Shown: positions 1-64,000 of the stretch, in pieces
Layout: each line of letters opens with the position of its first letter
Numbering within the stretch: position 1 is the first letter of the stretch
Source: Phoronis australis
Taxonomy: Eukaryota; Animalia; Phoronida
Length of the DNA stretch: 64,000 bases
Direction of reading: 5' to 3'
NCBI GenBank assembly: GCA_002633005.1
Contig: NMRA01000595.1
Span: forward strand, 173,367 to 237,366
Made by a program: the position numbers and the translations under genes
The notes under the pieces: generated by a model
What the model was told of the DNA's origin: nothing
The model's database searches: none
Seen by the model: the letters and a program-made list of their open reading frames with translations, nothing else

Positions 1-1092
1 TCTCCGTTTTAACGTTGATCATCGTCAATACACCTCCAAAAATTGCACATCGTCTTTGCGCAAACTACATTGAGATTTAAGTCTCCCGAAAAAAGTTGAC
101 GATCGGATAGTGTTTAAAAGTCTAATTCTAAATTACTCCAGTTAGTGCACAAATGAAGTAAAAGAAAGTAGTTCTGCTTGTCGCGTCAGCTGTTGGTATC
201 ATTATCTCGATTTATGACCCACAACGCGTGACTGGACAAAGCCTTTTCAAATTAGCCGGTGGAGCGTGAGACCCCTGAGGTCCCAATCGAGTCCTCACGA
301 CAACTTCGCGTTATGCACGTATTTTTAGGGTTTGTTCGTAAAGATTTTAATTTTCTGTTGATATCAAAGCATTTTCTTTTAGATTCAAATTTCAAAAAAT
401 AATCTGACAACTGCTCGCTACTCGTCGATTTTTCCACAAGGAAACGCACGTCTCCTTATTTGGAATGCCAAGATATAGACGTAGCACATTTCCCTTATAT
501 GGAAACTGTGACCTTTGACTTCAAGCAGCTGACTGAATGCATGCTCGAATTTGTCATAAGTTGGAGAGATATTAGAAACTCCGTGATAACCACTGAGTGT
601 TTCTTTCGTACATGTACGTATTCAATAAATATGAATTTTGTGATTTTTCTGGAAATGTTCTCACAGGAGGAAGATTGGATTACTATGTAATAGACGCTGC
701 GAGATGGTACTTTCGTCAGGAATTGTTTAAAAGACATTTTTGATGAGATTTTTTGTTCCACGCTTCTTCAAGGTGAATAAAGTGTATTAGGACTACTACA
801 ACTACTACGTGTACTACTAGATCCACAATTATCTTCTCAGCCAGGACTATGATAAGCCCCATGTTAACTGAAGGTGTGTTTACTTACACAGTTAAAATGG
901 GGCAGTTGCTCACTAAGGACAGGTTTCTCAAAGAAGTGGTCACGCAGACCTTGGATGACAAAGTCAGGCCTACGTATGTGAGTGGTGTCCATGATTTATT
1001 GTACAACCATCGGTAAAATTGTAAGCCACTATGTTGAAGATATTTGACAAGTTGCTCAAATCATCTACATGTTTAGGATAGTTGAGTTCGCA

Positions 1093-1248
1093 CAGTGCTG
1101 TAGAGGTAAAATTAGAGGTAAGTAGGCGCCCAAGGCCCACCGTATCGCCTTGAACACTGAACGTAACTTACGGTGCGTAGGCGCTACGTCCAACTGCCAA
1201 AAGGTGGTTGGCTGCGCGTACGTGCGCCTACGCCCCACTACAGCACTG
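1093..1248. mobile_element. hAT-type MITE
   Basis: TIRs CAGTGCTGTAG / CTACAGCACTG. Exact 8-bp TSD AGTTCGCA at 1085-1092 and 1249-1256. Confidence 0.85.
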
Positions 1249-4200
1249 AGTTCGCAGCTTTGTATTTCAGGCAACACGAGTCTTGAAGAGCAGTTGTACA
1301 GAAAAAATACTCTGCATTTATTATATTTATAGTTTTCACCCTTGTGTCTGAATAAGACTTGTTGAGTGCCATTAATCAATCATATTTTATTACAATAAGG
1401 ACAACTATCTTGAAGTAAGCTATGCCTCCTAATCTGTATGCCAGGCAAGAAACATGAAAGAATGAAATGATTGGTCGGTGAGGTAGGAGTGTTGAATTGT
1501 GGGATTAAAATCAGTATTTCGGGCTCTGAAATAAAGATTTTCATTGCGAGTGCAAACTATTGTCGTGTGGTCTACGGAACTCAACCCTATACTTCAGCAA
1601 TAAACAATGAAGTTCTTTTCAAAACTTTAAATCATTTCTATCTCGAGACAATAACAACATGCACGAGACCGACTTCATAATAACGATAGCCGAAACCAAA
1701 AGTTGTTTTTGACACAAGGCAATGGAAAACTCGACCCAGAGACGACATCTGCCACTTATTAGTACGAAAGTACTACAGTGCCACTTCAGTCATGGTCCCA
1801 ATAACAGCAAAAAATCATGGTCTAAAAACAAGCACACATCAACGGCACAAATTGAAGAAGTAAAATGCTGCAACACAGGGATAATGAGTTTGTTTTACGA
1901 AATTGTCAGTCTGCTTATTAGTCTCCTGCCTAAACTTGACACAAGTCTTTCGCTTGACAATCACACACTTCACACAAAAGCTGAGTGGACGGCGTTCAAC
2001 TCTTCATGTAGTATATTGTTAATTCCCATTAGTGCTGTCAACATCTTCACTCATCTCTGTGTTTTCTGTAAAAATAGAAAAGCAATCTTTTTGTTTAGTC
2101 TGAAATCTAAACAATACAGTTCGTCTAATATATTGAGGAGCGGCTATACTCAGAAGTTGTCATTAAAGACCCATATTTGAGTGTTAAAGAATATAAATTA
2201 AAAGCCAAGAGCACTAAAGAAACGGAAATGCCTGGATATGTTTTTGAAATGGGTTTGTAACTTTTCATACGGACAAAATGGTCAACATGTTTCACGTGTG
2301 GAAATATTATTTTTTACGAAACTTGAAGAAACAAAAAAGTACGTCCAAAATAAACTGCAATAACAAATATGCTGTAAGATATCTGAAATGTATAGGCACA
2401 GTTGTCCATCACTAATAAACTAACATCACAGACATCTCTAGCCCTGGAATGCCAATTCCCGCACATGACCAAGGTATTATATTACTAGAGCCGCTTGAGT
2501 ACATGTATGCCTGCTCGACTGAATTTTGATCGAGAGTTGTAGTTATCAGAACAATCCTAACTTTATTGTTTCATTTTAAAGTTTGTTATTTTGTTCATCA
2601 AGCGAGACAACCAGTGATTTCCTGGCAAAATTAGCAAACAAACCCGACGATTACATCGGTCATCCTTTATAAGCACCGATCTTAGGCGTGGGCTGGATGC
2701 TGACATCTTTTCAGCTACAGTCTCAAAACCACTTGTGATAACCTATCAAATCACATGTGTTTTTCAACGAGACATTCAAAGTATTTTTAAAAAATCGTAT
2801 TGCTTTATTTTACATAAGTGTCACTTGCTTTCCAAGTGTTTGCTCTGCAATTGTATATTAATGAAAACTTTAGGTCCTACTAACAGGTGTGTTCATTTTC
2901 GAAGAATACTGGTACTTATGTAGTAAAAAGTGTGACAGTGCGTTTGCGTGTGGGAGTGCGCATGTGTATAATAAATCTGTTTTCAATTGCTTCTATCATA
3001 ATTCATTTGTGCAATGTTTACAGGTTGCCAAGATACTTTTTGTTAATTTAATTTCTGAGCAGTGAATGCTATCTGTAGTATAACCTCTAACTATGAGATG
3101 AAATTTAAAAAATGAAAACATTGTTTTGTAAAAGAATGCAATCCAATACCGTGTGTTGTTAACAGAGTCTAATTGCTAATAGACCCGGCTCTTCGAGGAC
3201 TATCGCACTTTTTGATTTTTTACGCCAACCCTGACCGCCAGACCATCAAAATATCCCGCTTTCGACACCCGGCGAAAGTGACATATTATCATGTAGTATT
3301 GTAATTTACCTCGCGGTATAGCCGCATTTTCCCGTTCGACTAAAACGAAAAAGCAGCAAGTTTCATAGGTTTTTGAGGCACTCGCAATTTCCAATTCGAC
3401 TTAAAAAAACGAAGAAACGCCATGGGGCGCTTTTGAGTTGTACGTGTCCCGATCAAAGAAAAACTCTGCTTGGACGTTTGTTGTGTGTTGCGGCGATCAG
3501 TTCACCGTTATGTTTTGGATTATACCCAGATGTCTCGCTTTTTATCCTGAAGTCCCGCTTTCAATCCAGTTGTCCCGTTTTTTCATTACCGGACATTGGC
3601 AAAATACGCGTTAGGTGTTCAGATCCCATCTTCTTGGGAAACTTAACAACTGTAAAAACGTTTCCAGTGTGTTTTGTTTACCTTAACACACATTGCATGT
3701 GTCACAATCGCAAATTTTTATTTTCTGAAGAAATGAGTTTACTTATAAGCTACATGTACCATGGAAACAAATGCCACGCATGCGCGACCCAAAATCAACA
3801 GCCGCGAGATTCACGTGGACAATCCAAGGCTAGAATTCCATGCCAAAGCAAAAGACATTGGTATAACACGAAGCTGGTCGAAACAACATAAAACTCATTC
3901 CGTCAACGCAATAATGTCAGTTTGTGAGGCTCAACTAAGTTCTTTATGAAATCTTTGGGGAGAGAAATAAAACAGTAACTACATCTATCTCTGCATCGCA
4001 TCTTTGATGTTTTCCACAGAAGTTGGAACCCCTTTGTAAAACAGATATCCCAGAGTCGAAAATGGACTCAAGCGCCTTCAAAACAACTAACCATTACGAA
4101 AAACACCAACCCTGACCCTTAACAAAGGAATCCCGGGATCGCACAGGACACCAGGTGCACGAAACACCACTCTCAGTGCTTAAGTAACTTTAAAGTACAT

Positions 4201-5277
4201 TGTGTTCATAGGACATGTATCAATTTCACATTTTCATGAAAAAATAAATCTTCCTACATTAAATAGTTGTTGTGACATGTTGTTTTACTACATGTATACG
4301 GGAATTTTAGACAACTTATGAAAGATTTCGTTTTATCATTGTTCTGCTGTTAAAGTTGCGAAGGGATATTTTGCGTGGGCTTTCGGCGACATGAAATATT
4401 CCATCATCTACGGGTCTGTTTTTCATCCACGAGGTTGCGTAAATGTCACATCAAATTAACTGGTTTGATTTCGTTACAAGTTTTTGGTATTTAAATAACA
4501 GCAAACCGAATTTCAGAACAATTTTTGGAGCAGTGGTCCGCCAAAAAGAGTGTGAATTTTTAAGTTCAGAAATTCGGCTTCCAAATTCCGTTTTAATGAT
4601 CGGTGAGGAGCTGAAGGACATGTACACTTTTTGAGGGAAGAGGTGTGGAATTAATGACGGCTCAGGACTTTTGGATGAATAATTCCCTATTTCAAAGTCC
4701 GATAATTGATTGTGCCGGAAACTCGACAAGTAAACCTGCGAACCTTAAAATGCGGCCAGTTGTAAAAATATTTAAAGAATAATGGTAATCGAAAGTCGAA
4801 ATAATATTTCAAATTTGAAAACAGTTTTGGAGAAACCATTGAATAATCTGAAAGTATATTCACCAAGATAACGTGCTTAGCGCATACGTATGTTGCAGAC
4901 AAGCCGCACGAGTTTTACCGATAAAAATCACATTAAAAAGTCGATATAACATAAGTTACGTTTTATCATTGACAGTTTTCAGCAAACAAATGCAGAAAAG
5001 AACTGAAAGATGCTTTAACTCAAAATTTGAGGCTCCTGACGTCGTCTCAGAATATTTGAAAAAACGCCCGGGTTTCCTGTGCGATACCCTGAGTTCTTGT
5101 TTTAAAAGTCCGGGTTTTTGTTTTTCGGGTTGGTTAGCTGTTTTGAAGATGTGGGGTCTGTTTTCTACTCCGGTACATCTGCTTTGCACTGGGATTCAAA
5201 TTTGAAAGGAACTCACCGGCTGATATTATTTACATCGAGAAATGTTGTGCTTGCAAGTTTCTGTTCAACACACTGTA

Positions 5278-5667
5278 TCAACAGGAAAATTTGCTATCAA
5301 TGGGCGAACAAAGGTTCAGCAGCTTACCGTTGCGTGGTCGACCATCAGGGAATATTTCATCACAAAGTGAGCGATCCTTAGTGCTCAACCAGTCATATAA
5401 AACTTCAATTCGCAGACCCTGTCCCCAAGTGAGTTTTTCGACAGCTCCCGAAGAAGAGGGACCTACGTTTGCACAAGAATGTGATGTAGAGTTGATGCGC
5501 GGAAAATATGACGTGTGAATAGCGACAAGTGCTGCCTTGTGGTCTTGAGAGCAAACAAACACCGGACTCCCAGACGAACCGTGACCAAATTCGGTGTTGA
5601 TATTATACACAACACGGCGAGGATCGGTCATTTGCGTTTTGCCAGGATAAGTTTTGAGGCTGGATAA
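5278..5667 (-). CDS. Last coding exon of the ankyrin-FAM111-like protease gene; catalytic Ser region
   Basis: Acceptor ttttcag, phase 0. Encodes LSSLKTYPGK...VVYNINTEFGHGSSGSPVFV...ALVAIHT...KFSC-stop. GSSGSPV is the trypsin-fold nucleophile motif and resembles FAM111A ITYDTEFFFGASGSPVF (recalled, not searched). Confidence 0.88.
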   Translation of the reverse strand, partial: LSSLKTYPGKTQMTDPRRVVYNINTEFGHGSSGSPVFVCSQDHKAALVAIHTSYFPRINSTSHSCANVGPSSSGAVEKLTWGQGLRIEVLYDWLSTKDRSLCDEIFPDGRPRNGKLLNLCSPIDSKFSC

Positions 5668-5775
5668 CTGAAAATAGGAGAGCAACGTCAGTTTTGACTG
5701 CCTTTAACCAGCACATTAGCCCACATATGATGCAAACGATATACGTTTCACAAATTTTCATCGGAGCGTAGTAAA

Positions 5776-5944
5776 TACCGTATTGATGCGCTATTAGGCT
5801 CGCGGGCCTTTATCCAAGACAATACCTTTTTCGCAGCCTGCTTTTTACCCGAGTGGTTCACGTTCTGGTGCATGTGCCTACGTTTCGCATATAAGAGCAG
5901 TTCCTCATAGGTGCCTATGGGCCTTTTGGCGCCACAATACGGTA
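5776..5944. mobile_element. pogo/Tc1-mariner-type MITE
   Basis: Ends TACCGTATTG ... CAATACGGTA (TA TSD plus short TIR), with further imperfect inverted symmetry inside. Confidence 0.6.
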
Positions 5945-6363
5945 ATAACTTTGGTCATACACTGATAAGATTGTTATAAACTGATATGGTTATGACTGTT
6001 CTGCATACCAATGTCATTAGTATGCAACTGCGACGAAAATATTCTCTCGTCAACCAGAAACAGTGAATTATACCTCAGCACAATACCAATCACTGACTTC
6101 AGAGGCCGCCTTTTTACTAGGATGCACAAGTCCCGAGGATCCCAGCAAAACATTGGTCTTTCATTCGCATGATTTTACGTGGTGAGCTTACTTATCGGGC
6201 ATTAGTCAAACTTAACGCCGGCCCACATTTCCGCTCGCACCTCAATACATTCACAATGCATTACATTAAACACGTGCAGTTGTTAATTACCAATGCACGT
6301 GCCATTTATTCTGTTGATGTGGCTATAATGAGGGGATTCCCAGATATAATCGCACGTGCTTAC

Positions 6364-6680
6364 CGTGGCTCGTACTTCCTTCTGAGACACCACTTTCCGC
6401 TTGATTTCAGCCACTTTAAACTCACCCCCGGGATGACCTACAAGATGCACTGTCGTTTGGATATCACCGAGGGCGCAAAACCGTGTGATCCCGTCAGGCA
6501 GCTTCTGTCTTTTGGACGCCTTCGCAATACTTGTTTCATCCAATTCCAGAAGTGCCACATCGAGGACTTCGTCAAATAAAAGTACTTTGCAGAAAAGCTG
6601 GATCTGGAGACACTTGGCATTTGGATGGTCAAAGTAAAACGTAGCATTCAATTTCAGTATTTGTCCGCCAGGTTTTTCCG
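6364..6680 (-). CDS. Protease exon carrying the catalytic Asp
   Basis: Acceptor cttcag (phase 1), donor ACG|gtaagc (phase 0), frame-compatible with both neighbours. Encodes LNATFYFD...DEVLDVALLEL...VHLVGHPGGEFK, like FAM111 ELDYAVLKL and IIGHPYGEKK. Confidence 0.85.
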
Positions 6681-9051
6681 CTGAAGATAAAAAGAAAGAA
6701 TGTTGACATTCACAAGATCTTTGCTGTGTGCAACGTCGATTAAGATAAACAATATACTACAAAAAAGGTTTTCGAAACAATTTGACGAAATGTGGAATGT
6801 CCGACCTTCGCAATAGTTCAAAAACATACTTGGATTATAACGTCATCATCCTCTGTTCTGTAACCCATATTAACAAAGTTGAATCAGTCATGTAAATAAA
6901 CACTGTGGATGGTTTTCATCCCCCGAGATTTCGTCATTGGCATTTTTCGCAGGGTGCTCAAGTTTTCCGAATGACTGCTATGTTTTTAGGGTAGAAATAT
7001 GTTGCTGAAGTTCCAAACCTGTGGCGTTATTTATATTGTACCTGAGCAAAACTGAAAAACTAGGCCCGCGTTTAAACCAGGACCCGCTTAGGATTAGTTT
7101 GTGCGGCAATTTCTCTGCGCTCCGCGTTTCTATAAAACTGGGTCTACCCGTAGTAAACTACGGTATTCATAAAATATCAGGTTCAGTAATGAGTTTTCGC
7201 AAGGTTGTCTTTACTGGCAGAACCAGTCCAATATTTCAGAAGGGCCAATTTTAGGAACCCTTTCGCAACATAAGTAGTAGGATTGGTACATTATTTAGAT
7301 GTGGCATAGGATTTCCTAAACTGGTTGAAGAATTTCATTTTGTTTTACAATTTTCATTTGAAAAGCATAGTTTTGGAAATATTAGGACTTAAGGGGAAAA
7401 TTCAAATATCATTTGCCCGGAATACAAAAAATTAAAATGGTCCAGAGATTTTCTGCGGCATGCAGTCGAACTTTAAGATGCTACGTCTCGTTAAGTTGTG
7501 AATATGCAAATGAAGTACTAGTTTACAAACAAACCGGAATCCTGCGGTGTGCAGAAAACCATCCAAGAACCAGTTACAATTACAATCTCGCGAAAGTGTC
7601 GTTTTGAGAGACTATTTTTATGTAAATGAGTGTGGTAATGTTTCATGGATACCCTATTGAAACAAGCCACAGTTTTTATTCGTTCATTTCACTACCAAAA
7701 ACGATTACGTAATATTTGGAATTACTTGGATTTTTATATGAATTTGTTCCCACTTGTTTTTTAAACAAGTGGGAACATGTGGTAGACTTTAAAAGTGTAT
7801 CACTTGTGTTTTTCTATAAAACCGCAATTCATTGACTAATTGTTTCTTTCTTCATTATACTTGAACACATAGTTCTACAGGAAGACACTAGGTGTCTCTT
7901 GCTACAAATTTAATTATTCACGGTTTTAATGAGACAAAGCACCCTAACTTACGTTAAAAATGAAAGGCTCCGTGGAGTATGTACAATTACTGTTGAAGTG
8001 CGATATAGATTTTGATTAGGCCTGATGTTTATTTCTGGAGTATTAATATGAGCCTTTAACTAAGAAGTTACTGTTATGAGCGTTTCAGCACAGAAGTGAG
8101 CTCGGCAAAATAGCGGATCCATGTACTTGCCGGATATAAAACTGGCTCTTTTTGTAGGTGTCGCTAGTGAATATGTTGACGTCACGGCTTATGCGTCCGT
8201 AACATCACAGATTACGTCCATTGATTACATGGAGTTGGCAGTGTTCAAGTGCATATTGGATTATGTGGAAGAGGTATCCGAAATTCAACCTCATTTTCAC
8301 TGTCGTTGGATGTGATAAAAACGGTAGTAAAGACTCAACAAAGATGCGAAAAACACAATATGGACATGTGTTCACTCAGGCACAAGATAGGAAAAAGCAG
8401 ACACTCTTTCTGGTACGCAGAATCGCGTCCACACTTCTCATTGGACGTTGCCTTCATATTTATATGGGAGATAACAATAAAGTTCATAATATCACAAGTG
8501 TTGAATGCTTAGCCATGCCTTCCAAGTGTCGACATCATCAGTGTGGGGGGTTACATGCTTTTGGATGGTCACGTAGTCTCCTAGCATGAAATTTTTCTGC
8601 CGTGAAATAGTCCTGAAACATTAATTTAATTTTGGTGACGTGAAAAATTTTGTTCCCGGGTTTTTTTTTGGTGTTTTTAATTCTTGAGTAAGTACAATTT
8701 CTGGATTTGAGTTCTTTTTTGCGGTTCCTGAGAAGTAAAAATAATGTTTTCGACTGTTTTTAATTCTTGTATAGAAAATCTATGTCTTGGAATTGTTCCA
8801 CTCTGGCTATCAGTATAAATGAATTTAAGACAGAGAGATCTCTTCTAGTATCAATGAAATCTCCTCATTCACAGTACACTGTTGTAAAATAAAGTTTCTG
8901 TAAAAAATGCAGCATACGTCAGTTGTTGTTAATTTGCTGTTTTCCTTTCATATACTTGTGGCCCTCAGATGGGGGATCAATACTTAGCTGATTTCCTGTC
9001 TTTAAAATAAAGATAAATTGATTCAAAAACAATAATTCAGGACTCCCTTAA

Positions 9052-10695
9052 AGGAGAATGCCACCCGATTTAATTAGTCTTTTTGCCGTCTTAATCGGTC
9101 TATATCCACATCGCCTCGCGTGCGGTCGACCTTACCTTGCCAATAGGTGTCGCGTTAACCTGTGAGGAAGGTGAAAAACGACGATAGCGACGTCAGTGGT
9201 TCATATGCAGAATAAATTCCGCTATGTTGCGGTGCATTGTTCCCGCTTGTCCGAGCTAAGCAGCTGCGAGGAAAGCGGGTATATCGTTTTTTTACTTTCT
9301 CGAGAGTCCGAAATGCTTAAGAAGTGGCTCATGGTAGTGAAAAATGTAATGTACGCTGTAAATAGCAAGTATGAGGCCGTGAAACATCTCCGTGTCTGTG
9401 GCCTGCAGACGTCGACAGTGCCTGACGAATGCCGGTTTACCAAATAACTCCATACTTTCCGTTGTCTGAGCTTGTTCACGGCGCCTCTCTAGTATTTCTT
9501 CATCACTGTATTCCTGTTCGAAGTGATAGCCTGTACAACTTTACGATCCTCCTGCGAAGTCGGGACTGATGAGCTCTAGCTCGTCCTAAGTCGGGATTGC
9601 GAGTTGCCATGTTGGCGTTTATTACTGAGCGTTCTGTTTCAAAATGAATTATTCTCACCCTAACCAATACTTATATAAAACTGAAATTAAGTCAGTCTCA
9701 TTAGATGCAATTTGTAATGCCTTTGGAGTGTCCGTGAGTGCAAATGATTTGAGAAGCCAGCAATGAATAAATCACTGCGTTACCGGCTTCGGGTGCAATA
9801 AAACTAATTGACGGGACACCTAGGCCGTGTGAGCTCATGCTAATTTAGTGTTTGCTGGCAGAAACTGTTGTGAAACAACTCGATTTCCATCCCACGGTGT
9901 TAGGGAAATGTTTATTTACATTTACATTACTCATGTAATTATTGCCAATGTACAACTTCTGGCCTGACGGCCGGGTGTGGCCCAAAGCGGAACCTGAATT
10001 CGCGGCCCCCGACTCGAGTAAGTAGATTTGCAGTTTCGTGGCTAATTCACCAACATAATCAGGTGCACTTTACTTTGGCTCACTAGTATAGTATTTTCTT
10101 GACTGGAAGTTTAGTTTCCACAGAACTTTGGCTGGTTTATGTTCGTGATGTCTGATCAGCCGGCCGCGACGAGCCTGATCGGGCTCCGAGCCACTGGCCA
10201 GGATAACAAGCGTTTTGTGTTTAGAACTCAAAAAATCACAAGTCTAAACAACACAGACCTAGGTTCTCCTGTCTGTATCTCATGGAAAATACTTCGAAAT
10301 TATCTCCGAACAGACCCCATGCCAAACTCCTGCTACGGACCTTATTGGTCTGCCGAACTTTGTAGGCTACGGTGTGTCCAAATACCACTAAATCCGTAAG
10401 AGCGAAATAAAACAACACGTTTTTATAAGAACTTGGTGTAGTTTTAAGGGTTTTACATCGAAGTTTGATGATTTATTGGTGTTAAACGATGACTTCAAGC
10501 GATAAGCTGACACCAGTAACCCGTGTTGTGAACTGCTGAACACACAGCGTGTGAAACCGATGAAGTCATTGGATAATTTCAACACCTCCGTCTGCCGTCA
10601 GGTGTCAGGTAACGAAACCTTACGTGTCGTTATGGAGTAGAGGTACTCGACCTAAATTGATACAAATTAGGTTGTTTTTTGGGTGGCATGCTCCT
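9052..10695 (+). mobile_element. Degenerate non-autonomous Kolobok DNA transposon
   Basis: TTAA on both sides (9048-9051, 10696-10699), AG...CT termini, TIR AGGAGAATGCCACCC vs GGGTGGCATGCTCCT. Broken THAP remnant at ~9224-9405 (MLRCIVPAC...ISFFYF / frameshift / MLKKWL...LRVCGL). Confidence 0.75.
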
Positions 10696-10800
10696 TTAAG
10701 CCAACTTAAGGTGTCCCTTGTTAAAATAACATTCTGACATTCGATGACATATTAAAGGACACCAATGAAATAAAAAGAAGCATAAACGGTTTATGTTTAC

Positions 10801-10983
10801 CAGCTACTTCTCCTTTAATGACGTGATAGTTGGTTAACAAATACTTGGGCTTTCCTTTTCCAACCAAGAAGCTAGACGCGGTCCAATTCCCGCACGAAAT
10901 GTTGACAACAGCCGCTGATGAATTGACCACTGATTCGTGAAACGCGATTGAAGTTTTTTTCTCATCAAGTTGTTGACCTTGAC
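10801..10983 (-). CDS. Protease exon carrying the catalytic His
   Basis: Encodes GQQLDEKKTSIAFHESVVNSSAAVVNISCGNWTASSFLVGKGKPKYLLTNYHVIKGEVA, with the LTNxHV motif. Donor G|gtaaac, phase 1. The acceptor ttgcaag is weaker, so the 5' edge is uncertain. Confidence 0.78.
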
Positions 10984-11999
10984 CTTGCAACAAAACGTGC
11001 ATAACTTGACATTTTGCATTGAAAACATCATATTTAAAAAAACATCATCAGCGGTAATAGCAAAACATCGATCGAATGAAAATCAAGAAAGTATCAGATT
11101 GAAACGAAGTAAAACACGTACAAGGGTGAAAGTTTGTCTGAGGCCAGAGTCGTTGTCTCATCGACCACTGAGAAGACCAATGGATCTTTGGATTCAAGAA
11201 TGAGTAGGAATTCTTTTGCTTATAACACATACCGTTCAGAAGCCATCCTCCTATCAGATCAGTGGACGTCGCATTAGCTAACTGAGAAAATTTTCACACT
11301 GTATGTTCGTTAGACTCCTGATCTACTTTAATACTTATCTCCCGCCCCCAATATCAGATACCAGGGCTTCATCCTTTCCATAAAATATTACATTCAATTG
11401 TAGTAATTTCTGTTCGCTCATGGTTATTGCACGTGATTGGGCAGAAATCCACCATATTGTGCATTATTATGCTGATTACTCATAACATGGCTGTAAATGG
11501 TTGTTCCGTCTCAAGTGAAATTTAAGTAGTCAAAATAGGTGAGAAATACAACATAACGTGACGACGTGAACGTGAAATGCAAGGCACCTACATTTCCGTG
11601 CCCGCGCTATTCCTTTTGTTACCATCATTTCGCTGTCCCGGACCATTTTTTTGCGTCTTGCAGACATATTTTCTGTGCTTGCAGACTAACCAACAATGTT
11701 CCCACACAATATTTCGTGCCCGAGAAAGGTGTTTTATGCCCTCTCTTGCCGTGTGATTCTCTCGGACCCCTTTGCATAATCGGACAAGACATGTCAACGC
11801 AAAAGTCAATCGTGAAAAGTCACGTAAGGACACTCGTCCAATTATCGACTATTCGTTTCAAACAGAATTACTTTTAACTACTGTCTTTAAGCTTTAAATG
11901 AAAAGAGAAAAACTGGTTCCCAGAAAAATTTAAATCAGCCATATAATACTTTGAACCAATGTCACAATTTTCCCACAGTAAGGTTAAAACTGATATTAC

Positions 12000-12168
12000 C
12001 AACTGGTCTCATGTTCCATTCGAGAACAGGGTCCTCATTTCTTAGTTCTCGTGACAATGTAACAGAAACTTTCATCAAGTCAGATCCTGGTGAGTGTACG
12101 CGTGCCGCTTTGTCCAAGATAGAGGCTACCTCCGCATCTACCTCTCGCTTTTCTTCTTCCCATTTGTT
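12000..12168 (-). CDS. Linker exon between ankyrin array and protease
   Basis: Acceptor attcag (phase 0), donor G|gtaata (phase 1). Encodes NKWEEEKREVDAEVASILDKAARVHSPGSDLMKVSVTLSRELRNEDPVLEWNMRPV and bridges the flanking exons in frame. Confidence 0.72.
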
Positions 12169-12385
12169 CTGAATCGTTGTTAAATAAATAAATAAACAAT
12201 ATTACGCTGAACAGATAATAAAATGACATTGCTCTTTGCATTGGCACATTCGCATACCAGGTTGTGTAGAATATATTTAGTATAATCAATGCATCTGCAA
12301 TACAAACAATTCACTTTTTGGAAAAAACAGAAAACAACACAGTGAACCCACAATAAAATAAACACAAATCCCAATTTCATCGTAC

Positions 12386-12469
12386 CTCAAGAACATTCTT
12401 AAGTTCTTTTTCACGAGCGTCATCCATGTTACACCCTTCCACAACAACGTCTATTGCTGTTCTGCCACG
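12386..12469 (-). CDS. Ankyrin C-cap exon
   Basis: 84 nt, phase 0-0, ttacag...gtacga. RGRTAIDVVVEGCNMDDAREKELKNVLE has a GRTAxD terminal-repeat signature. Confidence 0.78.
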
Positions 12470-12909
12470 CTGTAAGAGAATGTTATATATAGTGTCCTTA
12501 ATTGCTATTGAGCAGTAAGTCTCGTTTGTATAAGAGCATGTCATTTCTACACGTAACCCTGAAATTCTCAAAATGAAGAATTATTAAAAGGACGGATTCT
12601 TTGAGTCATATACATATATATACGAATATTCCAACCAAACACTAAATAGTACAGAAATGAATAATCACTAATATTTGGAAAGCCCAAGTTAACGCTAAAC
12701 TGCAAAGTCTAGTTTCAATTAGAAGAAGTTTGACATGAAAATAATTTCAAACCCACTTGCTAACTCCAACTGCTATACACTATTTAAACAAATGTAGGTA
12801 TGATCAGAGCAATATCAAAATCTTAAACAACAGAAAACAATTATAACATTCACTGACCAGTACATGTACTTACATGTATATACACAATGCATAAACTGAT
12901 TTCTATTAC

Positions 12910-13011
12910 CTTATCAATCGCTGACACCTGTGCTCCGTTGTTCAACAACAACTTCACCACATCGATGCGGCCATGCGCAGAGGCCACGTGCAGAGAGGTA
13001 GCGCCGCTTTT
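12910..13011 (-). CDS. Ankyrin repeat exon C (last full repeat)
   Basis: 102 nt, phase 0-0, ttcacag...gtaata. KSGATSLHVASAHGRIDVVKLLLNNGAQVSAIDK is close to ankyrin consensus. Confidence 0.9.
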
Positions 13012-13129
13012 CTGTGAATTAATATGACGGTCATGGTGCTTAATAATGAGTATTTCCTTGTATCTTTGTGGATCAATTTTATACTTAGTAGACTCCTTCC
13101 CATTTGTCGTTAATTGTCCTGGACACAAG

Positions 13130-16100
13130 TTGCTTCCCGTATTTATTACTTTTAGCCACAGATGGCTTTCCTAACGGCCGATTTCTTTCGATTCTAATAT
13201 CCCTCAAACCCAATTACTCGCCATTACGCAGCGCCGCCTCCGTTCATGACCCTGGTTCCAAACAACCGCTACCCTGGGTATAAGTGGGATATCTTTCGGC
13301 AATCCCCGTCTGCTTTGGGGGGAGACCCCGCGGCGAGATACAACGGTTATCAATGGTATGGGTAGGACAGGGCCTGCTATGCGGCCCAGTTCCCATTCTT
13401 ATATGAGTTTGTCCCGCGTTACTGATATAGGTTTCTTGCTGTGGTGCGGTTTTTCGTGCCCGTGTATTGTAACCTAAAGCTATTTTAAGCCTTGAACATT
13501 GAGTCCAGCACAGTTGGGGTCTGGGTACTCATGTAGAATGCGTTTGAGTGCCAGCGGTTTGACATTCGTGTGACCTAGGGTCCAGACGTATTGATAATTT
13601 GGGTGTATGGTGGTTACTGAAATTACATAACACTAGACTACTAGGTACTATTCCAACAGGACAGTAGGTAATATTGATGTACACATATGGGATTTACAAT
13701 GGTTGAGACCAAGAAGGGAATCTATCCCACGTCGCGGCTGAGCCTGGAGTGGTAAAGCTCGAAAGCGCTGCGTCTCACACTGAAGTGTCCTGATATAGCG
13801 CACAAAAAAAATAAAAATAAAAAAAAATATAAAAAAAAAAAAAATAAAATAAAAATTAAAGATAAAAAACCCCTTCGGCTGCCACTTCTATATTTTATTC
13901 GACTTCGCGAAGAAAAGTGCAGAAATACCGTACCTTACACTTTGAATATCTTGTTAGTTGAGGCCTTTTCAAGTACTTCCCCTCTGGCCCTAGCGCGTTC
14001 GAATGTTTATCTTCGCTTTTGACACCATAGTCCCTTCAGTTCAAAAAGATTAAAAAAAAAAATACTTTGAATAAAAAATGAAAATAAAAATCAAAAACAT
14101 CACCAAAAATTACAAAATAAACATATAAAAGTAAGAAAAAATGAAACGTACACTGAAACATTGCTAAAACTGAATAAATAATCCTTGAAAAAAAAACAAT
14201 CCAAAAAATAATAATAACAATACCTAATAATAATAATTAAAAACTAATGATAGCAAAACATGTTTTAACATCTGAAAAGATTTGTGGCAATTGGTCTCAC
14301 ATAATGCTTCACATTTCGTTCTCTTGGCATAATTTTTAACCTATTCCAACCGCGGTAATGCGCCAACTTTGGTTTCGTTCCACTTCGTGGTCGGGCGTTT
14401 CCCATCATCACGCTTTTCGATTAGACGGCTACCGTAGCGGCAGATAGGCGGACGTAGAGATCGATGAGATCACGTCACACATGCTTGCTGATTTGTCTAC
14501 TTCTCAGGCGATCACAGCTTCGTCGTACGAAACTCAGATATATAAAATCGTTTAGTCTATCCGAGTACAAAATCCGCGGTCGAGTGCCTACACAGTGAGC
14601 GAATGGCGTCAGCTGTTTTTCTTTATTTTGCTATTTTCGTATATTCCTTGTTCATTTTGGGGCGCTTATGTCTAAACCAGTCACTCTAACACTTGTCGTT
14701 AGCCGCATAAGTAGGGTCATTTTTATCTACAACCCGGGAGCCACTACACTCAGGCTACTAATAAACACTATCCATGTAACTGCGCCAAGTTTTCGAAAGC
14801 GCATCACTGTAACACTAGTGGGATACTTCTGCCCGTTTAGGCGTATAACTCATCTCAGCTTACCAGTAGTGTCTCACTTATTGTAACACAAGATTTTTAA
14901 TTAACGATTCCAAACTCTTGTAAATTTTCATTTTCTTGACCTATATTCCACGCGAAAGTGCCTAACCTACCTCCTAAAATCTCGTCACCGAAGCACAGTG
15001 GGATTCCACTACCCCCAACTCAGTTGGAGTGCTCATTGACCCAGAGTTCATGGTAATGGGCCAGCCTGTGGTTTCACTCTCACGTCATTACATAATAACT
15101 TGTTGCATGGTGCTGATGACCTTGTGCCACCAATGGAACTGTTTAGACTAAACTTTCACGACGCCTGAACCCTAGGCTCAATTGCATTTACTGACTAGAT
15201 GTGCCCATCTTTTCCTGACATCGCCGGCACAAATGTTATTTGTCCTTTTGCTTCGCTCTAGTTATTCGTTGAACATATTGATACAGTGCTAGGCCTTTTT
15301 ACTGGCAAACATATTTTGTAGACCAGGTTACTTCATGATTTGTGTACTCGGTGTTGTCTATTTCATATGACTTTTTGCGTTATCATTATTTCTGAGACCC
15401 TGTTGCCGCCTTCTCGTATGGTTGTGTTGGATTTTTCTAGATATTTTATTTTTCTTAGCCACATAGTAGACATGCAAGTTTTCGTATGAAGGTCTTCTTG
15501 TGGCACATAGCTTAATCCACAGTAGTTGTGTAGCTACCTAGCAGCCCTACTATGTAACAAAATACGTTTTACTTTCAATAAAATACTTCAAAACTGCCAA
15601 CCTCGTGTCTTTTTATTGTGATTGAAACTCGCATTCCACATCACTTTGATTTTACCCGGTACATTTATATCCAAGTTTGCCTGCCCGTTAATGGTTTATC
15701 TCTCCATGCTATACTTCGTTTCGATACCTTCCCCTGCAGGTTACAAGTTGATGGTTTACTTTCTGCTTCTGGGGATGAACCATTCGAAACCTTGCTAAAT
15801 GGTATCTCCAAACCAGCCCATGGAACTCACCTGAAATGGAAACCATGCTACCGCCGTTGTTCGTTAGTCTAAACGGGCTTGTTTTTCAATATCATGTCAT
15901 AGAAATTTAACGTTTTAATTACTGATTTTTATCACACTGTCGGTTTTCATCTTAAAAGCAGAGTCAAATAAAAAGCACTTTTTGAATACTGATTTTAGGT
16001 CTGTTCATGAATCTTTATATGAAATCACATCTACCATTCTGATGGCGCCTCACCATTCCGCACCATCACTTCTTTCCTAACTTTAACAAAACATAAACAA

Positions 16101-17680
16101 AAACAATTAATAAATACAAACAATAACATCCAAAAAAAAATTAACAATCTTTCTGTTTTCAGAAAACATGTCCATTTTCTGAGTACAATGTTGCAGCGAG
16201 TTTCCCTAACAGCACAATCATGCTTCTGTCAGAGGTTACTACCCAGCCATTGTTACACCGCCCACCTTTTCTGGTTCCCAAGTTAATCGTGTCACTGCAA
16301 TACCAACAGTTGCGCATAATCTCTTGACCTGAGCACATAGGAACCTGAACGTCAGTTATCTTCAGCTGAGCTTCCCTAGCTCTTACACGGTGCATTAGAT
16401 TCGTACTACTCGGGGGGGGTGCTCTAAACTTGGGTATTAAAGTGTGCCCTAAACCGGCTGAATTTCGCCAGGATTTGCTGCGATTCGAGTGAGTGTGAGT
16501 TGGGTTTTGGGGGCGGCTTGGACCCGGGGAAGGCCCGGTCGGGAGCGTTGGGTGGCCCTGTATCATGTGATGCTCGGGTGGGAACAATACAGGTTCTCCA
16601 GGTTTGTTTGTGCCTGCACTGTTATGTAATGCAATCTCTTGTAGTAAAGGCATAGGATTGTCTGGTAAGTGGGTGTGGTATGGTGTCAGTAGAGGTGCCT
16701 GTAATGTACAGCAACCACAACTCCGGCTCTATCGTAAACCAGGGTGTGGCTGGGTTTCGAGCTCTGCGGGAGCGGTACTGCTCATCGTTAGGTATCTGTC
16801 CTCGTGGGCTGTGCCCCAAGTCGAACGCCGCGCCTGCACTCCGGAAGGGGGGATGAGCTTCAATGATTATGGAGGCAAATCCGGGAATAGCATCGGTCCC
16901 TTTCTCATTGCTTCCGACTATACCTTTTTCCCCCAACTCTGCCACTCCTCTACCAGGGTCACAGCCCCCACGCGGGTTGTGGCGGTGGACAGGATTGTTC
17001 ATCCATAAACAACCCTGCCCATGTGGCACATACTGAGCCACANNNNNNNNNNNNNNNNNNNNNNNNNNNNNNNNNNNNNNNNNNNNNNNNNNNNNNNNNN
17101 NNNNNNNNNNNNNNNNNNNNNNNNNNNNNNNNNNNNNNNNNNNNNNNNNNNNNNNNNNNNNNNNNNNNNNNNNNNNNNNNNNNNNNNNNNNNNNNNNNNN
17201 NNNNNNNNNNNNNNNNNNNNNNNATACTGAGCCACAACACCACGTTCCTTACAATATCCTTTTTATCACTCCGGCTGGTCTGCTCACTCAGCTTGTCCGG
17301 AACCCTGCTTTGCAGGTTGTTATAGCCCAGTTGGCTGTTTGGTGTACCCACTTGGTACTTTATATGATATTTGCCCATTTGGCAGTTTGTACCCACTTGG
17401 TACTTGTTATTGAATTTGCCGTTTTGCTCGACCCAGTTGGTAGGCAATCGGCCAATACCCATTTGGTATTATGTACCCATTTGGTACTACGCTAACCTGT
17501 GCCACTTAGCATCCGATACTCAGTTGTACTTTGGGTATCGGAAATGTGTGTGTGTTATGTCTTGTAATTAAGGAACCCGTCTGGTTCCTTCTGTCAAATA
17601 GTTATTTGTAGAGCTGTGACCCTGAAATTCCCAATACAACTTAAAATATACATTATTCTTGTTGTTTTATTTGTTCCCAA
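13130..17680. mobile_element. Probable transposon-derived intronic block, class not identified
   Basis: Mixed GC-rich and A-rich sequence, an LTR-like AATAAA/U-rich tract near 15577-15640, and an abrupt junction at ~17681 that truncates the first tandem unit. No recognisable protein motif. Confidence 0.3.
17326..17490. repeat. Degenerate minisatellite of CCCANTTGG units
   Basis: About seven copies of (gta)cccacttgg / cccatttgg / cccagttgg. Confidence 0.6.
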
Positions 17681-18593
17681 TAATAGGATGGCCAAGATGC
17701 TTAACGATGAATAATCCTTTGTCATCTGCGTTGATTGTAGCTCAAAACGCGATGGTTATACGCTGCGTAGTTTGAAACCTCTTTTACCTTTACCCATGGT
17801 CATAGTGGTACATGTAGGAAGCGAGCGACACCGTGGTGAGCGCCCTGTATTCATGAAGAAGTCTAACGGGGAGGGGGTAAATTACATGTACATTGTAAAC
17901 TGTATGTCATCAGCGGAGGGGTGTTTAAGGTGGATATTGTGAAAGAGCGCTGCACTAAACTACCTCCATTACGATCTGCATTCTATGACACCAAAATGTC
18001 TACCAATGAAAAATGTCGGCAACAAGCAAGCAAGTAGGCATCCAGGACATGCTTTTTCGTAGATTTTTCGTGCATCTCTTTGGCCAAATAACACCTTTCA
18101 AAATATTTGCAAAAGACCGCCCGGTACACGAAATGTAGAAAAGGTACAAATTGATTTCTGCTATGAGGAATCATTTGTTACGCTGCTTAAAGATTGTATT
18201 TACAGTGTACATTGTTTTGAGTTAAACAGACTTTGCAATCTACTGCATTGCAGTTAGATTAAATTGAAATTATAACAAAAATGTGAGGGACAAAAATAGT
18301 CACTAAACATGTGTATAGACCACGTAACAGCACCACATTTTTATGGAAACTTTTCTTTCTAACATTTTATTAAATATCGCACCGTAAACCTTCGCGCACA
18401 TAGAAGCGATGAATAATGCACATCCCTGGTTCATATTCAAATCACTAAATGTATAACCATGACTCAAATTTCAGGAACATGTCTAATGGAGACGTTACAG
18501 CAAAACCCTAGTCTCCCACAAATTATAATACACGTTTCAGTACTTAGTGTATGCAGTAACTTTTGTGTTTTAATTCAAAAGTGGTTCGATTAT

Positions 18594-18689
18594 CTCATCA
18601 TCCTGCTTTGCTCCATTGTCCAACAATAACTCCACCATCTTGACGTCACCTCTTTCAATTGACAAGTGTAGAGGGGAATCAATGAGCCA
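18594..18689 (-). pseudogene. Ankyrin exon A1 with mutated donor, probably skipped
   Basis: WLIDSPLHLSIERGDVKMVELLLDNGAKQDDE. Acceptor intact, but the donor reads ATAATC where paralog A2 has GTAATC. Confidence 0.75.
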
Positions 18690-19599
18690 CTGTGAATTAA
18701 AATAGTACCTATGCTTACTGATCGGACATTGTACGTAAATTTACAACTGTTCCTATGCCAAGTGTATCAATACCCGTTTTATGATACAATGGGCTGAATT
18801 TCAACCAATATTCAACGTCTGCTTTGTAAACCTCACACAACATACATGACGCGTTAACAAATTGAAAAATAAGTGACGGTAAATATCACAAAGACAGCTG
18901 TTGACAGTAAATACAAACATCAATCTTTCGAAAATTCAATACATTATGTCTTCGTACTCAAGTCACTCCTGACCGACACATATAAAGGGCAGAGAGTCTT
19001 CAAAAAAACATTTTCGCCTTATTTTCACCGTCGACGGCATTTTTCCATTGTACAGCGTCTTTTTGGTGAAACATTCCATGACCGTACCTGTACATGTATC
19101 TAGAATATTCCACTGACATATCCTACGTCGTTGTGAGTATTTGCACCGCCGTGACAATTTATGCTTGCACTATACAGTGCAATAACTCTACTTGGTAAAA
19201 AACCGGTTATTAAGAAAACCCTCTATTAAAATTGTGCAATCTTTCTAAAAAACACTTCGCAACACAATTTCAGACATCATTTGAACTAAACACGTACTAT
19301 TCATTGATAAACCATCGTTTATGTAAAAAGAAACTCAAGTTCTCTCAATGATCGATGACACACATGTAGTATAGTTTGGCTTAAATAATGTATGACTTAG
19401 CATTGTTCGGTAGAATCAAAACACTGAATTCCCCACGCGAATAGTGTTCGTCGTCAGTCAAATTTTTGACATTATCATCCAATAGGTGTAAAGCCTTACT
19501 CAATAAGCATAATTATTATAAAAATTCACGGGACGGTGCAAATATTTTTGTTTGGCAAACATTTCGAAAATGATATTGCAGATCGATCTTCTTTATTAC

Positions 19600-19701
19600 C
19601 TTATTAGGGTCTGCTCCTTGCTCTAACAGCAGCTGCACCATTTTGAGGTTGCCGATAGACACTGCATACTCCAGTACGCTGGTTTCTAACAGCCGAGTAA
19701 C
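19600..19701 (-). CDS. Ankyrin cassette exon B1
   Basis: 102 nt, phase 0-0, ttcag/gtaata. VTRLLETSVLEYAVSIGNLKMVQLLLEQGADPNK. Confidence 0.85.
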
Positions 19702-21227
19702 CTGAAGAATCAATAACAAAACACAACTACAAAAGTTTAAGGACATGCAATGCAAATATACCAGCGTAGTAAAAAGGTAATGAAAAAGTACAAAGGAAAT
19801 TTATTTATAATTCAATCGCAACGTTTTACATCAACAAACAATTATTGCAGTTTAACATGCAAATAAACTCGAAATGCACAACTTGCAGGCCTAAATGAAC
19901 TGGAAATCCTTACCCTGCCTACATTTGTCTTGAAAGAGATGAACAGGGAAAAAACAAAAGCATCAAAAGCGTTGGCTTTCTGCTGTACCGGCGTGCTTTG
20001 CACTCCTGAATAACACACACCTTTTTGTTTGATTGCATTGTGTGCATACTCAGTTGCTAGGTTACCATCACGTCCACAGGTTTGTTTAGTGCCTTTTTTC
20101 ATCCACCAGTCCTTATATGGCGATTGATACAGATAATTTTGTTTTACATGGATTCTGACAGTGTTGTAATTAATGAAAGCGATGAGCGACAGACGACGTT
20201 TGCGGAAACAGACACGTAAGGTATTTTGATCTATAGTTTTTAATCATCATAGTACTCAAAAAGTGCCCATCTATCATATGGTGACAAAACGCCCCAGTGG
20301 CAACAATCGAAGGTAGACATAACATACTGAACTACGCGTTTGTCCGCTGAAATACGCGCAAAACTATTACAAGCAAGCAGCCGCTTACACAACGGAGGTG
20401 GGGTGGCCCGGGACCACGGCCCAGGGCATCCATATTAGGAAGTATCCAATCGATAAATAAGCTTTTGTAAATTGTGATTCATTTTTAGTTAACGTGAATA
20501 AAGTTTCTTTTTTATGTTTCATTTTTTGCTGGTGTTAGTACTTAAGGGTTCATGCATTTGAGTAGAGAAGGCCGCCCAATAAAAAATCGCCCTGGGCATC
20601 ACCAAACCTCTGCACGCTATTGCTAGGATCAACTCTCAAACGTTGCCGTTGGCATCCACTAATTGGTTGAGGAAGTGGATGAGGTCTTCGTAGTTTGACG
20701 TAAACTCTTCAGCAATAACGGATTAAATATTACATCTTCTATTTCGTGTTGTAAAGACCCGTTTGTATTTTGGGCGGCGCAGCATAGGAGACTGGGAGGG
20801 GAGGGGACGGCGCCAGAGCCAACACTTTTTCAGTGCTGCACCACCCATGGTATATGGGGGTTATAGCCTAACACTTCTTTCAAAGCTGCGCCGCCCATGT
20901 TGTATCAAGAATATTCGACTGACAACTCGCGTACTTCCTTGTGACAATTTGGGCATGCACTATACATGTATATTACAATAACTCTATTTGGTCCAAATCG
21001 GTTGTTAAGAAAACCACTGTTTTTAATCACTTTTCCAAAGTGCAACCCTTCTAAAAAGCCCTTCGCAACACAAATTTAGACATCATAAACTTGGCGAGAC
21101 ATTACGAAATCTATACTACCTTTTTGAAATCCTTAAAAAGTCAAGTAAACACCAAGGCTTCTATACTGCAGCCAACTTAAAAATGACAAAAACAGTGGCA
21201 GCGTACACAACACCTGATGTACCGGCA

Positions 21228-21281
21228 GTCGACGTTGCCATACGAGGTTAGATGCAGATACATGTAGGTCGAGCCCAACAT
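21228..21281 (-). pseudogene. Truncated ankyrin exon relic D (copies at 24838-24891, 28323-28376, 31808-31861)
   Basis: Acceptor context aattcacag is shared with exons A and C. Reads MLGST[YM]YLHLTSYGNVD, then breaks into unrelated sequence. Contains TACATGTA. Confidence 0.6.
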
Positions 21282-22204
21282 CTGTGAATTAATAGGATGG
21301 CCAAGATGCTTAACGTTGAATAATCCCGTGTCATCTGCGTTGATTGTAGCTCAAAATGCTATGGTTATACGCTGCGTAGTTTGAAACCTCTTTTACCTTT
21401 ACCCATGGTCAAAGTGGTACATGTAGGAAGCGAGCGACACCGTGGTGAGCGCACTGTATTCATGAAGAAGTCTAACGGGGAGGGGGTAAATTACATGTAC
21501 ATTGTACACTGTATGTCATCTGCGGAGGGGTGTTTAAGGTGGATATTGTGAAAGATCGCTGCACTAAACTACCTCCATTACGATATGCATTCTATGACAC
21601 CAAAATGTCTATCAATGAAAAATGTCGGCAATAAGCAAACAAGTAGGCATCCAGGACATGCTTTTTCGTAGATTTTTCGAATCAACGTCCAAACGTGCAT
21701 CTCTTTGGCCAAATAACACCTTTCAAAACATTTGCAAAAGACCGGCCGGTACACGAAATGTAGAAAAGGTACAAATTGATTTCTGCTATGAGGAATCATT
21801 TGTTACACTGCTTAAAGATTGTATTTACAGTGTACATTGTTTTGAGTTAAACAGACTTTGCAATCTACTGCATAGCAGTTAGATTAAATTGAAATTATAA
21901 CAAAAATGTGAGGGACAAAAATAGTCACTAAACATGTGTATAGACCACGTAACAGCACCACATTTTTATGGAAATTTTTCTTTCTAACATTTTATTAAAT
22001 ATCGCACTGTAAACCTTCGCGCACATAGAAGCGATGAATAATACACATCCCTGTTTTATATTCGAATCACTAAATGTATAACCACGAATTTCAGGAACAT
22101 ATCTAATGGAGACGTGACAGCAAAACCCTAGTCTCCCACAAATTATACTACATGTTTCAGTACTTTGTGTATGTTGTGTTTTAATTCAAAAGTGGTTCGA
22201 TTAC

Positions 22205-22300
22205 CTTATCATCCACCTTTGCTCCATTGTCCAACAATAACTCCACCATCTTGACGTCATCTCTTCGAATTGACCAGTGTAGAGGGGAATTATTGAGCCA
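22205..22300 (-). CDS. Ankyrin cassette exon A2
   Basis: 96 nt, phase 0-0, ttcacag/gtaatc. WLNNSPLHWSIRRDDVKMVELLLDNGAKVDDK. Confidence 0.85.
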
Positions 22301-23203
22301 CTGTGAATTAAAATAGTACCTATGCTTACTGATCGGCCATTGTACGTAAATTTACAACTGTTCCTATGCCAAGTGTATCAATACCCGTTTTAAGATACAA
22401 GGGCTGAATTTCAACCAATTTTCAACGTCTGCTTTGTAAACCTCACACAACATACATGACGCGTTAACAAATTGACAAATACGTGATGGTAAATATCACG
22501 AAGACAGCTGTTGACAGTAAATACAAACATCAATCTTTCGAAAATTCAATATATTACGTCTTCGTACTCAAGTCACTCTTGACTGACACATATAAAGGGC
22601 AGAGAGTCTTCAGAAAAACACTTTCGTCTTATTTTCACTTTCGACGGTATTTTTCCATTGTACAGCGTCTTTTTGGTGAAACATTTCATGACCGTACATG
22701 TATCTAGAATATTCCCCTGACATATCTTACGTCGTTGTGAATATTTGCCCCGCGGTGACAATTTAGGCCTGCACTATACAGTGCAATAACTCTATTTGGT
22801 CCAAAAACGGTTATTAAGAAAACCCTCTATTAAAAATGTGCAATCTTTCTAAAAAACACTTCGCAACACAATTTCAGACATCATTTGAACTAAACACGTA
22901 CTATTCATTGATAAACCATCGTTTATGTAAAAAGAAACTCAAGTTGTCTCAATGATAAATGACACACATGTAGTATAGTTTGGCTTAATTAATGAATGAC
23001 TTAGCATTGTTCGGTAGAATCAAAACACTTAATACCCCACACGGATAGTGTTCGTCGCCAGTCAAATTTTTGACATTATCATCCAATAGGTGTAAAGCCT
23101 TACTCAATAAGCATAATTATTATAAAAATTCACGGGACGGCGCAAATATTTTTGTTTGGCAAACATTTCGAAAATGATATTGCCGATCGATCTTCCTTAT
23201 TAC

Positions 23204-23305
23204 CTTATTAGGGTCTGCTCCATGCTCTATCAGCAGCTGCACCATTTCGCGGTTGCCTGTTACCACTGTATACTCCAGTGCGCGGAGTCCTAACCGTCGA
23301 ATAAC
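23204..23305 (-). CDS. Ankyrin cassette exon B2
   Basis: 102 nt, phase 0-0. VIRRLGLRALEYTVVTGNREMVQLLIEHGADPNK. Confidence 0.85.
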
Positions 23306-26300
23306 CTGAAGAATCAATAACAAAACACAACTACAAAGTGTAAGGACATGCAATGCAAATAAACCAGCGTAGTGAAAAGGTAATAAAAAATACAAAGGAA
23401 ATTTATTGATAATTCAATTGCAACGTTTTACAACAACAAACAATTGCAGCTTAAAATGCAAATAAACTCGAAATGCACAACTTGCAGGCCTAAATGAACT
23501 GGAAATCCTTACCCTGCCTACATTTGTCTTGAAAGAGATGAACAGGGAAAAAACAAAAGCATCAAAAGCGTTGGCTTTCTGCTGTACCGGCGTGCTTTGC
23601 ACTCCTAAATAACACACACCTTTCTGTTTGATTGCATTGTGTGTATACTCAGTTGCTAGGTTACCATCACGTCCACAGGTTTGTTTAGTGCCTTTTTTCA
23701 TCCACCAGTCCTTATATGGCGATTGATACAGATAATTTTGTTTTATATGGATTCTGAAAGTGTTGTTATAAATGAAAGCGATGTGCGACAGACGACGTTT
23801 GCGTAAACAAACACGTAATGTACTATTTTGATCTATAGTTTTTAATCATCATAGTACTCAAAAAGTGCCCATCTATCATATGATGACAAAACGCCCCAGT
23901 GGCAACAATCGAAGGTAGACATAACGTACTGAACTACGCGTTTGTCCGCTGAAATACGCGCAAAACTATTACAAGCAAGCAGCCGCTTATAGAACGGAGG
24001 TGGGGTGGCACAGGACCACGGCCCAGGGCATCCATATTAGGAAGTATCCAATCGATAAATAAGCTTTTGTAAGTTGTGATTCATTTTTAGTTAACGTGTA
24101 TAAAGTTTCTTTTTTATGTTTCATTTTTTGCTTGTGTTAGTACTTATGGGTGCATGCATTTGAGTAGAGAAGGCCGCCCAATAAAAAATCGGCCTGGGCA
24201 TCACCAAACCTCTGCACGCTATTGCTAGGATCAACTCTCAAACGTTGCCGTTGGCATCCACTAATTGTTTGAGGAAGTGGATGAGGTCTTCGTAGTTTGA
24301 CGTAAACTCTTCAACAATAACGGATTAAATATTACATCTTCTATTTCGTGTTGTAAAGACCCGTTTGTATTTTGGGCGGCGCGTCATCGGAGACTGGGAG
24401 GGGAGGAGACGGCGCCAGAGCCAACACTTTTTCAGTGCTGCACCACCCATGGTATATGGGGGGCTGGGAGTTATAGCCCAACTCTTTTTTCAAAGCGGCG
24501 CGTCTCAAGTTGTATCAAGAATATTCGACTGACAACTCACTCGAGACCTTGTGGCAATTTGGGCATGCACTTGTATACTGTATTACAATAATTCTATTTG
24601 GTCGAAATCGGTTGTTAAGAAAACCACTGTTTTTAATCACTTTTCAAAAGTGCAACCCTTCTAAAAAGCCCTTCGCAACACAAATTTAGACATCATAAAC
24701 TTGGCGAGACATTACGAAATCTATACTACTTTTTTGAAATCCTTAAAAAGTCAAGCAAACACCAAGGCTTCTATACTGCAGCCAACTTATAAATGATAAA
24801 AACAGTGGCAGCGTACACAACACCTGATGTACCGGCAGTCGACGTTGCCATCCGAGGTTAGATGCAGATACATGTAGGTCGAGCCCAACATCTGTGAGTT
24901 AATAAGATGGCCAAGATGCTTAACGATGAATAATCCTTTGTCATCTGCGTTGATTGTAGCTCAAAACGCGATGACAAAAACTATTTGATATTCATTAAAT
25001 AAAACAACAAACCAGATTTTCTTTAAGAATGACGATGTTCTTAGCAACATCCTAACTGAATATTGGAGGACATTGCTAAGGATTTGAATGAGTGACAAGC
25101 TAAAGCTTTGCTAGCGCAAAATTTTTCTTTTTGGAACGTGTCCTTAATTATTTCGGCAATTCATGCATCAGTGAAAGGTTCAACCTTTTACGTCAACTTT
25201 TGATCTAAACGAAATAGAAAAACGACTAATCCGAAAGGGAGAGGCGAAATTAATAAAGATTCATTACGATCCAAACTGGTATTGTGCTGCTGCGGGAAAG
25301 AATTGGTATCAAACAGGAAAATGGGAACACGCAAACTGGGCTGAGTTTCGTAGATGCAAGAATCTCTCGAAGGAAACGAGTGTCATCACATGCTTCAAGT
25401 GTAAAACGTAGCGATATTTTGCGAAGTCTTCCATGATCTTCAAAATGCTATTTCTCTAAGTTCACGCTTCTACGGACCGCAAAACACACGTGATACAACT
25501 GGCTTAGACAGGAGTGTTCAACAGCGGGACTACTTATAAATAATATTAGGAAACAATTTCGATAAAACGGCATTGTTTTAAAGAGTAATAAATAATGGAC
25601 AGGATTTCTAAATAACGCTACACAGCTGATAGGGAATAATGAGAGAAGCAATCAACAAAGCTCTTACTAGTCAATAAGACTCCTTCAAAAATCACGTGAT
25701 TGCTGCAACTCTAGATATGTAGTGTGAATAAGAAGCTGTGGCCGAACAAACTTTTGTCGTGACCTGTGTCACGTGAATCTAACTATTTAAAAATGATCTG
25801 ATTATAAGAGAAAAAATTCGTATGTGGTTATAGGTCACCGACTTTGGAACTGCATGTGATATCGGATTTCATATTATCATCCATTGGCCCGTTCAATTGT
25901 TTGCAAAGTTGAAATTCACTTCTCCAAATGTTTAGGTAGCTTTTGAACTCTGCTAGTTAAAATAAACAGCTGCTGATTGGCTAGAGGGTCCCAAGTGATT
26001 CAAAGGTGATGCACGTGAAGTTAATCGCTACACTTACTTTTGCCATGAATATAATAAAAGATTCGGCTTGTTGTCTTACATTCTTGTGTCTGATTGCGTG
26101 AATCAGTTCTAATTCAGATCCATTCAATCTTTCTTTGTTCAGTGTTGTCGCAGTTTCGCAATAAGGGCCAATTCGCTAATCAGTTTACAGGCCTGCTCTG
26201 TTTAAGTGAATAATTTATGCTAAATTATTGCCGACGCCATCTGCTAAGCCCAATATATTTAAAATAATAAAAATCCATTCATTGAAGAATTAAAGAATTT

Positions 26301-26687
26301 TGATGAAAGACAACAATTCCTTTCTTTATGAGTACTGCTGTTTTAATAATACATCATTTGAACTAAACAAATATTTATTGATAAATCTTCATTTATGTTT
26401 AAAGAAACCCAAGTATGATGACTGAAGTTGTCTCAAAGACAAATGACACACATGTAGTATAATTTGGCTTAAATAATGAATGACTTAGCATTGTTCGTTA
26501 GAATCAAAACACTTAATACCCCACACGAATAGTGCTCGTCGTCAGTCAAATTTTTGACATTATCATCCAAAATGTGTAAAGCCTAACTGAATAAGTATAA
26601 TTAAAATAAAAATTCACGGGACGGCGCAAAAATTTTTGTTTAGCAAACATTTCGAAAATGAAATTGCAAATCGATCTTCTTTATTAC

Positions 26688-26789
26688 CTGATTAGGGTCT
26701 GCTCCACGCTCTAACAGCACCTGCACCGTTTCGAGTTTGCCTCTGGATATTGCAAACTCCAGTACATTTTGCCCAAACAGCCGAGAAAC
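26688..26789 (-). CDS. Ankyrin cassette exon B3 (not in the ORF track)
   Basis: 102 nt, phase 0-0, tttag/gtaata. VSRLFGQNVLEFAISRGKLETVQVLLERGADPNQ. Confidence 0.85.
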
Positions 26790-29700
26790 CTAAAGAATCA
26801 AAAACAAAACACATTTTTAAAAGTGTAAGGACATGCAATGCAAATAAACCAGCGTATTAAAAAGGTAATAAAAAGTACAAAGCAAATTTATCTATAATTC
26901 AATTGCAACGTTTTACATCAACAAACAATTGCAGCTTAAAATGCAAATAAACACGAAATGCACAACTTTCAGGCCTAAATGAACTGGAAAACCTTACCCT
27001 GCCTACATTTGTCTTGAAAGAGATGAACAGGGAAAAAACAAAAGCATCAAAAGCGTTGGCTTTCTGCTGGACCGGCGTGCTTTGCTCTCCTAAATAACAC
27101 AAACCTTTCTGTTTGATTGCATTGTGTGTATACTCAGTTGCTAGGTTACCATCACGTCCACAGGTTTGTATAGTACCTTTTTTCATCCACCAGTCCTTAT
27201 ATGGCGATTAATACAGATAATTTTGTTTTACATGGATTCTGACAGTGTTGTAATAAATGAAAGCGATGTGCGACAGACGACGTTTGCGGAAACAGACACG
27301 TAATGTACTATTTTGATCTATAGTTTTTAATCATCATAGTACTCAAAAAGTGCCCATCTATCATATGATGACAAAACGGCCCAGTGACAACAATCGAAGG
27401 TAGACATAACGTACTGAACTACGCGTTTGTCCGCTGAAATACGCGCAAAACTATTACAAGCAAGCAGCAGCTTACAGAACGGAGGTGGGGTGGCACAGGA
27501 CCACGGCCCAGGGCATCCATATTAGGAAGTATCCAATCGATAAATAAGCTTTTGTAAGTTGTGATTCATTTTTAGTTATCGTGTATAAAGTTTCTTTTTT
27601 ATGTTTCATTTTTTGCTTGTGTTAGTACTTAAGGGTGCATGCATTTGAGTAGAGAAGGCCGCCTAATAAAAAATCGGCCTGGGCATCACCAAACCTCTGC
27701 ACGTTATTGCTAGGATAAACTCTCAAACGTTGGCGTTGGCATCCACTAATTGTTTGAGGAAGTGGATGAGGTCTTCGTAGTTTGACGTAAACTCTTCAGC
27801 AATAACGGATTAAATATTACATCTTCTATTTCGTGTTGTAAAGACCCGTTTGTATTTTGGGCGGCACAGCATAGGAGACTGGGAGGGGAGGGGACGGCGC
27901 CAGAGCCAACACTTTTTCAGTGCTGCACCACCCATGGTATGTGGGGGGCTGTGGGTTATAGCCTAACTCTTTTTTCAAAGCTGCGCCGCCCATGTTGTAT
28001 CAAGAATATTCTACTGACAACTCACTCGAGACCTTGTGGCAATTTGGGCATGCACTATACATGTATATTATAATAACTCTATTTGGTCCAAATCGGTGAT
28101 TAAGAAGACCACTGTTTTTAATCACTTTTCAAAAGTGCAACCCTTCTAAAAAGCCCTTCGCAACACAAATTTAGACATCATAAACTTGGCGAGACATTAC
28201 GAAATCTATACTACTTTTTTGAAATCCTTAAAAAGTCAAGCAAACACCAAGACTTCTATACTGCAGCCAACTTAAAAGTGATAAAAACAGTGGCAGCGTA
28301 CACAACACCTGATGTACCGGCAGTCGACGTTGCCATACGAGGTTAGATGCAGATACATGTAGGTCGAGCCCAACATCTGTGAGTTAATAAGATGGCCAAG
28401 ATGCTTAACGATGAATAATCCTTTGCCATCTGCGTTGATTGTAGCTCAAAACGCGATGACAAAAACTTTTTGATATTCATTAAATAAAACAACAAACCAG
28501 ATTTTCTTTAAGAATGACGATGTTCTTAGTAACATCCTAACTGATTATTGGAGGACATTATTGAAGATTTGAATGAGTGACTAACTAAAGCTTCACTAGG
28601 GCTAAGTTATCTTTTTGGAACGTGTCCTTAATTATTTCGGCAATTGATGCATCAGTGAAAGGTTCAACATTTTAGGTCAACTTTTGACCTAAACAAAATA
28701 AAAAAAACGACTAATCCGAAAGGGAGAGGCGAAATTAATAAAGATTCATTAAGATCGAAACTGGTATTGTGCTGCTGCGGGACTGAATTTGTATCAAACA
28801 GGAAAATGGGAACACACAAAACTGAGCTGAGTTTCCTAGATGCAAGAATCTCTCGAAGGAAACGCGTGTCATCACATGCTTCAAGTGTAAAACGTAGCGA
28901 TATTTTGCGAAGTCTTCCATAATCTTCAGTTGCTATTTCTCGAAGTTCTCGCTTCTACGGAACGCACAACACACGAGATACAACTGGCTTAGCCAGGAGT
29001 GTTCAACAGCGGGACTACTTATAAATAATATTAGGAAACAATTTCGATAAAACGGCTTTGTTTTAAAGAGTAATAAAAAGTGGACAGGATTTCTAAATAT
29101 CGCTACACCGCTGATAGGGTATAATGAGAGAAGCAATCAACAAAGCTCTTACTAGTCAATAAGGCTCCTTCAAAAATCACGTGACTGCTGCAACTCTAGA
29201 TATGTAGTGTGAGTAAGAAGCTGCAGCCGAACAAACTTTTGTCGAGACCTGTGTCACGTGAATCTAACTATTCAAAAATGATCTGATTATAAGAGAACAA
29301 AAATTCGTATATGGTTATAGGTCACCGACTTTGGAACTGCATGTGATATCGGATTTCATATTATCATCCATTGGCCCGTTCAATTGTTTGCAAAGTTGAA
29401 ATTCACTTCTCCAAATGTTTAAGTAGCTTTTGAACTCTGCTAGTTAAAATAAACAGCTGCTGATTGGCTAGAGGGTCCCAAGTGATTCAAAGGTGATGCA
29501 CGTGAAGTTAATCGCTACACTAACCATTGCCATGAATATAATAAAAGATTCGGCTTGTTGTCTTACATTCTTGTGTCTGATTGCGTGAATCAGTTCTAAT
29601 TCAGATCCATTCAATCTTTCTTTGTTCAGTGTTGTCGCAGTTTCGCAATAAGGGCCAATTCACTAATCAGTTTACAGGCCTGCTCTGTTTAAGTGAATAA

Positions 29701-30174
29701 TTTATGCTAAATTATTGCCGACGCCATCTGCTAAGCCCAATATATTTAAAATAATAAAAATCCATTCATTGAAGAATTAAAGAATTTTGATGAAAGACAA
29801 CAATTCCTTTCTTTATGAGTACTGCTGTTTTAATAATACATCATTTGAACTAAACAAATATTTATTGATAAATCTTCATTTATGTTTAAAGAAACCCAAG
29901 TATGATGACTGAAGTTGTCTCAAAGACAAATGACACACATGTAGTATAATTTGGCTTAAATAATGAATGACTTAGCATTGTTCGTTAGAATCAAAACACT
30001 TAATACCCCACACGAATAGTGCTCGTCGTCAGTCAAATTTTTGACATTATCATCCAAAATGTGTAAAGCCTAACTGAATAAGTATAATTAAAATAAAAAT
30101 TCACGGGACGGCGCAAAAATTTTTGTTTAGCAAACATTTCGAAAATGAAATTGCAAATCGATCTTCTTTATTAC

Positions 30175-30276
30175 CTGATTAGGGTCTGCTCCACGCTCTG
30201 ACAGCACCGGCACCGCTTCGAGTTTGCCTCTGGATATTCGATACTCCAGTACATCTTGCCCAAACAGCCGAGAAAT
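30175..30276 (-). CDS. Ankyrin cassette exon B4 (not in the ORF track)
   Basis: 102 nt, phase 0-0, splice sites intact. ISRLFGQDVLEYRISRGKLEAVPVLSERGADPNQ, with some fold-disrupting changes. Confidence 0.68.
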
Positions 30277-33200
30277 CTAAAGAATTAATAACAAAACACA
30301 ACTACAAAAGTTTAAGGACATGCAATTCAAATAAACCAGCGTCATAAAAGGTAATAAAAAGTACAAAGCAAATTTATTTATAATTCAATTGCAACGTTTT
30401 ACATCAACAAACAATTGCAGCTTAAAATGCAAATAAACTCGAAATGCACAACTTGCAGGCCTAAATGAACTGGAAAACCTTACCCTGCCTACATTTGTCT
30501 TGAAAGAGATGAACAGGGAAAAAACAAAAGCATCAAAAGCGTTGGCTTTCTGCTGGACCGGCGTGCTTTGCTCTCCTAAATAACACAAACCTTTCTGTTT
30601 GATTGCATGGTGTGTATACTCAGTTGCTAGGTTACCATCACGTCCACAGGTTTGTATAGTACCTTTTTTCATCCACCAGTCCTTATATGGCGATTAATAC
30701 AGATAATTTTGTTTTATATGGATTCTGAAAGTGTTGTATTAAATGAAAGCGATGTGCGACAGACGACGTTTGCGTAAACAAACACGTAATGTACTATTTT
30801 GATCTATAGTTTTTAATCATCATAGTACTCAAAAAGTGCTCATCTATCATATGATGACAAAACGCCCCAGTGGCAACAATCGAAGGTAGACATAACGTAC
30901 TGAACTACGCGTTTGTTCACTGAAATACGCGCAAAACTATTACAAGCAAGCAGCCGCTTACAGAACGGAGGTGGGGTGGCACAGGACCACGGCCCAGGGC
31001 ATCCATATTAGGAAGTATCCAATCGATAAATAAGCTTTTGTAAGTTGTGATTCATTTTTAGTTAACGTGTATAAAGTTTCTTTTTATGTTTCATTTTTTG
31101 CTGGTGTTAGTACTTAAGGGTGCATGCATTTGAGTAGAGAAGGCCGCCCAATAAAAAATCGCCCTGGGCATCACCAAACCTCTGCACGTTATTGCTAGGA
31201 TAAACTCTCAAACGTTGCCGTTGGCATCCACTAATTGTTTGATGAAGTGGATGAGGTCTTCGCAGTTTGACGTAAACTCTTCAGCAACAACGGATTAAAT
31301 ATTACATCTTCTATTTCGTGTTGTAAAGACCCGTTTGTATTTTGGGCGGCGCAGCATAGGAGACTGGGAGGGGAGGGGACGGCGCAAGATCCAACACTTT
31401 TTCAGTGCTGCACCACCCATGGTATATGGGGGGCTGGGGGTTATAGACTAACTCTTTTTTCAAAGCGGCGCGTCTCATGTTGTATCAAGAATATTCTACT
31501 GACAAGTCACGTGAGACCTTGTGACAATTTGGGCATGCACTATACATGTATATTATAATAACTCTATTTGGTCCAAATCGGTCATTAAGAAAACCACTGT
31601 TTTTAATCACTTTTCAAAAGTGCAACCCTTCTAAAAAGCCCTTTGCAACACAAATTTAGACATCAAAAACTTGGCGAGACATTACGAAATCTATACTACT
31701 TTTTTGAAATCCTTAAAAAGTCAAGCAAACGCGAAGACTTCTATACTGCAGCCAACTTAAAAGTGATAAAAACATTGGCAGCGTACACAACACCTAATGT
31801 ACCGGCAGTCGACGTTGCCATACGAGGTTAGATGCAGATACATGTAGGTCGAGCCCAACATCTGTGAGTTAATAAGATGGCCAAGATGCTTAACGATGAA
31901 TAATCCTTTGCCATCTGCGTTGATTGTAGCTCAAAACGCGATGACAAAAACTATTTGATATTCATTAAATAAAACAACAAACCAGATTTTCTTTAAGAAT
32001 GACGATGTTCTTAGTAACATACTAACTGATTATTGGAGGACATTATTGAAGATTTGAATGAGTGACTAACTAAAGCTTCACTAGGGCTAAGTTTTCTTTT
32101 TGGAACGTGACCTTAATTATTTCGGCAATTTATGCATCAGTGAAAGGTTCAACATTTTAGGTCAACTTTTGACCTAAACAAAATAAAAAAAACGACTAAT
32201 CCGAAAGGGAGTGGCGAAATTAATAAAGATTCATTAAGATAGAAACTGGTATTGTGCTGCTGCGGGACTGAATTTGTATCAAACAGGAAAATGGGAACAC
32301 ACAAAACTGAGCTGAGTTTCCTAGATGCAAGAATCTCTCGAAGGAAACGCGTGTCATCACATGCTTCAAGTATAAAACGTAGCGATATTTTGCGAAGTCT
32401 TCCATAATCTTCAGTTGCTATTTCTCTAAGTTCTCGCTTCTACGTGATACAACTGGCTTAGCCAGGAGTGTTCAACAGCGGGACTACTTATAAATAATAT
32501 TAGGAAACAATTTCGATAAAACGGCTTTGTTTTAAAGAGTAGTAAAAAGTGGACAGGATTTCTAAATAACGCTACCCCGCTGATAGGGTATAATGAGAGA
32601 AGCAATCAACAAAGCTCTTACTAGTCAATAAGGCTCCTTCAAAAATAACGTGACTGCTGCAACTCTAGATATGTAGTGTGAGTAAGAAGCTGCGGCCGAA
32701 CAAACTTTTGTCGAGACCTGTGTCACGTGAATCTAACTATCCAAAAATGATCTGACTATAGGAGAACAAAAATTCATATATGGTTATAGGTCACCGACTT
32801 TGGAACTGCATGTGATATCGGATTTCATATTATCATCCATTGGCCCGTTCAATTGTTTGCAAAGTTGAAATTCACTTCTCCAAATGTTTAGGTAGCTTTT
32901 GAACTCTGCTAGTTAAAATAAACAGCTGCTGATTGGCTAGAGGGTCCCAAGTGATTCAAATGTGATGCACGTGAAGTTAATCGCTACACTAACCATTGCC
33001 ATGAATATAATAAAAGATTCGGCTTGTTGTCTTACATTCTTGTATCTCATTGCGTGAATCAGTTCTAATTCAGATCCATTCAATCTTTCTTTGTTCAGTG
33101 TTGTTGCAGTTTCGCAATAAGGGCCAATTCACTAATCAGTTTACAGGCCTACTCCGTTTAAGTGAATAATTTATGCTAAATTATTGCCGGCGCCATCTGC

Positions 33201-33621
33201 GAAGCCCAATACATTTAAAATAATAAAAATCCATTCATTGCAGAATTATGAATTTTGATGAAAGACAACAATTCCTTTCTTTATGAGTACTGCTGTTTTA
33301 ATAATACATTATTTGAACTAAACAAATATTTATTTATAAATCGTCATTTATGTTTAAAGGCGAAGGCAACCTTTTTCCATGTCATTTTGAGCTAAAATAA
33401 GGTTGGTTGGTTATCCTAGACATATTTTCTACTTAATTACAGCTTTTCGTAATTTATTAATTACTCGTCCGCTACTCCGGAAGTGACGTTTTAGGAGGCA
33501 AGCATTTCGCGCCAATTTCTTTTCATATAGTCTGATTGTGAGAGCTGCCGAGTCAGTCATTGTTCTACCTCGCTTGTGTTAAGTTCCGTCGTCGTTTGCT
33601 TTCATTTACTAGTCAGACAAC

Positions 33622-34700
33622 ATGCCACACTGTTGCTACGTACCAGGATGTACTATTTATCGGCTCACGCGCGCTTTGGTAGTACCTTTCCATCGCTTTC
33701 CGATGGATGACACACTTCGCCGTACTTGGCTCGTTCGTGTGAAGAACGCAGCGTTACCCGTCCACGCAACGTACATGTACAAAGCAGTGGAGAATTCCGT
33801 GTGTGTGGCAAGCACTTTCTGCCGTCCGATTACGAAAGGGATCTGTACGCTGAACTGATGAAGGTCCCTGTGAAACAACTTCTGAAGAAAGATGCCATTC
33901 CGTCTGTGTTGATTCCCGGCAGTGCCCCGTCGCCACCCCCGAGAAGTGAGTTTTTGAAACGAGAAGCCTCGCGAGCTGTGGCCAGTACAGTGACTGGAGC
34001 CAGTGGAGGCACTTTATCTACTGTCACCCGTGCCTCCGAACGTACCCCAGAGCGTGCAATTCCTGGAACCAGTAGTGATTCGCACTGTGCTGTTTTCTCC
34101 AGCCCAGAGCCTCTAAGCAGCCCTGCAGCGATATCGAGTAGTGGGAGTGATTACAGGCCCAGTTCGACACCCAGTGAAGAGGACAGTTCGTCGTCCAGTG
34201 AACAGATCGGTGAGCCAAACTTTGATAAGTTTATTGTGGACTTGTCTAAAGTGTTGGAGCTATTTAGAAGGTGCCAGGTGTGTGGCGAGGGAGTCACACG
34301 ACACAATGTAAGCAGTTTGGGTGCTCAGGTCACCATCCAGTGGGAGTGTGTCACGGGACACTCTGGCAAGTGGGACAGTTGTTCCTCTGTCCGTGGTATG
34401 CCGGAGGTCCACTTAACCATGTCCAGTGGTGTGCTCTTCACTGGAAACACGTTTCAGTCGGTGAAGACAATGATGGACTTTGGAAAAGTCAAGTTTTTTT
34501 TCGAAAACAACATTCAACAACATTCAGAATTCCTATTTAATACCAGTTGTCAATGACGCATACATGTCACAACATCTCGAGTTGGTGGCGGAATTCATGG
34601 AGAAGGAGAACTTGTCTGACTCACCAGGGCGGTCCGCCAAGTATACCACATACACTCTAATGGAGGAAGAGACCAAAAAGATAATTGATGTGGAACTCGG
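33622..34700 (+). pseudogene. THAP-domain Kolobok transposase, frameshifted and truncated
   Basis: THAP C2CH (MPHCCYVPGC..FHRFP..RTW..RVCGKHF..DAIPSV), CxxC...C..GH..W, then DSPGRSAKYTTYTLME. Split over three frames and cut off at ~34700. Confidence 0.88.
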
Positions 34701-34701
34701 A

Positions 34702-34968
34702 ACAGCACAAGCATTCAATTGAGGTAGGCATAACAACGCACACAGTGCATTTGCACCAAGATGTGTCACCACGTCTGTCTTCAGTAGCCGCCTCGTTTCT
34801 CTCAACAGCTGCCTGTGCCTGTGTGTACTCTGCCTCGTTGTACTCGGGCTCAAACATGTACCCACCCACTGAATGTCCGTGAAAAAATTCCTCGTCACCA
34901 CTGCTGTGAACAAGGTCTCCGTCACTCACACTACTGTCACTGTGATACGGGTCACCGACTCCAGCCAT
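34702..34968 (-). pseudogene. KolX fragment (P2X7 C-terminal/Nanor-like zinc module)
   Basis: MAGVGD...GYMFEPEY...RRGDTSWCKCTVCVVMPTSIECLCC, convergent with the transposase as is typical of Kolobok. Confidence 0.8.
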
Positions 34969-35591
34969 TTTCAGCTTACAACACACTAAACAATCCCTAA
35001 ATCCAACGCAGTTGAGTTCTCTACTAACCTATCTTGCCGCAGAATACTCGCCGATGGAAAGTGGTGGCGACAATTGGTGAAAAATAGCACAAAACAAAAG
35101 TAGAATAGAACAGATTCGCACAGTAAGCTCAACGCAAAACCAAGTGGCGGGAAGCGCTTGCCTCCTAAAACGTCACTTCCGGAAAAGCGGACGAGTAATT
35201 AATAAAATTACGAAAAGCTGTAATTAAGTGAAAAATATGTCTAGGATAACCAACCAACCTTATTTTAGCTCAAAATGAAATGGAAAAAGGTTGCCTTCGC
35301 CTTTAAAGAAACTCAAGTATGATGACTTAAGTTATCTCAATGATGAATGACACACATATAGTATAATTTGGCTTAAATAATGAATGACTTAGCATTGTTT
35401 GGTAGAATCAAAACACTTAATACCCCACACGAATAGTGTTCGTCGTCAGTCAAATTTTTGACATTATCATCCAATAGGTGTAAAGCCTTACTCAATAAGC
35501 ATAATTATTATAAAAATTCACTGGCCGGCGCAAATATTTTTGTTTGGCAAACATTTCGAAAATGATATTGCAGATCGATCTTCTTTATTAC

Positions 35592-35693
35592 CTTATTAGG
35601 GTCTGCTCCTGGCTCAAACAGCAGCTTCAACAGTTCGCGTTCGCGGAAAGACCCTTCAATCACATGTGCGATGGTTTTTATCGGTCGATGAAC
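35592..35693 (-). CDS. Ankyrin cassette exon B5, highly diverged
   Basis: 102 nt, phase 0-0, splice sites intact, no stop. VHRPIKTIAHVIEGSFRERELLKLLFEPGADPNK. Confidence 0.62.
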
Positions 35694-36667
35694 CTGAAGA
35701 ATCAAGAACAAAACACAACTACAAAACTGTAAGGACATGCAATGCAAATAAACCAGCGTAGTAAAAAGGTAATGAAAAAGTACAAAGGAAATTTATTTAT
35801 AATTCAATTGCAACATTTTACATCAACAGACAATTGCAGCTTAACATGCAAATAAACTCGAAATGCACAACTTGCAGGCCTAAATGAACTGGAAATCCTT
35901 ACCCTGCCTACATTTGTCTTGAAATAGATGAACAGCTAAAAAACAAAAGCATCAAAAGCGTTGGCTTTCTACTGGACCGGCGTGCTTTGCACTCCTAAAT
36001 AGCACACACCTTTCTGTTTGATTGCATTGTGTGTATATTCAGTTGCTAGGTTACAATCACGTCCACAGTTTTGTTTAGTGGTTGTTTTATCCACCAGTCC
36101 TTATATGGCGATTGATACAGATAATTTTGTTTTACATGGATTCTGACAGTGTTGTAATAAATGAAAGCGATGTGCGACTGACGACGTTTGCGGAAACAGA
36201 CACGTAAGGTACTATTTTGATCTATAGTTTTTAATCATCATAGTAATACCCAAAATGTGCTCATCTATCATATGACAAAACGTCCCAGTGGCAACAATCC
36301 AAGAGCCACATAATGTATTCAACGGAATGTTTGCCACTGTTTTGCGCGCAAAACAATTACTAGCAAGCAGTAGCTTAGAGAATGGGGGCACGGAACCACG
36401 GCTCCGGGCATCCCTATTAGAGAACATCCACTCGATAAATAAACTTTTTGAAAATGCGATTCGGCGCCAGAGCAGACATTTATTCAGTTCTGCACCGCCC
36501 AAGGTATATGGGGGCTGGGTGAGGGGAAAGTCAGGCTATAGCACAACACTTTTGCAGTTGTACGCCGCCCATGTTGTAAGACTTGTTTACCAAAGATCAC
36601 GAAATTTCGTTTTGATTTTATGCAAAAGTATACATGGCGTTAATTCTCGGATGCTGTAAACATTCCA

Positions 36668-36669
<2 letters not shown>

Positions 36670-36710
<41 letters not shown>

Positions 36711-36722
36711 NNNNNNNNNNNN

Positions 36723-36760
<38 letters not shown>
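36670..36760. repeat. (TA)n microsatellite spanning a small N gap
   Basis: Directly visible. Confidence 0.97.
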
Positions 36761-36763
<3 letters not shown>

Positions 36764-37811
36764 ATAGCCATTATCTTCTGCCAGTCTTTCAGAATCTACT
36801 CTCAGTACAGTTGTGTTGTATAATTTCCTTCATTTGCACCTTCAAGTTTCTTTGACACTACGTCAGTACCCTTTTGTGGATTTTTGGCGTTGGACACCTC
36901 TTACATCGAGCCTGTTGCTCGTATGATGTCGGAGAGATCGTGCACTATTCTGATATACTGTCTTCTATTGATCAAAGCTTTTTGATAGACCTAGGGCTAC
37001 TTGCTTCAAAATACTGTGAACTAACGGCCGTGGTCACGTTGGGGGTTTTCTGCAAGAAAACACAGCTAAACGTCTGGTTTTGAGTAACAGGAAGTGTATT
37101 GAAAGTACATATGTTGAACGGAAACCCATTGTTTTGTTGCATCCTCACCGTAGCATTGAAATGAATTTTGAATGGCGTGGGGTGGAATTTCTGCAAATGA
37201 GTAGTGGGGGCATGGTACTGTTTACCCCACGTGACAACATTGGTGGGCTGACAATGCCAACGTACAGTGTACGAGCACACCGTGTGAACTAAGTCGATAG
37301 ATGTATTCCTCGGAGCCTTTACTATCCAATATGGAAAAACGAAGAAGACACTAGGAAAACAAAGTTGCGCTCCTAGCATATGCTTTCAAGGGATTTTAGA
37401 GTTAACATCTAGGTGAACACATTTGCAACGAGATCTGACAGTGGCAAAGAGTGGTAAGACGGTTCCTTTCATTACACGCTGCGTGGTTTCAGAGCCTCTA
37501 TTAGGTTTACCCGTCTACATACATGCAGGAAGAGGGAGGGGGGGGGGGNNNNNGGTGAGCGCCTCACCATCCACACAGTAACCCAAATCGACAGAGTTAA
37601 TTTTTACTTGGGTTGGTGTCATACACCAACATTCGCCACTCAAGACTGTCGCAAGTGATGACGGTCGTTATGTTTTCCCATATTACACAGGCGAATAAAA
37701 GCGATGGATTATAGAGGACATTTTTCGATACAAAGGCGTAAAAATGTTCTTCCTATCAACTTTGTAAGTTATCCACAATGTCTTCATATATACTAATATG
37801 ACAATGGCCCA

Positions 37812-40620
37812 GGCAGCAACTATCCAACAATTCTGCTATGACTGTACCTCTCTCCTAATGGAATATGATGTTAAGCGTCAGAAAACGATTCCGAACTTGG
37901 GCATAATAGAATGAGTACAACAACTGGGTGAGTTAAATTGCGCAGACAACAACAAGGAATGACTTCCCAGACTCTCAAAAATCAACTGAATACATGGGTT
38001 TGCGAAACTTGGCACATCTAGATCCCAAATTTAAATTTTGGCAATGAACCATTGACTGGGTGGTGGGCATTTGAAATGACCAAAATAGCTACATTTTCAG
38101 ATCTGTAAAATCGGCCCAATCAAACTTTAAACTGCACTAATATTTGAAAAGGAGATATTATAATGTTAACTTTTCACATTTTAGACTTTAAACCAGTAAA
38201 CTGAAGTCATCTAAAAGTGGGAAATTCTATGAACTTTCATGTTCACACGACCATTCGACCTGTTCAATGATACTTAAATAAAATTAAAATCAGTAATTCA
38301 CGACCCTGGTTTATAACTTAGTCCATGAATTTACGGCCACATCTAAGTTTCACTAATAGGTATGCGTGTAAAAGGTATGGAAACAACGAAATAGTTCTTC
38401 ATATTATCATTCCCACATGAATAATTAGCACTGTGCTTAAACTGAATAATGATGCCGATTAAAACATCATCTTGATTTACTCCATAGTCGAACAAATGCT
38501 TCACCACATCGACGTGGCCATTCATTAAAGTCCTTCTCTCAAACTGTCCATGTGGTTCCAGTATCCGAAAATACTTACTACATAAATTCTTATTTTCGAC
38601 ACCCTTTCTTTATATTCTTTTCGCCTTTCTTGCCAAAAGCGATTTTTTAACAGTATTTGACCCTTCTCTATGAGCATATGATTACCGGTTGTCATCGGTT
38701 ATTTCCGTACCCACATTTCCGGCTCATCAGTTCAGGAACTTGTCCTGAACGCCGCCATTTTTTCCTTGTAACTGAATGTGCTATGGCTTGCTCGAAAAGT
38801 CTTTATTATTTCGTTTTATTAGTAATATATCGTGATTCGTTTGCATATGTAGTGTATTTATAGTTTGTAGTTAGTGGTCGTTGAATTTTTGGAATGTTAC
38901 GCGTACTTAGTATGTTAAAATAGCATTGGTGTTTAGTTCCTTACGTAGGCCGGTCGAACCTAGGAACCAATATGGGTCGAACCAATTTTTTTCGGTTTTA
39001 TTTTTTCCTCGTTTTGAAAAAGTACTTTGCTATCATCGGAAAGGTAGTACATTGTACTCAGTAAAAATCGAAAAAGTATCAAAATCGGGGAAAGCACTGT
39101 AAAGTTATTGCAAGTTTTGTGGCGAAATTTGGGTCACTTTGTTGGATCGCGTCGGCCATATTGGAGGACAGCGGGATAAGTTACGAGTTTAAAACTTTGT
39201 GTAAATTGTTTTCGCCAACAAATTACGGTGAAATTTAGTTAGACATATCTTTACTTACTATTCTGCACGATTTAACAGTGTTCACCAAATTTCAGCCTCG
39301 CAGTTGTTACTCATTAAGTGATATGTGCTCAAAATTCCCGTTGGACAACATGGCGACTTTTGCTGAACTGAAAGGTATGTTCAATCGGCTACTTTGTAAT
39401 TTGTGAAGATTTAACGTTGATACATTTTGACAAACGTTGCTACAAAAAAGAAACTTTGTTCAATTTTCGTGTTTTTTGTGCAAAAATATAAGATATATTC
39501 GAATTATTTCAGGTTATCAAGTCAACAATTTGAACAATCTTAATTTGAGAAATAAGCTATGTTGGATTGTGAGGCTTCAAGCCTCTAATTCTTGTTCCTT
39601 GCAACTTCATATTTTTTTAAGCGATGCTTGTCAAATTCTGGTGAAAGGAAACACTATTCCGTCACCATGGTAATAGTTACATGTATGTCCACTTTCATAT
39701 CATGGAAACTGTTGCTGTTGTGTTGGACTTGTCATACTTAAAGATAGTAAAAGATGGACATTCTCAAAAATTCCAGCCCCCCATTCTTTTAGGCTTGGTG
39801 CGCAAATACAAAGTCTGGGAAAATCTCTATTGAAAGCCAACAACTTTGCACAGTTCGTACCCAAGTTCTAAATAAACCTCGTTTGAGCGAGCGCTGTGGC
39901 CAGGGACCAGTTAGCAGCAACTATCCAACAATTCTGCTATGACTGTACCTCTCTCCTAATGGAATTTGAAGGGAAACTTTAATGAGAGTGAGAAAATGAT
40001 GTCAGAATTTGCGCATGTTAGACTGATTACAACAACAGGGTGAGTCTCATTGTGTAGGAAATAATTCTCAGACTCTTAAATATGAACTGAATACAAGGGT
40101 GTGACAAACTTGGCACATCTAGATCCCAAATTAGTTTAAATTTCGTCAATGAACCATGGTCTGGTTGGAAGGCATTGGAAATAACCAAATAGCTACATTT
40201 TCAGATCTGTAAAATTGGCCCAATCAAATTTTTAGTATTAGAAAAAGAGACATCTCAATGTCAATTTTATATTTTTTAGAGTTTCAACCAGTAAACTGAA
40301 GTCATTTAAATGTGGGGGAATTCTATGAACTTTCGAGTTCACGCGACCATTTGACCTGTTCAATGATACTAAAATAAAAGGGAGATGAATAATTTACGTC
40401 CCTGGTTTATAAACTTGGCCATGAATTTACGACCACAGCTAATTTTAACTCACAGTTATGCATGCAAAAGGTATATATTACAACGAAATTGTTCTAAATA
40501 TAATTCCCACATGAGTAATTAGCACTGTGCTTAATTTGAACAATGATGCCGATTAAAACATCATTCACATTTAGTCCATAGTCCAATAATAGGTTCACCA
40601 CATCGATGTGATCATTCGTT
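37812..40620. repeat. Older diverged direct duplication (~37812-38525 vs ~39913-40620)
   Basis: Both copies begin gcagcaactatccaacaattctgctatgactgtacctctctcctaatggaat, stay colinear for ~700 bp and end in an ankyrin relic. Confidence 0.85.
38462..38525 (-). pseudogene. 5'-truncated ankyrin exon relic
   Basis: MNGHVDVVKHLFDYGVNQDDV. The first half of the repeat and the acceptor are missing, and the donor-equivalent position reads TTAATC. Confidence 0.65.
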
Positions 40621-40646
40621 GAGGTGTAGAGAGGTGGTGCTCTTTT
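40557..40646 (-). pseudogene. Decayed ankyrin exon related to exon C
   Basis: KRAPPLYTSTNDHIDVVNLLLDYGLNVNDV. The acceptor-equivalent cacag reads cactg and the donor-equivalent gtaatc reads ttaatc. Confidence 0.65.
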
Positions 40647-40722
40647 CAGTGACTGGGATTTGTTGTCTTCGTAGACAAATGCTAACGCATCATGGCAAAC
40701 TTCACGTGACAATCAACGAATA

Positions 40723-40893
40723 AATATAGATTATTACATGGCGAAGTCGTTATCCTCCGTTATCTAGAGCCCGAGTGGATTTTGGAGAAATATCGCCCGA
40801 GGGGCGTTAGCCCCGAGGGTGATAATTCTCCAAAATCCACTCGGGCTCTAGATAACGGGGGATAACGGCTGAGAACATGTAATAATCTATTTA
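40723..40893. repeat. Long palindrome (hairpin MITE-like), ~170 bp
   Basis: Arms atagattattacatg...cgttatctagagcccgagtggattttggagaa and their reverse complement around a ggggcgttagcccc centre. Confidence 0.85.
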
Positions 40894-42927
40894 TACCACA
40901 TACTAAACGAGAAACATTGCAATGAATCGATTTACCTTTTCTGACTCTCCACGGCTTTGTAACTACTTTCTATGTCAGAGGCCCGGGGTCGGAGGTCGTG
41001 ACCTTTTAAGAAAAGCCCGGCTATTTTTGTCAAATAATGCTTTTACTCAAAACCAATTGAAAACTTAAATATTATAGAAATAAATTGAATTTATAAATTA
41101 AGGTTTACCAACTATTATAGCTTAAAACACGTTTTTTTCACGCTAAGCTTCGATCGGGAAATTATCGTCTGCTAAAGTAGGTTACCACTGGTAACTGAAC
41201 CTAATTCTCAAGTCAAAGATCCTGACGAGACGATACCCGCATTCAAACTAGAGATCGGTGATTTACAAGTAAGAGGACATGAGAGAAAAATTTCACCGAA
41301 TTAAGATATCATTTTTATGGAAATTATGTGTCTTATTTTTCGTAGCGTATAAGTACAGTACAATGTGGTTTGTTGAACGTGCGATTATTGCGCGTGCTCA
41401 TTTAAGTATTCTATTTTCAATCTTGATGACGTCAGTCGCTGCGTGGTGTAGTGGTAAAGCCGGCTCTGTACTGGGAGTAACTAAGAGACCGGACAAACAT
41501 TTTAAAGTCTGTACAGGTGACTGTGGATGTCACGGTGACGGTGGTTTAGAAACAATCGAGAGTGGCCTGTAAACGCTTAGGGGCTCTAACATTCTTTCAT
41601 TGTTCATACTTTCACAAAGTGGAAGTTTAAAAGCGGCTCATCAACTGACTTTTCGCCCCCAGACGTTAGGTTTCAAAATGGTTACCATTCATTGTGTTCA
41701 TTCCTTCTCGCTTCTCTGTGGCAGAAATATTTCTTTATAATCATCGATTAATTTGGGAGGCTCCGCCAAGCCCCCTTTGGACGCCTATGAAAATGCATTA
41801 TGCATCTAGGGAAGATTGACCTGGTAATTATTAAATTAAATGTGTATTTCTCACCTCAAACATTAGAGCGGAATAGAAATGCTGATTTGCAGCTTTATAG
41901 ACATTATTTTTAAAAGTTCACTGAATGGTTTGAATGACCTGACTAGTGTATATAACTGTCCGAGCAGTTACTTTTTAAATTGAGCGGAAGCCTATAATGT
42001 AGCTACAAGTAACAACTGACTTGACACATTCAGATATATTTAACGTAAAACAAGGGAATCGTGTTGTGATTCACAGGACAGGGCTGGTGTTCCCACGTTG
42101 CTGCACTCATCTAGCAAATAGGGAACTATAAGATGTTGAAGTTGACTAAAGTATAAGAGATATCCGTCTAAACGCCAAGCTCACAAAGTTTGCACGTTAC
42201 ACCTCGCACTCATGATATTACGCCCCAGTCCACCCATGCAGTTTTATTTATGAAGCTGTCACTGAGTAAAAAGACTGACCAGTGTGTGCGATCAACTCTG
42301 CATAATAGCATCAACATCGACTTCCCAGAAATTCCACTCACTAAAAACTTGTCGACACATTATGACTGCATGGCCCAGGAAGTCATCTCCTTCAAGCCGT
42401 GTCAGATGACTTTGACTGCTTTTTACCTGTCGACACAACATTTGGCATAATACTGTCAGGCTGACCACTCTTTCCCACCAATTTCCAGCACCACCAAGTC
42501 ATGGGACAGTTCAAACTGTGCCACTGGATGTTGAGTTCCCTGTCACCCTTCTAGGCACCCAGTCTTCTGTGGCAATGTGAGCGTGAGCTATCCCCAGATG
42601 AAAAATTGTCTCTCAGTGCATGGTCAAAATCTGAGATCGTGCGCACAAGGCACGGTCAAAATCTTGAAGTAAGTTATTATTCATTAGCGGCACGAGGAGT
42701 AAGTCACAGTTTTAGTTTCGGCAAGTCTCACTAACTTGAAAGTGCCACCTCTTCTGCAGGCCCACAGGAAGGCAAAAATTACTGGGTGGCGGGGGGCAAA
42801 AACCCTTTTCTACTTCGCCAAACAACCCCCGCCCATCGCCACCACCTCCGCCACCCCACCGTCGCCCCGTGTTTCCGGTGCCACTATTATTTGTACCGAA
42901 TCTCCCACGTCCGCATAGGTGGGGGCA

Positions 42928-43080
42928 CAGTGGCGGATTTAAGGGTGGCGAAGGGGCCACGCCCCCTAAAGTTCTACCAGATTCCATTTGGCAGCTTGGG
43001 GGGGACGAATTTCTGACGGGTAAAACCCTGGCTAATACTCTGCCCTGTCCCCCCAAATCAAAATCCTGGATCCGCCCCTA
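42928..43080. mobile_element. Short GC-rich MITE-like element
   Basis: Ends CAGTGGCGGATT ... GATCCGCCCCTA form an imperfect TIR. No TSD seen. Confidence 0.45.
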
Positions 43081-46000
43081 TGACAACCCCGGGAATGAAG
43101 CCATCAAGAGTTGAGTAACCGTGAACCAACTCGGAGAGTAAGAATGGGCCTAGGACCAGTATACGAACCGGTAGCTAGGAGCTGCCTCAAGTAGCTACAA
43201 CTGAGATCTAATAGTGTGTAGATTCGAAATTCCCGATGAACTAAAGGTAGTTGCTGCATGGTCAGCTCAGCTGTGTTTCAATTGAGACCGGCAGCTCGTA
43301 CCGGCCGTCAAGATTTGTTTTATTGTGATCCGGTTTCGGGAAAACTTTATTTTATTATGGTCATTCTTTGAAGGAGTTTTTTTTGAAAAGGTGAGATCCC
43401 GAAGTCACTGGTATAGTGCCTTTGGGGCTGTTTCAAAATGCGTAGTTGAAACAGGACCGGTACTCCCTTTTTCTGGTGGCTGGGGAAAATGATAGTGTGT
43501 CCCAAAATGTACACACTTCCTGAATGCCTGGAGTTCAAATACAGTTCCCATGGACCATGAGATTCTGCGATGGCCAACTGCATGGTTGCATCTTATCTTT
43601 AACGTTTGTACGTCAGTCATAACGTGCACGCAAATAAGGACAAGCAATCAATTCTGTTTTGAAGAACAAAAATTAATTGCTCAGTACTACTGGAAACGAA
43701 AGACACCAACTGAGGATGTGCAAACGCAACGTTTCCAAGCAATGAAATTAATTTTATTTATTTAAGTATTTTTAAAACGTTTTTCTAGCTACGGCTTATG
43801 AGTCTGAATTTCATCAATGTCTTTGAGAGTTATTTTAGATATGCAAAAATCTTCTATAAGTGTACTTTACTATTTGCGGATCGGATTATAGAGTTTTTCC
43901 AACTTCAGGCTGCAATTAAATTCACTGAAACATCGTCAATTCTTACAAAATTACCTTCTAATTGTCAAAAATCATTCACGAATCTATCGATTTTTGTAGC
44001 TACACTGTACATAAACAAGTAAATCAGAAACCAACGGATTTGTTTATCAAATCGGAATGTTTTTGCAATTTCGGTAAGCATGCTTGCAGACTTTTGACGG
44101 GTACCAGGGGGAGTATGGGGGATGCGGTATTAAGGTGTATTTTTGCTCATTTCAAAGGTACCTATAACGGTTCACGAGGTAAACTTGAATTCCACTGACA
44201 CAAAACGCTGAAATCTTTTTGTATGATTGCGAGAGTTCTTTGAGTACCCCCGTTCGACATGTAAACGGTCATCACAAATAGTAGCCTAGACAGCAGTGCT
44301 TTCCACATGTGTGAATTCCTTACTAACAACTCATAGTTAGTAACCCTATTCAAAAGAGATACTACTCTTGTGATACTATAGGAAACAGTAACATCATCTT
44401 ATAAGTAACTGCAGGAAATAGTCCTTTTGCGTAATTCACAAATAGTTGTCTTCACGTTCTTCAAAATTCCACCCTTTCGATGTTATTTGTCAGGTCATCA
44501 TTTTTTCTCAAGTGATACATGTATGCAGTTTCGAGAAAAAAATAAAGTTAAAGTTGTCTCCATTATCCCTTGCCAGAGAGGGGCACATGGAAAAATGTAG
44601 TTTTTCAATCGCAAAATTGACTTATTGAATTTAAAAGTCCGGTAAATCAGTACGCCCCCCCAAATTCACCACTGGTCTTCTTTTATCTAGTCTCGGGATT
44701 TTGAGTTTGCGATTGTGTTATGCAGTGCTAAAAGGAAGGTTTAATGTTGCTGTCAATTATCAAAACAAATTGAAGATAAATGGCAATTTTAATCACTTAA
44801 AGAAAGGACAATCAACTAGATAACGAAACTGGTGAAAATTAAGGAAAATGTCACTTTTTTAAGGTAAGGGAAAACGTAAATGAAATAGGCAATAGTTAAA
44901 GAAAATCGCATCTACGTGAGAGAAACTCTTAATTAATTAAAACTCAGAATAGTATCATTCGATAGAATAATAATGTTAAAGTATCTCGATTGTATCCATG
45001 TGTGTGTCAAAAGCTTTTATTACTGTTTAAAGAGCAACTTTACCGTTTTTTGAATGTTTCTTTGGTCAACACGGCAAAATATAAAAAAAAACACAATGTA
45101 GGTCTTGTTTGTTGATTTTGGTTTTGAAAACTGACGGAAACAGTGTGCTTATGTTGGATTTAATGGCCTTTTTGGATTCCTGTGCCATATCAAAGATATG
45201 AGAGGCGTTTCGGTACTGTTTTTACCCCGGTCGTTATACAAAAAATCGGCAATGGCAGCACTAATTTGCATAAAAAACGTACGAGAGACATTTTTTCGGC
45301 TTGTTAACATCGTTTTTCTGGTTTCACGCATATTTTCCTTCATAAAAATTCAGCTTAGAAGTTGAAGTCCGGGGGGTGCACGGAAGGCCATTTTTCGACT
45401 AGACTAATACACACGCATGTCATTAAAAATTTGATCTGTTGTCTCTCCAAGTCAATAATGACTAACAAAATGAGCACGTAGTCAGGAGGAGAAGGCTTAC
45501 GCTTCATTTCACAGTCGACGGGATTTTTATATTGTACCACGTCTTTTTGGTCAAACATTACATGATCGTAGATAGAATATTCAAGTGACAAAGAATACCG
45601 TGGCCTGTGCAGCTGTGGAAACAATTGGGGATTGTACCATATACAAATGTAGTACAAAAACTGAGTATGGCCCCAAACCGGTTTTTAAAAGCAATACCTT
45701 GCAACCGTTTTTTAATTATCTTTCAAAAGAATTCACCTTTTCTAAAAGCACCCCGTACCACAAATTTTGATATCAAAAAGTTGACGAGACATTATGAAAT
45801 ATATTTTGTTGTTGAAACCCTTGAAAAATCAAGCAAACGTCAAGACTTCTACAGTTGTGTAGTGCAGTCAAACTGAAACGAAAACGAGAAAAGCAGCGGC
45901 GGCTTTTGTGATAGAGATTGTCAAAAATGATCGTTTTCATTTTGCATCATGCATCAAATAAAATCTTTAATCCTGGGTGGGAAAGTCCCAAAGTCGAGGG

Positions 46001-46791
46001 TACTTGCATTGTCTTACAATAACCGTGAGAAATCCTAATCGGTGTCAAATTGAAACAAAAGTGAGAAAAACAATGGCAGCTTTTGTGATAGGGATTGTCA
46101 AAAAAGATCACAGCAGAACTTAAAGAGATGGCATCATACATCAAACGAATAAAACTTAAGACAATAGAATGGGTTTTGCATGATGTCTCTTATGAATAAA
46201 ACAATATGTCCTTTTGATACGATCGAGTGATGGTATTTTAACCACTTCTTTATCTTATTGTAAATATTGACATTATTTATGTAGATCGATGTAAATAAAG
46301 TGAAAGTGTAATACTATGTGACTTAGTGTATGAAAGTGCTTCCCCCTCCCATTTCCTCTATCCGTATTTTGTAATAATCTCATCTTAATTGCAAGCATAA
46401 TCAATATGAGTTATTTTCAAAATACCTATTTGTTTTGTACGATGTACTGTTGCTTACGTTGTAAGGATACCTAACTAGGGCCACCCAACCCCAGCTATAT
46501 TCACTAATTATAATTGATAATATGATTACTGCGTAAATGAATGTATTAAATGAGAAAAGAAATCACCTATTTTTTAATCCTACAGTTGGTTTACCCTTTT
46601 TGACTTTTAAAAATGCAACAAACCCAATTTTAAGGCTTAATTGGTAAATTGCTAAATATTACTGGAATGTTTATTCCATGGCCTATCTACATTTGCAACA
46701 TTTTACGTCACGTGTTCAATACATGGACAAAGTTATATTCTGTCATTGTAAGTTCATTATGTTGCACATTTGAAATACTAGTCATACTTAC

Positions 46792-46869
46792 ATGGTAATT
46801 GACATGCACACCTTGCCTCAGCAACCATCGAACTTCATCAACTTCACCTCCTCCTACAGCCCTGAACAA
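46792..46869 (-). CDS. Ankyrin N-cap exon (not in the ORF track)
   Basis: 78 nt, phase 0-0, acceptor tgttacag, perfect donor GTAAGT. LFRAVGGGEVDEVRWLLRQGVHVNYH resembles the N-cap pattern [24 protein letters not shown]. Confidence 0.82.
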
Positions 46870-47558
46870 CTGTAACAATAAAGACATGATTCATCAAAGA
46901 ACACACGCTACAATTTTCAATTTCTATATGAAGCTTGCGTGTCCTTACTACGCTAGTCTATTTAAGCAAGGCTAGTGATCTTTGTACAGTACACGAAATA
47001 TTTTTTACTTTTATAGTTACTTCAGTGACAATTCAAGGTAAGAGTCAAGGCTTACTATTCTGTGCATTAAGAAGACACAACTACATGCAAGTTCTCTAAA
47101 TCTCTGTCACAAATATTGTGTTTTTCTATTACTTTACTCATACTATGAGTTCCTCGTTTACTTATGTTATGTAGTATTTGAGCTCATATTTCAATGAAAA
47201 TAAAGAGCCAACTATTTACGACTTTATTTTGCACTGAAATACAGTAAAATCAATTTTGAGTACTCGAATTTTAATCCAAATGGATTAACTTTGTGTTATT
47301 GTGAATTAGTGATGGCCTGCACAGCTGTATCCCCAGGCCTTTTTCCTCAAAACGTCTTTCAATCCAGTCAGGTCGCCACTTCACGTGCAAAGTAAAATGA
47401 AATAGAACCTAAAAACTGCGCAACGTTGTGACATCACAAGATACCATGGGACCCGCAAATGTTCATCAACTTCGCAGCCCACTATTGTGAATTGATGGCT
47501 CGTCTCTTGCGGTCCTGATTTCGATAGACTTAACTAGGAGATGGTTGGTGAAACTTAC

Positions 47559-47612
47559 CCACCAGCGTAACCAAAGCCTGATAGGTCGGAATGACGTTTT
47601 TAGGACTACCAT
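47559..47612 (-). CDS. Candidate first coding exon of the ankyrin-protease gene
   Basis: ATG plus 17 codons (MVVLKTSFRPIRLWLRWW) ending at a phase 0 GTAAGT donor, compatible with the N-cap exon. No homology support. Confidence 0.3.
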
Positions 47613-48968
47613 GGAAGTTTGCACGCTCAAAATTTTGGTCGGCGTGCCCTCGCGACAGCTTAATTGGCATGCAGTGTCATCACTTCTCTTTAAAATTTTG
47701 CCACTAAATTTGCCACCCCTTCAAATCTCAGTAATTGCCACCGGGTCTCATTGCCTTAACAATCAGTGGAGCACCACTGATAAGATAAGTGAGTTCCGTC
47801 CGAGGCAGCACCTCGGTAGATGGGCTGGGCACCGACGCCGGGAGAGAGCGGTGCACTCGAAAATTGTCAAGATTGGCACAAACATTTCACCAACAAGGAG
47901 ACGTGAAGCGACGCAAAGTTGGTGGTGACCATGGAGAGGAACACTGTTGTCTTCCACCCGGGGTGGCGATAGAGAGCTTCTGATCACCCTTTGTTAGCTT
48001 GGTAAAAATTATTCAGACTCATCCGAGCAAAAATGGGGAGTGTGCCCTTGTTTATTTGCCTTCATTTCACATCGCCAAGTAGGGAAAGTCAGGGCGTAAA
48101 AATTCCAGGACACGTATTAGCAAATTTTAAAAACAATCCTAAACATCATTTTCACCCTGCAGGAAAAAATCAAGACCAAAGTTTATGAATTTAGGACCTA
48201 GAATTTATCACGTCTAATCTGTAATTGATCAAGCAAGGACCCAAAATGTAACAAGTCAGGACAGAAAATTTAATACCTCAAGACAGAAAATTAAAAACAC
48301 CAGAAAGGTTTCTTGCCAGGAGACCACGTGACCATCCATAATCATTGATCAAAGGCATAACGTTGGCACTTGGTAAAGGAGAGCTAAGAGTTCTATTTTT
48401 GTCCTGGCGGGATTAATTTTCAGCTGCGGTTTGATAAGTTTCCGGTCTTAAAGAGTTAAATTTTGGTCCTAGGCTGACCTGAGAAATTATAGGGTCCTGG
48501 CGTGATAAATTAAGGTTTTGAGTAAGGCTTTTGGTCCGCAGCGATTTTAATTGACGAATAAAAAATATTTGTCTTGGAATTTTGTCCGCTTTTGCTTTCC
48601 ATAGCCAATAGCCATTGTTCAAGATTGGCTGATAACCTAGTGCTGCTATACCGAGTCAGAATATCTGCATGAGTAAATTATAACCGTACTTGTTAGTTAG
48701 TGCAGAAACCACAATAACTTGCAGGATTCAAGTAAATGAAATGCAAACTTTCTAGTTTTTCTCCCAATAAGAAATTGATAAAATATCTCTGTTACACAGT
48801 AAGGTAAGATGGAAATGGGGAGGAAAAAGCACAAAAAACGAAAATCTCAAAATGGAGGATTCACAATAATTTCGTTTTCAAAAAGATTTTGAACTCTCGT
48901 CAATGCCATTGCGACCTAAACGTTGAAATCAAATTACCATGCTCCCACATATTTGTCTTGGAATTGGT

Positions 48969-49529
48969 TAGGGGAGACCGGGGCTAGTTGGGCCCCGGGG
49001 CTAGTTGGGCCATCGCCCCAAACTCTGCTATTACATGTGCACTTTCAGCCTCAGTCATTTTGAGCAATCATGCGACTTGTACCACTACACTAAAACCACG
49101 CTGGTTGAAGGCGGAGTATTTTTCTTGATCTGACAGGCAACGATTGGATTTTAACCCAGGTGAGCAAATTTTGGAGCTTCACTCGATTCAGTGCTGGCCA
49201 TAAGCGGCCGTGAGCAGTGATGTAAAAATGTTTTGTTCGTGGGTTTTAACAACAGCTTACTCTACAAGACAGGCCATCTGTTTCATCAGATTCCTCAGTG
49301 ATTGATGAGGTAATCACGTGTGTATCATTTAGAGCTGTGGGGCAAGTTGGGCCCTTTGACATGGGGCTAGTACATGTATGGCCAGGGTCCGAACTTGCTC
49401 CGTTCACTTTACTTGATATATCATCAATAAATGGGTTTTTTAGGAAATTTAATGAGTAGTATTAGACCGGCAGCCCAGAGCACTTAGCACCGATGAAGAA
49501 AGGGGTCGAACAAGCCCCGGTTTCCCCTA
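48969..49529. mobile_element. MITE with GGGGAGACCGGGG termini
   Basis: TAGGGGAGACCGGGGCTAGTT vs AACAAGCCCCGGTTTCCCCTA, plus internal ggggctagttgggcc repeats. Confidence 0.7.
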
Positions 49530-52500
49530 CTACCGTAAAAAAGAATTGAAGCACTGATCAATCTGCCATCAACTTGGCTAACAACAACATTGTGGGCGAG
49601 TAGAACAACCTGTCAAAGTGATGACTGTTGGAATATTCTTTCTTGCTAATTCCATGACTTATGCTGTATATTTGGGGATAACAATCAATTCCATCACGGT
49701 GTGGCTGGGTTTCAGACATCGTTTGTGTCTTACACGTATGTAGGTAGCGAGCAAAATAATAGTACGGTTTAAGATCACCTTTATAGTCACCATGGCATAG
49801 AAATATACGAAACATTTCCAGCTGGTCTTCAACTTATCTTTATCGCAAATGTTATTCGCTGGAAGCGACCTGACACAGTAGCCACGTCAAAACGAAACTG
49901 AATTAAGCCATGAGTGAATCCAAACGGGTGAAACTAGACTGGCATTCCGCCAATCGGTTATTTCGTGACACTTGTTGTTGACTATAATTTTCTTAAAACA
50001 ATATTCTTTCACCGTAACACAGTCATCAAGAATTTTGACTCAGTGGAACAATCGCAAATGGATTATCATTTGCTCAATTTCCTAGATATGGCCGNAATAC
50101 TATAGAAGGCACGCTTACATGCTTAGTAATTCAGTGGTTCTGGACAATTCACTGAATACAATGTATGTATGCGTGTGTGAACAAACGTTTATCACTCAGT
50201 TAAGTTCAAAACAATATAGTGGTATAAACTGGTTTGGAAATTTCCTCATCGAGGCGACAGGAAGTGCCCAAGTCAAGCTTTTTTTGTTTCTAGTCCAACG
50301 CCGGTAAATGGTTTTCAACTTCAAATAAGGAGACGCCAACAACAAACATCGAAACCACAAAGTACAAGAGGAATAGAACAAGTTAAGTAGTCAAAAAGTG
50401 TCAAAGAACATCCAAAGTATTACCGCTTCCTGTACGTCCATACTCGCTGCCAAAATGCAACGAACTGGATTCGGCTTACTGTAAGGGTTTTTCCAAAGTG
50501 CTTTTGATAGGTTTTCAAATTAGGTCATTACATGTATGTTTCCATTTCTATCCGCTAGGGGATTCACGTCAGTGTCGACCGTGAAGGGACCAGGCAAAAA
50601 GAATACTCGGAACGTTGAGGTAAGACTGTTATCCAGGGGTACTGGTGTAAGGGACATGACTGATGTGTGTAATTTGCATACCCTTGTCCGGACTGCTCCG
50701 CAGCGAAACCCCGAAAGCCAACTTGTAGGATTCGCGTTTATTACCGAATTCTCTAAATGGATGGTTTTCAATTTTGCAGTTGAACTTCAAGAGAGGGCGT
50801 CATATTTTAACGAGTTTTGTGGTAAACAATAATCCAAAATGGTTGTTACAGCGTGACTGAGAAATTAGACGTATTGATTCGAATAAATTTTTAGTTTTTT
50901 AAAATTTACAACGAAAAGTATACTTTCATGGGAAAACAGTTTCTAGTTTACGAAAGGCTACTATTTCGATCCCATTTATCATGCTAACATCCTAACATGG
51001 AATATTTTTATTGTGGTGACCATGAGTGCCGGGGTAACCATAATTCCCAAGGCGCCGTATTCAGCCCCGGTCGTCGCTGAGCCGCCAACCGGGGGCCTCC
51101 GTGATCATAGGATCTATTTTACACGAGGAGTTAGATGAAATAATACTGAACTACATGTATCTTTGAGTAAGAGTCTTCCACGATACCGAAAAATACACAG
51201 GAAGAATGGTGTGAGAAGAAAATGTCTAGTGCTGACCTGTAGTCAATTAGACCATGTTGGGCGTCCCAATGGCGGAGATAATGAGTACTTATTTTTATTG
51301 TGTTTTGCAGCGAGGGTATTCATTTGCACGGATAAATCCGAACATATTTAAAACGGATGTAGGCCTAAGTCTGCGCTCCGGCCAGGAAGCGAACTTTTAA
51401 TTGAGACTACTTACCGCAATAAAGCATCTTTCAAATTGTTCTTCCCTCGGATGAAAAGTGATTTCTGAACTTGCAAAGAATTGTCAGTTCATTATTTGTT
51501 GAGACTTCGCTCCGCACATAACTTGACACATTGTGACATGGTTCATATGAATCAATAATAAATTGTAAGCTCTGTCGAGCCCTTGGCATCATATCCACGT
51601 TGATTAAGAAACAATGAAAGGCGTATTTCACAATGGTACTGTAAGTGCTCTAAATAAAAAAATGTTTGTTGCCAGGCAGACGAAATAGCTACCACATGCC
51701 GAAGAATCCCAACACAGAGATTCCGTGCCTTTCGGTATTGCCCCGACTCTTGTGGCAAATGGCAAATACACTACTATAAGCTAAATCGTTAAACTGAAAA
51801 CGTGCACTTACAAAAACTGACTGACTTTTGACTAACTGTTAACGTGAACGAAGCCTTACTAGTTTTTGAACGACCACTCGGGAGACCCTATCCCTGAAAA
51901 TTTTTAATACCTCGTGTCTCCAGAAGTGGCGCCATGGGCAATTATTCAACAAATTTTCCTATATGAATACATACATTGTGCATTCGCTGCCGGCCTCTGT
52001 CGTTTATGCCTATGAGCGTACATGTATGTAACAAAAATCTTAATGCTCTTCATTGATTGAGAAAGGGTGAGTTAAGACCACTGTCATTATAACTGGGATC
52101 AGTTTCAAAAAAGTTTTTCTGTCTTAACCTAGCCCGAATTTGATTTTAACTTAAACAAATTTTTGGTCTAAGTCTTAGTCGGTTATCATGAAACGTGTCC
52201 CTGGACTCATGCTCTTCCTTCCTTACATTCATGTTTAGAAGGACGTAGGCCTACAGTACAGTTCATTATTGCTTACAGGCCAATTGCACTGCTCCGACCG
52301 GATTTCCAAACGTGTTTTACTATAACCAATTTTAATTCAAACAAACGGTAGCAATTCAACAACATTGCCTTGGAAGAGTAATACACTTGAGAGTAAAATA
52401 TTTTGGACATGGTTTACAGTTGCATGCCTCCGTCTACCATTCGGTAGGTTACGTACACTGTTGGCCATCTTATTGAAGAACGTTAACTTAAAATCAATTA

Positions 52501-55135
52501 CGTACCAGAGAAACTAGGCTGTGTCAACCAGTAAAAATGCACATTTTCTGACCGAAGAAAGATTAGTGACTTCAAAAAGCACACATTATATTTACGCGAT
52601 ATTGTTATTCTATTTTGGTCAACCCTCAAAGTCAAATTTTCATTTCTAATAAAGGTACAATTATAGCACATGACACCTGATTAGGCTTAGCGCCAAGCAT
52701 GAAATCACTAAATTATAAACGAGTATCGACGAACTTACTAAAAAACAGAAAAAAGATAAACAGGAGATAAGTTGCCAACTTATCTCCTAGTAGGCTAAAC
52801 GCGTTGAATGTGGGGATCGCGTTTGTAAACCAATACGCCTTTTTAGCATACGAGTTTCAAAGTCAAGAAACGAACTACAACTAGGGCAACTAGGGACCAA
52901 CATGACTGTTTTTCTAAAATGGAAAAGTAAATTATACCCGTCTTTGAAATTTTAACACCGGTGACGATTTTAAGGAATTAGCGAGTAGGCTTTCTTCAGC
53001 ATCGTGGCTAGCGCACGTGCATTAATGTGTGAACCGGTTAGAACGGTTTAGTCACAGTCTGGCTTAGGCTGGCTTTGGAGTAAACCACAAATTTTAGCGT
53101 AGATTTTGTCTCATGACACGTTTCATTACCTTATGAGAAGTGTGTGCACTTGATATATAACATTACAAAAACATAGATTCAAAACGGTTTTGGGGGGAGC
53201 GGGATAATTTAGTAGAATTTGTAGATATTGTTAACAAATCACTAATTCTTTATTCACGACATTTGAATAACAAACTATTTGCACCACCGAGCCTTCTGTG
53301 GCCGACTGCCGTTAGTGTACAATTGCAATCGGTAGGTGGCGCGAATTAGATACGGAACAAGCCTTATCAGCGTTTATATCTGAGCAGTCGGGGAACATAA
53401 CACAAGACGCTTATCAGACGTATTTGCTGCGAGGACGTGATCACATTCACTGGATTTTAGTTAGGGCGCACACTGAGAACAAGTGAGCTCAATGAACGGC
53501 AGTGTATTTCGGACAATGACAAGACAGTGATTTGTGGTGAGCCACAAGTTCAACAGCGTTCTGTTACTTGTGTATTATAGACTCGTCGGGTTAAGCGGTC
53601 AACGTTTCAGCTATTTTTAGAAATGACAAGGTCTTCCACATTCACTAGGCACAAAGCGGAATTCCTGGATGAGGACTGGACATGATACGTCAACTGGAAT
53701 ATGATACTGTTGCGAATGAAGGTTGCATTTTAATGCACCGAACACCTTGTGGGGATTCGGTTTAGAAAGAAGCTCAATACAAGGCCAATGAGTAACAAGT
53801 AGGTCACAACAGTCGTATTGACTTTGAATATTTAGTGAATTGCTCGTTGTGGATTGGGTAGGCCTACTCCTATAAAAGAGGCCATGGTATGACATGTTCG
53901 GGTCATAATAATCAGTTGGGTGATTTTTCGCGACGCATTCCCTTAGATAATGCCTTTCCCGACAACTTTTTTTTTGTAGAGGTACGGCAGTGTTCCGTTT
54001 GAACTCCCTACGAAGAGTTTACGTTGACGGTTCTAGCAAAATTTCTCTGAACTTGAAATTACCCAAGATCGCACATGGAGTTAAGTTCTTTAGTGCAGTG
54101 CACTTCTTTATGAACCTGGACGTGATTATTTGCCGGAGTAAACTTGTCAAGTTTACTCAGATACATTGTTAGTTCAGACATTTGCAATCCTGAGATCAAG
54201 CTGAATGCCAAGTTCAAACACACAGGATTATACCTTTGTCTGTCCTGCAGGTCTGTGGCTTTTGTGGAAAACCCGGGTACCGTCCAAAAACGAGCTTTTG
54301 ATTTTTACCACTGGTACACTTAAACGGTATAAAATTGGTCTTGATACTGTTCATCGCTCAGTTGAGAACTGAATGATGATCATTCATTATTACATTAGAC
54401 CATGCTCAGTGCATAAAATGACACACCGACTAAGTCTTATCTCAAGGCAATAGGAGACTGTCAGTCCTTTTGAAGCCCTAGCATCACCTCAGTGATTACA
54501 CGAAAGGGTTACTTTTTCATAGGGTCTACCTGCTAATGAGTCGCTGTTCTAGTTAATCTTGCAATGAATGGGATTCCTCATGTGTTAGCGTCACCCTGGC
54601 CGAAAATGTCGGTGATTATTCCCAGCGCAATGAGTTGACATCAAATGGCATCATCGCGTATGGGTTTGCAATTTATTGTATGTGTTGAAGCACGCTTGCA
54701 ATACATGGTTGCATGCACCAGTGCGTTTGTAAGCATACAGCTAATGCCAATCAGAATGTCGCTAGTTTGTAGAAAGTTTAGTTCATTTCAAAAATAATCA
54801 TGATAAGTTTCCTATATGTATAAAAGGATGCCTTTTCATAAACAATTTCCCAACGAAAGGTTCTTATTTGCAACTATATACACAACTATGGAAAGGACGG
54901 GTTTATTAATTGTCAACATTTTAAAACTGTTATGGCACTGGTGCACATATTTTTAACAGCAAGATAATCTTCTGGGGACAGTTGCATAAGAAGTTATACG
55001 CCGTATAGCAACAGTGGCGTCACATTATCATGTGTCACGTTGTTATTGTTGAACAATGCTCCTGACGTCATGCAACTTATGCCAGTTTTGATGACCAAAA
55101 GCATGAAAATTTTGAGACATCCAGTTGAGAAAATA

Positions 55136-55217
55136 GATCAAGATTGAGTCGAATACTGGATTAAAAACTTATTAATTTTTGTAAGTTTTTAATCCAGTAT
55201 TCGGCTCATTCTTGATC
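55136..55217. repeat. Inverted repeat with ~36-bp arms
   Basis: gatcaagattgagtcgaatactggattaaaaactta / taagtttttaatccagtattcggctcattcttgatc. Confidence 0.85.
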
Positions 55218-57265
55218 AGTTTTGATGACCGTTTGGCCACGTTAGTATTTTCTTTTTTTGTAGATTCATTTGGGGGATGGCATATTTTGTGTACTATGTC
55301 GCCTGTTACCTCCGTTATGTGGCTATTAGGGACTCGGACACTTAAGTGCACGACTGGATCTCTATATTTTGATGCACACTATGATTCACGCTGGCACTGA
55401 CATTGTTGTTATAGTACCGAGTCTTAGCTTTGATCGTTTGCTTTCCAGTGTTGTTGGGTTAGAATCTGACTACTATAGGTACTGTATTAGTCGAGATCAA
55501 ACAAGACGTGAATACCACTCAATTTTTATGTGTTCGTTGGCCCTAGTTAAGCAGTCTCTGGAGCACCGATAAAGCGTGGTGCAGTCATATAATTGTCCCT
55601 TAAATGGGTCCTCTTTTCTAGTCTACATGGATGGATTTATGAACTAATTATCCAGCTGCGTCGCCGTCAAAAATACAATCGAGTACCCGCCCCGGATGGA
55701 ACCTCCGGACTACTTGTACGCATTAGCTATGTAGCGCATTTCCCATGTCAACACTGCTCGAGGCTGAATGCAAAAATGACAGTTCAGGGTCAGAATGGTT
55801 GAACTCAAATGCCTGGACGGGTTAAATGCCGAGTGCTGATGCAATCACCAGTTTTCTGGTACCCGCTGTACGGTGGATAACAACATATTGTAATCAGGTG
55901 ACTTTGCTAAATGGGTGGATATTATGTCTGGCAAATTAATTCAACGATTCTGCTTTGACTTGCATGCTATGCATTGCAGACGGAGCTCCGACGACCTAGT
56001 TATTTGTAAAAGCGTTTGGGAATTTCCAAGAGTTCAGAACAGTACATTAAGTACGTCACAAGTTCAGTCGTAATCACTATCGCGCCTGTAGTAAAGAATA
56101 GAAACATACGTGGGAGTGGTGCGTTGGTGTAAAGTAGGTATTTTGCTTATTGGCGGCAACTTGAATTATGTCATTGTTGTTTGATGTGATACGCTACTGT
56201 TGTGATTTGTTTTGCAAACGAAGTGGTTCTCTTGCCGCGTGATAAACCAGTACTGAAACCGGCACAGTGTAGGTAATGAGCTATGGAGCTTATGTAATGG
56301 TCTACAGTAGAAAGATTTTTCACTGCAGCGGTTATCTAACCGACAAGTTATCGAGCGGAAGTATATGAGTTGACGCGTCTAATTTTTGCCATGTGCGCGT
56401 ATTAAGCCCAATGCGTTTTCATCCAAAATTATTGACTCGTTCATGTGCCATTTGTGTATTTTGGTTGACCCATTTTGTGTACTTTTTCATAGTTTATCTT
56501 AGATTGAGTATACATGTACATCTGTATGTGTAGGTCTAGCTTGACTCATAAGGTATCTAAAAATATTCACACTTTGCTTTTAGTCAAATGTTTCGCATAC
56601 AGTCGGATAAGCAGACAAGTGGTCACAAGTATTTTGTTCTGTACGATGCAGCTGGGGTTATCTTGGTGGCACATTGGCTGCAGTGTAAGCTATATTTGAG
56701 TGCACAGTTCACATTCTTACAGGGTCTTGTGGTTTTTGTTGAAAAGTTAATGTAAAAACTGAATGCACGCCAAAATCAAAAGTTTTTGTAACGTTTGGTT
56801 TCACTGCTATTTTTAAATAGCTTGTTTTAAAAACTGTTGTTTATTTTAGAGTGCTTCGCATGCGTCGGATACAAATGCATGTCAGATCCTGATGCATGGG
56901 CCAAAATACGTACATGTAAATATGCTGTGTTACAAGTTGCGTGCACTTGCTGTGTACAATCCTTTCTACCCAGTCTTTGAGTGAGTAAAATCGTCTCGTG
57001 GGTTATCGCACGTTCGTGCGTTTTGTTTATTGTAGATGTCCTGCTGCACCTAGGGTGTCAGCGGTCGTTTCCGTACGTAGCTGGTGATATTTTTTTGGAT
57101 AACGTGAAATGTTGTCGCGGTCGACACTCCTCAACCGCGCTTATCGCAACAACTTTTTACCCACCCGAAGAACTCGATTCACAAATTAATACCCGTTTTA
57201 TTCCAGATCGACAATGAGCTGGAGATGACACTTCGTTACGTCACGGCTACCGTACACTGACCGTG

Positions 57266-57493
57266 ATGTTTGCAGAATTGGACGACGGGTTCCCCTCGCT
57301 TTCCCTAGAAGACGAGGACGAACCAGTGCGTGTGAAGGAGTTTAAAAAACAATTTAGGTTTAAGAACGAGCATCCTATCTTCGTCGGTCGACGGCAAGAG
57401 AGGGAGACTTTGAAACAACGACTTAAGTTGGCGTCCAGCGTTGTCTCCATCTGCGGCCCTCCTTTAGTTGGAAAGTCGAGACTTGCTAAACAG
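57266..57493 (+). CDS. NB-ARC/STAND NTPase, exon with Walker A
   Basis: FVGRRQERETL pre-P-loop motif and VVSICGPPLVGKS (GxxxxGKS). Donor CAG|gtttgt, phase 0. In-frame TGA at 57215 upstream of ATG 57266. An alternative acceptor exists at ~57275. Confidence 0.82.
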
Positions 57494-57655
57494 GTTTGTT
57501 CTGTTTAATGGAAAGTAAAAATGGTTTTAGTAGTCTCAGGTCCTTTTTGCTTATCTCTGCGTGAATTAGGTGCGCAAGGCTGACGGACGAGGCGTGTTGG
57601 ATCCAGTAAAACTTCCCGTTTTAAAATAATTCATCATTTTTTGGCCAAATACGAT

Positions 57656-57901
57656 TAGAAAACGGATAATTGCCGCACAAATAAAGAAGTTCATGTTAAC
57701 TCAACGTTTCGTCTTATTCAGCAAGACATCATCACGATATGTACAGTATCTCTCACTCTCATTTCACCACATGGGTGTGACTTTGAAAGAATATATCGAC
57801 ACTTGTCCTACAGTACATATCCTGATGATGTCTTGTTGAATAAGACGAAACGTTGAGTTAACATGAACGTCTTTATTTTTGCGGCAATTGTCCATTTTCT
57901 A
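57656..57901. repeat. Long inverted repeat (~90-bp arms) with hammerhead-like core, possibly Penelope-derived
   Basis: Arms ~57656-57745 and ~57812-57901. The right arm has CTGATGAT-GTCTTG ttgaa TAAGAC-GAAAC. Confidence 0.7.
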
Positions 57902-58512
57902 AAATAATTAAAAAACTTAAGGGAGCTCCCGGCTTCCACGTAGTGGGTGAAGGCGAGAAAACAATGGGAGTAATTCAAAACCAAGATAAAGGGGATACTT
58001 AGGCAACCGAGAAGATGGTTACCCGGGACTCTTCAAGTGACTAGAATCCTTAGCCAAAATAATACTATTGAACTTGTGGATACGAGTTATCCATCGGGTA
58101 CTCGATCAGCAGAATTGGAGATTGTACCAATTTGGTTCAACGGAACCTACAGTTCATATATTATTTGATTGAGATCAGGTTGTACAAGCTGGCTTGCCTC
58201 TGGATGTCGCTTTAGGTTCCAGCATGGTCTCGTAGAATAATGGACTTCTGTTCTTTGCAAACCCCGACGGAAATCACTTCTCACCTTTGTAAGGAATGCG
58301 TGGAGGTCAGTATAGCGGTTAGACTTCGAAATCTGAAATTCGCTTTGACGCCGGGATCGTGGATTTGTAACGGTTTATTTAAAGATTTCCATGTTTAAGC
58401 ATAGGTTTAAGGAAATGTACTTTTGGAGAAATTTCAAGTTTTCACCTACTTCCTGTTGGTGTTAATCATTCAATGGACTTTTATTTAACATTTCCGCCTC
58501 CCGTTCAGTAAT

Positions 58513-58618
58513 GCTAGGACCTCGCTAAAACGCAAGACTTCGCGAGATTACGTGAGATACTGCCGTGCATTTTAAATGAGAGCACGTGACTTTGACTAGG
58601 TTTTAGCTAGGTCCTAGC
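58513..58618. repeat. Short inverted-repeat element
   Basis: gctaggacctcgctaaaac ... gttttagctaggtcctagc (19 bp, one mismatch). Confidence 0.55.
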
Positions 58619-59837
58619 GTAGGTACTAGCGTCATGCAGGCAGGAAGTTCCGGCTTTAGTGATACCCGTCGAGCTCTCCACGCTCTTTGTCTCGCATCTA
58701 TGCTCTATTAGCATTGGTCGTCTGCTCAACTAATTTGACGAGTCTGCCCTAGGTCTAACCGATTGCAATAAAATGCTTTTTTTCGCATGTGAGATTGCAG
58801 TTCATGCTCGAGCTACTGACTCCAGCAAAAACCATGTAAACCATAATCACGCTTGTCTTGGGTTTGCGTAAAAGTAGAACAGAAAATGGCTAAAATAATT
58901 TGTAATTTAATTTAGATTGCACTAATTAGACTGCGGATCCACGTTCTCTATTTGTCGAGCAAGGATGAGGTCAATCCGCGTATTTAAACCATCTGATTAT
59001 AAAAAATCATGCTTGTACAACCTTGAGAGGCGTCATAGTCCTGATGATCAACACGGATGTGATCATTGTGCCCTTTGCTCACTATGTCCCTCGAGCTGAA
59101 CGTTTTGTTATGGTTTACAGTAGAGATAAGAGTATGTTTTCGTGTTTCATATGGGTTATGCAAAAAGTATCGACGTCATCTTGGAAATCATTGAGTAGCA
59201 TTTCGAATCTAATAAAGGTTATCCGAAATGAGACGGCATGCAATTCAATGAGTATTATCTCGGAAAATTGCAGAAAATAAGGTAACTAAGAGACTATTTG
59301 AAATGCTGAATTACGCTTGCAAATCATGTCGTAGCTTGGTATGGGAATATTAACAAAATGGCCTCGTTTTCGAGTTATTCTCGAGACTGATAATGGAGAG
59401 GATTTATTCGAGGCAAGCCACGCTTTGCATATTTGATTGGGGCTTCCATGTCAAAACGTTCATAGCTGTGGATTCCCACTGTGTCTCGCCATGCGGCGGT
59501 AACTGTCTAGTCCTCCAACTTCAAACTGAAACTCAGTAGTTGCGTAGAACGCTGACCCTGTGTGAAATGATGTTTTTTAAGATATGGCGCTGTTTATGGA
59601 TTAAATGAATTGACACTGCATCGATTCTAGCGCTAAACAACAAAATCTCCGCAGAGTAAATTCTCTTCGACGTTTTACTAAACTTAGATTGACATCGGAA
59701 AACTGTTTTATTGCGTTTTATTCCACTCAGACGCGGAGAACAGTGAATCTTGAAAGCATTACGGCGAGATTCTTGATACAAGGGTGCCTTTAAATTTTCT
59801 AAATGTGCAAAAAGTGATAATTCCGTATCCTCCACAG

Positions 59838-60959
59838 ATATTTCTGGAACTGCTTCAGGAGAGTCTAGACCTGAATGTCTCGCTTCGGACGTTTTATATG
59901 AACTTGGAGGACGACAATCAAGCACTTTCCGAGTACGCGTCGAAATCGTCGATTCTCCTGCAACGAATTATACGGAGCACATCAACAGGGTTGTCGGAAT
60001 ATGGCGGGAGAGAGTGTACTGTTGATGACGTAATTGTGCACATCAACCAAATGTGCAAACCAAATGGAGTTAAGACGTACTGCCTACTCCTCGTCGATAA
60101 CTGCGACGGTCTTTTGGAGAGCACCGAAAGTCGAAAGGAGTTTGTGAACGTGTGTGTGTTGCTTGCCAAAAACTGCAAATATGTAAGGATCGTGACGACG
60201 TCACGGTTTCGGATAAATTTGGCGCGGAGACTTGGCGAAAAGCACTACTGTAAGCCTGTATCTACACTCTGTGTCGAGTCTGCTGTGGATCTTCTGAGAG
60301 CCGTTGCGCCTAACGTCGACTTCGGAGTGTCGTATGCAGAGGAACTTGTCACGCACTGCTGTTCTCTCCCTAGTGTCGTCCGCTTAGTGGGTCAGATGCT
60401 TGAGGAACGCAAGCAGCTGTTCACTCCCGCCGAGGCTTGCGACCTGTTTAAAAGCAAATCGCTCTTAGAGTTCCTTGATGCACAGGTTTTCGTCGATGAC
60501 GAGGACATGCACGAAAAGATCGTGACGTCGTTCAAAATCGTTTCTGAACACCTCCAGGAATTCTGGGCGGCGCTGAGTTTTGTGTCCGGGAACTTTTCCG
60601 CCAATGTTGCCCGCGCGATTTTGAATAGTGAATCTATTGCTGAAGTTAAAGAAGGAGCGTTAATACCTCTTGTGGATCGCAGTCTTCTGGAATATTCCGA
60701 AGACACTAAGACTTTCTTCATGTATCCTTTCTTGCGAACAATCGCTTCGGAAGTGATGACTGAGATTGCCAACAGTGACCCTGTCAGGGAAGGGTTCGTT
60801 CATTACTTTGGCAAATGCCTTCTGGAGATCAACAAACAATGTTTAACACGGAGCTACACCGCGGTCTCGTCTGAGCATGCGCACGAAATGGACAACGTGC
60901 GCCAACTGTTAACCGAAGCTGTGAACTGCACGGAGGCTGTCTATCCCATTTACTACAAG
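59838..60959 (+). CDS. NB-ARC/STAND NTPase, large exon (Walker B through winged helix); gene likely continues downstream
   Basis: Acceptor ccacag, donor AAG|gtaatt, phase 0-0, 374 codons. Motifs: LLLVDNCD (Walker B), IVTTSR (sensor 1), LCVESAVDLL (RNBS-C), CCSLPSVVRLVG (GLPL-like), LSFVSGNF, LVDRSLLE, FFMYPFLR (MHD-like). Confidence 0.9.
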
Positions 60960-63900
60960 GTAATTTATCATAAATTTGCACATACCGCGCATGCTTTATG
61001 CAAAAGTGTCTCAATACCGCTTCTTACAGACATGCTGCGCATGCTCAAAAATAGTGAAAGCTTTCTCCCCAAACACAGTGGTGTCCAGCGAACACAAAAC
61101 AAATGTTTTCATGTTCATTAAAACGCTCTAGAAACCATTGCAATATCAAAGAACAACACTTTGTGCACAATATTAGGAAAGGGTGAACACGATGTACTTT
61201 TTAGCAATGATGCTACTGTAGGAAGATATTGATAATTGTTTTTTCTTGAATTTTACTTATTACACTTGATTACCATTCTGTCCAACGTGGCTCACTCGTC
61301 GTCTGCTGTAATTAAAATTCTGTCGTCATATGACGCATAAAACGGAGCCACGACCGAACACTGCAAATGTTCACGTAAATTCAATCAAAAGACTTTCAAA
61401 TAATTTCGTAAGATTTGGAAGCGCTACATGTATATTATGTACACTCAAAGTGTGCAACTAGTGACATCAATAGAATGATATTTCAAATGTGGAACATCTC
61501 GTAAATTTACGTGAATGTTTATTGAGCATGTGCTAGCAAGTATAATGTACGACATTCAGATATATTTGAAAAATATAATCTGAATTTAATTACCTATGGA
61601 CAAGTGTCTTATAGGTCAGGACAAGTAAGTTTCACTTCTACTTGTTTAAGTGGACAAGTTGAAAAAGGTTAAGGTCGAGCTCTGGGCCGTTCATTACCTT
61701 CTGTTTTCGAATGTCCGCAAAATGAAGTTAAGTGTCTCAAATTGTTTAAAAATGTTCATTGAAGTGAATTATAGAGAAAGTATTTGAAAAGCATTTCTAC
61801 TGTTGAACATTAAAGCGGCTATGAACCCGCGTTCCGTGGCAAAAGCGAATTTTTGATTTAAGCCACCCCTGGCCAGTGAAAATAATCTCATTTTGCTTCT
61901 TACTGAGGTGCTCGTTATTGGTCTGAGATCATGTTGAGCGTGTAAATATGACTCGTTTTAGCAACCCAACTTGTTGAGGCTTGAGTGCTTCTGTAGACCT
62001 ACAGGGGTTTCTCGCGAGAAAAGCGTGGTCTTGCAAACCTTCACAAAATCACGCGAGTGAAAAGCAAGTGTTTCGCAAAAACTTACTAGAATGTTTTATC
62101 GATATTACAGCCATTGAAGTGATTGGGCGGCGAAGGGGGAGCGTTGAATTGGGATTGAATGAGTGTTTCCGTTCCGTAAGAACAGATTTTTCGCCGCAAG
62201 TGCAAGAAAATGTTTTGCTATCTACTGAGAACAACCCTATTCTCAGGCAGTCACCACCTATCTGTTCATTCGGTGCTCCAAATTCACATCCAATTTCTTT
62301 AAGGGGTATTCTGAGACCAATTTCATGTCGCATTCTGTAAGTGAAAATAATACAAGGTAGCTTTTGTGAATGCAAATGAATTTATTGACTTCCATGTTGA
62401 CTAATATCACATTCGTGTTCTTCCTTGGCATGTCGCCAATTCAAGCATGCCATTTAATACACTGTCCTAATTATCGTGCAGATGTTGAACTAAGAGTCTG
62501 GTCGCTTAATTTCCATCGTTTGGGATTTTCCAAACAGGTTACTGAAATGCCATTTAGATTTCTTTGTTTAAATCGGTACACGTCAAATTCACGAGCTCAG
62601 CGTTTTGTCACGAGGAGTGTTGTTATTTGAACAATCTAATAATTTTGCTTCACAATCATAGACGTCTTTATTTGCCGTAAACTTTTCGAATGACTCATCA
62701 GTTCTGTGGGTATTTAAAGTGGTTCATTTGCTGATTTTACAGCCACCAAAGGACGACTGAAATGTGTTTTAATTTTTGATCTGTGAAAACTTGGTATTTC
62801 GTAGCTGTTTTGATGTCAATTTTGAATTTTAACCCGAATCACCTTTGTGTTTAAGAACATTACCACTCTCATCCGATCTTGAATTGTTACCAAATGATAA
62901 TGAAACCCAATTCACATTCAATTATGCACTATTTTCGAATTCGCTATTCTAGGGTTGACCAACCCAATGAACCCTGAAGCGTTTCCTTTCGTATGTTGTG
63001 GTTCCGATGCGCTTTTTGTAACAGAAATAAAACGCTATAACGGTAAGAAACGTAATAACACCGATTTGATTTGAGGACTAGTTTGATTTTTCGTTATTTA
63101 GCCAGCTCAACCGTGCAAATGTAGCTTTTAAGTTTAACTTACTGGTGATAGATTTGAGCCCAATAAACTTCGATGCAATGCACTTGGTAATTTTGGCATT
63201 CCTGGATATGAATAAAATTATTTGTTGTAAAAGAATCAATACGACTTGTATTACCATACATTGTTTTTTTAATTTTTTTTAAAACAACTGACTAAGAGTG
63301 GAGGTCACTGTACAAGGATTTTACTGTTTTATGGCGTAATTTGGAGTGATATCGTTGACGTGTAACCGTTGTGACCACTTCTGCGAAAACTTTTATATAA
63401 AGACGATGATCGAAACATTTACAATTGTACGTGCGCTATTATCGTTAATGTTACTTGTTATTATTACTGTTATTAATATTATTGTCATTTTCGTTGCCGT
63501 TTGTTATTTGTTGTTTTATATTATTATTAGTACTGTTATTGCTTTTGTCACTACTGCCGTAACTAGTGGTATTCCAATTAGTTTCAAAGTAATTGTTACT
63601 ATTTGCGTATTTAGATGACTTTAACTGACTTCGCTAAAAAACCCAGTGTTAATTTTGTGCGTTTTAAGTATTGGTCTGTCTCAATATAGATACGTATTCC
63701 CTGTGTAAACACTCAGTCTTAAACCCACATCGGGAGTGTTTGTTCTAAAAATCAATATGTGCGTAGTTCACCGTTCTTGTTTTCTATGAATTTCGAAATA
63801 GTACTTCCACTTTCGTTTTCAATTCGCGGTACCACATGATGCAATAACCACACGTTTGCCTCTGCTGACAACAACAGAATTATTGCCAAGATTTGTCATG

Positions 63901-64000
63901 TGATGTCTGTTTGTACTCGTGACATCGTATTTAGGTCAGCCATTCCTAGCGTTTAGTCTGTTGTGCAAATCAATACGTGTACTAATGACAGGGGAATTCC

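Follow-up and report, generated by a model that had tools for sequence, protein, structure and literature searches.

Does a single gene of the phoronid Phoronis australis join a variable ankyrin array to a trypsin-like serine protease? The question was raised by an earlier note on the 64,000-nucleotide stretch of contig NMRA01000595.1 analysed here (the window, numbered from its first letter), and we addressed it with a gene model of 13 exons on the minus strand, running from 46869 to 5278 (Table 1). Joined, these exons form a 642-codon open frame whose only stop codon lies at its end, and which reads in order through an ankyrin N-cap, seven repeats, a C-cap, a linker and a predicted trypsin-fold protease. 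The in-frame GT-AG splicing described in the note was confirmed, as all 13 acceptors are AG, all 12 internal donors are GT, and the phases match across the model (0 through the ankyrin part, 0-1 for the linker, 1-1 for P1 and 1-0 for P2). Because the ankyrin exons are all of phase 0-0, their in-frame splicing is automatic and uninformative as to which of them are used. A first coding exon with a start codon was not found, 15 candidate donors allowing no choice.

Table 1. Positions of exons and repeated elements of the locus within the window
Feature	Positions	Strand	Remarks
Ankyrin N-cap-like exon, 78 nt	46792..46869	-	Phase 0-0; ends AG, GTAAGT; matches DARPin N-caps
Two decayed ankyrin-exon remnants, in a 0.7 kb duplication	38346..40712	-	Near 40650 and 38560; Pfam Ank E 0.07 for the first
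Tandem array, about five units of 3.5-3.6 kb	17681..36519	-	Self-BLAST; spacing 3463-3604
Cassette exon A35	35592..35693	-	Strongly diverged; splice sites intact; no Pfam match at E 1
Cassette exon A30	30175..30276	-	Degenerate near-copy of A26; Ank_5 (E 0.06) the sole Pfam match
Cassette exon A26	26688..26789	-	Pfam Ank E 7e-5; AG/GT
Cassette exon A23	23204..23305	-	Pfam Ank E 2e-4; RNA joint to B22
Cassette exon B22, 96 nt	22205..22300	-	Pfam Ank E 3e-7; RNA joint to A19
Cassette exon A19	19600..19701	-	Pfam Ank E 6e-6; RNA joint to B18
Exon B18, ankyrin repeat without GT donor	18570..18689	-	Acceptor used in RNA; above Pfam Ank cut-off; absent from the 642-codon model
Exon C13, most canonical ankyrin repeat	12910..13011	-	Pfam Ank E 1.7e-8
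C-cap-like exon	12386..12469	-	AG/GT ends; called by eye
Linker exon, 56 residues	12000..12168	-	Charged, likely helical; RNA joint to P1
P1	10801..10983	-	Predicted catalytic His codon 10825-10823; Trypsin_2 positions 2-27, E 0.15; DegS E 0.026
P2	6364..6680	-	Predicted catalytic Asp codon 6561-6559
P3 and stop codon	5278..5667	-	Predicted catalytic Ser codon 5574-5572; Trypsin_2 positions 106-136, E 0.19

Six of the eight repeat exons (A26, A23, B22, A19, C13 and B18) passed the Pfam Ank cut-off. Neither cap exon had a Pfam match; the N-cap exon resembled DARPin N-caps at a whole-sequence E of 1e-4, a value summed over repeats, with a best stretch of 9.2 bits. From these sequences we regard an ankyrin repeat array with both caps as present, the C-cap being assigned by eye only. 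The highest 19-residue hydropathy value in the modelled part was 1.68, with no transmembrane-like stretch and no tail anchor, and no SOCS-like box was seen in the modelled protein. The array units carry an A exon, two of them a B exon, and four a decayed copy of a C-type exon with an acceptor (near 31860, 28375, 24890 and 21280). These copies scored 128-138 against C13, compared with a shuffled maximum of 85-95, and GTAAT is common to seven of the eight ankyrin donors. That four units end in a decayed C13 copy with its acceptor intron, together with the common donor sequence, indicates that the cassettes and C13 come from one exon series. The last cassette unit is cut by a repeat at 17681.

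The triad that the earlier note had called intact is so in our model, where predicted catalytic His400 (LTNYHV), Asp448 (LDVALL) and Ser545 (GSSGSP) follow in order, the last in a GxSGSP nucleophile elbow. Single-exon scans with Pfam Trypsin_2 reached 13.2 and 12.9 bits against a cut-off of 27.6, with matches at the expected profile positions. When the exact exons were rescanned with Pfam, P1 returned Peptidase_C4 (E 0.13), P2 and P3 had no match, and Nal1_C was not matched. ESM features pointed to clan PA for P2 and P3; for P2, the top ESM Atlas match reached 0.91 in Trypsin/Trypsin_2 clusters, and 10 of 10 matches were of the same clan. AlphaFold modelling of exon P3 alone yielded a pLDDT of 32, and a helix-like stretch was recognised by eye ahead of the protease's first strand. 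P1-P3 therefore likely encode a trypsin-type protease (clan PA, S1 / Trypsin_2) with a full predicted triad. The name FAM111-like, which the note had given it, is a weak label: similarity to FAM111 came from P3 alone, whose top PDB match was FAM111A at E 0.25, and P1 and P2 had no PDB match to FAM111A at E 10. Of the architecture claimed in the note, the ankyrins and a trypsin-fold protease with a full predicted triad are supported.

Searches for homologues of the protease exons returned little. P2 had no hit at E 0.001 among 1.84 billion representatives, and within longer proteins P3 was found in none of 317 candidates (E 0.01) and P2 in none of 139 (E 10). A STAND-type NTPase gene adjoins the locus head-to-head. 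A control search with this neighbouring ORF, confined to proteins of 798-2275 aa, was equally empty (0 of 7991), so that the lineage is probably poorly covered by the database and the empty protease searches are no proof of novelty. Against plasmids, tblastn gave one serine protease for P3 at E 2 and none for P2, and PHROGs gave nothing below E 0.07. DegS, LmuA and PDC-S45 appeared as weak matches (E 0.02-0.03), far below cut-offs. A metagenome locus, one of 188 stretches, was rejected, its match being to an unrelated bacterial ORF by chance and not extending to the catalytic motifs. The onconase and armadillo matches for P2 and P1 were likewise rejected as due to chance and motif-free.

Transcription was assessed with stranded reads from one fifth of runs X2, X3 and X4 and with contigs of run X1, the comparison being confined to positions below 24000. 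The cassettes were joined from A23 to B22 (21, 11 and 27 reads in X2, X3 and X4, respectively), from B22 to A19 (23, 19 and 30) and from A19 to B18 (36, 30 and 39), and the repeat-exon joints were strictly serial among the 15 of 63 joints listed. A19 was about twice as deep as A23, which could be due to skipping, a copy-number difference or 3′ bias. Downstream, the joints from linker to P1 (three reads in X2 and one X1 contig) and from P1 to P2 (8, 0 and 3 reads in X2, X3 and X4, and one X1 contig) matched the model exactly; the P2 to P3 joint was absent among the 15 of 63 listed, and P3 was covered by correct-strand reads. Bin depths imply that about two X2 reads stop precisely at the two edges of the C-cap exon, and C13 had depths of about 8, 3 and 0 in X2, X3 and X4, its flanking introns also being covered by reads. 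Read depth over the cassette exons was usually some ten times that over the protease exons, and the expression of the two halves did not track across the three runs. In X4, cassette exon depth was 34-89 or more, and that of C13, the C-cap and the linker was 0.

Of the single fused protein proposed in the note, each half is seen spliced in RNA, but no joint from a cassette to C13 appeared among the 15 of 63 joints listed, and there was no loose read end at 13011. Joints were listed from three reads upward, and a fused isoform at the level of the C-cap exon (about two reads) would fall below this threshold. The cassette transcript leads instead into B18, which has AT where a GT donor would be expected and whose frame continues into a stop. 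Since A19 is joined to this donor-less exon and the cassette exons are so much deeper than the protease exons, the main product is likely ankyrin-only, with B18 likely its last exon. The polyadenylation signals at B18 (ATTAAA at 18574 and AATAAA at 18371) are weak evidence for this ending, since B22 has the same ones yet is spliced onward. On the possibility, raised in the note, of separate transcripts for the ankyrin and protease exons, the data go halfway: the dominant cassette transcript enters the dead end of B18 and far outnumbers the protease half. C13 itself has five ATGs in the 389 nt upstream, one of them in frame and stopping after six codons. Having no usable upstream ATG, C13 needs an upstream phase-0 exon, for which the evident candidates are the cassette exons and the N-cap, and for this reason an ankyrin-protease fusion remains likely as a minor isoform.

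Between the halves lie stacked repeats and a gap in the assembly. The gap (181 N at 17043-17223) lies inside a repeat, between the cassettes and C13, and it would allow the halves to be two neighbouring paralogues, or different haplotypes joined across it, with the hidden sequence holding the 3′ end of a cassette gene and the 5′ ankyrin exons of a protease gene. The uncoordinated expression of the halves fits such an arrangement, as does the fact that B18 depth does not reveal where reads go next. However, 134-138 reads of the repeat family in X2 and X3 pass straight from 17029 to 17224, as expected of one element with almost nothing missing at the gap. At 88% likeness, the reads gave no sign of C, the C-cap or the linker being present twice, and even a separate protease gene would have ankyrin exons at its start. 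We consider an origin of the halves from two genes or haplotypes improbable.

The variable ankyrin sensor of the earlier note is directly supported by sequence divergence, as the cassette exons evolve at several times the rate of their introns (8-44% against 2-8%; Fisher p 0.008 or lower among the A-exon pairs), mostly by amino-acid changes. pN exceeded pS in 10 of 10 A-exon pairs, although these pairs are non-independent and gene conversion in the introns could inflate the exon/intron contrast. The excess of amino-acid change falls mainly in the repeat's first half. A35 differs from the other A exons by 25-44%, with flanks at 5-8%, and all eight differences between A30 and A26 change the residue; in the B-exon pair the contrast was not significant (p 0.10). 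Some changes in A30 and A35 fall on conserved ankyrin positions, and a passage of PMC9798293 describes FAM111A as also acting in DNA replication. Both would suit a real fusion without an immune role, in which the ankyrins serve as an adaptor for host substrates (in quality control, development, allorecognition or gamete recognition) and diversity stems from unstable tandem duplication. Neutral decay, however, should not exceed the intron rate, and A35 against A19 gave a pN of 0.32 with a pS of 0.06 and flanks at 0.05. A non-immune fusion seems to us the least probable explanation.

For the protease half, the window was compared with contigs of run X1. Of the 16 differing sites listed, 12 are non-synonymous and 2 synonymous codon differences, a ratio compatible with neutrality (p 0.28) and incompatible with an omega of 0.2 (p 3e-4), so that the protease carries no sign of purifying selection. 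Such a ratio would fit an ancestral fusion that has since broken down, its halves uncoupled by a stack of inserted repeats and by the lost B18 donor into a functional gene for the ankyrins alone and a protease tail that is transcribed weakly and drifts. The AT at the B18 donor, the use of B18 as the main target of A19, the lack of a joint into C13 among those listed, the roughly tenfold lower level of the protease half, with the linker absent in X4, and the repeat that cuts the last cassette unit all point in the same direction. Yet the protease exons are still spliced precisely and C13 is the best-kept repeat; neither the copy in the window nor the listed X1 differences contain a stop, a weak argument at about 20 substitutions in X1. 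We hold a broken fusion to be possible but doubtful; if it is true, the locus is a snapshot of domain loss.

We favour, with a probability of about one half, a single fast-evolving gene likely to have two products: a plentiful ankyrin-only protein that stops at B18 and, less commonly, an ankyrin-protease fusion that would act as an intracellular immune sensor-effector. The ankyrin exons would diversify at likely binding positions, and skipping of B18, from A19 or B22 to C13, would generate the fusion. Its ankyrin face may recognise a ligand that itself changes, probably a protein of a pathogen, and binding would deliver substrate or bring two protease domains together, comparable to the dimerisation of FAM111A (PMC10920703), while the ankyrin-only form would compete for the ligand and so damp or decoy the protease. 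The putative fusion would be cytosolic, serve in immunity and be gated in the manner of RNase L. It is a tentative and rather unlikely further step to see here an undescribed animal immune receptor-protease, combining a diversifying exon-encoded library of ankyrin binders with a FAM111-like protease, in which a donor mutation diverts most transcripts to a sensor-only decoy or inhibitor and the head-to-head STAND NTPase is a partner. From the RNA, one change at a donor likely determines how much sensor-only product is made relative to sensor-protease product. Should the sensor-effector reading be true, the diversifying ankyrin module would be a concrete answer to what aims invertebrate FAM111-type proteases. 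It would also be a new way for invertebrates to vary what they recognise inside the cell, comparable with the exon-shuffled LRR receptors of brown algae.

In keeping with the earlier note, which did not know the architecture as a characterised family, no report of an ankyrin-trypsin-protease architecture was found among the openly accessible papers listed by the literature searches. RNase L has conserved N-terminal ankyrins that bind one small ligand, followed by a pseudokinase and an RNase. The predicted fusion likewise places an N-terminal ankyrin array before a C-terminal destructive enzyme, with sensor and enzyme in one chain supported from C13 to the protease at 2-8 reads; it departs from RNase L in its diversifying repeats and in having a protease as its enzyme. 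The PDZ domain of HtrA/DegP/DegS (S1C) is not present here.

FAM111A, FAM111B and invertebrate FAM111A-like proteins are treated in parts of PMC9798293, PMC10920703 and PMC13245274. FAM111A and the protease described here have in common a Trypsin_2-type fold, the His-Asp-Ser triad and a Gly two residues before the Ser, as predicted in our case. The catalytic residues are spaced by 48 and 97 residues here and by 54 and 102 in FAM111A, and His556 of FAM111A, which lines the S1 pocket, aligns with His564 of the present model. Vertebrate FAM111 proteins carry two N-terminal ubiquitin-like domains, whereas the present model has ankyrins and the 56-residue linker instead, encoded in part by a multi-exon cassette array that FAM111 does not have. 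According to passages of PMC9798293, intracellular FAM111-type proteases are antiviral in mammals and have invertebrate relatives without the vertebrate regulatory domains, among them coral and lancelet FAM111A-like proteins that lack ubiquitin-like domains. FAM111A requires dimerisation through an N-terminal helix and has chymotrypsin-like specificity, as described in part of PMC10920703.

In passages of PMC8195603, trypsin-like peptidases are plug-in effectors of bacterial conflict systems, often beside STAND NTPases, and ankyrins are variable recognition modules in lineage-specific immune expansions of invertebrates; no ankyrin-trypsin fusion was found in 12 of its 13 matching passages. The brown-algal ROCO genes, candidate immune receptors described in part of PMC11378527, hold LRR arrays with one repeat per exon. 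In the present locus, too, ankyrin exons of uniform phase encode one repeat each and show an excess of amino-acid change, and the locus shares with the ROCO genes, as far as described there, tandem duplication and diversifying selection. Compared with the same passages, it differs in its ankyrin rather than LRR repeats, in its predicted protease in place of a ROC-COR GTPase, in its animal host, and in a donor-less terminal exon that likely gives rise to a sensor-only form.

The window was animal-type DNA (39% G+C, with introns and transposons) and carried the ankyrin and protease exons on its minus strand. Using splice sites and between-copy similarity, we located 14 coding exons, 13 of which joined into 642 codons with a single terminal stop in the order N-cap, A35, A30, A26, A23, B22, A19, C13, C-cap, linker, P1, P2, P3. 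The in-frame splicing claimed in the earlier note thus held for the model, although the fit of the ankyrin exons is automatic because every one is of phase 0-0. More telling is the asymmetric chain of linker (0-1), P1 (1-1), P2 (1-0) and P3; C-cap, linker, P1 and P2 were each open in just one of three frames. A start codon, sought at 15 candidate upstream donors, was found at none. The fourteenth exon, B18, lies outside the model, is 91% identical to B22 and has AT instead of GT as its donor.

Pfam Ank scored above cut-off in six of the eight repeat exons (A30 and A35 fell below), and the N-cap exon aligned best to DARPin N-caps. The A exons recur in tandemly repeated units of 3.5-3.6 kb, four of which close with a decayed copy of C13 and its acceptor intron (alignment scores 128-138 vs a shuffled maximum of 85-95); therefore, the cassette exons (A and B) and C13 share descent from one exon series. 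A 181-N assembly gap lies between the ankyrin and protease halves, inside one repeat of the stack that separates B18 from C13, and is bridged by reads from other copies of that repeat. That two loci were joined across this gap is, in our judgement, improbable.

Differences between A exons reached 8-44% of bases vs 2-8% in 600 flanking intron bases, a contrast that intron gene conversion could have inflated. Fisher p was 0.008 or lower, and pN exceeded pS in all ten A-exon pairs, which are not independent. Changes clustered towards the start of the repeat, in its first half, which comprises the hairpin and first helix that make up the ankyrin binding face. The B pair (B22/B18) showed nine non-synonymous and no synonymous differences, with a non-significant exon-flank contrast (p 0.10). 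That the product is a non-immune adaptor-protease is a reading we consider improbable.

The full catalytic triad noted earlier was present in the spliced model as His400, Asp448 and Ser545, spaced 48 and 97 residues. Single-exon matches were weak (Trypsin_2 profile positions 2-27, E 0.15, and 106-136, E 0.19; DegS for P1, E 0.026) and consistently agreed with one another, and ESM features placed P2 and P3 in clan PA clusters. Judged from sequence, this half is very likely a trypsin-fold protease. The top PDB match of P3 was FAM111A, a weak one (E 0.25) in which the His lining the S1 pocket was aligned; P1 and P2 gave no FAM111A match in PDB, and the protease is a possible FAM111 member. Homologue searches with P2 and P3 returned none, but a control search was also empty for the neighbouring STAND-type NTPase gene, which lies head-to-head with the ankyrin gene and had no relatives among the longer proteins searched.

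RNA evidence came from a contig set (X1) and three stranded raw runs of one study (X2-X4, 18-19% of each examined), mapped onto 4700-24000 and separately onto 10730-13080. In the latter mapping, 44 of the 47 raw reads matched at 99% identity or better; the RNA therefore derives from the same locus. Among the joints listed (15 of 63 for 4700-24000, threshold 3 reads), splicing was seen within each half, and no cassette-to-C13 joint appeared; at this threshold, the C13 acceptor showed neither a splice joint nor a loose end. Bin depths in X2 imply about two reads stopping exactly at both C-cap edges and the linker acceptor, below the threshold, and some reads extend into the introns flanking C13.

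Features and splice joints of the window (joint reads as X2/X3/X4)
Feature	Positions	Strand	Detail
B18	18689-18594	minus	
B22 bases matched by X4 reads of another ankyrin gene	22210-22249		
A19 depth interval	19600-19701		
Possible alternative C13 donor	12874-12909		GTAAGT consensus, 36 bases beyond C13 donor, in frame; X2 depth covers stretch
Repeat stack	13072-17684		strongly transcribed opposite to gene; X2 depth ~390 at 16936-17579
DNA transposon in cassette array	33358-35302		TTAA both sides; terminal inverted bases 20/20 matching; ORFs for THAP and P2RX7_C in opposite orientations; fits Kolobok elements
Second TTAA-flanked element, P1-P2 intron	9052-10695		inverted ends 15/20 matching; deep coverage by reads from other copies, both strands
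STAND-type NTPase gene	57218-57505, 59754-61118	plus	AAA_16 E 0.003; NB-ARC E 0.003
Joint A23>B22			21/11/27
Joint B22>A19			23/19/30
Joint A19>B18			36/30/39
Joint P1>P2			8/0/3, one X1 contig
Joint linker>P1			3/0/0, one X1 contig

Per-base depth was 18-89 on cassette exons vs 0-12 on C13 to P3, and zero in X4 on C13, C-cap and linker; therefore, most cassette transcripts stop short of this protease. B22 depth in X4 was higher still owing to reads of a different ankyrin gene: about 190 X4 reads agree with B22 over 40 bases and then diverge into other sequence, coming from an expressed relative elsewhere in the genome. In each of the three raw runs, A19 had roughly double the depth of A23, explicable by skipping of the A23-B22 unit, by individuals differing in copy number or by 3' bias.

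The B18 frame hits a stop 8 codons beyond the lost donor, which points to an ankyrin-only protein with a predicted B18 3' end as the likely main product. A fused ankyrin-protease probably exists as a minor isoform, because C13 is without a usable upstream ATG and because a fusion at the C-cap level (about two reads) would escape listing.

The X1 contigs were about 96% identical to the window and may represent a paralogue. Among 16 sites listed, 12 codons were residue-changing and 2 synonymous (one synonymous site from X2/X3 reads), a ratio compatible with neutrality (p 0.28) and rejecting omega 0.2 (p 3e-4). Seven of the listed changes fell within residues 553-592, directly after the catalytic Ser, a region of substrate loops. 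The ratio would suit rapid adaptation as well as decay. Recent uncoupling of the gene into separate halves, which would suit decay and the absence of a listed cassette-to-C13 joint, is an alternative that we hold unlikely.

We put at roughly 0.5 the probability that one gene yields two products, mainly a sensor-only protein and to a lesser extent a sensor-protease; the ligand of the ankyrin face would be a changing one and is probably foreign. The bound ligand would be presented to the protease or would bring two protease domains together, and the sensor-only form may compete with the sensor-protease. The observation in the earlier note was partly confirmed and its sensor-effector reading partly supported: the exon structure, the triad, splicing inside each half and the diversification stood, and we infer the fusion junction, ligand, activity and immune role.

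In domain logic the proposed fusion resembles RNase L. Among the papers covered by our literature search, none reported an ankyrin-trypsin-fold protease architecture. FAM111A activity requires dimerisation, and its triad spacing is 54 and 102 residues vs 48 and 97 here (PMC10920703). Invertebrate FAM111A-like proteins without ubiquitin-like domains are described in the accessible part of PMC9798293, which names no ankyrin form among them. Trypsin-like effectors beside STAND NTPases are already a known theme of bacterial conflict (PMC8195603), and exon-shuffled ROCO receptors (PMC11378527) resemble the proposed ankyrin-protease gene in design.

Follow-up and report, generated by a model that had tools for sequence, protein, structure and literature searches.

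A Phoronis australis locus with single-repeat ankyrin exons under apparent positive selection, upstream of a predicted trypsin-like protease

In a 64,000-nucleotide stretch of Phoronis australis DNA (hereafter the window), comparison of short ankyrin repeat exons supports positive selection on these exons, the protein sequence apparently changing faster than neutral drift allows. They may form part of one minus-strand gene, in which single-repeat phase-0 ankyrin exons precede, in the same frame, a predicted trypsin-like protease, and which would then probably encode an intracellular sensor-protease engaged in a host-pathogen arms race. We rate this reading at even chances.

Seven repeat exons in tandem (A1, A2 and B1-B5), coding for one ankyrin repeat apiece, lie upstream of the protease exons (Table 1). 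Past the array, the same frame continues into a further repeat (C), a cap (D), a linker (E) and the protease (F, H and I). Eight exons, 96 or 102 nt long, are phase 0 throughout, i.e. one repeat per symmetric exon, and the exon chain without A1 amounts to 642 codons with zero internal stops. The putative N-terminal cap exon, presumably joined to B5, gave no Pfam match by itself and was part of the seed of our home-made HMM. An earlier reading of the DNA, made from the sequence only, had proposed expansion by tandem exon duplication, and this is supported by the 3.5-kb units, which duplicate one or two repeats per event. An NB-ARC-like ORF is found nearby, on the opposite strand and at least 10 kb off.

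Table 1. Positions of the exons and other features in the window.
Feature	Position	Strand	Remarks
Putative N-terminal capping ankyrin repeat exon	46792..46869	-	78 nt, AG..GT, phase 0 at donor; in-frame ATG candidate at 46887
Decayed ankyrin exon, A/C-like	40560..40652	-	donor degraded; Pfam Ank E 0.02
Second decayed ankyrin exon	38466..38558	-	within 37813-38526 / 39914-40620 duplication; E 0.2 only
B5 repeat exon	35592..35693	-	expressed; ankyrin consensus lost
B4 repeat exon	30175..30276	-	expressed; A13R, Q23P, L26S vs B3
B3 repeat exon	26688..26789	-	
B2 repeat exon	23204..23305	-	
A2 repeat exon	22205..22300	-	GT donor normal
B1 repeat exon	19600..19701	-	
A1 repeat exon	18594..18689	-	donor lost (AT)
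A1 read-through	17930..18593	-	+7 codons, stop 18570-18572, then sense RNA, the would-be 3' UTR of an ankyrin-only transcript
Exon C, canonical ankyrin repeat	12910..13011	-	
Exon D, putative C-terminal capping repeat	12386..12469	-	judged by eye; no Pfam match
Exon E, linker	12000..12168	-	
Exon F, predicted start of protease	10801..10983	-	His motif
Exon H, predicted mid-protease	6364..6680	-	Asp motif; spanned by RNA-type contig
Exon I, predicted protease end	5278..5667	-	G-x-S-G-S-P Ser motif and stop
Tandem duplication units carrying repeat exons	17681..36519	.	~3.5-3.6 kb; 92-95% identical
Kolobok (Kol0-type) DNA transposon in B5-B4 intron	33357..35303	.	TTAA duplication, AG..CT ends, ~170-nt inverted repeats

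The differences counted in the sequence-only reading were all recovered. The 96-nt exons A1 and A2 differ at 9 positions and B3 and B4 at 8 of 102, with zero synonymous codons in either pair, while B1 differs from B2 at 18 of 102 nt and from B5 at 26 of 102, with one purely synonymous codon each. The same applies to the donor-side introns, which show 12 differences in 250 positions for B1/B2 and 0 in 250 for B3/B4, to the divergence of the 110 nt on the acceptor side of B3/B4 (9/108), and to the invariance of GADPN in all exons, from which stops and indels are absent. The description of A1 as intact was wrong, its donor being AT instead of GT. The expected excess of exon divergence over the intron background was present in 10 out of 10 B pairs (Fisher p 0.009 to 6e-21), the divergence being 8-44% in exons versus 2.5-7% in introns. 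The introns are 93-97% alike, with conversion-like patches. Every exon is open and spliced, and codons 29-33 are unchanged across them.

A dN/dS ratio above 1, which the proposal of diversifying selection called for, was obtained over the five B exons (omega 3.7, p=0.0008). The M0 omega was 3.5-4.1 across three tree shapes (p<=0.0013 vs omega=1), M2a was preferred to M1a for the B exons (p<=0.0002), and the B-exon tree length was 1.0 for dN and 0.27 for dS, with 0.125 for the introns. About 80% of the B codons fell in the omega>1 class, in tests that rest on 5+2 short sequences and in site models that conversion can bias. In three independent pairs, 1 synonymous codon was present versus 7.5-8.2 expected (P=0.001-0.002), and third-position differences were absent from both A1/A2 and B3/B4, where about 3 were expected in each. 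Much of the omega signal comes from B4 and B5, which look unfolded, because B1-B3, the three Pfam-positive B exons, give by themselves an omega of 1.9 (p=0.17); removal of B5 only gave 2.6 (p=0.03). Purifying selection on an overlapping or antisense frame is ruled out, as variation affects first positions (20 of 34) as well as second positions (18 of 34) and antisense reads are absent on the exons. Local hypermutation is unlikely, considering that third positions are spared and that the transition to transversion ratio of 33:50 is close to the 90:102 of the introns.

The Pfam PF00023 cut-off (21.1 bits) was reached by A1 (24.5), A2 (28.8), C (31.2), B1 (26.7), B2 (21.9) and B3 (23.4), A2 having lost a conserved Gly. 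B4 and B5 fall below it, B4 matching only Ank_5 with 14.2 bits and B5 no family, and their homology to B1-B3 is seen at the DNA level. The variable sites were placed by consensus position, not on a structure model. In this way, the claim that changes fall mostly in the hairpin and helix 1 was borne out for A1/A2 (5 of 7 on the binding face, p=0.005) but not for B1/B2 (6/13, p=0.10), B3/B4 (2/7) or B1/B5 (6/21, with 6.2 expected), and no B pair tested showed significant enrichment of this face. The term "DARPin-like" therefore suits the face-biased A1/A2 and does not suit the B repeats, with their large omega>1 class and the altered core residues of B4 and B5; core positions account for 3 of the 7 changes in B3/B4 and 8 of the 21 in B1/B5. 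Designed ankyrin libraries (PMC4308713) share with this locus the order of cap, internal repeat stack and cap, and most of the A1/A2 differences lie at hairpin and helix-1 positions of the kind randomised in such libraries. Unlike DARPins, the B repeats vary over codons 1-28, buried sites included, and two repeats lie outside the family match.

The RNA reads come from three raw-read runs (X6/X7/X8) with the same species label. B-to-A joints were found in 57/41/63 reads and A-to-B joints in 20/19/29; the starts of B4 and B3 adjoin a B end, i.e. B-B joins, and the letters of B5 were exact. An assembly artefact, one of the outcomes that would have refuted the sequence-only reading, is excluded by the exact B3, B4 and B5 letters and the serial joints in RNA: the copies are real and expressed. 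The view of the exons as exchangeable cassettes was not upheld, since B-B, B-A and A-B junctions at similar read numbers fit serial inclusion. Extreme allelic variation of B3, B4 and B5 is disfavoured because each of the three runs agrees with the assembly over stretches of these exons. Run X8 also contained B-like repeats that are not present in the window (alleles or paralogues).

At A1, where GT has become AT at the donor, RNA continues into the intron up to a stop, and sense read-through beyond this exon has a depth of 13/31/23 versus 0 in the B1-A1 intron. The commoner transcript would therefore code for repeats only (~267 aa from the cap exon). The main transcript thus likely stops before the protease, and a rarer one presumably skips A1 to give the 642-aa repeat-plus-protease form. 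The protease-side exons have a depth of ~0-6x versus 12-63 reads per repeat junction or exon start, and no joint from an array repeat exon to exon C is present among the joints listed from the RNA reads. The read-through, the low protease-side depth and the lack of an exon C junction among the listed joints would all be expected if the selected unit were now an ankyrin-only protein, acting as a separate binder or decoy, with exons C-I either transcribed separately, beginning at an internal start, or surviving as a fading remnant. We consider this unlikely, as the phases all fit A1 skipping, the triad and frame are intact, and exons C and D, a repeat and a cap, would probably need upstream repeats for folding.

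Exons F, H and I are predicted to form a trypsin-like serine protease (clan PA, S1), and each of them independently draws trypsin-like matches. In the exon C-I model, the His, Asp and Ser motifs (positions 172, 220 and 317) are in normal order and spacing, 48 and 97 residues apart, compared with 54 and 102 in FAM111A (PMC9798293). With Pfam Trypsin_2, single exons scored 12.9 and 13.2 bits versus a cut-off of 27.6, while a home-made profile, whose seed was chosen by likeness to exon I, scored 25.7 bits versus a best of 11.8 in 2000 shuffles. The single-sequence AlphaFold model of exon I had a pLDDT of 31.7, too low for use. FAM111A was the top of 13 solved-structure matches for exon I, around the Ser motif, with a non-significant E of 0.24, and FAM111 was absent among the solved-structure matches for exons H and F, whose Onconase and armadillo matches were taken as chance. 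No relatives were found in a metagenome scan or in word-indexed protein searches queried with the NB-ARC-like ORF and with exons I and H (longer proteins only), and four HMMER matches among 1.84 billion representatives were dismissed as relatives, all being repetitive proteins.

For FAM111A/B, PMC9798293 describes a C-terminal trypsin-like domain with His-Asp-Ser at a spacing similar to that predicted here, the match itself not being significant. Where this gene has its ankyrin array, vertebrate FAM111 has UBL domains and a PIP box at the N-terminus; both are lacking in coral and lancelet FAM111-like proteins also.

Under the sensor-protease reading, the array is likely a pathogen sensor, with an inferred immune role and arms race. 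Positive selection would act on an ankyrin solenoid that lengthens as its single-repeat phase-0 exons are duplicated. A foreign protein would be bound or baited by the repeats, whereupon the protease would be released or aimed; the ankyrin-only form could have a decoy or damping role, and B5 and B4, being degenerate, could form a loosely folded bait end. Tentatively, this could represent an undescribed kind of cytosolic immune receptor in animals: a FAM111-like protease equipped with an ankyrin array in which individuals differ through gain, loss and reshuffling of single-repeat exons, a population-level natural DARPin library, with an ankyrin-only decoy transcript, arising from one lost splice donor, to hold the protease in check; we regard this extended proposal as possible but rather doubtful.

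Repeat-per-exon diversification of candidate immune receptors has already been described for brown algal LRR and TPR genes. According to PMC3341825 and PMC11378527, the brown algal ROCO-LRR and NB-ARC-TPR genes are candidate receptors with exon-shuffled repeats, and they share with the present locus a repeat per exon, tandem exon turnover, diversifying selection and an array combined with an enzyme or signalling domain. Inactivated repeat exons also occur within the introns of those genes; at the present locus two exons are decayed and a third has lost its donor. Unlike the algal genes, this likely animal gene has ankyrin for LRR or TPR and a protease for ROC-COR or NB-ARC, neither of which was found in its exon model; its splicing is serial inclusion instead of demonstrated alternative splicing, and no opposite-strand repeat exons were found at the locus. 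The locus also resembles fungal NLRs with WD40, ANK or TPR repeats of high internal conservation (PMC13449251), in which unequal crossing-over or conversion keeps the repeats uniform except at the variable specificity positions, and in which repeat number may vary between individuals; unlike them, this gene has no NACHT or NB-ARC, and its introns are homogenised whereas its exons diverge widely, core included. Dscam arrays (PMC3236188) likewise encode variable binding modules in tandem duplicated exons, but the Dscam exons are mutually exclusive whereas the ankyrin exons here are joined serially.

The selection could also be real and its partner not a pathogen but a fast-changing host protein, an allorecognition factor, a gamete protein or a transposon product, the repeats being the substrate adaptor of the protease. 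We hold this to be decidedly improbable. It is favoured by the fungal NLRs, whose homogenised, variable repeats control allorecognition (PMC13449251), and by the immune role of the locus being inference only, while the points against it are circumstantial: repeat-sensor and effector designs with exon turnover have been proposed as immune receptors (PMC3341825), the FAM111 proteases, to which the match is weak, are antiviral (PMC9798293), and an NB-ARC-like gene lies next door.

In the open-access literature, with most subscription papers outside its scope, we found neither an animal ankyrin case of repeat-per-exon diversification nor a fusion of ankyrin repeats with a trypsin-like protease. 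Were the sensor-protease reading true, it would give invertebrate immunity a further receptor design and suggest an origin of FAM111-type antiviral proteases as effectors attached to exchangeable sensors. In this compact locus, conversion, selection and splice-site loss can be traced repeat by repeat.

Decay with intron homogenisation, in which loss of the A1 donor and element insertions have broken the protease link, drift acts on the repeats, and the exons only seem fast beside introns made alike by conversion, would account for the lost A1 donor and A2 Gly, the changed B4/B5 core residues, the two decayed exons upstream, the mosaic of informative sites and a nearly identical 600-nt tract beside B3/B4, and a dS about twice the intron value, but is very improbable, since drift predicts an omega near 1, which is rejected, and since the missing third-position differences, the invariant codons 29-33 and the open, spliced state of every exon argue against it. 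One inserted element, in the B5-B4 intron, carries a THAP ORF and a P2RX7_C/KolX ORF on opposite strands; its TTAA duplication, RR..YY ends, transposase ORF and KolX agree with the definition of Kolobok Kol0 elements in PMC9587614.

The array of ankyrin exons, with a single repeat per exon, is real, expressed and positively selected. It lies in eukaryotic DNA rich in introns, where tandem units of ~3.5 kb occupy 17.7-36.5 kb of the window with a mutual identity of 92-95%. These units contain seven minus-strand exons, A1 and A2 of 96 nt and B1 to B5 of 102 nt, each encoding one ankyrin-type repeat in phase 0, in the transcript order B5, B4, B3, B2, A2, B1, A1. The exon and intron difference counts of the sequence-only reading were all reproduced. 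In the alignment of the five B exons, 50 of the 102 exon columns are variable, 41 of them within the first 66 nt, in comparison with 63/584 and 28/245 columns of the flanking introns. As that reading had proposed, exon divergence exceeds the intron background, in 10 of 10 B pairs (8-44% for exons vs 2.5-6.8% for introns), B3/B4 showing the weakest contrast (p = 0.009). Given this contrast, and given local intron patches that over whole units differ at up to 13 positions per 100 nt, the sister pairs by themselves carry modest weight.

The codon model applied to the five B exons gave an omega of 3.7 (p = 0.0008 vs 1), in agreement with the dN/dS above 1 proposed earlier, and of 3.5-4.1 with other tree shapes. 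M2a was better than M1a (p ≤ 0.0002) and assigned 65-81% of codons to the fast class. Omega was 2.6 (p = 0.03) with B5 left out and 1.9 (p = 0.17) for B1-B3 alone. The tree lengths were 1.0 for dN, 0.27 for dS and 0.125 for the introns, i.e. B-exon silent sites evolve at about the intron rate, perhaps twice that, and amino-acid sites 8 times faster. This omega above 1 argues against a rival reading, decay of the exons with conversion of the introns. In a tree-free simulation, three independent pairs, a small sample chosen by the sequence-only reading, presented 1 purely synonymous codon vs 7.5-8.2 expected (P = 0.001-0.002), none of them reaching significance singly. Gene conversion in the array is indicated by informative sites that conflict and by a tract of ~600 nt, almost identical, adjoining B3/B4. 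The introns therefore cannot serve as a reliable clock; the test within exons makes no use of them.

Repeat positions were scored by the ankyrin consensus, position 14, the remaining hairpin positions and the core set being taken as usually defined for the repeat. The library-randomised positions are 2, 3, 5, 10, 13 and 33 according to passages of PMC4308713. Between A1 and A2, 5 of 7 changes fall on the binding face (p = 0.005), while face enrichment was significant in no B pair tested; of the 21 changes of B1/B5, 6 hit the face, where 6.2 are expected, and 8 hit core positions. The face varies more than the rest in pooled B1-B3 (p = 0.03) and not significantly so in pooled B1-B5 (p = 0.08). 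B4 and B5 both fail Pfam Ank, so that the description as a natural DARPin fits A1/A2 and is overstated for the B exons. B5 and B4, the two most N-terminal array repeats, were driven off the fold, and the changes involved are nearly all amino-acid replacements; our guess is that they might form a loosely folded bait end.

Three stranded RNA runs, X6, X7 and X8 (same species label, three samples from one study, about one fifth of each run), were mapped on 4500-21250 and 17930-19900 of the window. B-to-A joints, with two copies pooled, were covered by 57/41/63 reads (X6/X7/X8) and A-to-B joints by 20/19/29. Loose ends next to a B end matched the B4 start in 37/14/42 reads and the B3 start in 25/17/34, upper bounds because both groups are mixed (agreement 0.72-0.92); 32/12/30 matched internal letters of B5. 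The similar read numbers at each join agree with serial inclusion rather than either/or splicing and exclude an assembly artefact as the source of the copies; B3, B4 and B5 stretches were found in all three runs. B-like repeats that match nothing in the window were seen in X8 alone, at one joint (10 reads) and one loose end (19 reads); they read FEQAVRFS and ALEQAVTCS in the exon frame, apparently begin at codon 9, without the hairpin, and may be alleles or paralogue-derived. Two X8 reads over 18594-19701 carry an A exon differing in its first four codons, too few for reliance.

By its exon model, the array sits on a gene with a predicted protease and a truncating splice loss, both overlooked by the sequence-only reading. 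The A1 splice donor is AT, and sense RNA continues beyond the A1 end at a depth of 13/31/23 (X6/X7/X8) vs 0 in the B1-A1 intron, with a stop codon 7 codons past A1. Some of these reads differ from the A1 flank at one site only and are thus A1-type. The A1-C intron holds a large repetitive stretch (13000-17900, assembly gap 17043-17223), whose two ORFs have no Pfam match and whose RNA, up to 380x and mostly opposite-strand, likely comes from copies elsewhere; the stretch may bear on why A1 turned terminal.

Exons C (ankyrin), D (cap-like), E (linker), F, H and I follow 3' of the array; their splice sites are canonical and their phases match. When the exons are joined in silico from the putative N-terminal capping exon, leaving out A1, they give 642 codons with no internal stop. 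His, Asp and Ser motifs lie in F, H and I, spaced by 48 and 97 residues, and each exon has weak, independent trypsin-like matches: Pfam Trypsin_2 (F and I, weakly), DegP, plasmid peptidases and ESM Atlas entries, the top solved-structure match of exon I being FAM111A (E 0.24). Sense reads on the protease-side exons reach ~0-6x (scaled depth), and among the joints listed for X6-X8 none links the array to exon C, so we infer, rather than observe, the full-length ankyrin-protease form. RNA covers both strands of a multi-copy element in the F-H intron (8970-10700) at 130-390x. Sense RNA at 5618-6176 has a mean depth of 1.2-1.8x, above what the 50 exonic bases of the bin explain, possibly owing to an extra exon or to intron retention between H and I.

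The array displays growth by symmetric-exon duplication, homogenised introns, an excess of amino-acid change, serial splicing and A1 read-through. Skipping of A1 would produce an ankyrin-protease, likely cytosolic, no transmembrane stretch being evident by eye in the exon model. Its repeats would recognise a foreign protein or present a bait to it, and would regulate the protease, and the commoner ankyrin-only product would act as damper or decoy. Alternatively, selection could be driven by a partner other than a pathogen, or the array could encode a protein of repeats alone that is no longer joined to the protease.

The ankyrin gene is not a member of the brown algal ROCO-LRR/NB-ARC-TPR receptors, having neither the repeats nor the NTPase described in passages of PMC3341825; concerted repeat evolution is common to it and the fungal NLRs described in passages of PMC13449251. 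Passages of PMC9798293 present FAM111 proteases as antiviral, with marine invertebrate members without UBL domains; FAM111 membership of the predicted protease is not established. Ankyrins and trypsin-like peptidases are each named in immune-type systems, never fused, in passages of PMC8195603. No ankyrin array of such kind was found in the mainly open-access literature covered.

An NB-ARC/STAND-like gene, with Pfam AAA_16 (E 0.003) and NB-ARC (E 0.002) both below cut-off, and the ankyrin gene stand head to head; a word-indexed protein search found no relatives of the NB-ARC-like ORF. A sensor/helper pairing of the two genes is conceivable.

Neighbouring gene and mobile or MITE-like elements in the window
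Feature	Position	Strand	Remarks
NB-ARC/STAND-like gene	57218-61118	+	P-loop exon 57.2-57.5 kb; 454-aa ORF 59754-61118
Kolobok Kol0-type transposon	33357-35303		TTAA duplication; in donor-side intron of B5
Palindromic MITE-like elements, 94-258 nt	40726-40890, 55130-55223, 57655-57902		

The Kolobok element is apparently spliced over. The segment 45507-45851 matches intron pieces of the duplication units at 72-86%, with no repeat exon alongside, and is either a small mobile element or a remnant of an older unit.
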